Under the pieces are notes generated by a model. It did not search any database and was not told the origin of the DNA. It was given only the letters and a program-made list of their open reading frames with translations. Of a stretch of 64,000 nucleotides of DNA, positions 1-64,000 are shown piece by piece. A program made the position numbers and the translations under genes. Source of the DNA: Octopus vulgaris (lineage: Eukaryota). The number at the start of each line of letters is the position of its first letter. Within the stretch, counting starts at the first letter, position 1. The stretch spans positions 35,154,001 to 35,218,000 of the forward strand of contig OX597839.1 of NCBI GenBank assembly GCA_951406725.2. Reading direction: 5' to 3'.

Positions 1-97
1 TTCTATACTTCTGCTATTGTTTTTCCTGTTTTTAAAACCCTGCCCATTAATCCTGGGATTTGTTGCCCTGTCTGCACTTATTTCCTTTATTTTATTA

Positions 98-778
98 CTA
101 GCAGCATAGCCCAGCATTGCCCGGGTATGTAAGAAACTTTGTCGATAAGCAATGCCCTTTACCGTTTTACTCTGTTTTGTACTCATTGAACCATTATTTA
201 AAAAAAATATCGCAGAAAAATCAGTTTGCTATGTGTGCCACATACGATGTAATTAACCGATTTTTTTCCAGTAATAACGTATCCTATTGGAATAAAAAGG
301 GCCATATAGCTCCTTGGAGCAGACGTGATGCTCGCTGTGAATTTCAAAAAAAATTCCTGCCAATTTGTTAAAGATATTGTCGAAAATATGTCATCTTGAA
401 TTTGAATGCGATTTCCCAAAATGGCATGATTTTTTCGATTTTTTCTGATGGTAAGGTATTGCATGGAAAACTAACGTCAGAATTTAGTTCCTTAGGGTAA
501 CATTAAGCTTCACCATGAGTTTGGTGAAAATTGATTGCAAGTTGCGTAAACTACAACGGAAAATGTGTTGCATATGACAAGCTTAGATTCTCGACCCCAT
601 GTCCAATTTATCGATTTTTTTCAGAACTGGGGGCACTTTTCAAAATTTTCGCTGCGTTAGTTTCGAATTATGACATTGGGCTATGTATGTTTCAAGTTTC
701 ATCAGAATCGGTTGAAAGCCATGGTCAGGGTGAGGGTACAACCTGACAGACACACAGACTGCCTTTTATAAATATAGA
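98..778 (-). mobile_element. Non-autonomous Helitron-like element
   Basis: On the minus strand it starts TC and ends CTAG, with a GC-rich subterminal hairpin (CCCGGGCAATGCTGGG). It is absent from the paralogous copy of the flank at ~1406-1592. Confidence 0.75.
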
Positions 779-871
779 TATCATTTGTAGCTTTAGGTTT
801 TCTACTAAGTATTATATTTGGCTCATCTGTTATTCACAAGGTCTGTGATATTTTATTTTGTGCTTATACTC

Positions 872-1370
872 CTTACTCTTTTACTTGTTTCAGTCATTTG
901 ACTGCGGCCATGCTGGAGCACCGCCTTTAATCGAGCAACTCGGCCCCGGGACTTATTCTTTGTAAGCCCAGTACTTATTCTATCGGTCTCTTTTTTGCCG
1001 AACCGCTAAGTGACGGGGACATAAACACACCAGCATCGGTTGTCAAGCAATGCTAGGGGGACAAACACACACATATATATACATATATATACATATATAT
1101 ACTTGCCCATGATGCCACGCAGTGGGACTGAACCCGGAACCATGTGGTTGGTAAGCAAGCTACTTACCACACAGCCACTCCTGCGCCTATATATATACAT
1201 ATATATGACGGGCTTCTTTCAGTTTCCGTCTACCAAATCCACTCATAAGGCTTTGGTCGGCTCGAGGCTATATTAGAAGACACTTTCCCAAGGTGCCACG
1301 CAGTGGGACTGAACCCGGAACCATGTAGTTGGTAAGCAAGCTACTTACCACACAGCCACTCCTGCGCCTA
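872..1370 (-). mobile_element. tRNA-derived SINE family A (duplicated head)
   Basis: Head GGCGCAGGAGTGGCTGTGTGGTAAG...GGTTCAGTCCC (A/B boxes), CORE-like CCTTGGGCAAGT, internal (TA/CA)n, tail ...GACTGAAACAAGTAAAAGAG. About 15 further full or partial copies, e.g. 9733-10040, 13885-14252, 18461-18865, 29461-29850, 34590-35012, 41615-42013, 53460-53868, 54544-54945, 56782-57187. Confidence 0.85.
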
Positions 1371-1734
1371 TATCAGGTTTTTGAGTTTATTATTGATTTT
1401 AGTATTTCTATACTTCTGCTATAGTTTTTCCTGTTTTTAAAACCCTGCCCATTAATCCTGGGATTTATTGTCCTGTCTGTAATTATTTTCTTTATTTTTA
1501 TTATCATTTGTAAGCTTTAGGTTTTCTACTAAGTATTATATTTGGCTCATCTGTTATTCACAAGGTCTGTGATATTTTATTTTGTGCTTATATCCTGCTT
1601 TTAAATGAATTAAGGCTACCTTTGGTTTCATGCTCATGAAAGTAGGAACTAATGATAGTCTTAATACACAAATAAAGAAATTATATCCACCATTTTCATT
1701 GTTCAACTTTACACACACACACACCTATATATAC

Positions 1735-1978
1735 TGTTGTTTCAAGGGAGAGACATTATTTTTTTGTGCCCTATAATGTAATACACTCGCCGGTAAAATT
1801 TCCACTTATTTCTTATTTATATTTTCCTAAAATTTTTGTTGCGTCTTGCAACCTTTTCAAGAGTCTTGACTCTTACATTATAAGGCACAAAAAGAAAATG
1901 ACTCTCCCCAGACACAACAGAATATGCTTCAGCACACGAACTCACATAAAGAACCTTGCAAACCAAATCCCAAAACGA
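1735..1978. mobile_element. Penelope-like terminal repeat remnant, inverted two-part structure with decayed hammerhead (1827-1863, minus)
   Basis: 1872-1920 is approximately the reverse complement of 1735-1782. Same family at 19670-19800 and 36255-36585. The hammerhead GAAA is mutated to AAAA. Confidence 0.6.
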
Positions 1979-1979
1979 A

Positions 1980-2009
<30 letters not shown>

Positions 2010-2013
<4 letters not shown>

Positions 2014-2380
2014 AAAAAGATTCAAGCGAGGACATTGCCAGTACCGCCTGACTGGCCCCCGTGCCGTGGCACCTAAAAGGGCACCATTCGAGCATGATCG
2101 TTACCAACGTTGCCTTACTGGCACCTATCCCGGTGGCATGTGTAAAATGATTCAAGTGAGGTCGTTGCCAGTACCGCCTGACTGGCCCCTGTTCAGTGGC
2201 ACATAAAAAGCACCCACTACACTCTCGGAGTGGTTGGCATTAGGAAGGGCATCCAGCTGTAGAAACTCTGCCAGATCAAGATTGGAGCCTGGTGCAGCCT
2301 TCTGGTTCGCCAGCCCTCAGTCAAAATCGTCCAACCCATGCTAGCATTGAAAGCGGACATTAAACGATGATGATGATGAT
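2010..2380 (+). mobile_element. RTE-LINE 3' UTR-derived short retroposon (family C)
   Basis: ~60-bp internal repeats (GGTGGCACGTAAAAAGCACC...), then GGTTGGCGTTAGGAAGGGCATCCAGCTGTAGAAAC...GGACGTTAAACGATGATG tail. More than 10 copies, e.g. 3140-3470, 12797-13100, 19873-20183, 21141-21360, 30138-30363, 47210-47543, 58558-59113, 62160-63103. Confidence 0.8.
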
Positions 2381-2859
2381 ATATGTGTGTGTGTGTATAC
2401 ATGTGTCTGTGTTTGTCCCCTGCCATCGCTTGACAACTAACATCGGTGTGCTTATGTCTCCATAACATAGCGGTTTGGCAAAAGAGATCGATAGAATAAG
2501 TTCTTGGCTTACAAAGAATAAGTCCTGGGGTCGTTTCTTCAATTAAGAACCCTTTAAGTTGGAACTCCAGCATGGCCACAGTCAAAAGACTGAAACGAAT
2601 AAAAGAATTTCATGACAAGGAGTAAAAAAAATTATAAATGTAAAAAAATGTTACAATTTTTCAAATTTGGTGGAATTATTTCTATATTGAATCGAATAAG
2701 CTGATGTCTTGGAGGCAGGCAAGTGATCTAGTGGTTTGCAAATTCAGCTCATAAGTGTCATGTTGTGGGTTCTTTTCCTGGACTGGGTGGTGTGTTCTAT
2801 CCTTGATCAAGGCAATTCATTCCACATTGCTCCAGTCCATTCTGCTGAAAATAGGTACC

Positions 2860-3085
2860 TATTTCTTTATTACCCACAAGGGGGCTAAACACAGAGGGGA
2901 CAAACAAGGACAGACATAGGTATTAAGTCGATTACATCGACCCCAGTGCGTAACTGGTACTTAATTTATCGACCCCGAAAGGATGAAAGGCAAAGTCGAC
3001 CTCGGCGGAATTTGAACTCACAATGTAACGCAGACGAAATACCGCTAAGCATTTCGCGCGGCATGCTAACGTTTCTGCCAGCTCG
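2860..3085 (-). mobile_element. tRNA-derived SINE family B
   Basis: Head GGCGGCGAGCTGGCAGAA...GAGTTCAAATTCC, central GCCTTTCATCCTTTCGGGGTCGATAAATTAAGTACCAG, tail AGCCCCTTGTGGGTAGTAAAGAAATA. More than 20 copies across the window. Confidence 0.85.
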
Positions 3086-5653
3086 CAGAATAAGTACCAG
3101 CTGAGTGTTGGCACAGCTCTCCCCATCTCTCCCTCTGCAGACGGGCTCCCGGGCCAGTGGCATGTAAAAAGCACCGACCAAACATGGCTGATGTCAATAC
3201 CCCTGATTGGCTCTTGTGCCGGTGGCATGTAAAAAGCACCATCCAAACATGATCAATGCCAGCACCGCCTGACTGGCTCCTGTGCCAGTGGCACATAAAA
3301 AGCACACTACTCTCTCGGAGTGGTTGGCGTTAGGAAGGGCATCCAGCTGTAGAAACTCTGCCAGATCAAGATTGGAGCCTGGTGCTGCTGCTGGCTCTCC
3401 GGACCTCATTCAAACCATCCAAGCCATGCAGGCATGGAAAACGGACATTAAACGATGATGATGATGATGATAATGTTGCGAGCTCTTTTCCTCATGGTAA
3501 CTAAAAGCTATGAATAGGTTGGAAAAACCTTCCATATCTTCAGCAGGTATCTCATGGTCACAAACAGCCTCTTATCCTGATTGGCTGAGAAGAGTGAAAT
3601 AAACAGTACAGAAAAATTATGGACTCATATCTAAGCACAAGGCCGGCAATTTCAAGGAGAGTGGACGGGGGGGGGGGTTCAATTACATTGACCTCTGCTA
3701 CTCAACTGGTACTTATTTTATTGATCTCAAAAGGATGACAGGCAAAGGTGACCTTGGCAGAATTTGAACTCAGAATATAAAAACAGACGAAATGCTAACG
3801 ATTCTACCCACTCAAAGTAATAAAAATGCCAGCAATTTTCGGTGGTCGGGGTGTGGCCAAGGCTACCTGACTGGTATATAATAAACACCATTTGAGCATG
3901 GTTGATGCCAGTGCCACCTGACTGGCTCCCATGCCTGTGACATGTAAAAAGCACCCACTACACACTTGGAGTGGTTGACGTTAGGAAGGGCATCCAACAG
4001 TAGAAACGTTGCCAAATCAGATTGGAGCCTGGTGCAGCCTCCCAGCTTGCTAGTCCTCAATCAAACTGTCAAACCCATGCCAGCATGGAAAGCAGACGTT
4101 AAATGATGATGACGATTGACCCCCACCCCCATCACTCAACTGGTATCATTTTATCAATCATCAAAAGGGATGAAAGGCAAAGTCGGCCCCGGTGGAATTT
4201 GAACTCAAAACATAAAGACTGGCAAATCATTTTGCCTGGCAATTCTACCAGTTCAAAATAATAGAAATGAAGAAAAAAATAGTTAATTAAACAAAAGAGG
4301 ATCTCCCCTCTCCCCCACAAATCGCAAGAGCTACTTTCGGATATTGCCAGCTCTTCTGATGGAGACAAACGTTATGAAAATGTCAGGAACCCTTTTGAAT
4401 CATCAGCCGATATCTGAGAGTCACTAGCATTTCGCCCCTTAGCGTTATACTTCGTCTGAGTGGGTTAACGAGGACTGAATTAGTCTTCGCCTGCAGAAGG
4501 GTACGAACTACAACCACCTAGAGCTGCTTTTAATTGCTGTAGCCATCTCCTTGCTGGTTGGTTTCAATATATATTTCATAGAACTACGCACTCAATATAT
4601 ACTTTCACTTTATAGAAGTAAAAAAACAAAAATGTAAAGCAATCAGCTTCGCTGCTTGGCAAAATCGTAATCTCCGTTGCTGAAAACAGGAATCCGTAGG
4701 AAATTTTGAGTGAAAGAAAGAGAGAGAGAGAGAGAAAGAACTTTTTAACGCGTTCGCTTGGACATTACCGAAAAAGCGCCTTAATACATTACACAAATGC
4801 TTTCTGAGATATCGATATACGAAGCATTACTGTTTCTTAAAGAATTTAAGGAATTTCGAGTTTGTTTTGTGTTGCTTTTCTCTTCCTGGTGTATCTCTGT
4901 ATTTCTTTTCGAGTTTTCACGCCGCTAATGTAAAGAATTACCTTCACTGATTTGTATATCTTGCTGTAAAAAAAAAAATGCATTATTAAATATTCATATA
5001 TGAAACATTTCTGTTTGTTTATTTTAAAAAACAATGTTCATATATATCCTGTGCTGTTTCTGCTTTATTTAATTTATTTTTACGATTTTTTTTTGGTTTT
5101 GTTTTCATTTTCGGGTTTTGTCTTTCAATTTAGGCCGCTCATGTAAAAGGTCACACCCACTGATTTACCTGTCATCGCGCACGATTTTCCACGAAAACAG
5201 CTTTTCCTTATCGTTGCTGTCAGATATTGGTTGCTTCAGTAAATTTAAATTTCTCGTCTCGTGTCCCAAAACACTGAACAAACTTCTGCTGTACAAATCA
5301 CGCCACGAGGGAAAACCCAGTTTACATTTTTAAAGTCCAGTGCAGACACGTTTACAGACTAACTAGAAATCTGCGAAAATAGATCAGTGCTTTATAAAAC
5401 GACCACGCTCCACTTTTATTTATTAAGGACAGGATAAGTGTTATGTATCGTGGCTGCTTTTTTTTTGTTTGTTTTAGCGACCGAACACAACGAAGTTTCT
5501 TTTGCAAGTGGAAAAGACAGCGAAATCGTGTCAGATTCCCGCCACTAAGTTATTGCAATAATATATATATATATATATATATAGTATAAAAACATTCTTG
5601 CAATAGTTGCGCTTGTTTCATGAACATTTTAAAAACTTTAATTCATTATTTGC

Positions 5654-5685
<32 letters not shown>

Positions 5686-5689
5686 GTCG

Positions 5690-5721
<32 letters not shown>

Positions 5722-6420
5722 GTCTATCTATCTATCTATCTATCTATCCATCTGTCAATCTATCTATCTATCTATCTATCTGTCGATCTATCTATCTATC
5801 TGTCGATCTATCTATCTATCTGTCTATCTATCTATCTATCTATCTATCTATCCATCTGTCAATCTATCTATCTATCTATCCATCTGTCAATCTATCTATC
5901 TATCTATCTATCTGTCAATCTATCTATCTATCTATCATCCTATCTATTTGTCTGTCTATCTTTCTCTTCCCTCTCTCTCTCAGCTCTTTCTTCCCCTTCC
6001 CTCTCAGCTCTGGCTCTCTCTTTTTTTCTCTCTCAATTCTCTTCTCTCTCTATCTTTCTCACCTTTGTCCTCCTTTCTCTGTTTCTCTCTCTCTCTCTTT
6101 CCCATCTCTCTCCCCTTCTCTCACTGCTCTTCTCTCTCTCTCCCTCCTCGCCAACCCCCTGGCATTTTTAAAACTTTAATTCATTATTTGCCTGTATCTA
6201 TCTATCTTTCTCTCTCCCCTCTCTCTCTCTCAGCTCTTTCTTCCCCTTCCCTCTCAGCTCTGGCTCTCCCTCTTTTTCTCTCTCTCAGCTCTCTTCCCTC
6301 TCTCTCTTTCACCTTTGTCCTCCTTTCTCTGTTTTTCTCTCTCTCTCTCTCTCTCTCTCTTGTTCCAATTTCTCTTCCCTTCTCTCACTGCTCTTCTCTC
6401 TCTCTCTCTCTCCCTCCCTC
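5654..6420. repeat. (ATCT)n and (CT)-rich microsatellite block with ~240-bp internal duplication
   Basis: Direct inspection. CATTTTTAAAACTTTAATTCATTATTTGC occurs at ~5625 and ~6163. Confidence 0.9.
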
Positions 6421-7239
6421 CCCGCCAACCCACTGACATTTTCTTATTCGCATGGAAACCACTTCACAATAAATTTCAGCAATTGTCAAATAAAAAGTTG
6501 TCCTTCCAACAACAACTGACATCTTTCAGTCTCCGTCATTGATTCGAAACTAAACTAATAATTAACAACCAGGCTGGAAGTGCTCAATCAAGACACATTT
6601 TTTTTTTAAACTCCTAAAGCACTTGAACCAACAAAGACGACCCTTGACATCAATATACTCTGTTTTATACACAGTTTATAATGAACAATACACTTTATTA
6701 TATAGATAGGGGTTAACACGTGAGAAAACTACAGTAAATTTGTGACGTGCAGAATATTGTTATACACACCGTATGGAATACACGGGACGTATATATATAT
6801 ATATATATTTCTTTACTACCCACAAGGAGCTAAACACAGAGGGAACAAACAAGGACAGACAAAGGGATTAAGTCGATTACATCAACCCCAGTGCGTAACT
6901 GGTACTTAATTTATCGACCCACGAAAGGATGAAAGGCAAAGTCGACCTCGGCGGAATTTGAACTCGGAACGTAACGACAGACGAAATACACCCTGTGTGT
7001 ATATAAAGTATATGAAGCATTAAAATATCTTAGACAAATACGGTTAAATACGAGTTTGATTAATGATTTGTTGTGCTTCTGAGGCGTAAAATTTCAAATA
7101 TGTTGAGTGGGAATAATGATTCCTGATTGAGAGTAACGACGCCTGCAATTTTAAAAGGAAGGGTTGCGCGATCAAATCGAACCCTGGTACCCTGTTTTAT
7201 CGATCTCCGAAAAAAAAGAAGAAAAAAAATGAAATATAA

Positions 7240-7690
7240 AGTTGACCTCAGCTGGATTTGAACTTGGAATGTAAAGAATCAGAATGACTACGGCAGTAAT
7301 ATTATAATAGAAAACGAAGCAAAGTCGGCCTCGGCTGGAATTGAACTCGGAATGTAAAGAATCAGAAAGACTACGGCAGTAATAATAGAAAACGAAGCAA
7401 AGTCGGCCTCGGCTGGATTTGAACTCGGAATGTAAAGAATCAGAAAGACTACAGCAGTAATATTATAATAGAAAACGAAGCAAAGTCGGCCTCGACTGGA
7501 TTTGAACTCGGAATGTAAAGAATCAGAAAGACTACGGCAGTAATATTATAATAGAAAACAAAGCCAAGTCGGCCTCGGCTGGAATTGAACTTGGGATGTA
7601 AAGAACTGGAGTGACTACAGGCAATGATGTAGATAAAGCTGTGCTTAACCACGGCGAGATTTGAACTCATGATGTAAAAAGACGAACAGT
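7240..7690 (-). repeat. ~80-bp tandem repeat derived from SINE-B B-box region (5-6 units)
   Basis: Repeated AAAGTCGGCCTCGGCTGGATTTGAACTCGGAATGTAAAGAATCAGAAAGACTACGGCAGTAAT. Confidence 0.85.
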
Positions 7691-8034
7691 ACTTCATTTC
7701 TTAAAACGATGCATTTGAAGGAAGAGAGAACCTGTCTCTCGTAACTGTTGTAGACTCATTATTTCTTCCATCGCCACGAAGCGAGTAGTGCTTGTGTTTT
7801 TGCGTAATTTAATTTAATTAATGGACCACTGAACTAAACAGCAGACACCGTATGTAAACCTTTTATTATTAATTAATTAATTAATTAATTAATTAAATGA
7901 TTAATTATAAAAACCTTTATTATTATTGTTATCTTTTCGCTCAACTTTCTTTACACCACTTCCTACTTCTGTTTGGGGCGATTTTGTACTATAGCGTACC
8001 GTTTTCACTTCTTTATCAAGATTGACGTTTGTAC

Positions 8035-8035
<1 letters not shown>

Positions 8036-8110
<75 letters not shown>

Positions 8111-8369
8111 TATGATAATATATATATATATGATGTATGATAATATATATATATATATATATGATGTATGATAATATATATATATATATATATGATGTAT
8201 GATATATATATATATATATATATGATGTATGATAATATATATATGATGTATGATAATATATATATATATATATGTATGATATATATATATATGATGTATG
8301 ATAATATATATATATATATGTATGATATATATATATATATATATGATATATATATATATATATGATGTA

Positions 8370-8405
<36 letters not shown>

Positions 8406-8739
8406 TATGAGATATATATATGTGATGTATGATATATATATATGATGTATGAGATATATATATGTGATGTATGATATATATATATATATATATATATATG
8501 ATGTATGAGATATATATATATATGTGATGTATGATATATATATATATATATATATGTATGATATATATATATATATATATATATATGATGTATGATATAT
8601 ATATATATATGATGTATGATATATATATATATATGATGTTTGATATATATATATATATGATATGATATATATATATATATGATGTATGATATATATATAT
8701 ATGTGATGTATGATATATATATATATATATATATATGTA

Positions 8740-8777
<38 letters not shown>

Positions 8778-8790
8778 TATAATATATAAA
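8036..8790. repeat. (CT)n / (TA)n-GATGTATGA compound microsatellite
   Basis: Direct inspection. Confidence 0.95.
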
Positions 8791-9151
8791 TTAGAGATAA
8801 AACCACTATTATGCAACTCAAACAGTGATAGACATAAACCAATACATAAATAACAAATAATATATATTTTTATAAAACATAACTTAAAACTAGATCGCAA
8901 AAAGTATAAAAAGTATACATGTGTGTGTGTATGTATGTATATGAGTATATATATATATGAGTATATATATATATGTGTGTATATATATATATCAGTGATT
9001 TGGTTTTTCCCACTTAGAGATCACAAAAAACGTCGGGCACGGTACAGGACGATCCAATGTGGTGCTAACTATAAAATTATAACAATGGATAATTCCTAGG
9101 ATTGCTCATGGAGACCCCACAAAACCACGGTTGCCCTGATATGTAGAACAA

Positions 9152-9202
<51 letters not shown>

Positions 9203-10189
9203 CGACCTCCTTCAACCTACAGGCGCATGCATGGAATACGCCCGTTCCCTCAGACCGTTCTTGCAACATTCACCCACCTGTTCACAAAATTGCATTTCCC
9301 TCTCTACCCTTCACCTTCCTTTTCAGGTGAAACTTGGAAAGTCGACGGGGGGGGTTTGGCCAAAGTGGAAAGTATCCGTCTTCGGCCCTTTCAGTCTGGC
9401 CCACCACACAGCTTCTTTCGCTGAAGCCAGACAAATATATGGTGCCTGGAGAAAGTGAAGAGTACGTGCCCCCCCCCCCCGTGTCTAGGGTTAGGGTTTT
9501 TGTTCCGCTGAAAATGGGCGGTGTACGTATTCTTTACCTCCGCCCCCCCCCCCACTACCTTTCCTTCACATCAGCTGCATGACGTTCTTTACAATGCAAT
9601 CGGCCCATAACCGGATCCGTCCTACAGGTAACAGCAGGTGTTCGACATAAACCCACGAAATGTACCCCCCGACCTCCCAATTTGTTTCCACGTGACTTTC
9701 AGATAAATGAATATTTTTTAAGGAAATATTCTAGGCACAGGAGTGGCTGTGTGGTAAGTAGCTTGCTAACCAACCACATGGTTCCGAGTTCAGTCCCACT
9801 ACGTGGCACTTTGGGCAAGTGTCTTCTGCTATAGCCCCGGGCCGACCAATGCCTTGTGAGTGGATTTGGTAGACGGAAACTGAAAGAAGCCCATCGTATG
9901 TATGTATATATATATATGTATGTGTTTGTGTTTGTCCCCCTAGCATTGCTTGACAATCGATGCTGGTGTGTTTACGACCCTGTCACTTAGCGGTTTGGCA
10001 AAAAGAGACCGATATAATAAGTATTAGGCTTACAAAGAATAATTATTTCAAATTTTTGCCTTGTGGGGATGAGTCGATTACATTGACCCTTCGCCCCATA
10101 TTCAACTGGTACTCATTTTATCAACCCCGGAAGGATAAAAAGCAAAGTCGACCTCGACAGAATTTGAACTCAGAATGTAACGACAGGCG

Positions 10190-10600
10190 AAATACCTATT
10201 TCTTTACTACCCACAAGGGGCTAAACACAGAGGGGACAAAGAAGGACAGACAAACGGATTAAGTGAATTACATAGACCCCAGTGCGTAACTGGTACTTAT
10301 TTAATTGACCCCAAAAGGATGAAAGGCAAAGTCAACCTCAGCGAAATTTGAACTCAGAACGTAGCAGTAGACGAAATACCTATTTCTTTACTACCCACAA
10401 GGGGCTAAACACAGAGAGGACAAACAAGGACAGACAAATGGATTAAGTCGATTATATCGACCCCAGTGCGTAACTGGTACTTATTTAATTGACCCTGAAA
10501 GGATGAAAGGCAAAGTCGACCTCGGCGGAATTTGAACTCAGAACGTAACGGCAGACGAAATACCGGTAAGCATTTCACCCGGCGTGCTAACGATTCTACC
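10190..10600 (-). mobile_element. Head-to-tail SINE-B tandem
   Basis: Two complete bodies plus a partial one, joined at GAAATA/GGTATTTC. Confidence 0.8.
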
Positions 10601-11085
10601 AGGACAGAAACCATGTTGCATGTCTGTAAGCAAGTCCGTTTCCTCTAGGAACGTGGTCACAGTCTTTCTCTGACAATGCGTTCCATGATCTTGCTGGCAC
10701 GTGAGGTCAGTGAGATGGGTCCGTAGTTTATAGCACATCTGCTCTGATTCCTTCTTTTAACGTTTGAAGGAAACGTACGGCATTCAAGGGAACTCTGGAA
10801 AAGCATTTGCAGTGGTTTTGCCAGAGCTTTCTTGCATGTTTTTAACAGAATAGCTGGGAGCCCATCGGGGCCTGTTGCCGAGTTTGGGTTTATCTCGTCA
10901 ACGGCCGACAATACATCCTCTTCTATAATGTCAATGTAATTGATGGTTACCTTTTTCTCTTGTAGATTAGAGGTGTTGAAGAACTCGCCAGGTCTGCTTA
11001 TTTTCATGTTGATTAGTGGGGAGGTGAAAACACTTTGGAATTGTTTATTGAGTGCTTCACTTATCCTCTTGGCGTCTGCAGTCAC
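10600..11085 (-). pseudogene. LINE (CR1/Jockey-group) ORF2 reverse-transcriptase fragment, frameshifted
   Basis: LNKQFQSVFT...NSATGPDGLPAILLK...LAKPLQMLFQSSL...NYGPISLTSRASKIMERIV, continuing in another frame as ...LLTDMQHGF. Confidence 0.9.
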
Positions 11086-11135
11086 ACTAAGCCCTTTTCA
11101 TCAAACAGTAAACCTATCCTGTATGGATGTTTAAA

Positions 11136-11523
11136 TCTTTATATATAAAAGTGAAGTTGTGTGTCTGTCTCCTACGGTTTAGATTCCTAACTACTCCCAC
11201 ATTTTGCGGTGCAGTTTAACCAAAACCGGGTATCTTATAGTCGTAATTCATATTGAGCCCTTCGGGGTATTAGCGCACGTCTACGATTTAAAAAAAAATT
11301 TACCATCATTTTTTTCCATTTTAATGCATTTTTTTCGCTATTATATAAGGGAAGTAACTCTCTATAAATGTCTACGATGAGTCAACGATTTTAAAAAAAA
11401 TTTACCATCATTTGTTCTCCATTTTTGATGCATTTTTAATGCATTTTTTTGCTATAACTCTCTAAAAATGCTTATATAGTTATTTCCCTTACAAACCCGA
11501 GCAATGCCGGGCGATACTGCTAG
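11136..11523 (+). mobile_element. Non-autonomous Helitron
   Basis: A|TC ... CCCGAGCAATGCCGGG hairpin ... CTAG|T, no TSD. Related copies at 11932-12448 (minus) and 17120-17414 (+). Confidence 0.8.
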
Positions 11524-11734
11524 TAAAATATATTTGTTATATGTAGTAGATATAAGGACCAATTCCAGGGGGACCTATTATTGACTTTTTTTTCAACAAT
11601 CTAAGTATGTCACGAGGTTTCCAGTTCTACTCACGAATCAAATTTCATAAAAATTCATAAAACAATGTAGAAGGAGTTAGATAACAATGCCAGAAACAAA
11701 CACACCCCCAGACAGAATTTGCCACATATGTAGT

Positions 11735-11767
<33 letters not shown>

Positions 11768-11849
11768 ACAATTGCAGTGTGGAAGGTGTTTGTAAGCCAT
11801 TTAAGAAACACACAAAAACTGTTCGATTCACTTCAACATTTAAATTTAA

Positions 11850-11900
11850 TTTGTCAAAATATTTTCGTCGCTTTGAGACCGCGACCTGTTCACTGACAAA
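11850..11900 (-). ncRNA. Minimal type-I hammerhead ribozyme motif, G3:C8 core variant
   Basis: Minus strand: TTTGTCA GTGAACA G GTCGC GGTCTCAAA GCGAC GAAA ATAT TT TGACAAA. 7-bp stem I, 5-bp stem II, palindromic stem III. Confidence 0.72.
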
Positions 11901-11931
11901 ACTTCGTGCTGCATCACTTTTTATTTATATA

Positions 11932-12448
11932 CTAGCAGTATCGCCCGGCGTTGCTCGGGTTTGTAAGGGAAATAACTATATAAGCATTTTTAGAGAGTTA
12001 CTTCCTTTATAGATGCCAATTCGGGCTTTCTTAGCCATTTCTGTTTTGGTGTCTTCAAGCCATGAAGTCGTTGTTCTAAAAGAACGCTGGTCTCCTTGAC
12101 AACGCATTACGACGTTGATTTCCTTAAACTCCCTTCCCCACAGCTTCACGAGGGAGGGAAGAAGGGGGAGAAACAAACACAGGTGCAGGTGTTTGAGCGT
12201 GGACGCCAACTCCGCCGCCATCGACACAAGAAAAATTATGCATTAAAATGGAATAAAAAATGATGTTAAATTATTTTTTAAATCGTAGACTCATCGTAGA
12301 CGCGCGCTAATAGCCAGACGGGCTCGATATGAATCACGACTATAAGATACCCGAATTTGGTTAAACTGCACCTCAAAATGTGGGAGGAGTTAAGAATCTA
12401 AATCGTAGGAGACAGACACTCACACAACTACAGTTTTATATATATAGA
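11932..12448 (-). mobile_element. Non-autonomous Helitron
   Basis: TC...CTAG termini on the minus strand, same hairpin and internal motifs as 11136-11523. Confidence 0.8.
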
Positions 12449-12473
12449 TATATATATATATATACATATATGT

Positions 12474-12783
12474 GGAGGCGCAATGACCCAGTGGTTAGGG
12501 CAGTGTACTCGCGGTCGTAGGATCATGGTTTCGATTCCCAGACCGGGCGTTGTGAGTGTTTATTGAGTGGAAATACCAAAATCTCCACGAGGCTCTGACA
12601 GGGGGTGGTGGCGATCCCTGCTGTACTCTTTCGCCACAACTGTCTCTCACTCTTTCCTCTGTTGACCTGCTTGTTTAGCCAGCGGGGTGGCGTCATTTGA
12701 AGGCTAAAACAATGCGAAGCGCATTGTGACCAGCAATGTGTAGCAACATCTGATAGCCTGGTCGGTCATGTTGATCACGGTGA
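12474..12783 (+). mobile_element. tRNA-derived SINE family E
   Basis: tRNA-like head GGAGGCGCAATGACCCAGTGGTTAGGGCAG...GGTTTCGATTCCC. Second copy at 43138-43513 (minus). Confidence 0.8.
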
Positions 12784-13295
12784 TATATATATATATCATC
12801 ATCATCGTTTAACGTCCATTTTCCGCGCTAGCACGAGTTGGACGGTTTCGACCTGGGTCTGGGGAGCCAGGGGCTGCCTCAGGCTCCAGTCTGGTCTGGC
12901 AGTGTTTCTACAGCTGGATGCCCTTCCTAACGCCAACCACTCCGCGAGTGTAGTGGGTGCTTTTTACGTGCCACCTGCACAGGTGCCAGAGGGGTCTGGC
13001 ATCGGCCACGGTCAGTTGGTGCTTTTTATGTGCCACCTGCACAGAAGCCAGTCGGGGCGGTGCTGGCATCGGCCACGTTCAGATGGTGCTTTTTATGTGG
13101 GGGGTGCAGAAATATAGGGGAGCACCAGTGGGGAGGGGTTTTCGGAGAAACGATGACAGGTTCTAGACAAGTAGAACGTAGGATATCATACCGGAGTAAA
13201 CACATAAATGTGAAACAAGGTGGAAAAAAGAGTACTCAAATACCAGTGGTAGAGTAATATGCTTTATTTAAAAGCAGCAGAAAATTCAACAAAAC

Positions 13296-13333
13296 CTGTT
13301 ACTCTGAGTTTCACGTTCCCGTTCGTCGGACAG
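13296..13333 (-). ncRNA. Minimal hammerhead ribozyme motif, CCGACGA core variant, in Penelope-like remnant (~13190-13335)
   Basis: Minus strand: CTGT CCGACGA ACG GGAA CGT GAAA CTC A GAG TA ACAG. Confidence 0.68.
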
Positions 13334-13413
13334 TTAAGCCAATTTTTAAAAACTTTTTTTTGAATTTTCATGCTGCATTTTGCCGTAGCTATTCAAAGTA
13401 AACACTATATATA

Positions 13414-13464
<51 letters not shown>

Positions 13465-15818
13465 CATACATGTGTGTGTGTATATATATACATACACACA
13501 CACACACACACACACATATACGAGGTCTGATGACTAAGTGTCCAAACTGTTGCTATAGTAGCGAAACTAAAGCACGCAGAGTGAATTCTCTTGTTACGGA
13601 TTGGCCTTGGACTCTGCTGTGCCTGCGATCGCGCTCCAGACACCTTTACTTCGAGGCTCTGCTTGTAAACAGCGAAAGTGAGCAAGGACGCTAAAACTTA
13701 GTGCACAAGCACCACAGAATCTTAAGTTGAATCTGTGCTTCCAAGTGGCTTCAGTCTGCGTGTTTTAGGTTGGTATTATAGAAGCAGCAGCAGTCTGGAT
13801 ACTTATTGATCAGACCATGCATGCACACACACACATACATACATATATATATACATACTAATAGATAGATATATATATATATATACTCTTTACTCTTTTA
13901 CTTGTTTCAGTCATTTGACTGCGGCCATGCTGGAGCACCGCCTTTAATCGAGCAACACGACCCCGGGACTTATTCTTTTGTAAGCCCAGTACTTATTCTA
14001 TCGGTCTCTTTTGCCGAACCGCTAAGTAACGGGGACATAAACACACCTGCGTCGGTTGTCAAGCAATGCTAGGGGGACAAACACAGACACATACAAACAC
14101 ACACACACGTATATATATACATATACATATATATGACAAGCCTCTTTCAGTTTCCGTCTACCAAATCCACTCACAAGGCTTTGGTCGGCCCGAGGCTATA
14201 GTAGAAGACACTTGCCCAAGGTTGGTAAACAAGCTACTTACCACACAGCCACATACATATTAATAAATATATATATATTTATACATACATACATATATAT
14301 ATATATACATATTGATAAATGTATATATATTTATATATACATGCATACATATATATACATACACACAGCTATATATATATATCTCAAGTGGGTTGGTAAC
14401 AAAAGGAATAAGGAGTTGTGTTGCCTTCTCAAGAACCGCAGTTTAACCATGTTTTGCTCCACGCAGGCTTCTACATATCCTGTTTCTCCTATAATAATAA
14501 TAATAATAATAACAATAACAACAACAATAATAATAATAGTTATCTAACTGAAAGTATATTTGTATACTTGGTACACTGCTTTTACTAATCCCTTATCAGT
14601 TGTCTATATATGTTTTCCTCTATATTTCCATTCGCATTGGTTTCCATGACAACATATTTTTTCGCTTGTGTACCCTTACAACAATATCTGGTCACCTATA
14701 GGCGGTGAGCTGGCAGAGACGTTAGCACGCAGGGCAAAATGCTTAGCATTATTTCGTCTGTGTTTACGTTCTGAGTTCAAATTCCGCCGAGGTCAGCTTT
14801 ACCTTTTATCCTTCCAGGGTCGATAAATTAAGTACCAGTTGCGTACTGGGGTTGATCTAATCAACTGACTCCCTTCCCCAAAATTTCGGGCCTTGTGCCC
14901 AGAGTAGAAATGATCATATTGGTTTCCATGACAGCATATTATTTGCTTGTGCACCCACACAACAATATCCAAGCACTTATAGGTGGCGAGCCGGCAGAGA
15001 CGTTAGTATGCTGGGCGAAATGCTTAGCGGTATTTCATCTGTGTTTACGTTTTGAGTTCAAATCCCTCTGAGGTCAACTTTGCCTTTTATCCTTCTGGGG
15101 TCAATAAATTAAGTACCAGTTGTATGCTGAGGCTGAGAGTCGATCTAATCAACTCCCCAAAAATTTCGTGCTTTGTGCCTAGAGTAGAAAAGAATATCTG
15201 GCCAATTATGTTTTAACTTTGTAGTTGTTTTAATTTCAATTCTTTTGGCACGTCAGTCTTAATTTATTCAACTTTGTGTGTTGTTTAATTCCGAATAACT
15301 GTGTTCGGTCAGGCCCCTGTTAATGCTATTGCCAACATGTCTCACAATTGAGCTGTCGTCCCGTCCCCTAAACAAGCAACCCAACCCTACCAAGCCTGCT
15401 TGGAAAGTAGAGTGGTTTTCTTTGGACATCCTACAGGACGACAAGCAAAACCTGTCAAAGGATGGATAAGCTCATCAGGATGAATGGCCATCCAACAGCT
15501 GAAACTGAGAGACCCCCCCCCACGCCTCTCATCTTTGTTTCGACATCTCGCTCAGGAAGGAAAACTCTAATATGACACGAACTACTTCATTTACATGTCC
15601 ACTTCTGTGTGAGGAAATGAAAAGGAAATTGCAAAACAAGACTTGCCTGTTTGGGGAACTGAAAACCTCTCATTAGTTTCTGGACTAATTAGCTTTGTAA
15701 GTGAGAGTTTTAGCAGTTTGGGGCAAGCTAATTACTAACTTTAAATTTCAGCATAGCCGTTGCCTTTAAAAAGCTGCCTAACCATACTTAACTCTTCCTT
15801 TTAACTCTTTTACTTTTT

Positions 15819-15864
<46 letters not shown>

Positions 15865-15865
<1 letters not shown>

Positions 15866-16244
15866 TAGCAGTATCGCCCAGCGTTGCTTGGGTTTAATTT
15901 CTTTTCGACCCTTTAGAATTGGAATTTTTGAAAAGTAAAAATTTTGCATTTTGTAGTGTGTTATTCTCTTTAAGTGAACATTTTTCTGGTTGAAATACAC
16001 CGAAAAATGGCAACACAGCAGTCAAAAAATCATAAAAAATAGGGATTTTCATAGTAAAAAGCACCTTTTTGATGTAAATAATTTTTGGTGTTAACATGGT
16101 CCGATTTGAATTTTATCTTCTACGGAAGGAAGAGCAAGCCTTCTTCTATCATACTCTCAATTTTGGGCAACTTGCGCTGCAGGGTCTCGGAGGAAATAGT
16201 GTTAGTTGAAGGCTACCAAATCTGCCATACACAGACAACTTCAG

Positions 16245-16289
<45 letters not shown>
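15865..16289 (-). mobile_element. Non-autonomous Helitron (left arm of foldback)
   Basis: CTAG and hairpin end. Inverted copy at 17427-17825; independent copy at 42213-42606. Confidence 0.8.
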
Positions 16290-16310
16290 TATATATATAT
16301 ATATATATAT

Positions 16311-16812
16311 AACTGGCACTCCTTTTGTTATATCAGTGAGTGTTCTGGTTGATCTGATCTATGAAACAGCCTGCTTGTGAAATTAGCATGCAAGTGGCTG
16401 ATTACTCCACAGACACACAAAGCCTAAATGGAGTTCTCGGGGAGATTCAGCGTGGCACAGAATGCGACAAGGCTGGCCCTTTGAAATAACTAGGAATAAG
16501 CTAATTTGTCAGTGATGGTGTACTCGTTGACAGTCGCCATTTTGTCTTGTATATGTACATGTGTGTGTCTGTGTTTATTTCACATTTCCCCAATGCTCCA
16601 GTTCCACCCAGCTGGCAAAAATGAGTTGCAGCCGTATTTCAAAAGGGCCAGCCTTGTCGCATTCTGTGCCACGCTGAATCTCCCGAGAACTCCATTTAGG
16701 CTTTGTGTGTCTGTGGAGTAATCAGCCACTTGCATGTTAATTTCACAAGCAGGCTGTTTCATGGATCACATCAACCAGAACACTCACTGTCATAACAAAA
16801 GGAGTGCCAGTT
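16311..16812. repeat. Inverted pair of SINE-E 3' tails (centre of foldback)
   Basis: 16311-16488 is a near-perfect reverse complement of 16635-16812. Confidence 0.9.
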
Positions 16813-16820
16813 ATATATAT

Positions 16821-16867
<47 letters not shown>

Positions 16868-17426
16868 AATGTTTGTTGTGCAAGATTTTTTATGTGAAGT
16901 CGTGTGTTGAAACAGATATTGTTGTATTTAGGAATGGTCATTTTGCCAGTTTAGCATATATATATATAGGTGAGAAAACTATGTCATTGTATGAAAAAAA
17001 TTTATAACATTCTTCAAACATAATGACTCAAATATAAATTTTTTAACCTTTTAAAACAAGCCTTCTGTAGTTTTTTCACTTTTTACTATTTTCTATATAT
17101 ATATATATATATATATATATCTTTATATATAAAAGTAAGGTTGTGTGTCTGTCTCCTATGATTTAGATTCGTAACTACTCCCACATTTTGCGGTGCAGTT
17201 TAACCAAAACCGGATATCTTATAGTCGTGATTCATATCAAGCCCTTCTGGGTATTAGCGCATGTCTACGATGAGTCTACGATTTAAAAAAAAATTTACCA
17301 TCATTTTTTCCCGTTTTAATGCATTTTTCGCTATTTTTTTGGCTATAACTCTCTAAAAATGCTTATATAGTTATTTCCCTTACAAACCCAAGCAACGCCG
17401 GGCAATACTGCTAGTATATATATATA

Positions 17427-17825
17427 TCTTTATATATAAAGCTGTAGTTGTCTGTGTGTATGGCAGGTTTGGTAGCCTTCAACTAACACTATCTCCTCCA
17501 AGACCCTGTGGCGCAAGTTGACCAAAATTGAGAGTATGATAGAAGAAGGCTTGCTCTTCCTTCCGTAGAAGAAAAAAATTCAAATCGGACCATGTTAACA
17601 CCAAAAATTATTTACATCAAAAAGGTGCTTTTTTTCTATGAAAATCCCTATTTTTTATGATTTTTTGACTGCTGTGTTGCCATTTTTCGGTGTATTTCAA
17701 CCAGAAAAATGTTCACTTAAAGAGAATAACAAGCTACATAATGCAAAATTTTTACTTTTCAAAAATTCCAATTCTAAAGGGTCGAAAAGAAATTAAACCC
17801 AAGCAACGCTGGGCGATGCTGCTAG
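17427..17825 (+). mobile_element. Non-autonomous Helitron (right arm of foldback)
   Basis: Reverse complement of 15865-16289, with shared private variants. Confidence 0.8.
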
Positions 17826-18084
17826 TATATATATATAAAGTTAATCCAAACGTGAAAACACAAAGAGAAAACACAACAACGCGAGGACGTGGAACAAATA
17901 TAGTATTATTGGACGCTCAGGAAAGGAGGGTTTAACGTTTTGGGCGGAGCTCTTCGTCGGAAACATAGGAGAAGGGAAGACAGAGAGGAAAAAAATTGCC
18001 AATGGTACACACGCGGTTATATATATATAAAGTAAAAAGTAAAAGAGTCAAAAGGAAGAGTAAGTATGGTTAGGCAGCTTTTTA

Positions 18085-18206
18085 ATCGCTACAAATGTTT
18101 CGATACATACAGATCCTCGTATATACGGGATTTAAAGTTGAGTTTAAATTCAATTATCTAACGATTTACCTGTGTAAGAAGCTCTATATGTGTCTCCTCA
18201 GGCGAT
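18085..18206 (-). ncRNA. Type-I hammerhead ribozyme motif with canonical CUGAGGA core and enlarged stem II
   Basis: Minus strand: ATCGC CTGAGGA GACACATATA [~70 nt with internal hairpins] TGTATGTATC GAAA CA TT TG TA GCGAT. Confidence 0.75.
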
Positions 18207-18417
18207 ACTCAGTTACTGTCTCCGTAAGTCAATCTAGATTCCCATGCTACAACATCCATGGCTTCTTCTTTGAAACTTTTTGACTCTTTTACTTTTTATT
18301 TTCACTCACGAGGAATACCGAAGACTAGAATTGGTAGCATACCATAAGAATACTACCGGCTATTTGGGAATTCTAAGAGTGAACGTGCTCTATTTGTACT
18401 ACTGAACACACCTCAAC

Positions 18418-18463
<46 letters not shown>

Positions 18464-18623
18464 CACAGGAGTGGCTGTGTGGTAAGTAGCTTGCTTACTA
18501 ACCACATGGTTCCGGGTTCAGTCCCACTGCATGGCACCTTGGGCAAGAGTCTTCTACTATAGCCTCAGGCCGGCAAAAGCCTTGTGAATGAATTCGGTAG
18601 ATGGAAACTGAAAGAAGCCCGTC

Positions 18624-18672
<49 letters not shown>

Positions 18673-18868
18673 TGTTTGTCCCCCCCAACATCGCTTGACA
18701 ACCGATGCTGGTGTGTTTTCGTCACTTAGCGGTTTGGCAAAAGAAACCAATAGAATAAGTACTAGGCTTACAAAGAATAAGTCCTGGGGTCGAATTTGCT
18801 CAACTAAAGGTGGTGCTCCAGCATGGTCACAGTCAAATGACTGAAAGAAATAAAAGAATAAAAGGAAA

Positions 18869-18929
<61 letters not shown>

Positions 18930-21381
18930 CATACATATATATACACTGTCAAAATTGAGGATGCAATTTCCTCGTTAAAGAATTTTAAGATCCAGATATC
19001 AACTGGTGTTATTGATTTATATATTGTGAGGAAGTTCCTCAATATAAAGGGATTAAACTGTCCAATATTGAGTTAAATAAATATATGAAAATGGAGAAGA
19101 AATATAGCGGATACTTATTTAATTTTATTTATATCACGATGGAAACATATCAAATAATGTAATACAAATAAAATTTAAAGGAACATAATTAAATAAGTAT
19201 CCACTATATTTCTTCTCTATTTTTTTTATATCTATGTTTAATATAATAAATGTGTGTGTCAGTGTGTCACACTTTTCCAACTTTACTCCTAGAGGCCGTA
19301 GCCCAATATATCATACCATTTTGGAATCAGGCTGGCTCCATGAGTAAATTAAAAACATTACCGCGATTGTTTTTGGCGATTTTTTTTTCTTTCTTTTTTT
19401 TTTACATGATTTTTTTTTTGCAACAAATTTTCTTGTTCGATAACAAATTTTATAACTTGGAAATGAATTTTAGGGATAATCAAAATTAATTGTGAAATCC
19501 AGCGATTATTTTCGGTGATTTTTTTTGCGACGAATTTGATCATCATTGGGATATGACTCTGGAGGAAGCAATTATAACAAATTCTCCAAAACAAATCAGA
19601 GATCTGTTTGCAGATCTTCCCATTCGGGGTCAGTAGCTTAAAAGCTAGTAACACTATATATATATATTTCGTTTTGGGATTTGGTTTGCAAGATTCTTTA
19701 TGTGAGTTTGTGTGTTAAAGCATATTTTGTTGTGTCTGGGGGGAGTCATTTTCTTTTTGTGCCTTATAATTTAACACACTCACTGGTAAAGTTACCACTC
19801 ATATACAACATATTTCGAAGCTGTTCACAGGGACTCGGCTTTGTCACACAACATGAAAATTAACATACTGATAGCCGGTGGCACGTAAAACACCATTCGA
19901 GCGTGATCGTTACCAGCATCACCTTACTGGCACCTGTGCCGGTGGAATGTGTAAAAGATTCAAGCGAGGCCGTTGCCAGTACTGCCTGACTGGCCCCGTG
20001 CCGGTGGCACGTAAAAGCACTCACTACACTCTCGGAGTGGTTGGCGTTAGAAAGGGCATCCAGCTGTAGAAACTCTGCCAGATCAAGATTGAAGCCTGGT
20101 GCAGCCATGTGGTTCACCAGCCCTCAATCATTCATCCAACCCATGCTAGGATGGAAAGCGGATGTTAAATGATGATGATGATGATAGCAGACTTAGGATA
20201 ATGAACAACGTGTCCCCCACTCTGAAAACCCTGTGAAATAAAGAAACATGTACTGAACTCCATAATTTTTTAATGTCCATCTTCCATGCCAGCATGGGCT
20301 GGATAGTTTGGCAGGATCCAATGGGTTTAAGGACTGCATTGTGCTCCAGTGTTTGCTTTAGCAGGCTTTCTGTAGCTCAATGCCCTTCCTAATACCAATT
20401 CATGGCCCCAGCAATAACAAGGTCACCATGCAGCTTACAAAACTAAGATCTCCTTTGACTTGGTGGGGGTCACAGTAGAGCAGGAGACAGCTTTATGCGA
20501 GATGTGAGGTTAACATATGAAAGAGGGTGAGGATTCTTGCTGTGAGGATAGAAGCAGAGGGAATGAGGTAGGTAGAAGTTACAAGTGTGCGAGGAAAGTG
20601 AGGGATGGTTAAGAGATTGGAAATAGATGAGGAGATACATGGTCACACACACACACACACGCATAATGGAGGGAGGTAAGGGAAGAGATCGGGTGGTGTT
20701 GGAGGTTGGATGTAGTGAGTAGGGAACAAGGGTGAGGGTAATTGATGATGCATGCTTTGAGGAGAAGGGGGGAAAGTAGGTGATGACTGACAATACAGAA
20801 AGGAGTGAAAAGTATCCCCGGAAAGTAATAGAGTAGACATGGGGAGGTTGAGAGCAGGGGAGAGGGCCAACATAATGTGGTGGAGGGGTGAATGGTGGTT
20901 TACAAGGAGAGACAATTTGGCAACACAAAAAGAGTGATCAGTGTGAAATGTGAGTGGAGTGAAGAGAGAAAGGGAGAAAGAAAATTGGGGTCACCATACA
21001 GCGACAGAATATTGCAGCTAGGAAGGAAATGTTGGGGGGGGGGAGTGATAATGAAATAATTGATGATAAGGGAAGCCTGAACAAGAACTTGGTTGAAGGG
21101 TGTAGGTGTGTGTGTGCGTTCATGTATCTATATGTGTTATCATCATCGTTTAACGTCCACGTTCCATGCTAGCATGGGTTGGGCGATTTGACAGAGGATT
21201 GGCGAACCAGATGGCTGCACCAGGCTCCAGTCTTGATCTGGCAGGGTTTCTACAGCTGGATGCCCTTCCTAACGCCAACCACTCCGAGAGTGTAGTGGAT
21301 GCTTTTACATGCCACCGGCACGAGGGCCAGTCAGGTGATACTGGCAACAACCTCGCTTGAATGTGTGTATATATTTGTATA

Positions 21382-21453
<72 letters not shown>

Positions 21454-22174
21454 TGTGTATGTATATATTTATATATACACGCATGTGTGTGTGTATGTAT
21501 ATGTGTGTATATATGTGCGTATATATGTGTGTGTGTGTGTGTGTATATGTGCGTATATATGTGTGTGTGTGTGTGTATATACATACAGATGTGTGTCTGT
21601 ATGTGTGTGTACACACACATTGTGTTTCTAGAGTCTCAGTTTTGCCAGGCTGGAGAGTTCTTGAGTTCTACATACATACATATATATATATATATGTATG
21701 TATGTACCATGTTTTTGATAAGCAAGCTACATATGACACAGCCACTCCTGCGCCTATATATATATATATATATATACACATACACACATGCATATATATA
21801 TATATATGTATTTGGCGTTAGGAAGGGCATCAAGCTGTAGAAACTCTGCCAGATCAAGATTGGCGTCTGGTTCGCCAGACATCAGTCAAATCATCCAACC
21901 CATGCATGGAAATCGCACGTTAAATGATGATAATGATATATACATATATATACAAATACATATATATGTATATATATATATACGCATGTATTTACATTTG
22001 TATTTAGTCAGCAAGATTCCTGATGTGAGGTCATGTGTTGAAAGAAATACTATTGAACCTTTGGGAGGGGCATTATGCTAGCAATAATAAACACACGCAT
22101 GAACACTGGTTCACTCCTTTATTGTTATTGTTCAGTATTGTTAGTGTTGTTATTTCTTCTTTCTTTTTTTTTTC

Positions 22175-22216
22175 TCAAATAATTATTTCATCACATTGTT
22201 GCAATCTTTTCAGTGA
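22175..22216 (-). ncRNA. Decayed hammerhead motif in old Penelope-like remnant
   Basis: Minus strand: TCA CTGAAAA G ATTGC AACAAT GTGAT GAAA TAATTA TT TGA. Position 8 is mismatched. Confidence 0.45.
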
Positions 22217-23270
22217 TTGTACCTGCACATGAAGCTGGCATGTGGAAACAATTACTAATTCTTGGGGTTTACATTCCAGAAGAGGGTCAGCAGTAGGCGT
22301 GGGATTTTTTATCATAAAAAGTAGGCCCAAAGGCAAAAAAAGATTGGAGCTTTTCTCTTCAAGGCTAGCTTTTTGTGCCGATTTCCCGAATGCATATTAA
22401 CCTATGAACCTGCTACACACACTGTCTTGTCTTTGTGATAGACATTTCCACAACTGTCAGCTCAGTTTGGATAAGGATTTAGCTGGCCAAATGAATCTAA
22501 TGTGAATATTTTCTTCTGTTTTGGCAAGCTTCTGTACAGTTTTTGTAATCAACTGATTGGGAAGGCTACAGAATTATTCTTTTAATTGTGTTGAATGGAT
22601 AATGGATAAACTTTATAATTCATGACCAACTTAAATATTACTCGTGCAGTGAAATAAAACTTACTATTAAATACAGGGCTGTGAAGTTGGCGGAATTTGA
22701 ACTCAGGACGTAACGACAGACGAAATACGGCTACGCATTTCGCCCGGCGTGCTTACGTTTCTTATTTCTTTGCTACCCACAAGGGGCTAAACACAGAGGG
22801 GACAAACAAGGACAGACAAACGGACTAAGTCGATTATATCAACTCCAGTGCGTAACTGGTACTTAATTTATCGACCCCGAAAGGATGAAAGGCAAAGTTG
22901 GCCTCGGCGGAATTTGAACTCTGAACGTAACGACCAACAAAATACGGTTACGCATTTCGCCCGGCATCCCAACGTTTCTGCCAGCTCACCGCCTTCTTCA
23001 CATGTATATAACTAATCAATGACAATAAGTTACTTTGGTCTGTGACCAGGTTATCCCTGAAGTAGCTAGGGGTAGATGAATGGCTTGTGACAGCCATACA
23101 AGCTTTGTACAAGGATGCTGTCAGTAAGGTGAGAGTTAGTAAGAGTTTAGTAAGGAGTACAGTGTGCAGGTAGGAGTACATCATTGTTTGGGTCTCAGTC
23201 CTCTTCTATTCATCCGAATCTTCTAGGCCATAACAGAAATGTTGAAAACCAGATGCCTAATAGATACACC

Positions 23271-23900
23271 TTAACCCTTTCGATACCAACCTGGCTGAAA
23301 CTACCTCTCGCTCTGTAGTACAAATGTTTTGTCTCCCTAAGTTTTGAATTAAAATCTTCCACCAAATCTTAGTCACAATGTTCTTAACACTAGCTTAATG
23401 ATAATTTATTTCACTAAATTCTTTATTAGATTTAAAATTAATTGAAAGAAATACAGAGCATCTCAACAGAAATAGGGTAACAAAAGGGTTAAAAGATACA
23501 ATAGAGAAACAATTCTTAATCCTTTCGTTACCAACCTGGCTGAAACCAGCTCTGGCTCTCAAGTTTACAAAAGTTTTGAATTAAAATCTTCCACCAAACC
23601 TTAATCACAATTTATGTTCCTAACACTAGCTGAATGATAACTAAGTTGTTTTGCTAAATTCTTTGTTATATTTAAAATCAATTGAAAGAAACACAGAGCA
23701 TCTCAACAGAAATATGGTAACAAATGTCTTGTTTTCCTAAGTTTTGAATTAAAAATCTCCCACCAAACCTTAGTCACAATTTATGTTCCTAACACTAGCT
23801 TATTGATAACTAAGTTATTTTACTAAATTCTTTGTTACATTTACAATCAATTGAAAGAAATACAGAGCATCTCAACAGAAATATAGTAACAAGTGGGTAA
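23271..23900. mobile_element. Tandem piggyBac-like MITEs (TTAA TSD)
   Basis: TTAA|CCCTTTCG(A/T)TAC ... GTAAC(A/G)AAAGGG|TTAA. Related copies at 33306-33713. Confidence 0.75.
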
Positions 23901-25274
23901 AAGATATGAAGGCAGTAAAAAAAATTACTATTAAAATGCTTAAAATATCTGGTTGAGTTTTAGCCCTGACACTCTTCATGTGTGAGAAGGAAGAGTGAGT
24001 GAGAGTGAGAGAGAGAGAATGTGGTAGTTAGTATGACTTATGTAGACCTATTTCTAATGTGTAAACGGGAGTGATTCCTATTTGAAACAAACATGTAATT
24101 TGCATGTAGAATGAATAAATGGACAAACGATTCCGTAAATGACTGGGCTACACTTAGTGCAAGTAGTTCTCTGTGGCTAACGAACCATTCAGTGTGATTA
24201 AAACTGGAAATGTCACAGAAGACATTCATAGAGGATGTTTAATCAAGTATGGCTTATCTACCACGTGAGGGTGGGTGTGGTGACGAAACATAACCACAAA
24301 CCTACTTTCCTATAAGTATACCATGTGGCTGCACGACTGAGGTAAGCCTTGTCTTGTAACCAACACTTGCTTGCCGTCGAGTGAGAGAGAGAGAGGTGTG
24401 TGATTAACCAACACAGAGACAAAAGTTGCTCGAAGTTTTCGAAGACGGTGATTCTTCCGTCCGTCTTTTTATTTTTTAAATTTTATTTATTATTATTATA
24501 TTTTTTTTTTTTTTTTTGCAAAACGTTGAGTTGCGCTGAATTTGAGGATTACAAGGGTCTGTTTTTTTAATAGGGAGCTAAAACCAACGTTGATCGAACG
24601 GGACAATCAAACTTATAGGGATGCATTTTTCAGGCTCGTTCCATAAACACAGGTACGTGTTCCCTCTGTTTTGATTCTCAGGTACCACTTAAGAAGAGTG
24701 GTCCCGGTGCGCGCACTCGCGTACCTGCGCATCCGCTCTAGCCAGTCGTGACTAGTCGATCCTTACTTTGTGTTTTTTTGTGTTTTATTTACTTTGTTTT
24801 TAAAAAAATTCGGATCTTTTCCTTTTGAACGGCAGATGTCAACATAATTTCTAGTTAACTAAACACTTTTAAACTTCGTATACTGGTAGAATGTGTTTAT
24901 AAAACATCATTTTTTTCTTGGCTTTATTGAGAAAATTCTATAGTTTGTAAGATATTTTATCTGAAATTTCGAGCATTTCGGCAATTTTAACCAATCGCTG
25001 GAGTCCATTTAGGTAAACAACATTCCGTGCTGTACGAATATGTCCCTCCTTTAAGAAACAACAAAATTTTATCAGGAACCCTTAAAATACTATTGTGCAT
25101 CTCCAGTTTACTATTTTGTTTTGTAGACCCCCCAAAAATCTTATATGGACCCCCACTTATGAACCACTGGTTCACCCAACTAAATCCACAAGAGAGTGCC
25201 CCAGCAAGGCTGTAGTCCAAAGACCGAAACAAGTAAAAGATTAAAGATTATTATTATCATCATCATCATCATCA

Positions 25275-25561
25275 TATGTTTGACTTTTGCTTTATTATTT
25301 GTACAAGTTGGCTCCAAGTCTCACCCGGAGACCTCAAGAGACAACAGGTTGGAAGTTCACGTTGTTGTTATGCCTAGTGTGCCATATATTTGGTTGTTTT
25401 TTGTGTTGGGCTGGTGGATGTCTAAAAAAAAAAATTTAAAAAAATGTTTGTTTTAAACCTTGAGATTACATAGAAAGTATTTTGCGTAGGATATGAGCAG
25501 TTCCCATGAGCACTATCTTTTGAATTTCTGCCATTTTGGGGTTTCCTGGTATCTGAGTTAG

Positions 25562-25564
<3 letters not shown>
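25275..25564 (-). mobile_element. 5'-truncated R4/Dong-clade non-LTR retrotransposon (ORF C-terminus plus 3' UTR)
   Basis: Minus 25564-25466 encodes YLTQIPGNPKMAEIQKIVLMGTAHILRKILSM*. Flanked by (TAA)n and (GAT)n. Confidence 0.8.
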
Positions 25565-25601
<37 letters not shown>

Positions 25602-26470
25602 GGCAGCAAGCTGACGGAATCATTAGCACACTGGACGAAATGCTTAAACAGTATTTCACCTGTCATTACATTCTGTGTTCAAATTCCTCCAAGGTTGACT
25701 TTGCCTTTCATCCTTTTGGGGTCGATGTGATCAATTGTCCCCCTCTCCACAAAATTCCAGGCTTTGTGCCTATAGTAGAGAGAATTATCATTATTATTAT
25801 GAGGTTAGAGAGGAGAGTGCTGTCTGATGGCAAGTTTTCTGAAAGGTGGGTGAATTGTGCAAGAATGGCCAGTACAAATGGACCAATTCTGAGGTTTTGC
25901 CTGTAATTGAAAAAGGTATTATAAAAGGAGAAAGGGGCTCTCTACCCCCCCTTTTGACCAGGCTCCCGTTGCTTTTATGGGGTTTTTCCACGTGAGACCT
26001 TTTCTTTTTTTTGAAGCGTTTCCTCTATTGGGAGTTTTGTAAATTGTTGATTTTTCGTTGTTATAAAGTTTGTTTACACGGCCCTTTTTTTTTCTTTCAA
26101 AAAACAGACAAAACCTTTTGTAACCTTTCGTCCTGTTTTGTCCCTTTATGTTTTCCAATCATATTTGTCAGCCCTTGTGGCCAATAAAAGAATTAATTAT
26201 TATTACTATTATTAAGGTGGTGAGCTGGCAGAATCGTTAGCACGCTGGATGAAATGCTTAGCGGTATTTCACCTGTCGTTATGTTCTGTGTTCAAATTCC
26301 ACTGGGGTCGACTTTGCCTTTCATCTTTTCAGGGTCAATAAATTAAGTACCAGTTTGACATTGGGGTCAATGTAATCAGCACATCCTTTCTCCCAAAATG
26401 ACTGTCCTTGTGGCAAAATTTGAAACCATCTTTTTTTTTATTATTATTATCTTTATTATTATTATTATCA

Positions 26471-26543
<73 letters not shown>

Positions 26544-26810
26544 CTTTATTATTATTATTACTATTATTATTAAGGCAGCTAGCTGGCAGAACTTTGAGCA
26601 CACTGGACAAAATGTTCAGTGGTATTTCACCCATCGCTATGGTCTGAGTTCAAATTCCACCGAGGTCGACTTTACCTTTCATCCTTTCAGGGTAGATAAA
26701 TTAAGTACCAGTTGCGTACTGGGGGTTGATCTTATCGACTGGCCCTCTCCACCAAAATTTCAGGCCTTTTCACCTGTAGTAGAAAGGATTATTATTAATG
26801 TGTAGTAGGA

Positions 26811-27482
26811 AGGCAGCGAGCTGGCAGAAACGTTAGCCCTCCAGGTGAAATGCTTAGCAGTATTTCATCTGCTATTACATTCTGAGTTCAAATTCTGCCA
26901 AAGTCAACTTTGCCTTTCATCCTTTCGGGGTCGATAAATTTAGTTCTAGTTATGCACTGGGGTTGATGTAATCGACTTAATACCTATGTCTGTCCTTGTT
27001 TGTCCCCTCTATGTTTAGCCCCTTGTGCATAATAAAGAAATAGGTATTTCATCTGCTGTTACGTTCTGAGTTCAAATTATGCCAAAGTCAACTTTGCCTT
27101 TCATCCTTTTGGGGTCGATAAATTTAGTACTAGCACTGGGGTTGATATAATCGACCTAATTCCTTTGCCTGCCCTTGTTTGTTCCCTCTTTAATTAAGTA
27201 CCAGTTATGCATTGGGGTTGATGTAATCGACTTAATACCTATGTCTGTCCTTGTTTGTCTCCTCTATGTTTTGCCCCTTGTGGGTAATAAAGAAATAGGT
27301 ATTTCATCTGCTGTTACGTTCTGAGTTCAAATTCTACCAAAGTCAACTTTGCCTTTCATCCTTTCGGGGTCGATAAATTTAGTACTAGTTATGCACTGGG
27401 GTCGATATAATCGACTTAATTCCTTTGTCTGTCCTTGTTTGTTCCCTCTGTGTGTAGCCCCTTGTGGGCAATAAAGAAATAA
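26811..27482 (+). mobile_element. SINE-B tandem array (about four bodies)
   Basis: Repeated units joined at AAAGAAATA-GGTATTTCATCTGC. Confidence 0.8.
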
Positions 27483-27488
27483 GAACGG

Positions 27489-27531
<43 letters not shown>

Positions 27532-27673
27532 TATTTTTTTTCATTTTCTTTTTCCTCACTCTCAACATTTCTCCTCTTTTAGATTCGTGCTCGACTCATT
27601 GAATGAGGCCCAACAGAAAGTTGTGAAATATTTTGTCTGAAATGGCCAAAACACAGCGATCAACTTCAGGAGG

Positions 27674-27793
27674 ATGAATTTAATTGGACGCGAATCAGAG
27701 AAAACATTCCTTCGCAATTTTCTCAAATCAAAGCACCGACTGCTCCAAGTTTATGGTCAACCGTCTGTTGGCAAGACCCGTTTAGTTACAGAA
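27674..27793 (+). CDS. NLR-like STAND NTPase-TPR gene, coding exon 1 (40 aa; start codon and Walker A)
   Basis: Polypyrimidine tract plus AG at 27581-27582. In-frame TGA at 27638 lies upstream of ATG 27674. Encodes MNLIGRESEKTFLRNFL...VYGQPSVGKTRLVTE (pre-P-loop 'IGRE' motif and GxxxxGKT). Donor GAA|GTAAGT, phase 0. Confidence 0.88.
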
Positions 27794-30587
27794 GTAAGTA
27801 GATATTCTCAAAAGACAAAAAAAATGCTAATTTTCATGTCTTATATACAATATTGAACCAATTTAACTCGTTAGCATTCAGATTTCTTCGTCAAATGCTT
27901 GTTAATTTACATCGATTTGAATTAGTCATGCATCATCTCGTAGTGCTGGTGCTTCATATATATATATAGGTTTTGAAGATATTCTTTGTGAATATTCTTT
28001 CTCATTGATTTTTAAATAGATATTTACATCTGCAGGTCAGCTGATCTCTTGTACATACAAACATATATGCATATGTATGCACATACATACAATTTCAGAA
28101 ATCATCCGGCCTTCAGATATGAATATTTCTTTTAAAAATCACTGGCAAAGAGAATATTTAAAACACAAACTTTAAAACCTATAGCTTCTCTTTTTAGATA
28201 CTAAATTTATTTTATGTGTTCATTATTTACAATGGAAGGATAGGTGTCCTCATCTTGTTTGCTGTTACCACAACATTTCAGCTGATGTACTCTCTGGTGG
28301 AATTTCAATCCCCAACCCTTCATTTGACTAAAGGGGTACTCTGTTCTCATTCCTAAGGTGTTCTTTTTTGCTGATGTTATTTTTTCTTTTTTTCTGTTGA
28401 TATTCAATCATCATCGTCATTGAGATTTCAATGATATCATCATCCTCATCATCATCCTCATTTAGCGTCTGTTTTCCATGCTGGCATGGGTTAGATGGAT
28501 TAACTGGAACTGGCATGGCCGGAGAGCTGCACCAAGTTCCAGTCTGGTTTGGCATGGTTTCTATGGTTGGATGCTCTTCCTGACACCAACCACTCCGAAT
28601 GTGTAATGGATGGCAGAGCAACAAGCTGGCCTTCGTGCCGATGGCATGTTAAACACACCATTCAAGCGTGATTATTACCAGTGTCGCTTTACTGGCACGT
28701 GAAACATTTGAACAAGGTCGTCGCCAGTGCCGCTGGACTGGCTCCTTTGAAGGTGGCACGTAAAAAGCACCATTTGGGAATAGCCATTGCCTGTACCACC
28801 AAACTGGCCCTCGTGTTGGTGGCACGTAAAGGCACCCACTACATTCTCGGAGTGGTTGGCGTTAGGAAGGGCATCAAGCTGTAGAAACTCTGCCAAATCA
28901 AGATTGGAGTCTGGTTCGCCAGACCTCAGTCAAATCGTACAACCCATGCTAGCATGGAAAGCGGATGTTAAATGATGATGATGACATTGTAGGGTAGGTG
29001 CAAGGGACCAGATCTGGTCAGTTTGAAAATAAAACGAGTAGGTTGCTTTGACTGGAAATGGCCAGTTTAAACACTAAAGGGTTAAGGTGGTGAACTTGCA
29101 GAATCGTTAGCACATGGGGGGTGGGGGGCATTTCAATTGCCCTTACGTTCTGAGTTCAAATTCCATTGAGGTCAGCTTTGTCTTTCATCCTTCAGCAGTT
29201 GATAAAATAAGTACCAGTTCAATATTGGGGTCAGTGTAATTCACTTACAACCTTCCCTCAAATTTCTGCCCTTGTGCCAAAATTTGGGACACTATATATT
29301 TATATCTACTTAACCTTTTTGATACCAACCTACCAAGGATGCCCCCCCCCCGACCCCCACCTATTATCATGATACATGTTTCCTGTGTTCACTCTTTCAT
29401 TATCATATTTCTATTGAAATACGCTGCCTTCATTTCACGATTTGAAAATCATGAAAATCATAGGCGCAGGGGTGGCTGTGTGGTAAGTAGTTTGCTTACC
29501 AACCACAATGTTCCGGGTTCAGTCCCACTGCGTGGCACCTTGGGCAAGTGTCTTCTACTATAGCCTCGGGCCGACCAAAGCCTTGTGAGTGGATTTGGTA
29601 GGCGGAAACTGAAAAGAAGCCTGTCATATATATAGGTGTATGGGTGTTTGTGTGTCTGTGTTTGTCCCATCAACATCGCTTGACCACCGATGCTGGTGTG
29701 TTTACATCCCTGTAACTTAGCGGTTTGGCAAAAGAGCCCGATAGAATAAGTACTAGGCTTACAAAGAATAAGTCCTGGGGCTGATTTGCTCGACTAAAGG
29801 CGATGCTCCAGCATGGCCGCAATCAAATGACTGAAACAAGTAAAAGAGTAGAGGAAAGAGTAATTTACTAAAGTACCTTCATCTTTATTAAGCTGGTGCT
29901 TGGAACATGAAATAGGATGAAATCTTTGTCCAGTTTAGGCCATTTTGGCTGTTTTGTTGTCACATGTCTGTTGAAATATGCTGGCTTTGTTTAATTTAAT
30001 TTTGAAAATCATGAATTTATTAAAATAACTTTGTCATCATTAAGTTAAATTCACGTGGAATTTTCTCTGGCAGAGCGGGTTTAAGGGATCTAAGTTGCAT
30101 GTTAATTTACTAAATTCTTCATTATTTTAAAAATTGGTACGTAAAAAGCACCAATCGATCTTGGCCGTTGCCAGCCACCCCTGGCACTTAAAAAGCACCC
30201 ACTACACTCTCGGAGTGGTTGGTGTTAGAAAGGGCATCCAGCTGTAGAAACACTGCCAGATCAGACTGGAGCCTGGTTCAGCCTCCCGGCTTCCCAGACC
30301 CCAGTTGAACTGTCCAACCCATGCTAGCATGGAAAACGGACGTTAAACGATGATGATGATGATGAATGGTATTGTATTTTAAAAGAGACATGGTAATAAA
30401 ACGGTTAGTGATTCTCACATCACTGTTTAGTAAATACAGTGAAGTCTGTTTTGCTAATGAGATCTAATAAGACTGGAATATTCTTTGTAAGCCCCGTACT
30501 TATTCTATCGGTCTCTTTTGCCGAACTGCTAAGTGACGGGGACATAAACACACCAGCATCGGTTGTCAAGCAATGCTAGGGGGACAA

Positions 30588-30622
<35 letters not shown>

Positions 30623-30630
30623 CATATATA

Positions 30631-30987
30631 CGACAGGCTTCTTTCAGTTTCCGTCTACCACATCCACTCACAAGGCATTGGTCGGCCCGGGGCTATAGCA
30701 GAAGAGACTTGCCCAAGATGCCACTCAGTGGGACTAAACCCGCAACCATGTGGTTGGTTAACAAGCTACTTACCACACAGCCACTCCAGCACCTATAAAT
30801 ATATATATATATATATATACATATATACGACAGGCTTCTTTCAGTTTCCGTCTACCACATCCACTCACAAGGCATTGGTCGGCCCAGGGCTATAGCAGAA
30901 GAGACTTGCCCAAGATGCCACGCAGTGGGACTAAACCCGCAACCATGTGGTTGGTTAACAAGCTACTTACCACACAGCCACTCCAGC

Positions 30988-31028
<41 letters not shown>

Positions 31029-31190
31029 TACGACAGGCTTCTTTCAGTTTCCGTCTACCACATCCACTCACAAGGCATTGGTCGGCCCAGGGCTATAGCA
31101 GAAGAGACTTGCCCAAGATGCCACGCAGTGGGACTAAACCCGCAACCATGTGGTTGGTTAACAAGCTACTTACCACACAGCCACTCCAGC

Positions 31191-31231
<41 letters not shown>

Positions 31232-32039
31232 TACGACAGGCTTCTTTCAGTTTCCGTCTACCACATCCACTCACAAGGCATTGGTCGGCCCAGGGCTATA
31301 GCAGAAGAGACTTGCCCAAGATGCCACTCAGTGGGACTAAACCCGCAACCATGTGGTTGGTTAACAAGCTACTTACCACACAGCCACTCCAGCACCTATA
31401 AATATATATATATATATATACATATATACGACAGGCTTCTTTCAGTTTCCGTCTACCAAATCCACTCACAAGGCATTGGTCGGCCCGGGCTATAGCAGAA
31501 GAGACTTGCCCAAGATGCCATGCAGTGGGACTGAACCCGCAACCATGTGGTTGGTTAACAAGCTACTTACCACACAGCCACTCCAGCACCTATAAATATA
31601 TATATATATATATACATATATACGACAGGCTTCTTTCAGTTTCCGTCTACCAAATCCACTCACAAGGCATTGGTCGGCCCGGGGCTATAGCAGAAGAGAC
31701 TTGCCCAAGATGCCATGCAGTGGGACTGAACCCGCAACCATGTGGTTGGTTAACAAGCTACTTACCACACAGCCACTCCAGCACCTATAAATATATATAT
31801 ATATATCAAGGCGGCGAGCTGGCAGAAACGTTAGCACGCCGGGCGAAATGCGTAGCCGTATTTCGTCTGCCGTTACGTTCTGGGTTCAAATTCCGCCGAG
31901 GTCGACTTTGCCTTTCATCCTTTCGGGGTTGATAAATTAAGTACCAGTTATGCACTGGGGTTGATGTAATCGACTTAATCTGTTTGCCTGTCCTTGTTTG
32001 TCCCCTCTGTGTTTAGCCCCTTGTGGGTAGTATAGAAAT

Positions 32040-32070
<31 letters not shown>

Positions 32071-32153
32071 TACGACAGGCTTCTTTCAGTTTCCGTCTAC
32101 CAAATCCACTCACAAGGCATTGGTCGGCCTGGGGCTATAGCAGAAGACACTTG
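30631..32153 (-). repeat. Tandem array of SINE-A 5' half (~195-205 bp; 6 full units plus 1 partial), interrupted by a SINE-B at 31808-32040
   Basis: Units start at ~30631, 30828, 31031, 31235, 31429, 31623 and 32073, separated by (TA)n. Confidence 0.92.
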
Positions 32154-32250
32154 AACATGGAAAAATAGATATTAAAATGATGATGATAAACTTTTGCTTC
32201 TTCTTTTGATGGCAATTATTCTACCTTTCGCTTTTCTTCTCATCTTTCAG

Positions 32251-33210
32251 ATCTTGAATGAAATGAAGAGTGATTTCCCTCGGATTTGCTATAAGGTGAT
32301 TCGGAAAGACTGGCCCAAGAAAGAATTCTTCTGTCCCGATGAAAGATTTAAAACATTGCTTGTCGCAGATAATTTTCAAAATATTTTTGGGAAAAATGCT
32401 ACGGAAGACTTTGACGATTTCTGCGAGAAACTAATCACCTGGAACCACGTTAAAGTCATCTTGATACTGAGTGGACCTTCAGAAATGAAGCGCGTTCAGG
32501 GTATCACACTTCATCTAAAACCACTGCAATATTTTGATTCTCTTCACCTTGTTGAACAGTCTTTACCTGCAAATATGAAATATTCAAGAAATCTTAAATC
32601 TTTCTGCTCAAATTTCTGCAATGGTGTGCCTGGAAGGATTGTGTCCTTGTGTGATAAATTGTCTGAATGTCCAGCAGGCACATCATCCAGTGAAATTTTG
32701 GATTTTCTTCAGGAGTCCCAAAATGTTGACAATTTTCTGCCGCACCAATTTCATGAGTCTTTTAAGGAATATCTCCAACAGCTTTCCACGGAACAGCAGC
32801 AAGCTCTCTCTGAGCTGAGTTATTTTCCTGGAAGGTTCAGCCTTCATGACATTATGGCTATGACAAACTGCAAAAGAGAGCAGCAAGCCAAATTCAATCT
32901 GGTTTACCCGCTGATGAAACAAGGCCTGATTAAGCCTACGAACAACAGCTCAACAGAGTTCGTGTTACCACAGATTGTGCATCAGCACTGCCAGAATCAC
33001 ATGACACACATATCCCACGAAAACTGCACGAGGTTGAAGTTTAATCATATTATAGGAGAAGCCCTCATAAAAGCAGAGAAAATCAATGACAAAGGACTTA
33101 TCTATAATGTTGCTGGGATTTTAGATCACAAGTGGGAGAATGTTGCTAAGTTGATTCTAGAAGCCATTCATTCACCTTCAGATGGAGAAACTTTTGAGAT
33201 TTACTGCAAG
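32251..33210 (+). CDS. NLR-like gene exon 2 (320 aa; Walker B, GxP helical domain, winged helix)
   Basis: Acceptor ctttcag| and donor AAG|GTATGT, phase 0-0. Motifs: LLVADNF (Walker B), VKVILILSG (sensor-1 position), LHLKPLQYFDSLHLV, FCNGVPGRI (GxP), LSTEQQQALSELSYFPGRF (winged-helix start). Confidence 0.93.
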
Positions 33211-34018
33211 GTATGTGTGTGTCTATCTTTTACACTTTTACTTGTTTCAGTCACGTGACTGTGGCCATGCTGGAGCACCGCCTTTAGTCGAGCAAATTGA
33301 CCCCATGTTCCTAAAACTAGCTGAATGATAACCAAGTTATTTTACTAAATTCTTTGTTATATTTAAAATTAATTGAAAGAAACACATAGCATCTCAACAG
33401 AAATAGGGTAACAAAAGGGTTAAAATATATAATAGAGAAACAATTCTTAACCCTTTCAATACCAGCCCGGCTGAAACCACCTCTGGCTCTGTAGTAAAAA
33501 TGTCTTGTTTTCTTAAGTTTTGAATTAAAATCTTCCACCAAACCTTAGTCACAATTTACGTTCCTAACATTAGCTTAATGATAACTAAATTATTTTACTA
33601 AATTCTTTGTTATATTTAAAGTAATTGAAAGAAACAAAATAAATATAGTAACGAATATATATAGTAACGAAAGGGTTAAATATAGTAAATAAATATAGTA
33701 ACGAAAGGGTTAAAAGCTACATACTAGCTTAAAAGCTGCCCAAGCTAGTATATTTTTTAACTTTTTTGATGACGAAATAAACACTATGTACTAAGGGTAA
33801 TTAAATTCACAATTTCCTATGAATTTGTGACCGTGTGCCTAACCATGAGGGAGAGGGTCAGAGCAGACCAAATGCTTTGCGAGTATTTCTCATAACTCTC
33901 TCACATTCTTTTCTAACCCACCCAGAGTCAATTGTATCATTCATTGAAGAAGTGGAACAGCAACGAATAACAGAAATTATGCATGCGTAAACGTGTACTA
34001 AATCCATGTTAACATAAG

Positions 34019-34055
<37 letters not shown>

Positions 34056-34792
34056 GTGTGTATGTGTGTGTAGAGGGAAGAGAAGAGATTGGCCTTTAAT
34101 AAATAAATCTGAAATGCCAGTTGAAACTTTGATTCTGTTGACATTCATTCATTCTTCTCTCTCTCTTTCTTCCTCTCTTTCTCCCTCTCTCTCTTCCTCT
34201 CTCTCTCTGTCTCTCTCTTCCTCTGTCTCTCTCTTCCTCTCTCTGTCTCTCTCTCTCTCTCTCTTTCTTCCTCTCTCTCTTTCTTCCTCTCTCTTTCTCC
34301 CTCTCTGTGTCTCTCTCTCTTCCTCTCTCTCTGTGTCTCTCTCTCTTTCTCCCTTTCTCCCTTCCTCTCTCTCCCTCCCTCTTTCTCTCTCTATGTCTCT
34401 CTCTCTTTCCCTTTCTTCCTCTCTCTCTCCCTCTTTCTGTCTCTTTCTCCCCCTCTCTCTTTCTCTCTCTCTCTCTCTCTCTTTCCTCCCTCTCTCTGTC
34501 TCCCTCTGTATTTATGTGTGTACTTAAACATAAGCACATATATTTTCTCAGCAAAGTCTTTAAATATATGAAGCTACTTCTTTCGGTCTCTTTTACTCTT
34601 TTACTTGTTTCAGTCATTTGACTGCGGCCATGCTGGAGCACTGCCTTTTTAGTCAAGCAAATCAACCCCAGGACTTATTCTTTCGAAGCCTAGTACTTAT
34701 TCTATCGGTCTCTTTTGCCGAACCACTAAGTTACGGGGACGTAAACACACCACCATTGGTTGTCAAGCGATGTTGGGGGGACAAACACACAA

Positions 34793-34843
<51 letters not shown>

Positions 34844-35319
34844 CACATACACATATATGTGACGAGGTTCTTTCAGTTTCCATCTACCAAATCCACTCGC
34901 AAGGCTTTGGTCGACCCGAGGCTATAGTAGAAGACACTTGTGCAAGGTGCCACGCAGTGGGACTGAACTCAGAACCATGTGGTTGGTAAACAAGCTGCTT
35001 ACCACACAGCCACGGAAGGACTATCTTAATGACTGACAAGGAAGACAAGCTCCCTAGTGGGGAGATAGTCCTTTTGTGGCTATTGTGGCTATTTCTAGCA
35101 ATGCTGGTACTACTTAGTATCCTCTGTCACATTAGTAGCATCTATAAATTTGCTTTTAGGTTGTTAAATTGCTAATAACTTAGCGGTTCGGCAAAAGAGA
35201 CCGATAGAATAAGTACTAGGCTTACAAAGAATAAGTCCTGGGGTCAATTTGCTCGACTAAAGGTGGTACTCCAGCATGGCCACAGTCAAATGACTGAAAC
35301 AAGTAAAAGAGTAAAGAGT

Positions 35320-36240
35320 TTTATTTTCATCACGTGCTTTCACTTCGCTACCAAGCCCAGCTCTGTGTGCCTTGGGTATGTGCTGTGGTTTGTTGTGGTG
35401 CTCTTATCTTTGCTGTATAGAAAGTGTTTTGCGTAGGATGTGTGCAGTGCCTAGTAGTGCTACTTTCCTTGTTGTTGTTCTTGTTCTTCTTCTCTTCCAC
35501 CTCCTCCTCCTCCTTCTTCTTCTCCTTCTTCTCCTTCTTCTCCTTCTTCTTCTTCTCCTTCTTCACCTTCTTCTTCTTCTTCTTCTTCTTCTTCTTCTTC
35601 TTCTTCTTCTTCTTCTTCTTCTTCTTCTTCTTCTTCTTCTTCTTCTTCTCCTCCTTCTTCTTCTGTCTTATTTTCACCACTTGCTTTCACTGCACTACCA
35701 AGCACGTGCCTTGGGTATGTGCTGTGGTTTGTTGTGGTGCTCTTATCTTTGCTGTATTGAAAGTGTTTTACGTAAGATGTGTGCAGTGCTACTTTCCTTG
35801 TTGTTGTTGTTGTTCTTCTTCTTCTTCTCTTCCACCTCCTCCTCCTCCTCCTCCTCCTCCTTCTTCTTCTTCAGTCTTATTTTCACCACTTGCTTTCACT
35901 GCACGACCAAGCACGTGCCTTGGGTATGTGCTGTAGTTTGTTGTGGTTCTCTTATTTTCACTGTATTGAAAGTGTTCTGCGTAGGATGTGTGCAGTGCCT
36001 GGTTGTGCTATTTCCTGTATGTTATATATACTTGTAAGTCCTGGTGTTTTTGTTATGTATTTCTCTGAATGTTTTTTCATCATGCCTAATGCGCCTATTA
36101 TGATAGGAATTGTTTCTGTTTTTAGACTCCACATTCGAGTTACCTCTATTTCCAGGTCTTTGTATTTTGAAAGTTTCTTCATTTCTTTTAAGGAAATGTT
36201 GTCTTCTGTTGGTATTGATACATCAATTAGAAAGCATTTT
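35320..36240 (-). mobile_element. R4/Dong-clade LINE restriction-like endonuclease C-terminus with triplicated 3' end in (GAA/GAG)n
   Basis: KCFLIDVSIPTEDNISLKEMKKLSKYKDLEIEVTRMW...PIIIGALG...IQEIA..GTAHILRRTLS. The 3' end is repeated at ~35320, ~35666 and ~35875. Confidence 0.85.
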
Positions 36241-36254
36241 TTATTATTATTATT

Positions 36255-36585
36255 TTTCGTTTTTGGATTTGGTTTGCAAGATTCTTTATATGAGTTTGTG
36301 TGTTTGAAGCATATTCTGTTGTGTCTGGGGAGAGTCATTCTCTTTTAGTACCTTATTATTTAATACACTCACCGGTAAAATTTCCACATTTCTTATTTTC
36401 CTAAAATTTTCGTTGCGTCTTGCAACCTTTTCAATAGTCTTGACTCAATAGTCTTTCAAGACTATTGAAAAGGTTGCAAGACGCAACGAAAATTTTAGGA
36501 AAATAAAAGTAAGAGTAAATTTTACCGGTGAGTGTGTTAAATCATAAGGTACTAAAAGAGAATGACTCTCCCCAGACACAACAGA
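36255..36585. mobile_element. Penelope-like terminal repeat, inverted dimer carrying two hammerhead motifs (36401-36437 minus; 36462-36498 plus)
   Basis: Plus copy: CTA TTGAAAA G GTTGC AAGAC GCAAC GAAA AT TT TAG (U3:A8 core). The exact reverse complement lies immediately to its left. Confidence 0.7.
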
Positions 36586-36993
36586 ATTATTATTATTCTT
36601 TTCTACTCTAGGCATAAGACCTGAAATTTGACGGAGGGGGACAGTCAATTAGATCAACCCCGTTATGCAACTGGTACTTAATTTATTGATCCTGAAAAGA
36701 TGAAAAAGGCGAAGTCGACCTCAGTGGAATATTATTATTATTATTATTAGTAAAATGGCGACAAGCTGGCAGAATCATTAACAAGTCAGGCAAAATACTT
36801 AGCAGTATTTCATCTGTCTTAACGTTCTGAGTTCAAATTCCACCAAGGTCAGCTTTGCCTTTCGTCCTTTCAAGGTTTAATAAAAACAAGTACCAGTTGC
36901 ACACTGGGGATCAATGTAATCGGCTCATCCCCTCCCTCAAAAAATTACTACCATTGAGTCAAGATTTGAAACCATTATTATTATTATTATTAT

Positions 36994-37550
36994 TGAGTGA
37001 GAGAGCAGTGCATGCCATCAAAGTGACACTGGGGTAAAATATACGAAGCCCAGTATACCCATCATGACTACCCGTCTGATAAGGGTACACCAGGCACATG
37101 CATCACAACCATATGTGCGCGACATGGTGAACTTATATCAAGATAAACAGCACATAACCTTGTAGGTGGGGCCCAGTTAGAATTTTCTTCTGGTCGAGTA
37201 ACCCACCCCGCTCAAAAGGTCCCTGAATAAGGGTTGTTTAAGGATGTTGAAAGAACCACCCATGTTTCCAGAGGTGAATTATTCAAACCCCAAAGAATCC
37301 CTCTCAACACATGGCTATGATGCTCCCCAACTACTTCTGCTCGTGATCAGAGATGCACATATCGTCAGCCAGTGAAGGACACGCTCAACTGGTTAAGGTC
37401 AAACAACTGACAAGCAAATCTGTGGTATTGAGCAGAATATTTGCTGTAGCTCATCTTTTATACCAAGACAAAACAATGTACATGATAACACTTCCAATCA
37501 GTTAAGATCAGAAGCCATGAGAGCCACTGCCTGGTACTGCATCAGGGCAT
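36994..37550 (-). mobile_element. ~560-bp non-coding repeat embedded in (TAA)n (unclassified retroposon)
   Basis: Flanked by (TTA)n on both sides. A second copy at 61725-61958 shares the identical left end; fragment at 50516-50643. Confidence 0.65.
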
Positions 37551-37562
37551 TTTATTATTATT

Positions 37563-37615
<53 letters not shown>

Positions 37616-37671
37616 CTTTGTCGTCATCGTCCTTTTTCTTCTTCTTGTTATTGTTATTATTATTATTATTG

Positions 37672-37712
<41 letters not shown>

Positions 37713-37743
37713 GTTACACTATTACTTTTATCTTCCTATATAG

Positions 37744-37897
37744 GTTGCTGTGGAAGCTCGTAGCATCATCAATCTGTGTTACCCTGAGGCTGCCACAGAA
37801 TTCTTCAAGGCAATTCTTGATGCCTCCAAGAAACTTGGCACTGAGAAGCAGAAAGCGCTGTTGATGGTTTCCTATGGACATTCTCTTCAGAGCAGAA
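37744..37897 (+). CDS. NLR-like gene exon 3 (helical linker / first TPR-like helix)
   Basis: Acceptor cctatatag|GTT GCT GTG. Encodes VAVEARSIINLCYPEAATEFFKAILDASKKLGTEKQKALLMVSYGHSLQSR. Donor A|GTAAAA, phase 1, matches the next exon. Confidence 0.85.
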
Positions 37898-39711
37898 GTA
37901 AAAAAACCCTTTTTGCATTTTTGAAATTTGATTTCTTTTTTTCTGTTGATTTGCATGTTATGAAATTTTGTTTGAACCTTTCTGTTAACATCGTGTCAGC
38001 ATGGAAAATGGACATTTAAATGATGATGATGATGATGATGATTTTTATTGAAATAACCTGCTTGCGTTTATTTCAATTAATTTTGAAAATAATGAAGAAT
38101 TTAGTTAAATAACAAGGTTAGTACATTTAAGGCAGCGAGCTGGCAGAAACGTTAGCACGCCGGGCGAAATGCGTAGCCGTATTTCGTCTGCCGTTACGTT
38201 CTGAGTTCAAATTCCACCAAGGTCGACTTTGCCTTTCATCCTTACGGGGTTGATTAAATAAGTACCAGTTACGCACTGGGGTCGATGTAATCGACTTAAT
38301 CCCTTTGTCTGTCCTTGTTTGTCCTCTCTGTGTGTAGCCCCTTGTGGGTAGTAAAGAAATAGGTATTTCGTCTACCGTTACGTTCTGAGTTCAAATTCCG
38401 CCGAGGTCGACTTTGCTTTTCATCCTTTCGGGGTCGATTAAATAAGGCTTCTTCCAGTTTCCGTCTACCAAATTCACTTACAAGGCTTTCGTTGGCCCAA
38501 GGCTGTAGCAGAAGACACTTGTCCGAGGTACCACGCAGCGGGACTGAACCCGGAACCTAGTGGTTGGGAAGCAAGCTTCTTACCACACAGCCAGCCTGGG
38601 AGCTGGCAGAATTGGGGCATCAAACAAAAATACTTAGTGTTATTTACATCCTGACTACATCTCTTTTTGCCCAGGAGAGGTTTAGTCTTTCATCCTTATA
38701 AAATCGATACAATAGGGGCCAAATTCAATACAACAATAAACCTACAGATCACAAACCCTTTAGAAAACTGATTCCTCTCTGCCAATAAGGGGCAGGAACA
38801 TACACAAGATGTTACTCTGAAGCATCACAAATCCTTACGGATATGGAAGGTGTTGCTTCAATCAGTCTCTTTGGCCCAGTAGTTAGGGTTTTGGGAGTCA
38901 CAGTCATAAGGCCATGGGTTCTGTTGTGGAATTGGAGAATGCATCGTGTCCTTGGCCAAAGTATTTCAGTTCGTGTTTCTCCAGTTCTACTTAACCTGGA
39001 AAAAATGAGCACCAGTCGACATCACTCTCTCTCTCACACACACTCTCCCTCCCCACACCTACTCTCATTCACTCTCACTCTCCCCCACTCTCTCTCTCTC
39101 TCTCCTTCATTCACTCCCACTTCTCTCTCTCTCTCTCTCACACTCTCCCTCCCCACACACACACTCTCTCTCTCATTCACTCTTACTCTCCCCACTCTCT
39201 CTCTCTCATTCACTCTTACTCTCTCATTCACTCACTCCCCTTTCTCTCTCTCTCTCACTCTCCCTCCCCACACACACACTCTCTCTCTCTCATTCATTCT
39301 CCCCCACTCTCTCTCTCTCTCCTTCACTCACTCCCCCTTCTTGCATTTACTCTCTCCCTCCCCCACACACTCTCTCCTTTACTCTCACTCCCCCTCACAC
39401 ACTCTCACTCCTTCTTCACTCTCACCCCCCCCCCTATCTCTCCCTCTCATCCAGCTGTCACATCATAGCTGTTCTCTGCTGGGTCATTGGGTGGAAAGGA
39501 GACTCTAGAGAATGTCAGAGATCACAAACCATCGTCTCTCTGCAGGAAGGACACCACTCTCCTATACACTGTGCTTTCTGTAATCTCAAGTGGGAACTAT
39601 CTCCTTACCTCACAGGTTTCCGGTCAACAACACTTCCCATCGTAACCTACCAAATTGCCTACCAAACCTGCTCTGCTCTTTTTAATCCAAGAATCTTTTT
39701 GCTGTTGTCAT

Positions 39712-41530
39712 CGTTGTCATCCGGCATTATCTTGTTAACATCCATTTTCCATGCTGGAATGGGGTTGGACAGTTTGACAGGAGTTGGCCAGCCTGGAAGC
39801 TGTTCAAATTCCAATTGTCTGCTTTGGCATGGTTTCTATGGCTGGATGCCCTTCCTAATATATTTCTTTACTGCCCACAAGGGGCTAAACACAGAAGGGA
39901 CAAACAAGGACAGACAAAGGGATTAAGTCGATTACATCGACCCCAGTGCGAAACTGGTACTTTATTTATCTACCCCCGAAAGGATGAAAGGCAAAGTCGA
40001 CCTCGGCGGAATTTGAACTCAGAACGTAACGACAGACGAAATATGGCTACGCATTTAGCCCGGCGTGCTAACGTTTCTGCCAGCTCGCCGCCGTTGGATG
40101 CCCTTCCTAATGCCAACCACTTTACAGAGTAAGCTGGGTGCTTTTTTTATGTGCCACCAGCATGGGTGCATGTTATGTGCCACCAGCATGGGTGCATGTT
40201 ATGTGCCACCAGCATGGGTGCATGTTATGTGCCACCAGCATGGGTGCATTTTATGTGCCACCAGCATGGGTGCATTTTATGTGCCACCAGCATGGGTGCA
40301 TGTTATGTGCCACCAGCATGGGTGCATGTTATGTGCCACCAGCATGGGTGCATTTTATGTGCCACCAGCATGGGTGCATGTTATGTGCCACCAGCATGGG
40401 TGCATTTTATGTGCCACCAGCATGGGTGCATGTTATGTGCCACCAGCATGGGTGCATGTTATGTGCCACCAGCATGGGTGCATGTTATGTGCCACCAGCA
40501 TGGGTGCATGTTATGTGCCACCAGCATGGGTGCATGTTATGTGCCACCAGCATGGGTGCATGTTATGTGCCACCAGCATGGGTGCATTTTATGTGCCACC
40601 AGCATGGGTGCATGTTATGTGCCACCAGCATGGGTGCATGTTATGTGCCACCAGCATGGGTGCATGTTATGTGCCACCAGCATGGGTGCATTTTATGTGC
40701 CACCAGCATGGGTGCATGTTATGTGCCACCAGCATGGGTGCATTTTATGTGCCACCAGCATGGGTGCATGTTATGTGCCACCAGCATGGGTGCATGTTAT
40801 GTGCCACCAGCATGGGTGCATGTTATGTGCCACCAGCATGGGTGCATTTTATGTGCCACCAGCATGGGTGCATGTTATGTGCCACCAGCATGGGTGCATG
40901 TTATGTGCCACCAGCATGGGTGCATGTTATGTGCCACCAGCATGGGTGCATTTTATGTGCCACCAGCATGGGTGCATGTTATGTGCCACCAGCATGGGTG
41001 CATGTTATGTGCCACCAGCATGGGTGCATTTTATGTGCCACCAGCATGGGTGCATGTTATGTGCCACCAGCATGGGTGCATGTTATGTGCCACCAGCATG
41101 GGTGCATTTTATGTGCCACCAGCATGGGTGCATGTTATGTGCCACCAGCATGGGTGCATGTTATGTGCCACCAGCATGGGTGCATTTTATGTGCCACCAG
41201 CATGGGTGCATGTTATGTGCCACCAGCATGGGTGCATGTTATGTGCCACCAGCATGGGTGCATGTTATGTGCCACCTGCATCTGTAAAGGACAAGCTTGT
41301 ATGTTTGGATGACAGTAATTTTACTTAGCTCGACGTGTCTTCTTGAGTACAGCAAATCTCCACACCTCCTGGTCCCTTGTAATTTCCTTAGCGAGGCCCT
41401 TTGCCTGAGGATCTTTCCTCACCACTTTATCCCACACCTTCCTGGGTCTACCCCTTCCACAGATTCCCTCCACAATTAGCGCTCGGCACTTCTTCATGCA
41501 GCCTCCCTCATCCATATGCATCACCTGCAC
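39712..41530 (-). mobile_element. 5'-truncated RTE-clade LINE (ORF C-terminus, 3' UTR with minisatellite) containing a nested SINE-B
   Basis: 41530-41321 encodes ...VEGICGRGRPRKVWDKVVRKD...GLAKEITRDQEVWRFAV. The 3' UTR equals family C. SINE-B at 39861-40092 is flanked by the 17-bp TSD TGGATGCCCTTCCTAAT (39843-39859 / 40095-40111). Confidence 0.85.
40147..41276. repeat. 26-bp minisatellite, 43 full units plus a partial unit
   Basis: Unit TTATGTGCCACCAGCATGGGTGCAT(G/T); one variable position. Confidence 0.97.
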
Positions 41531-43137
41531 ATGAAAATCTGCTGGTCACCTTTCTAAGTGTCTGCATGTTTTCCTTACAAAATAGCTCTGCAAGATCTTC
41601 ACTGATATTCTCTCTCTTTTTACTCTTTTACTTGTTTCAGTCATTTGACTGCGGCCATGCTGGAGCACCGCCTTTAGTCGAGCAAATCGACCCCGGGACT
41701 TATTCTTTTGTAAGCCCAGTACTTATTCTATCGGTCTCTTTTGCCGAACCGCTAAGTGACGGGGATGTAAACACACCAGCATCGGTTGTCAAGCAATGCT
41801 AGAGGGACAAACACAGACACACACACTTATATATATATATACATATATACGACGGGCTTCTTTCAGTTTCCGTCTACCAAATCCACTCACAAGGCATTGG
41901 TCGGCCCGGGGCTATAGTAGAAGACACTTGCCCTAGGTGCCACGCAGTGGGACTGAACCCGGAACCATGTGGTTGGTTAGCAAGCTACTTACCACACAGC
42001 CACTCCTGCGCCTGGAGTGGATAATAATCAATGATGTCTAAGATTATGAGTCTGCAGCTATTCTTCTTTAAACTGCCATTAACCTACTTAATAACTGCTG
42101 CAGTGATTTAACTTTATGGATTAACTGATTCCTTTCTTTATTCATCTGCTATTGCCTTCCTAATTGTGCTTTGGATTTATTTTGCATTTCTGTAAAATTT
42201 ATTTATCCTACACTCGCAGTATTGCCCGGCGTTGCTCGGGTTTGTTTTGACCCTTTAGAATTGGAATTTTTGAAAAGTAAAAATTTTGCATTATGTAGCT
42301 TGTTATTCTCTTTATACATTTTTCTGGTTGGTATACACCAAAAAATGGCGACACAGCAGTCAAAAAATCGTAAAAAATAGGGATTTTCATAGAAAAAAAA
42401 AAGCACCTTTTTGATGTAAATAATTTTTGGTGTTAACATGGTCCGATTTGAGAATTTTTATCTTCTACGGAATGAAGAGCAAGCCTTCTTCTATCATACT
42501 CTCAATTTTGGTCAACTTGCGCTGCAGGATCTCAAAGGAGATAGTGTTAGTTGAAGGCTACCAAACCTGCCACACACACAGACAACTTCAGCTTTATATA
42601 TATAGATATATATAGGTGTTTTGACAAATTGCTTTTGTGGTCCTTAGATGTGATGTAAGTGGTTGTTTTAGCAAGACAGTTTAGTTTGTTTTGGATTTTT
42701 ATATCTTTTATTATTGATTGCTCGTGTATTGATAGCCTGATGCATTTTGCCGAGTTTTTATTTCTTCACTTATTGATGTTTTTGTGCAATAAGTTATCGT
42801 TAACGTCTTCACTTCAGTTGTGCAAGTTCCTTTCTTACCAATTATGAATATGTTTTCTAAAGACTTTTTATGATCTTTAAACCCACGATAAGCTTATTTT
42901 GGAAACATTCCATTCAGTTTCTAAATAGAACATTGTTCCATTAACTCTTGTGTTGCTATTTCTCTGTTGAAATCCCCTGCCTTTATGGGGAGGCATGTGA
43001 CTTAGTGGTTAGTGTGTCAGGCTTCTGATTGTAAGATTGTGGTTTCGATTGATGGACCGTGCAATGTTCTTGTGCAGGACACTTCATTTCACATAGCTCC
43101 AGTCCACTCAACTGCAATGGACTGGCATCTCGTCCAG

Positions 43138-43513
43138 GGTGGGGGGGTCCCTATGGAAGCACTCCGTCGATTACGACGACAAGGGTTCCGGTTGATCCGA
43201 ATCAACGTGTAAGTGGCTGAGCACTCCACAGACACATGTACCCTTAACGTAGTTCTCGGGGATATTCAGCATGACACAGAAAGTGACAAGGCCGGCCCTT
43301 TGAAATACAGGTACAACAGAAACAGGAAGTAAGAGTGAGAGAAAGTTGTGGTGAAAGAGTACAGCAGGGATCACCACCATCCCCTACCGGAGCCTCGTGG
43401 AGCTTTTTAGGTGTTTTCGATCAATAAACACTCACAACGCCCGGTCTGGGAATCGAAACCGCGATCCTACGACCGCGAGTCCGCTGCCCTAACCACTGGG
43501 CCATTGCGCCTCC
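43138..43513 (-). mobile_element. SINE family E with alternative tail, inserted into an older CORE-type SINE
   Basis: Same head as 12474. GGGGGTCCCTAT is duplicated on both sides. Confidence 0.75.
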
Positions 43514-44247
43514 TATAGGGGGTCCCTATAGAAACTGGAAAACCAGCTTTATGTATTATACATCCAAAATATGATAACTTTGTGGTCTTGATTTTCGACA
43601 GCAGGTAGCATTGGACTTTCAGCATTTCTAGTACTGCAGTGTCTGTTACCCTGTCTTTCCAGCTTATTCTGCCCAATCTATGGATGATCCATAGCCTGGT
43701 GTGGTCTACAATTTGCCTAAGTCCCAAATTTCTCAACTAACTGAAGACAAAAATAGAAATGTGTATCGTATATGAGACATGGGACACCAGGGAAATATGT
43801 CCTGTGTCTCGTTAGATGTGAAACACAAAACAGGCAAACAGTTAAGGAACTTGTGTCTATGTATGAGCCAAAAGGGAACCTTTGTATGCTAGAAATACCA
43901 ACCAAATCTCTCTCTCGTCTTAATCCTTTGCCTGGCCAATGCATTTTCTTAAATTTGTCCTAAACATCCCTGCTTGTTTCCAGACTTTAAATTTTCTCTT
44001 CTTTCATATGTTCTGAGGAATAAAAAGATTTCCTTTCATAAGCCCAAAGTTACTCTGGTGATTGGAAAGCAATTGGGAACGTGTATCATATATAATGTAT
44101 GAACACCGGGGAAATGTGTCCTGTGTATCATCAAATGAGATAATACACAGGACAAGCAAAAAATTAAGCCACTTATATATCATATATATTTGATTCTGAT
44201 GGAGATATTTATTGTAAAAAAAATAAATTTTTTTTTGAATTTTGCAG

Positions 44248-44395
44248 ATAGTTTGGCTGTGAAAGAAGCACAATGGCATTTCAAAAGCGCTTTGAGAATT
44301 CTTCAGAATTATGGCTGTGATTATCAATGTTTGCTGATATACAACTATATGAGTCTTAACTACTACAGGCAGGGAAAACTGGAGAAAGGAATAAG
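44248..44395 (+). CDS. NLR-like gene exon 4 (TPR-like)
   Basis: Acceptor ttttgcag|. Encodes NSLAVKEAQWHFKSALRILQNYGCDYQCLLIYNYMSLNYYRQGKLEKGIR. Donor AG|GTATT, phase 1-2. Confidence 0.88.
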
Positions 44396-44427
44396 GTATT
44401 ATTATAGTGAAGTGGTCTCTGTTCGGG

Positions 44428-46080
44428 TTTATGACATACATGGGCCATTGTGGGTGTTTTTATGACAGACACAGGTCATTGTGGATGTTTATGACTTACA
44501 CCGATCACTGTTGGTGTTTATGATGCACGAGTCATGATGGATGCTTTTATGACTGACATAGATCATAGTTGGTGTTTATGATATACATTGATCATTGTGG
44601 ATGTTTTTATGACTGACACAGGTCATTGTGGATGTTTATGACTTACACTGATCATTGTTGGTGTTTATGATGCATGAGTCATGATGGATGCTTTTATGAC
44701 TGACATAGATCATAGTTGGTGTTTATGATATACATTGATCATTGTGGATGTTTTTATGACTGACACAGGTCATTGTGGATGTTTATGACTTACACTGATC
44801 ATTGTTGGTGTTTATGATGCATGAGTCATGATGGATGCTTTTATGACTGACATAGATCATAGTTGGTGTTTATGATATACGTTGATCATTGTGGATATTT
44901 TTATGACTGACATTTTATTTTCATGTTGCTCCAGTTCACTCAGCTGTAGAAATGAGTTGCGACGTCACAGGTGCCAAGCTTTATTGGCCCCTTTGCCTTT
45001 CCCTTGGATAACATCAGTGACATGAAGAGGGAAGGCTGGGCAACTGCTGGTCTTCCAGAAACAACCTTGCCTGGACTTGTGCCTCAGAGGGGAACTTCCT
45101 AGGTGCAGCCCCATGGTCATGATTGACCAAAGGGGGTCTTTACACGTGTGTGTATGCATCCTTGTCTCAAGATGATGCTGTGGTTGTAAATGAGTGTCAC
45201 CTTCATAGAAGCAGTGTCATTTGTTTCCAGTCTTCCATGGTATTGGTGTTTATGATGCACATGGGTTGTTGTATATGTTTTTATGACTTACACAGATCAT
45301 TGTTGGTGTTTATGACACACAGTGGTCATTGTGGATGTTTATGACACACAGGGGTCATTGTGGATGTTTATGACACATGAGTCATTGTGGATGATTCTAT
45401 GACTTACACAGATCACTGTTGGTGTTTATGATACACAGGGGTCATTGTGGATGTTTATGACATACATGGGTCATTGTGGATGTTTATGACACATGAGTCA
45501 TTGTGGGCGCTTCTATGACTTACACAGATCACTGTTGGTGTTTATGATACACAGGGGTCATTGTGGATGTTTATGACATACATGGGTCATTGTGTATGAT
45601 TCTATGACTTACACAGATCACTGTTGGTGTTTATGATACACAGGGGTCATTGTGGATGTTTATGACATACATGGGTCATTGTGGATGTTTATGACACATG
45701 GTCATTGTAGATGTTTATGACACATGAGTCATTATGGGCGCTTCTATGACTTACACAGATCACTGTTGGTGTTTATGATACACAGGGGTCATTGTGGATG
45801 TTTATGACATACATGGGTCATTGTGGATGATTCTATGATTTACACAGATCACTGTTGGTGTTTATGATACACAGGGGTCATTGTGGATGTTTATGACATA
45901 CATGGGTCATTGTGGATGTTTATGACATACATCGATCATTGTGGATGCTTCTATGACTTACACAGATCACTGTTGGTGTTTATGATACACAGGGGTCATT
46001 GTGGATGTTTATGACTTACACAGACTACTGTTGGTGTTTATGACATACTTGGGCTATTGTGGGTGTTTTTATGACACACA
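44428..46080. repeat. ~29-bp minisatellite with 147-bp higher-order repeat, interrupted by a SINE fragment (~44915-45240)
   Basis: Unit ~TTATGACACACAGGTCATTGTGGATGT. Near-identical blocks start at 44464, 44611 and 44758. Confidence 0.9.
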
Positions 46081-46520
46081 AGTCAGTGTTAATTAGGTAG
46101 ATATAAAAATGTGGATTTAATTATTTCCAGGTAAATATCTTTGTTTCTTGTCATTTCATTACAAGATTAAAGCATTAATTAACATTGTTGTGAAAGACAC
46201 AGAAGCAAGTATGTTAGATTTTCATGCCATGTAAAAAACCACCCATGCTGTTGTCACATATAAAATGTGATAACATTGGTCCTACATACAAAACGCCCAG
46301 TGCACTTTGTAGAGTAGTTGGCATGGGAAGCGCATCCAACTGCAGAAGCCGTGCCAAAACAGACAATTGGAGCCTGTTGAGGCTTTCTGGTTTGCAAACT
46401 CATATCATCCCATCCAACCCATGCCAGCATGGAAAGCTGAATGATTAAATGATGATGATGATGATGAAATACATTAGTTGATGTTTGTTTAATTATTTTA
46501 TCTTTTTACTCTTCATTAAG

Positions 46521-46630
46521 GGCTGCAGAGAAAGCTCTAGAAACCACTGTCTTTGATCGAGATAGAGCCGATGTTGAGCACGCTAAGATCTACTCTTATG
46601 TGCACCTGACACACAACCTTATCTTTGCTG
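46521..46630 (+). CDS. NLR-like gene exon 5 (TPR-like; not in ORF track)
   Basis: Acceptor cttcattaag|. Encodes AAEKALETTVFDRDRADVEHAKIYSYVHLTHNLIFAG. Donor G|GTGAGT, phase 2-1. Confidence 0.87.
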
Positions 46631-46866
46631 GTGAGTCTTAATTGCTTTCGTGTATTATCAGTTGATTAATTATGTTAATTACCTTGGTACCAGTACATTG
46701 GTGGGGTGGGGGAGTGACAGCAACAGTGCTGGTTCTGGGGGGAGTGCATTATAATTATATATTATTAACCCTTTAATTGCAAAATTAAGTTTCATGGTTA
46801 CTTCAGTAATGATGTTAAATATCTCCTAAAAAAATAGAATTGTCATTTTCTGCAAATCCCATTCCT

Positions 46867-47192
46867 TCAATAAACTTGACATGTTTCAACAGCAAATTGT
46901 TCCAAACATGACCTTCTTCTATGAAATTTTGAGTGGATATATCTGATTTCTGCAGTTATGGTGTTAAATATCTTCTGAAAAAATATTTTCTGCAAGTCAC
47001 GTTGTTTCAATAAACTTGACATGTTTCAACAGAAAATTGTTCCAAACATGACCTTCTCCCATGAAATTTTAAATGGATATATCTGATTTCTGCAGTTATG
47101 GTGTTAAATATCTTCTGAAAAATATTTTCTGCAAGTCACGTTGTTTCAATAAACTTGACATGTTTCAACAGAAAATTGTTCCAAACATGACC
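46867..47192. repeat. ~140-bp tandem repeat (2.3 units)
   Basis: TCAATAAACTTGACATGTTTCAACAG occurs at 46867, 47007 and 47146. Confidence 0.9.
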
Positions 47193-47760
47193 ATTCCTCA
47201 GCAACTTGACTGGCTCCAGTGCCGGAGGCACACAAGAAGCACCAGCCGAACGTGGCCGTTGCCAGCGCCGCCTTGGCTAGCTTCCGTGCCGGTGGCACGT
47301 TAAAAGCTCCAACCGATCGTGGCCGATGCCGGACCCCCCCTGGCACCTGTGCAGGTGGCACATAAAAAGCACCCACTACACTCACGGAGTGGTTGGCGTT
47401 AGGAAGGGCATCCAGCTGTAGAAACTCTGCCAGATCAGACTGGAGCCTGGTGCAGCCCCTGGCGTCCCAGACCCCGGTCGAACCGTCCAACCCGTGCTAG
47501 CATGGAGAACGGACGTTAAACAAGGATGATGATGATGATGATGATTGGCATATAAAACTACTTTCTGTAGTTAAGGGTAATGACATTTTGAGTGGTGGAT
47601 AGATCTGATTTCTGCTATAAAAATGTTTACCATTTAACTGCAAAATTAAGTCTCGTTGTTATTCCAGTAATTATGCTAACTATCTACCAAAAAAATAAAT
47701 AAAATAAAAATTAGAAAATTAAAAAAATAGAATTTGTATTTTTCTGCGAATCACATTATT

Positions 47761-48826
47761 TTAACCTTTTCGTTACTAAGCCGTTAATTTTGGTTAATGT
47801 GACCAAACCGCCCAAATTTACCTATTCATATTTAAATGAGAATATCAGAGCAAATCTCTTTAGTACATTCATGAAAACATGTGATTATGCTTCGTAAACA
47901 GTTAATCTACAGTTTTGTACAACGATCGACGTGTAATTTTAATTCCCTAAATTTTGGGAGATTTTTTTCCACATTTTTTTCGGCATCGATATTTCTTCAA
48001 CTTTGAAAATGGATAGGAGCTTCATGTTATCAAGCATTGATTCTGAATTGGAAAATTTGTGAAACAAATACTGGGTACTGTTGTGGATTTAGTTTTTATA
48101 CAGAAAAACTAATGTTAGTCAGCATGGCTTAGGGTATGATGTGGTCTGGAAGTTATTGTTTGAAGCGATCAATGCGGAAACAAACTTACGCAGATTGTAA
48201 ACAAACAACAAAATGGGGGTTCAAATTTCGGAAAATTTGTGAAGCAAATACTGGGTACTGCGTGGATTTAGTTTTTATACAGGGAAAATAATGTTAGTCA
48301 GCATGGCCTAGGGAACGATGTGGTCTGGAATTTATCACTTCCATACCATAACCAGGGCTGTATATTATTTTTTGACCGATTTCTTTAGTTCGGTTAAACT
48401 TACGGTGGATTCCAATATTTCACTTTATTCCACCTTTATGGTACACCTGTTGTGCATTAAATTCAACTGATGATATAGTGATGTGCACATTTCTTCTTTA
48501 TCAAAATTTTGTTGCATACCCATTTGAATATTAGCTGATGATTCATTTTATATGGTGATGTTTAAACAAAATTTTAATATTTTTACCTTTTGCTCAATTT
48601 ACCTGGATTTACCTGTAATTAAAGTCACTTTGAGACAAAAGTTATGCAATAAAATTGATTAAGAACCCTTTCTTTAATTATGTTCCAAATATCACATTAA
48701 TATGTTGATAAGTAAAAAAGTTACAGCTATTTAATGAAACAAGCCTAGATTCATGATTATTTTAGAATTTAATTGAAACTCATGAGGGGTGTATTTTGGT
48801 CAGAAATATAGTAACGAAAGGGTTAA
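47761..48826. mobile_element. ~1.06-kb non-autonomous piggyBac-like element
   Basis: TTAA|CCTTTTCGTTACTA ... TAGTAACGAAAGGG|TTAA. Internal ~180-bp direct repeat; no ORF. Confidence 0.78.
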
Positions 48827-50762
48827 TAAACTTGACATTTTTCAACAAACAGAAAAATATTGGGTTGGTGCATAGTTATTGTGGCTTTTTTTCAACGAAA
48901 ACAATAACTATTTAACAAAAACATCTTTAAATGACGGTTTGACCGCCTGCCGAGCAAATGGGAAGCAGTAATTGACGTATTAGGTTGTCAAGAATGTTCT
49001 TGCAGAATTTTAAATTTTGGTTTTAAATGATGTATTTTCAAATTAATTTTCGTTAAATTACTTTGAGTTTATATATCATTTTAAAACCCGTTTTTCGCTC
49101 TACCTAGTCATGTTACTCCTTTTTCTTTTTGGATAATTAGGCCATTTTTTAAACACTGCCAGATCAGACTGGAACCTGGTGCAGCCGCCTGGCTTCCCAG
49201 ACCCCGGTCGAACTGTCCAACCCATGCTACCATGGAAAACGGACGTTAAACGATGATGATATATTTCTGCAGAAAAGGGGGTTGAATCAACACAGAATGT
49301 TGGGCATATTTGCCCTTTTCGGATCTTTCGGTTTGAACGGCAGCTTTTTCTAGCGGTGTCATATGAAATTGTCACCCATAATTATGACCCTAGTATCGAC
49401 CTATTGCATTTCAATCTGTTTTAGGGTTAGGGAGAAGGGTATCTTTTTTTCTTCAGAAATGTAAATAAACCCAATCTGTTTCTTGAACGAGGGATATATT
49501 CATACGGCACAGAATGTTTTTTTTACCTCAATAGACGTCATTGATTGGTTGAAATTGCAGAAATTGAAGAAGAAAAACAACAAATATCTTACAAACTATA
49601 GAATTTTCTCAATAAAGCCAAGAGAAAAAGATGTTTTATAAACACATTCTACCAGTATATGAAGTTTAAAAGTGTTTAGTTACGTGGAAATTATTTTAAA
49701 AAACTGCCGGTCAAACCTTTTCTATACTATTGGCAGCAACATTCTTGGGTTACAAACTATACTAAATGCCACATGGTATTTGTCTTTTATCTATTTCAGT
49801 CATTAGATTGTGGCCATGCTGGAGCAATACCTTGAAAGGTTTTAGTCAAATAAACCGATCCCAATACAAATGTTTCTCTTTTTTTTTTTTAGTCTGGTAC
49901 TTATTGTATTGTTTTCTTTTGCTGAACCACTAAGTCATGTGGGTTCATAAACAAACCAACATCATTTGTCAAACAATGGAGTTGGGGCAGTGGGGGAGAT
50001 GCATACACACACACACACACACACACAAAGTAATCTTTTCTCTGTATATATATGCTTTCAGAAATAAATTTCATTTTAATGGCTCTGAAGAAGCTATCTA
50101 ATGTTGCACAAGCACCCATCTCTGAGTGCATTGCCTCTTATAACTGAAACAGCTGTCAGCTAATGAAAATGACTGCATAACTCTTATTCTTTTCGACATT
50201 TTATAATTAATGTATACAACATGCTTCCACAGATTTTGTCTACCAAATCCATTCTCAATGTATTGGTTGACTTGGAGCTATGATAGATGACACATGCATT
50301 AGAACTGAACCTAAAATGATATGGTTGCAAAGCAAGTTTCTTATCCACACGCCCATGCCTGCACCTATCTTTGATTTTTATTTTCTTTATTATGCAGTCT
50401 AGTGGAAAGAAGGAGCTGTGTTCTTTATGGCGGGTGAGTTTAATACAGTTGTCTCGCTTGATTAGTAACGCTTCGACGGCTGGAGGAAAGGAAGGAAAAG
50501 ACACGCATAACGAACATACCCATCGTGACCACCCGTCTGATAAGGGTGCACCAAGCACATGCCTCACAGCCAAATATGCGCACCATGGTGATCTCATATC
50601 AAGATATACAGTGCATGACCTTGCAGGTGGAGCCCAGTTAGAATACACACACATACACACTTCGCTCACACACACACACATACATTCACATGCACACACA
50701 ATCATATTGTGTTTTATTCTATTTTTCTAAATTCTTTCTTTTCTCTTCCTTTCTTCCCTCAG

Positions 50763-50876
50763 GAAACCATTCCAAAGCTGGGCAAGTGCTGCACGAACAA
50801 CTGACCCTGGTCGGAGAATCTGGACATCCAGCCGTCTGTTATATGCTAAACAACGTTGGACTTAATATTGAACGCT
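50763..50876 (+). CDS. NLR-like gene exon 6 (TPR-like)
   Basis: Long polypyrimidine tract plus AG at 50761-50762. Encodes GNHSKAGQVLHEQLTLVGESGHPAVCYMLNNVGLNIER (HP..LNNVG TPR signature). Donor T|GTAAGA, phase 1-1. Confidence 0.88.
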
Positions 50877-51029
50877 GTAAGAACCTGATGGCTTTTTTTT
50901 GGGGGGGGGGGGTCAACATGATAGGCCCAGTCCAGACACAACTCTGGGGTGAACAAGTTCACTTCCCAACTAGTGGTTTCCGACTATTTTTCTACCTATG
51001 GACCAAGCAGGGCGTTGCTCCTGTCCACT

Positions 51030-51275
51030 CAGCTGTAACAGGGTTCTAGCTGTAACAGGGTCCCAGCTGTAACAGGACCCCAGTTGTAACAGGGTTCCAG
51101 CTGTAACAGGGTCCCAGCTGTAACAGGATCCCCACTGTAACAGGGCCCCAGCTGTAACAGGGTTCTAGCTGTAACAGGGCCCCAGTTGTAACAGGGTCCC
51201 AGCTGTAACAGGGCCCCAGCTGTAACAGGGCCCCAGCTGTAACAGGGCCCTAGCTGTAACATGGTCCCAGCCGTA
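51030..51275. repeat. 17-bp minisatellite (~14 units)
   Basis: Unit AGCTGTAACAGGG(T/C)CCC. Confidence 0.92.
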
Positions 51276-51887
51276 GCTAGGAAATTAACCCAATGACAGA
51301 CCAGCAATCGCATGTCAGTGAGGGTTGTAATCTCAGTCACTCATACACCAATTCTAGAGGTGTGGGTTAGGATGTTCGACTTGTGATCATAAGATTGTGG
51401 TTTCAATGAATTATAATGAATTATCCTGTGATAGACCAGCCAGCCAGCCAGCTCTGAGGAACGGGGGCCATTATAGGAGAGACAGAAAAGACTGGGTATC
51501 AGGGGCTGGAAGATGAGGGACCGTTAGGGCTTGAATGCCCATCAGTCAAGGATCCCTTCTCTGGATGAGAGAAAGATTTAAAATGCCTGCAACAGTGGCA
51601 GTGGTGGTGGTGGTGGTGGTGATGATGATGGTGGGGGAGATGGCAATGGTCTGAGAGAGTGGTAGCGGTGGAGAGGATGAGAGAGGTGGTGGGGAGAACG
51701 AGTGGGTGGGTAGGTGGGTGGGTGGGAAAAGGATGTTGCTTGTTGTTTCATCCCTAGAGATGAGATCAATTAGTTTTGAGAAAAAGCAATAATCTTTATT
51801 CACAGCATCCGATTCTTCTCTCAACATTAACGAGTATTGAACCATGGTTTTTTTCCTTTCTTCCTTTCTTTCTTGTACTCTTCGCAG

Positions 51888-52031
51888 CTGGTGGTTTACC
51901 GAATTTGGCGCTGCAGTTCTATCTGTCTTCTCTGTTCAGCAAAAGAAGCATCTCTTGCGTGCAAGAGCACATTCTCGTTCCGACGCTGTGCAATGTTGCC
52001 GGACAGTTTTCCAAGAACAAACTTCGACATG
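51888..52031 (+). CDS. NLR-like gene exon 7 (TPR-like)
   Basis: Acceptor cttcgcag|. Encodes SGGLPNLALQFYLSSLFSKRSISCVQEHILVPTLCNVAGQFSKNKLRH. Donor G|GTAAGT, phase 1-1. Confidence 0.88.
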
Positions 52032-52134
52032 GTAAGTCACTGGTTAGATGGCGCCACCGCTGCTGCTGCTGCTTCTTGCTTTGCTTGTCATAAGTTTATT
52101 CCTGCAACCCACTCCCACTCCTTCTCCTCTCCCT

Positions 52135-52510
52135 CCTCATCATCATCATCATTAACATCATCGTCATCAAAGCCATCGCCGTCGTCGTCGTCACCACAAT
52201 CAGCATGATGATCACCGACATCATCAGCATCATCATCATTGCCATTATCATCATCATCATCGCCACTATCAACGTCATCATTAGCATTGCCACCATCATC
52301 GTCATCATCATCACTATCAACATCGTCAGCATCATTATCATCGTTGTCGTCACCATCAACATCATTATCATCACCGTCAGCATCATCATCACTATCATCA
52401 TGAATGTCAATATATTCGTCGTCATTCCACCCGTTCTCCTCCTCCATCATTTTCATCCTCATCCTCATCATCATCATGATGGTTGTCAAGTCATCACCGT
52501 CATCATTACT
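52135..52510. repeat. Degenerate (CAT)n trinucleotide tract
   Basis: Direct inspection. Confidence 0.9.
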
Positions 52511-53680
52511 GTTGTAATTGCTTGCTAGTGAAACATGGGGATGTTGATTAGACATGGCAGTGTTAATTAGCATGAAAAGAGAAAAATGGCCAAGTCTTAG
52601 CAACATCAAAGAAATATCCCATACTGTGTGTGTAGCTCCTTGTTGTTTTCTATGACCCCATTTTGACAGAGGAAGATCAAATGATACATAGGAAGCGGTA
52701 AAGAGATTTGATCTCACATTGTTGGGGTTCACAGTTTTAAACAACACGTGACGGAAGTAAGTGGCAGTAATGCATCATGCTACATACCCCATTTACCCTT
52801 CGGCAACACCTTCACAATACAACCACTAACCTCTAGCACGGTGTAGGTGCATCATGTCGAGGTATGAGTTATCTCCCCTGTAGTGGCAGGCGAACCAGCT
52901 CTGGAGAAAATGCAGTGTGTGAAAAGTTAAAATGGTGACTCAAGATTTTTTTTCACAGTCGTGCTTGTGAAGAACTGTCAAACCAAGTATGATCGTAGTT
53001 GTGGCCGATGCCAGTGTCACGTCAATGACATCCGTGCCGGTGGCACATAAAAAGCTAACACTACAGGGGCTTTCTCTGTCCGGGTTGCAGATCCGTGGAA
53101 TAAGCTGCCCGATGACCGCTCGGTTCAAAGTCTCTCTTGACCAGAAATGGCCTGAACTCTTTGCATGAACACCCTCCCTGTACATAACTCCATGTCCCCC
53201 TACATGGCCTTGCTTTTTGCTTTTTGAGCCAAATTAACTTAACTTAACTTAACTCTTGTGGTGGTTGGTGGCATTGGGAAGGGCATCTAGCCGTAGATCC
53301 CATACCAAATCAGACTGGAACCTGGTGCAGCCTGCCAAGCTTAGCAGCTTTCAGTCAAACCGTCCAACCCCTGCTAGCATGGAAAACGGACATTAAATGA
53401 TGATGGTGGCGATCAGAATGCAAAGCACCCCTCACGACCACAGAGTCATGCGAGATACTCTTTACTCTCTTTTACTCTTTTACTTGTTTTAGTCATTTGA
53501 CTGCGGCCATGCTGGAGCACCGTCTTTAATCGAGCAACTCGACCCCGGGACTTATTCTTTTGTAAGCCCAGTACTTATTCTATCGGTCTCTTTTGCCAAA
53601 CCGCTAAGTAACGGGGACATAAACACACCAGCATCAGTTGTCAAGCAATGCTAGGGGGACAAACACAGACACACACACGC

Positions 53681-53711
<31 letters not shown>

Positions 53712-54709
53712 TACGACGGGCTTCTTTCAGTTTTCGTCTACCAAATCCACTCCCAAGGCTTTGGTCGACCCGAGGCTATAGTAGAAGACACTTGCCCAAG
53801 GTGCCATGCAGTGGGACTGAACCCGGAACCATGTGGTTGGTAAACAAGCTACTTGCCACTCCTGCACCTATATGGAGATGGTTATGATCTGTAAATTGTT
53901 TCAAGTAGGAACAAAAAAGTATGAACGCTCAATTCTGCATGGACCCACTGGGAGTCATAAAAGGGCAGAAAAGAATAAAACCGCTGTGTGCCTGTCAAAC
54001 AAGTTATGTGATGGTCTGCATACCATCGGGGGGAAGCTGGCAGAACCGTTAGCACGCCGGGCGAAATGCGTAGCCGTTTTTCGTCTGCCATTACGTTCTG
54101 AGTTCAAATTCCGCCGAGGTCGATTTTGCCTTTCATCCTTTCGGGGTCGATAAATTAAGTACCAGTTACGCACTGAGGTCAATGTAATCGACCTAATCTG
54201 TCTGTCTGTCCTTGTTTGTCCTCTCTGTGTTTAGCCCCTTGTGGGTAGTAAAGAAATAGATATTTCATCTGCCGCTACGTTCTGAGTTCAAATTCCGCCG
54301 AGGTCGACTTTGCCTTTCATCCTTTCGGGGTCGATAAATTAAGTACCAGTTACGCACTGGTGACGATGTAATCGACTCAATCCCTTTGTCTGTCCTTGTT
54401 TGTCCTCTCTGTGTTTAGCCCCTTGTGGGTAGTAAAGAAATAGGTACTATAATTCCATGTCTGACACCACTATCATGCAACTTGGCTGCAGTTTCCTTGT
54501 TTTTTTTTGTTGGTTCTTTTCTTTTTTATTTTCCATTATCAACAGGAGTGGCTGTGTGGTAAGTAGATTGCTTACCAACCACATGGTTGTTGGTTCAGTC
54601 CCACTGCGTGGCACCTTGGGCAAGTGTCTTCTTCTATAGCCTCGGGCCTACCAAAGCCTTGTGAGTGGATTTGGTTGACGGAAACTGAAAGAAGCCTGTC
54701 GTATATATG

Positions 54710-54747
<38 letters not shown>

Positions 54748-55002
54748 TGTGTGTGTTTGTCCCCCCCAACATCGCTTGACAACCGATGCTGGTGTGTTTA
54801 CATCCCCGTAACTTAGCGGTTCGGCAAAAGAGACCGATAGAATAAGCACCAGGCTTCGAAAGAATAAGTCCTGGGGTCGATTTGCATGACTAAAGGCGGT
54901 GCTCCAGCATGGCCGCAGTCAAATGACTGAAACAAGTAAAAAGAGAGAATAACAGATTTATCTCCCTTTACACGCCACTCTCCTTTTTATTTCTCCATAT
55001 CC

Positions 55003-55037
<35 letters not shown>

Positions 55038-55426
55038 TTCATCCCCTCTTCCTCTTCACGTAAAAACTCCTCAAAGTGGTGCTCCAGCATGGCCGCAGCC
55101 TAACGACTGAAACAAGTAAAAGGGAAAAGATAACAGACGGATTAATTAATCAATTTGGCCTTATCTGCCTTGCTTGGTATTTTTGTGATTTCAAACCATC
55201 ACTGTCAGCTAATTGTTTTCCATGACCCCAACTAATTGTCAACTAATTATTTGCATAACTCACTTGATTAATCTTATTAAACCCATCACAGTTTGCAGCG
55301 TTTTGTTGGGGTTTTTTTGTATGTTCCTGTTTTTCCTTTTTTTTTTATCTTCTCTTTTCCTCCCCCTCCTTCTCATCCTATTTTTCTAACTCTCCGCTCA
55401 CACCAATCTGATTATCATGTGTACTA

Positions 55427-55484
<58 letters not shown>

Positions 55485-55530
55485 ATTTCCCTGTGGTATC
55501 TGTATATCTACCTTTCTATATTTCTATCTC

Positions 55531-56070
55531 CGAAAAGCTCTATCTGCGACGATTTCATCTCAATCAAAGGAGAGGGGCTTTTTCCGTCCGGGTTGTGGAT
55601 CCATGGAATAAGCTGCCGGACGAGATGGTGAAGATGCCGACGACCGCTCGGTTCAAAGTTTCTCTTGACCACAAATGGCCTGAACTCTTTGCATGAACAC
55701 CCTCCCTGTACATAACTCCATCTCCCCCTACATGGCCTTGCTTTTTGCTTTTTGAGCTAAAAAATTAACTTAACTTAACATGATGGTTCGACTTAAGAGC
55801 GTTGGCTGCGGGGCCACTCCGAAAAGCTCTATCTGCGATGATTTCATCTCAATCGAAGGAGAGGGGCTTTCTCCGTCCAGGTTGCGGATCCGTGGAATAA
55901 ACTGCCGGACGAGATAGTGAAGATGCCGACGACCGCTCGGTTCAAAGTCTCTCTTGACCAGAAATGGCCTGAACTCTTTGCATGAACACCCTCCCTGTAC
56001 ATAACTCCATGTCCCCCCTACATGGCCTTGCTTTTTGCTTTTTGAGCCAAAAAAATTAACTTAACTTAAC
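55531..56070 (+). mobile_element. Two tandem CR1/L2-group LINE 3' ends with (TTAAC)n tails
   Basis: Encode (RGHS)EKLYLRRFHLNQRRGAFSVRVVDPWNKLPDEMVKMPTTARFKVSLDHKW. Third copy at 53065-53252. Confidence 0.85.
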
Positions 56071-56475
56071 TATCTATCTATATCTATTGTTTCTTTTATC
56101 TCTATATCTATCTCTCTCTCAATGTCCTTCTATCTATCCCTATCCATCTATCTTCCTCTATGTCTCTAAGTCCTTCTCTCTCTTTTTCTATCTATCTATC
56201 ATTTTCTCTATTTCTATATCTTTATCTCTCAATATCCATCCATCTATCTATCTCTACCTATCTATCTGTCTCTATCTATCTATGTCTCTCTCTCTTTCTA
56301 TTTATCTCTCTTTATCTCTGTTTCTATTTTTATCTCCCTCAATGTATCTTTCTCTCTCTCAATGTACCTCTCTCTTTCTCTCAATGTCTCTCTCTCTCTC
56401 TATTTCCCTCTTGATCTATCTTTATTTCTCTCTATATCTATTTTTATGTCTCTCTTTCTCTCTCTCTTTCACTAG

Positions 56476-56587
56476 ATTTAGCTCTGAACTTCTTACACGA
56501 AGCAAAAGAGATCCGCGCACGGACTGGCTGGGTTCACCCCTACACGGCACTTGTGATGTGGAATATCGGCATGGTGACCATGAGAAA
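56476..56587 (+). CDS. NLR-like gene exon 8 (TPR-like; coding frame not in ORF track)
   Basis: Acceptor tttcactag|. Encodes DLALNFLHEAKEIRARTGWVHPYTALVMWNIGMVTMR (A..IR...HP.TA...NIG, kinesin-light-chain-type TPR). Donor AA|GTAAGA, phase 1-2. Confidence 0.88.
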
Positions 56588-57531
56588 GTAAGACTTTCAT
56601 CTCATTTCTGTTGGTGTGAAGAGGTGGGGGTTACTGTGTGGGCAGGTCGTGGAGGTGGTGGTGAAGGCAAGTTGGAGGGTGGGAGCTGGGTGCATTGCAG
56701 CAATGGGGGAAGAGGGTGGCAGTGGTAGGAATATTCAGCAATCACCTGAGATTGAAATTTGCTAGAATATTACCCAAATATAGGCACAGGAGTGGCTGTG
56801 TGGTAAGTAGCTCGTTTACCAACCACATGGTTCCGAGTTTAGTCCCACTGCATGGCACCTTGGGCAAGTGTCTTCTACTATAGCCTCGGGCTGACCAAAG
56901 CCTTGTGAGTGGATTTGGTAGACGGAAACTGAAAGAAGCCCATCGTATATATGTATATATATATGTATGTATGTGTTTGTGTGTCTGTGTTTGTCCCCCT
57001 AGCATTGCTTGACAACCGATGCTGGTGTGTGTACGTCCCCATTACTTAGCGGTTCGGCAAAAGAGACCGATAGAATAAGTACTGGGCTTACAAAGAATAA
57101 GTCTCGGGGTCGATTTGCTCGACTAAAGGCGGTGCTCCAGCATGGCCGCAGTCAAATGACTGAAACAAGTATAAGAGTAAAGAGTAAATGATTAAAAATA
57201 AAATCTAACCAATCACAACTCCGCCTAGAACTGACTCCAGCAAATAATCCCGTCTTTTTTGCACCTTTCCGTCTGAGCCTAAACACCTGTATAAATTCAG
57301 CACACCTTGGCTACTTAACCAGAGAGCTTTGGGATGCAGCAGAGAGAGCAGATATATGGCAAACAGATGCTGACCCAAGCTGACATCAATCATAGCAAAT
57401 GATCGACGGCAGCTAACGCTCTGACTGCTATTACAATTACACCAAGAACAACAACATTCAAACTCTCTCAACATTTTTGTTGTTTGTTGTAATGACAGTA
57501 TTTGTTATTGGTGTACAAGATAAAAATTCTG

Positions 57532-57941
57532 GGATCTTTTCGGTTTGAACGGCAGTTTTTAACATAATTTCTAGGTAACTAAAAAATGTTAAACTTCGTA
57601 TACTGGTAGAATGTGTTTATAAAACATCTTTTTCTCTTGGCTTTATTGAGAAAATTCTATAGTTTGTAAGATATTTGTTGTTTTTTTTCTTCAATTTCTG
57701 CAATTTCAACCAATCACTGATGTCTATTGAGGTGATAAACATTCTGTGCCGTATGAATATGTCCCTCATTTGAGAAAGAGATTGGATTTATTTACATTTC
57801 TGAAGAAAAAAAGATACCCTTCCCCCACCCCTAACCCTAAAACAGATTGAAATGCAATAGATCGATACTGGGGTCATAATTATGGGTGACAATTTCATAT
57901 GACACCGCTAGAAAAAACTGCCATTCAAACCGAAAAGATCC
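57532..57941. mobile_element. MITE with GG-starting ~28-bp TIRs and 8-bp TSD (Merlin-like; hAT not excluded)
   Basis: AAATTCTG|GGATCTTTTCGGTTTGAACGGCAG ... CTGCCATTCAAACCGAAAAGATCC|AAATTCTG. Other copies at 49321-49716 and 24812-25075 (partial). Confidence 0.8.
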
Positions 57942-58458
57942 AAATTCTGTTAGCAAGAGTCTCAATGGATTTTGCCACCTTCTTCTTCTTCTTCATACTG
58001 GGGTCTCGGTGTAAACCAAAATATATGTTTTAAAGATTGGGAAAGTAGCTCCCTAAAGAACTTTGAAATGATGCATATAAACTGGGAGAGGTTACATGCA
58101 ACGAATCAGCAAAACTGGAGTAAAATCCGAAAAGGTGCTGTTTCAGAAAATTACTATTTGTAAATCTCACAACGGGCATGGCTGTGTGGTTAGGGAGCTT
58201 GCTTCCTAGCTACATGGTTTCGGGTTCAGTCCCACTGCATGGCACTTTGGGTAGGTGTCTTCCACTATAGCCTCGAGCCGACCGGAGCTTTGTGATTGAA
58301 TTTGGTAGGTGGAAGTTGCTGCTGTGTGTGTATATGTGCGTTTAGCTGCTCAGTGCCTCTCCGAAAGAGAGAAAGAGGGATCAGTGACTGGTTGTCACTT
58401 TGAAAACTATATATTTCGAACGGGAACTTGGCAGCGCCACCTCTAGCCGAACAATTAT

Positions 58459-58503
58459 TCTGTGCTGATGAAGGGAAATAACCCAGAAATTGCGATACAC
58501 AGA
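58459..58503 (+). ncRNA. Minimal type-I hammerhead ribozyme motif, canonical CUGAUGA core, sense to the host gene intron
   Basis: TCTGTG CTGATGA A GGG AAATAA CCC A GAAA TTGCGA TA CACAGA. Confidence 0.68.
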
Positions 58504-59075
58504 TATTGTTTTGAGCTGAGTTGGGGTGCTAGATTCCCTTGTTCGAAAATATAAGGACACGTAAAAGGGCACCATTCGAGCATGATCATTACCAACGTCA
58601 CCTTACTGGCACCTGTGCCAGCGGCATGTGTAAAAAGATTCGAGCGAGGTCATTGCCAGTACCTATTTCTTTACTACCCACAAGGGGCTAAATACAGAGG
58701 GGACAAACAAGGACAGACAAACGGATTAAGTCGATTATACCGACCCCAGTGCGTAACTGGTACTTAATTTATCGACCCTGAAAGGATGAAAGGCAAAGTC
58801 GACCTCGGCGGAATTTGATGTCAGAACATAGCTGAAGACGAAATACCGCTTAGCATTTCGCCCGGCATGCTAATGTTTCTGCCAGCTCGCCGCCTGTACC
58901 GTCTGACTGGCACGTAAAAGCACCCACTACACTCTCAGAGTGGTTGGCGTTAGGAAGGGCATTCAGCTGTAGAAACTTTGCCAGATCAAGATTGGAGCCT
59001 GATGCAGCCATCTGGTTCGCCAGCCCTCAGTCAAAATCGTCCAACCCATGCCAGCATGGAAAGCAGACATTAAAC

Positions 59076-59113
<38 letters not shown>

Positions 59114-60394
59114 CAGATCGTGTCATATAGCCAACTGGAGACAATGTCTCCTGGGGCTAAATTACAGCAACATTCGTCCTAAACCAGGACTGCCATGTTA
59201 TGTTGGCAAATAATTTTTACTACAAAGGTGCTGCTTTATTTGAAGATATCAAGCAGAAATATGCAGTGACAAAAAGAGAGGCAAGAAAGTGTTTGCTTGT
59301 GGCCGACGATCTTTGCCTCCATGTTTGTGATGCTTATAACCTCATTTGTCTCTCCCAAGCTAGAGAGTTAGTCACAAAGAGAAGCACTTATTTAGCCCTT
59401 CCCTACTCTCTCCAGTTACACTTACTCTCTATCAAACTATTTCACTCTGTTTATAACATGATCAGCAAAAGTAAATATGGGTTGAGTTGCTCGCACAAAA
59501 ATGTGTCAGCTTTCACAAGTAAATTCAGTGTTTTTGTGGCACAAATATAAAAAAAATTTGTAAGTCTGTAGCTGAGCTAAAAGTCATCTCCAGTTACATG
59601 GCATAAAACTATGTATGTCACAATTTACAAGTCTCTAGCTGAACTCAAAAGCTTCCAGTTACATAATATAAATCTATGGAAAAATTTATAAATATTTAGC
59701 TGAACTAAAAAGTCATTTCCAGTTACATGGCCTAAAACTATGTATGTCAAAATCTACAAGTCTCTAGCTGAACTCAAAAATTTCCAGTTACATAATATAA
59801 ATCCATGGAAAAATTTATAAATATTTAGCTGAACTAAAAAGTCATTTCCAATCACAAACGTATAGACTGTCTCTAATTGTCTTGAAGTAATTTTTGTAAG
59901 CTGTAAATATTTTATTTTATAAAAATTTCCTCTGTGGTGGTTCCAAATCAAATTCGTGAATAACTCTGGCTTATTTATTAATCTCTATAGGTAAATAATT
60001 TTTGATTTTTTAAAATATATTTTATCTTTATTTAAACATTTAATTCTGTCTGTATATAACAGTAATTCTTTACACTAGGCACAAGGCCCGAAATTTTGGG
60101 GGAGAGGACCAGTCGATTAGATCGACCCCAGTACGCAACTGGTACTTAATTTATCGACCCCGAAAGAATGAAAGGCAAAGTCGACCTCGTCCTAAGTTGC
60201 AAATGTTGTTAAGAGGTCACTGGATTATATTACGTCAATTTTTTTTCATGTATTGTTTGTGTGTTTGTGGGTTGTTTGTTTTACCTCATTTGGAGTCCCT
60301 GCGTGTAGAGTCTGTTGATGCTGCTGCTGGGGGGTGAAAGATGCTCGATGAACGAGTCAGCAATCTTCGTTTCTGTGGCTGTGTGGTATGTTGC

Positions 60395-60457
60395 ACGTGT
60401 GTGTGTGTGTGTGTGTAGGTTTACATGTGCATGTATGTATGTTTATGTGTGTGAGTG

Positions 60458-60488
<31 letters not shown>

Positions 60489-60940
60489 ATGTTTATATGT
60501 GCATGTGTGTATGTATATGTGTGTGAGTGTATATATATATATATATATATATATGCGCTTGTGTGTGTGTGTATGTATATGTGTGTGAGTGTATGTATAT
60601 ATATATATGCGCTTGTGTGTGTGTGTATGTTTATGTGCTTGTATGTATGTATATGTGTGTGAGTGTATATATATATATATATATATGTGTGTGCTTGTGT
60701 GTGTGTATATATATTTATGTGTGCTTGTGTATGTATTTATATGTGCATGTATGTGTGTGTGTATATGTTTATATGTGCTTGTGTGTGTGTATGTTTATAT
60801 GTCCATGTATGTATATGTGCGAGTGTGTATATATATGTGTGTGTGCGTGTGCTTATGTGTATGTATGTCTATATATATATTTATATGTATGTGTGTGTAT
60901 ATATATGTTTATATGTGCATGTATGTATATTTGTGTGTGG
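60395..60940. repeat. (TG)/(TA) compound microsatellite
   Basis: Direct inspection. Confidence 0.95.
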
Positions 60941-61319
60941 TTATGAGGATGTGGCTGTTTGGTAAGAAGATTGCTTCCCAACCACATGGTTCCAGGTTCA
61001 ACCCCATTGCGTAGTACCCTGGGCAAGTGTCTTCTGCTATAGCCCTGGGTTAACTAATACCTTGGGAGAGAACTTGGGATGTGAAAACAATATTAAAACT
61101 CTGTAGACAGTGGCAAGCTGGCAGAATCGTTAACCTGCCAGTCAAAATACTTAGTGGCATTGTGTCCATCTTCACATCCCGAGTTCAAATTCCACCAAGG
61201 CCAGCTTTGCCTTTCATCCTTTCAGGGTCAATAAATTAAGTACCAGTAAAACACTGGTATCAATGTAATCGACTATTCCCCTTCCCCAAATTTCAGGCCT
61301 TGTGCCTAAAATAGAAAGG

Positions 61320-61354
<35 letters not shown>

Positions 61355-61404
61355 CATTATTATTATTATTATTATCATTATTATTATTATTATTATCATC
61401 ATTA

Positions 61405-61435
<31 letters not shown>

Positions 61436-61691
61436 TATTATTATTACCACCTAAGGTGGCAAGCTGGAAGAATCGTTAACCTGCTGAGTTGGGGTGCTAG
61501 ATTCCCTTTAGCAGCGTTGTATCTGTTTTCACATTCTGAGTTCAAACTCCACTGAGGTTGACTTTGCCTTTCACCCTTTCGGGGTCAATAAAATAAGTAC
61601 CAGTTGAACACTGGCGTTGATGTAATTAACTCACCCTCTCCCCCAAAACTGTTGCCCTTCTGGCAAAATTTTAAACCATTGTTGTTGTTGA

Positions 61692-61725
<34 letters not shown>

Positions 61726-62160
61726 GAGTGAGAGAGCAGTTCATGCCATCAAAGTGACACTGGGGTAAAATATACGAAGCCCAGTATACCCATCATGACT
61801 ACCCGTCTGATAAGGGTACACTAGGCACATGCATCACAACCATATGTGTGCATGACATGGTGATCTCATATCAAGATAAACAGCGCGTGACCTTGCAGGT
61901 GGGGCCCAGTTAGAATTTTCTTCTGGTCAAGTAACCCATCCCACTCGAAAGGTCCCTAAACATCATTATTATTGTTGTTGTTGTTTTATTATTATTTTGT
62001 CTGTCTTTACGTTCTGAGGTCAAATTCCGTTAAGGTCCACTTTGCCTTTCATCCTTTCCGAGGTCAATGAAATAAGTACCAGTTGAACAATGCACTTGAC
62101 TTACCCCATCCCCTGAAATTGCTGGCCTTGTGTCAAAATTAATAACGAACAATGTAAATC

Positions 62161-62930
62161 GTGCTGGTGACACGTAAAAAGCACCATCCGAACGTGGCCT
62201 TTTGCCAGCGTGCTCTGGCCCCTGTGCTGGTGGCACATAAAAGTACCAACCGATCATAGCTGTTTCTCAGCGTACTCTGGCCCCTGTGCTGGTGGCAACA
62301 TAAAAGTACCAACCGATCATAGCTGTTTCTCAGCGTACTCTGGCCCCTGTGCTGGTGGCACATAAAAGTACCAACCGATCATAGCTGTTTCTCAGCGTAC
62401 TCTGGCCCCTGTGCTGGTGGCACATAAAAGTACCAACCGATCATAGCTGTTTCTCAGCGTACTCTGGCCCCTGTGCTGGTGGCACATAAAAGTACCAACC
62501 GATCATGGCTGTTTCTCAGCGTACTCTGGCCCCTGTGCTGGTGGCACATAAAAGTACCAACCAATCATAGCTGTTTCTCAGCGTACTCTGGCCCCTGTGC
62601 TGGTGGCACATAGAAGTACCAACCGATCATGGCTGTTTGTCAGCGTGCTCTGGCCCCTGTGCTGGTGGCACATAGAAGTACCAACCGATCATGGCTGTTT
62701 GTCAGCGTACTCTGGCCCCTGTGCTGGTGGCACATAAAAGTACCAACCAATCATAGCTGTTTGTCAGCGTGCTCTGGCCCCTGTGCTGGTGGCACATAAA
62801 AGTACCAACCGATCATGGCTGTTTGTCAGCGTACTCTGGCCCCTGTGCTGGTGGCACATAGAAGTACCAACCGATCATGGCTGTTTGTCAGCGTGCTCTG
62901 GCCCCTGTGCTGGAGGCACATAAAAAGTAC
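62161..62930 (+). repeat. 62-bp tandem repeat (~12 units) expanded inside a family C element
   Basis: Unit GTGCTGGTGGCACATAAAAGTACCAACCGATCATAGCTGTTTCTCAGCGTACTCTGGCCCCT, followed by the normal family C tail to 63103. Confidence 0.93.
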
Positions 62931-63140
62931 CCACTACACTCACGGAGTGGTTGGCGTTAGGAAGGACATCCAGCTGTAGAAACACTGCCAGATCAGAGTG
63001 GAGCCTGGTGAGGCCTCCTGGCTTCCCCGACCCCGGCCAAACCGTCCAACCCATGCTAGCATGGAGAACGGACGTTAAAAGATGATGATGATGATGATGA
63101 TGTAATAATTAACTGTAAGTTTCACCTGTCCATATTGCAG

Positions 63141-63402
63141 AGGCTGCTGTGAGGAGGCTCTTCCATTCCTCTGCGAAGCCAACAATTTGTACAACCAGGT
63201 GCATCCAAACCACTATGTCAATGCAGAGGTGAAGATTTGGCTGGCGCACTGCTTGCATTTAGTAGGTGATAAATCAGAAGCAGAGAGGGTCCTGTTGGAG
63301 GCTTTGGTGAACAAGGACAGGTATTTGTCGCTCTGTCCACAGAGTGAAGCTGTCAGCTGTACCCTTGAGCATCTTGTCAGACTGAACATAGGTAACCGAC
63401 AG
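63141..63402 (+). CDS. NLR-like gene exon 9 (TPR-like; gene continues beyond window)
   Basis: Acceptor attgcag|. Encodes KGCCEEALPFLCEANNLYNQVHPNHYVNAEVKIWLAHCLHLVGDKSEAERVLLEAL...GNRQ. Donor CAG|GTAAGC, phase 2-0. Confidence 0.88.
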
Positions 63403-63436
63403 GTAAGCAATTGATGATATTTATTCTGTGGCCAAA

Positions 63437-63970
63437 AGGCGGCGAGCTGGCAGCAACGTTAGCAGGCCGGGCAAAATGCTTAGCGGTATTTCGTCTGCCG
63501 CTACGTTCTGAGTTCAAATTCCGCCGTGGTCAACTTTGCCTTTCATCCTTTTGGGGTTGATTAAATAAGTACCAGTTACGCACTGGGGTCAATATAATCG
63601 ACTTAATCCGTTTGTCTGTCCTTGTTTGTCCCCTCTCTGTGTTTAGCCCCTTGTGGGTAGTAAAGAAATAAGAGTGTCCAATGTAATAATAAATACCAGC
63701 CCTTAAATGAAAAATGAAGTACCAGTTACGCACTGGGGTCGATGTAATCGACTTAATCCATTTGTCTGTCTTTGTTTGTCCCCTCTCTGTGTTTAGCCCC
63801 TTCTGGGTAGTAAAGAAATAAGAGTGTCCAAATGTAATAATAAATACCAGCCCTTAAATGAAAAATTAAGTACCAGTTATGAACTGGGGGTCGATGTAAT
63901 CGACTTAATACATTTGTCTGTCCTTGTTTGTCCTCTCTGTGTTTAGCCTCTTGTAGGTAGTAAAGAAATA
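63437..63970 (+). mobile_element. SINE-B with triplicated 3' half
   Basis: One head, then AAGTACCAGTT...GTAAAGAAATA three times, with a shared GAGTGTCCAATGTAATAATAAATACCAGCCC spacer. Confidence 0.8.
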
Positions 63971-64000
63971 GATATTTATTCTGTGGCCAAATGTGTTCCT

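Follow-up and report, generated by a model that had tools for sequence, protein, structure and literature searches.

Several described systems resemble the octopus protein reported here, each in part. Proteins of the PH0952/MalT type (PDB 6MFV; PMC6468293) share its NBD-HD-WHD-arm-TPR order, and PH0952 is its top structural match. PH0952 carries an ArsR-like effector at its N-terminus that was taken off for crystallisation (PMC6468293); the octopus protein has none, and it also bears a CxxC cap followed by a long tail. Fungal effector-less STANDs, comprising NWD2/HET-S and NB-ARC-TPR NLRs, likewise have no fused effector, and trans signalling has been proposed for them (PMC3321046, PMC9815663). 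Atlas neighbours of the octopus protein include basidiomycete STAND-TPR clusters; compared with the NWD2 type, however, it lacks an N-terminal amyloid motif, having only three residues before the GR of hhGR, and no effector family was found among 109 flanking ORFs of at least 95 aa at the octopus loci. The octopus family is like the NB-ARC + TPR system used for comparison in its tandem clusters, birth and death, and exchange among copies, whereas one-repeat-per-exon shuffling and positive selection are not shown in octopus. Coral NACHT/NB-ARC-TPR and cnidarian and bivalve "nephrocystin-3-like" proteins are animal STAND-TPR proteins with lineage-specific tandem expansion, as in octopus, but the published examples contain death-fold or glycosyltransferase domains (PMC4083563). 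Sponge NLRX and arthropod NACHT-LRR genes are of the animal NLR type and, like the octopus gene, without an N-terminal domain, but belong to a separate NTPase clade and have a different repeat type (PMC3879445). Effector-less NLR-like proteins are already known from fungi, sponges, and arthropods.

The octopus gene lies in a 64,000-nt stretch of the Octopus vulgaris genome (the window; contig OX597839.1, positions 35,154,001 to 35,218,000) and is read from its forward strand. A first-pass annotation, made from the sequence alone, had proposed nine exons with GT-AG sites and matching phases at 27674..63402, and a recount bore this out: the exons sum to 2124 nt, or 708 codons without a stop, and each of the eight introns has GT-AG ends; their phases are 0,0,1,2,1,1,1,2, with 0 after exon 9. 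The proposed bounds hold for these exons and not for the gene, as the transcript extends upstream at least to 7820, and intron 9 (63403..64000 within the window) leaves the window before reaching exon 10 (L013:1540-4281), which lies ~1.5 to 4.3 kb beyond the window's end and carries the stop of the reading frame. The complete protein has 1621 aa. Sequencing contigs were used to check the two junctions of exon 1, and that with exon 2 is present in spliced contigs of all four runs; the remaining junctions rest on agreement with an orthologue and a paralogue. The O. sinensis RefSeq protein XP_036369719 (P0001) differs from the 708-codon product by five residues and a 12-residue cassette, the latter corresponding to 36 nt at 50398..50433 that both the O. 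sinensis model and P0023 include and that contain an in-frame TAG in the O. vulgaris genome. A paralogue that is only ~30% identical has identical phases and internal exons of 157/148/110/114/144/112/265 nt, compared with 154/148/110/114/144/112/262 nt. Because of the near-identical O. sinensis product and the matching phases and exon lengths of the paralogue, the nine-exon chain is not due to chance, and the locus is a real, spliced gene. The repeat-like share of its span was 66%, as measured against the DNA used for comparison. A protein-like ORF at 59161-59547 was rejected as intronic and without a match.

The gene is orthologous to the annotated, uncharacterised O. sinensis LOC115224678 (99% identical in the folded part), a gene model already in RefSeq that its annotation leaves unnamed, while the NCBI O. 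vulgaris model P0024 is named "kinesin light chain 4-like" and omits the main NTPase exon. No description of the octopus gene, its locus identifiers, or its family was found in the literature, where supplements of genome and transcriptome papers could list these loci; the family is apparently undescribed.

The motifs and modelled fold of the product point to a STAND (NB-ARC-type) NTPase-arm-TPR protein. Coding exon 1 (27674..27793) encodes the hhGR motif and Walker A (LIGR ... GQPSVGKT), and exon 2 (32251..33210) encodes Walker B (LLVADN), a degenerate sensor-1 strand (ILILSG), GxP (NGVPG), a winged helix, and the beginning of the arm. Arm helices follow in exon 3 (37744..37897) and TPRs in exons 4 (44248..44395), 5 (46521..46630), 6 (50763..50876), 7 (51888..52031), 8 (56476..56587), and 9 (63141..63402). 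Walker B retains its first Asp and has Asn in place of the second acid, a change seen in many homologues too (FDN), while copies of the C23 paralogue array read IFDD; because Walker A and this first Asp are intact, nucleotide binding is predicted. The sensor-1 T-T/S-R Arg is absent; of the 26 family rows aligned, 7 have an Arg in that column. Plant TNLs also lack this Arg and are nevertheless functional and able to oligomerise (PMC8813719). The GxP region and winged helix are present, with CNGVPG, LSYFPGRF, and LxxQGLI motifs that align throughout the family, and the helix-strand pattern of the predicted model agrees with a GxP helical domain followed by a winged helix, although the latter is poorly modelled (pLDDT <50) in the NTPase-only model of a paralogue. 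The winged helix lacks the MHD His (FVLPQ), which is found in 11/26 family rows, distributed as none of the 12 aligned rows of the octopus-containing branch and 11 of the 14 others. As judged from this alignment, the octopus branch has lost both the sensor-1 Arg and the MHD His.

Profile searches with this protein recovered the expected TPRs (TPR_12, E 2e-12), gave only a weak AAA_16 match, and did not recover NB-ARC: P0001 had no match, paralogues scored 16-18 bits against a gathering score of 23.5, and 9/30 homologues scanned reached that score. They also returned no NACHT or LRR match, so the gene is not an animal NLR in the strict sense. In Foldseek, the 807-residue model matched the STAND-TPR protein PH0952 best (E 8e-10; the runner-up had 2.4e-5), and other matches included Roq1, Apaf-1, NRC2, and CED-4. 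The NTPase module of a paralogue aligned with ZAR1 (Z 14.9, rmsd 3.4, 226 aligned) and equally well with Cdc6/Orc1, the clade in which STANDs are placed (PMC8195603); the best Foldseek matches of the NTPase-only model were clamp loaders. Together with the NB-ARC scores of homologues, the PH0952 and ZAR1 matches support the NTPase-TPR architecture proposed initially. The predicted model has ~nine helical hairpins between residues 374 and 765, and the TPRs are closest to those of LGN (Z 18.5, rmsd 7.6, 313 aligned) and kinesin light chain.

Relatives occur in molluscs, hemichordates, echinoderms, and amphioxus, and the named homologues belong to molluscs and invertebrate deuterostomes. Among homologues with a complete NTPase module, 32/40 start at that module, effector-lessness being the norm of a wide invertebrate family; the first-pass annotation was correct in seeing no effector, and this lack is not peculiar to cephalopods. 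Amphioxus members have an N-terminal DED, one with a C-terminal Death domain as well, and the branch of these DED-bearing members is a distant one. Outsiders that match weakly have HEPN or patatin domains together with far more TPRs, and they form long separate branches. Several members from gastropods and bivalves have an eroded Walker B. Identity between the O. vulgaris gene and Argonauta is 55-62% in the NBD, winged helix, arm, and TPR. Word-index searches recovered homologues from octopods and two close relatives only, and a restricted search with P0068, of the cuttlefish-type subfamily, turned up no more than two weak matches, both in the TPR region.

The O. vulgaris genome contains 17 paralogues, 16 of them in one array of ~0.55 Mb, so that this one genome holds 18 or more family loci. 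Half of the array copies (8/16) have a frameshift or no exon 1 that could be found, and the nearest neighbours among copies differ from exon to exon. In 14 close copies, non-synonymous diversity was 0.061 in the TPRs and 0.027 in the NTPase module, a 2.3-fold difference reached in 0 of 2000 permutations. The TPRs had a pN/pS below 1 (0.67, CI 0.49-0.95), which did not significantly exceed the 0.52 of the NTPase module (p 0.19), so the data do not demonstrate positive selection. The array is of the birth-and-death type, has more variable TPRs, and behaves like an immune family, whereas the window gene is single-copy and conserved, unlike a fast-evolving receptor. An adjacent effector gene was rejected: 197 non-family ORF groups of >=95 aa lie beside family loci, and among the 109 scanned no member of a death-fold, TIR, caspase, or pore family was detected, the matches being transposon proteins and one tetraspanin. 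The NB-ARC profile had no match in the genome, a result that is uninformative because this profile also misses the octopus STAND-TPR family. In octopus, only two NACHT exons were found. A predicted complex between the NTPase module of the window gene and that of a C23 paralogue, computed without alignments, scored 0.00, which speaks neither for nor against an interaction.

In three of four runs, spliced contigs join exon 1, whose 5' UTR portion spans 27583..27673, to the 3' end (7820..7849) of an exon 19.7 kb upstream, which maps uniquely and is followed by a GT donor at 7850. This upstream exon is non-coding, with an in-frame TGA (7830-7832) ~20 nt before the junction. The in-frame TGA reported 36 nt before the ATG was located in exon 1 at 27638-27640, and an out-of-frame upstream ORF of 11 codons (27642..27677) has a stop overlapping the main ATG. 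With the exon 1 TGA unaltered and another in-frame stop further upstream, the gene has no fused N-terminal effector, a true absence supported by the contigs, unique mapping, and reading frames. A different upstream exon, read-through of the stop, or A-to-I editing at the TGA might still supply an effector, but this is already largely refuted and very improbable. The leader reading does weakly resemble that of paralogue copy 16, whose leader is open, in a post hoc comparison (peptide p 0.009, DNA p 0.05), and 300-440 nt of the contigs' 5' part are unseen. However, stop-codon editing or a frameshift was rejected because no letter change or indel was found at the TGA in four runs; the upstream junction is identical wherever recovered; masked upstream regions of three octopus lineages (tblastx/blastn) share repeats only and no conserved coding exon; four isoforms of the O. 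sinensis RefSeq gene begin at the same Met; and most complete homologues begin at the NTPase. At the other end, a folded C-terminal effector beyond the window is not supported. Exon 10 encodes an ~87-residue helical cap with CxxC and then ~830 low-complexity residues that include ten 27-30-residue repeats, with no Pfam match in its product, and a folded effector was rejected, none being found here or in the tails of family members. Clustered short motifs or repeats of the tail might instead recruit adaptors or form a condensate in cis, a reading favoured by the repeats, by a few short islands in common with Argonauta, and by the unrelated low-complexity tails of many family members. It is nonetheless improbable: identity to Argonauta is 25%, tails of different lineages cannot be aligned, no RHIM-like [IV]Q[IVLC]G core was found in P0001, P0002, or P0004, and, because C23-type paralogues and many homologues terminate directly after the cap, the tail cannot be the family's general output.

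NPHP3, TANC, and NWD1-type animal P-loop-repeat proteins are comparable non-immune scaffolds, and the window gene might likewise be a domesticated pseudo-switch, its NTPase module decaying and its TPRs serving constitutively as a scaffold in some non-immune cellular process. Loss of the MHD His throughout its branch, eroded Walker B motifs in molluscan relatives, the single conserved copy, TPRs nearest to LGN and kinesin light chain, and the in-frame skipping of the main NTPase exon in P0024 all favour this reading. Yet the gene retains Walker A, GxP, and the first Asp of Walker B, Walker A/B are intact in C23 copies where found, all runs join exon 1 to exon 2, the array behaves like an immune family, and plant TNLs oligomerise without the sensor-1 Arg (PMC8813719); we regard this alternative as unlikely, though a serious one. 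To an NLR-like intracellular sensor or scaffold that signals in trans we give about an even chance. In its favour are the effector-free 5' end, the PH0952 and ZAR1 matches, the NB-ARC scores of homologues, the death-fold domains of amphioxus members, and the birth-and-death array. Counting against a sensor are the single-copy, conserved nature of the gene, the missing NB-ARC match, sensor-1 Arg, and MHD His, the clamp-loader matches, the lack of an effector gene among the scanned ORFs, the distant position of DED-bearing members, an N-terminus without room for an amyloid motif, and a TPR pN/pS below 1. As a sensor, the TPR solenoid would bind a protein ligand, upon which the protein may open and form oligomers, passing the signal in trans to a partner encoded by another gene, most likely one that acts in a death-fold pathway. 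Fungal NWD2/HET-S provides a precedent for trans signalling (PMC3321046). The ADP latch would be weak or absent, and closure would rest on contacts of the arm and TPRs, by analogy to PH0952/MalT.

Any immune role of the octopus gene is conjectural, and within such a system the single, conserved, long-tailed window copy may more likely be a fixed node, either a hub or a regulator, with the tail-less C23 copies as variable sensors. A bolder proposal, for now a long shot, is that octopus runs an unrecognised NLR-like network drawn from an old invertebrate STAND-TPR family, effector-less by default and with its ADP latch shed, in which a 16-copy recombining array of tail-less sensors would act through one conserved long-tailed hub, the window gene, upon death-fold adaptors in trans, a sensor-helper design independent of the plant NRC and mammalian NAIP-NLRC4 networks. 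Intracellular immune sensors of cephalopods seem to be little charted in the literature, and annotation pipelines leave members of this family unnamed or label them kinesin light chain-like or nephrocystin-3-like. The family supplies concrete candidates for how a STAND protein signals without a fused effector and without an MHD latch.

The gene at 27674..63402 on the forward strand is real and its model correct. The nine exons proposed in the first-pass annotation are exact, joining into 2124 nt and 708 codons with 0 stops across eight GT-AG introns of phases 0,0,1,2,1,1,1,2. The O. sinensis counterpart, matched through exon 2, is LOC115224678 (P0001, 1710 aa); its four RefSeq isoforms share the start Met of the window's gene, and 5 substitutions plus a 12-residue cassette separate the two proteins across 708 positions. 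The O. vulgaris NCBI model 'kinesin light chain 4-like' (P0024) carries the window's substitutions and lacks exon 2. The model is checked independently by a paralogue of ~30% identity, whose intron phases are the same and whose exon lengths are nearly so.

Exon 2 (32251-33210, phase 0-0) carries most of the NTPase module, and skipping it, as in P0024, would leave a nearly TPR-only isoform; this skip is absent from the contigs of the four runs described below. The 36-nt cassette (50398-50433), present as 12 residues in the O. sinensis models and in the cassette-containing model P0023, has an in-frame TAG here versus Trp there, making it a candidate poison exon or stop-to-Trp editing site. Intronic satellites occur at 30612-31806 (203-bp SINE-like unit x6), 40147-41281 (26-bp unit x44) and 45297-46080 (29-bp unit x27).

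A structure model (807 residues, pLDDT 66.5, 7 sequences) contains a P-loop alpha/beta domain, a helical domain, a winged-helix region and ~nine helical hairpins. Its top Foldseek match was PH0952, a STAND protein with a TPR sensor (E 8e-10; runner-up 2.4e-5), and further matches included Roq1, Apaf-1, NRC2 and CED-4; this top match and the hairpins support the proposed STAND NTPase-TPR architecture. The NTPase module of a paralogue, modeled alone with a winged helix of poor quality, was less specific: clamp loaders topped its Foldseek ranking, and in VIA-align ZAR1 (Z 14.9, rmsd 3.4, 226 aligned) tied with Cdc6/Orc1 and other AAA+ proteins.

The 5' evidence consists of spliced contigs from four runs of four studies, presumed to be RNA, and concerns the two junctions of exon 1. 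These contigs span 27583-27793 (one beginning only at 27625) and join exon 1 to exon 2 in 4/4 runs and, in 3/4, to an upstream sequence with a single mapping (7820-7849) followed by a GT donor. The TGA at 27638-27640 is unchanged in 4/4 runs, and a second in-frame TGA lies within the 30 visible letters upstream of the junction; frames in the contigs' further 5' 300-440 nt cannot join the NTPase through it. No conserved upstream coding exon was found among the three octopus lineages compared. Because of the junctions, the stops and the lack of such an exon, the hhGR motif (MNLIGR) is itself taken to be where the protein starts. The proposed effector-less N-terminus thus holds, and the contrary case, an upstream effector exon spliced in frame past the 27638 stop, was not found in the spliced contigs; a hidden effector exon is highly improbable. 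An out-of-frame uORF of 11 codons (27642-27677), whose TGA overlaps the main ATG, starts similarly to the paralogues, and the same uORF and overlap occur in C23 array copies 42170437, 42337769 and 42492942, each with a one-base deletion. It may be the remnant of an ancestral N-terminus that has eroded, or a means of controlling translation.

Output through a C-terminal domain beyond the window, an option raised earlier, fared poorly. Exon 10 (L013:1540-4281, 1.5 kb past the window) adds 913 residues for a total of 1621, beginning with a helical cap that bears a CxxC motif, found in 13/14 rows of the octopus-containing branch versus 3/18 other rows. The remaining ~830 residues are low-complexity, including ten repeats of 27-30 residues; exon 10 has no Pfam match, and the tail is 25% identical to Argonauta and has no counterpart in C23-type paralogues. 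Signaling via this tail is regarded as improbable. A decayed switch acting as a non-immune scaffold is somewhat more plausible, though still unlikely.

In the window's gene the Walker A and GxP motifs and the first Asp of Walker B are intact, and the sensor-1 Arg and MHD His are missing. According to excerpts of the respective papers, the MHD His holds ADP locked in NLRs (bioRxiv 10.64898/2026.09.02.748808), the sensor-1 Arg touches ATP, yet is absent from functioning plant TNLs (PMC8813719), and the closed module of PH0952/MalT is also maintained by arm and TPR contacts (PMC6468293). By analogy, such contacts could permit an off state without the MHD His.

Exon 2 has 18 matches in the genome: the window's gene, a single conserved orthologue of an Argonauta protein; one on C24; and 16 within ~0.55 Mb on C23. 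Exon 1 was found in 14/16 C23 copies, with a predicted Met ~20 residues ahead of the hhGR motif in all 14. A frameshift or missing exon 1 affects 8/16, four of which have a one-base indel in a C run with an in-frame Met further on; these four could be re-initiated or reflect errors of assembly. In the 14 close copies (copies 15 and 16 being too divergent to include), pN was 0.027 in the NTPase module, 0.013 in the arm, 0.061 in the TPR and 0.057 in the cap, the TPR excess being matched in 0/2000 permutations; TPR pS was likewise higher, and positive selection is unproven by pN/pS in these copies (0.67, excess non-significant, p 0.19). The nearest-neighbor copy differs from exon to exon, and the array is one of birth-and-death with exchange. 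Long retroelement and Pif1-helicase ORFs lie within it (L057:6995-9667, L083:7546-9891, L062:2036-2788). The C24 copy (L026:6950-9878, L027, L028; near 10.77 Mb) represents a third lineage, in which the start is again preceded by an in-frame stop, the winged-helix region is highly divergent and the CxxC cap is retained.

A profile search over 1.84 billion representatives returned full-length relatives. Among the 152 proteins that were examined, 61 match the NTPase-module profile and 40 have a Met start and complete module. In 32/40, a count that includes the profile's seeds and may contain erroneously short predicted N-termini, <=45 residues precede the module; the other eight comprise a DED-bearing amphioxus protein, two proteins whose long N-termini are free of Pfam domains and five weakly scoring outsiders. 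Another amphioxus member has a DED and a C-terminal Death domain. Names, carried by 17 of the 20 clusters looked up, indicated 14 molluscs (gastropods, bivalves, cuttlefish), one hemichordate, one crinoid and one amphioxus. The NB-ARC cut-off was reached by 9/30 homologues scanned and not by the window's gene. A quick midpoint tree of 46 rows groups the octopus genes with Argonauta and further proteins in one clade (support 100) adjoining gastropod and bivalve proteins (support 88), and members with the MHD His or a DED fall in the opposite half.

Effector-less NLR-type proteins are already established elsewhere; excerpts of the sources put them at two-thirds of the clade A NLRs in sponges and at the full set of NLRs in arthropods (PMC3879445), and describe fungal NWD2 (PMC3321046) and over 11,000 short N-termini in fungi (PMC9815663), as well as clustered NB-ARC-TPR candidates in brown algae (PMC3341825) and corals (PMC4083563). 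Passages of PMC13712769, PMC12258605 and PMC10844198 hold nothing relevant to this STAND-TPR family, and no published description of the gene or family was found in the literature.

No effector gene was found near the loci among 109 flanking ORFs scanned (>=95 aa). A tetraspanin-family ORF (L024:4412-5062) precedes the window by ~55 kb, and the genome has at least 2 NACHT profile matches (C17:46057963 and C19:45022485, in ORFs 1333 and 781 aa long), a lower bound, as intron-split domains escape the profile search. NPHP3, TANC, NWD1 and the NAIP-NLRC4 and NRC networks are further systems for comparison. That the gene encodes an NLR-like STAND-TPR sensor or hub, signaling in trans, is the favored reading, given an even chance, and the amphioxus DED and Death fusions are the sole direct pointer to the pathway.
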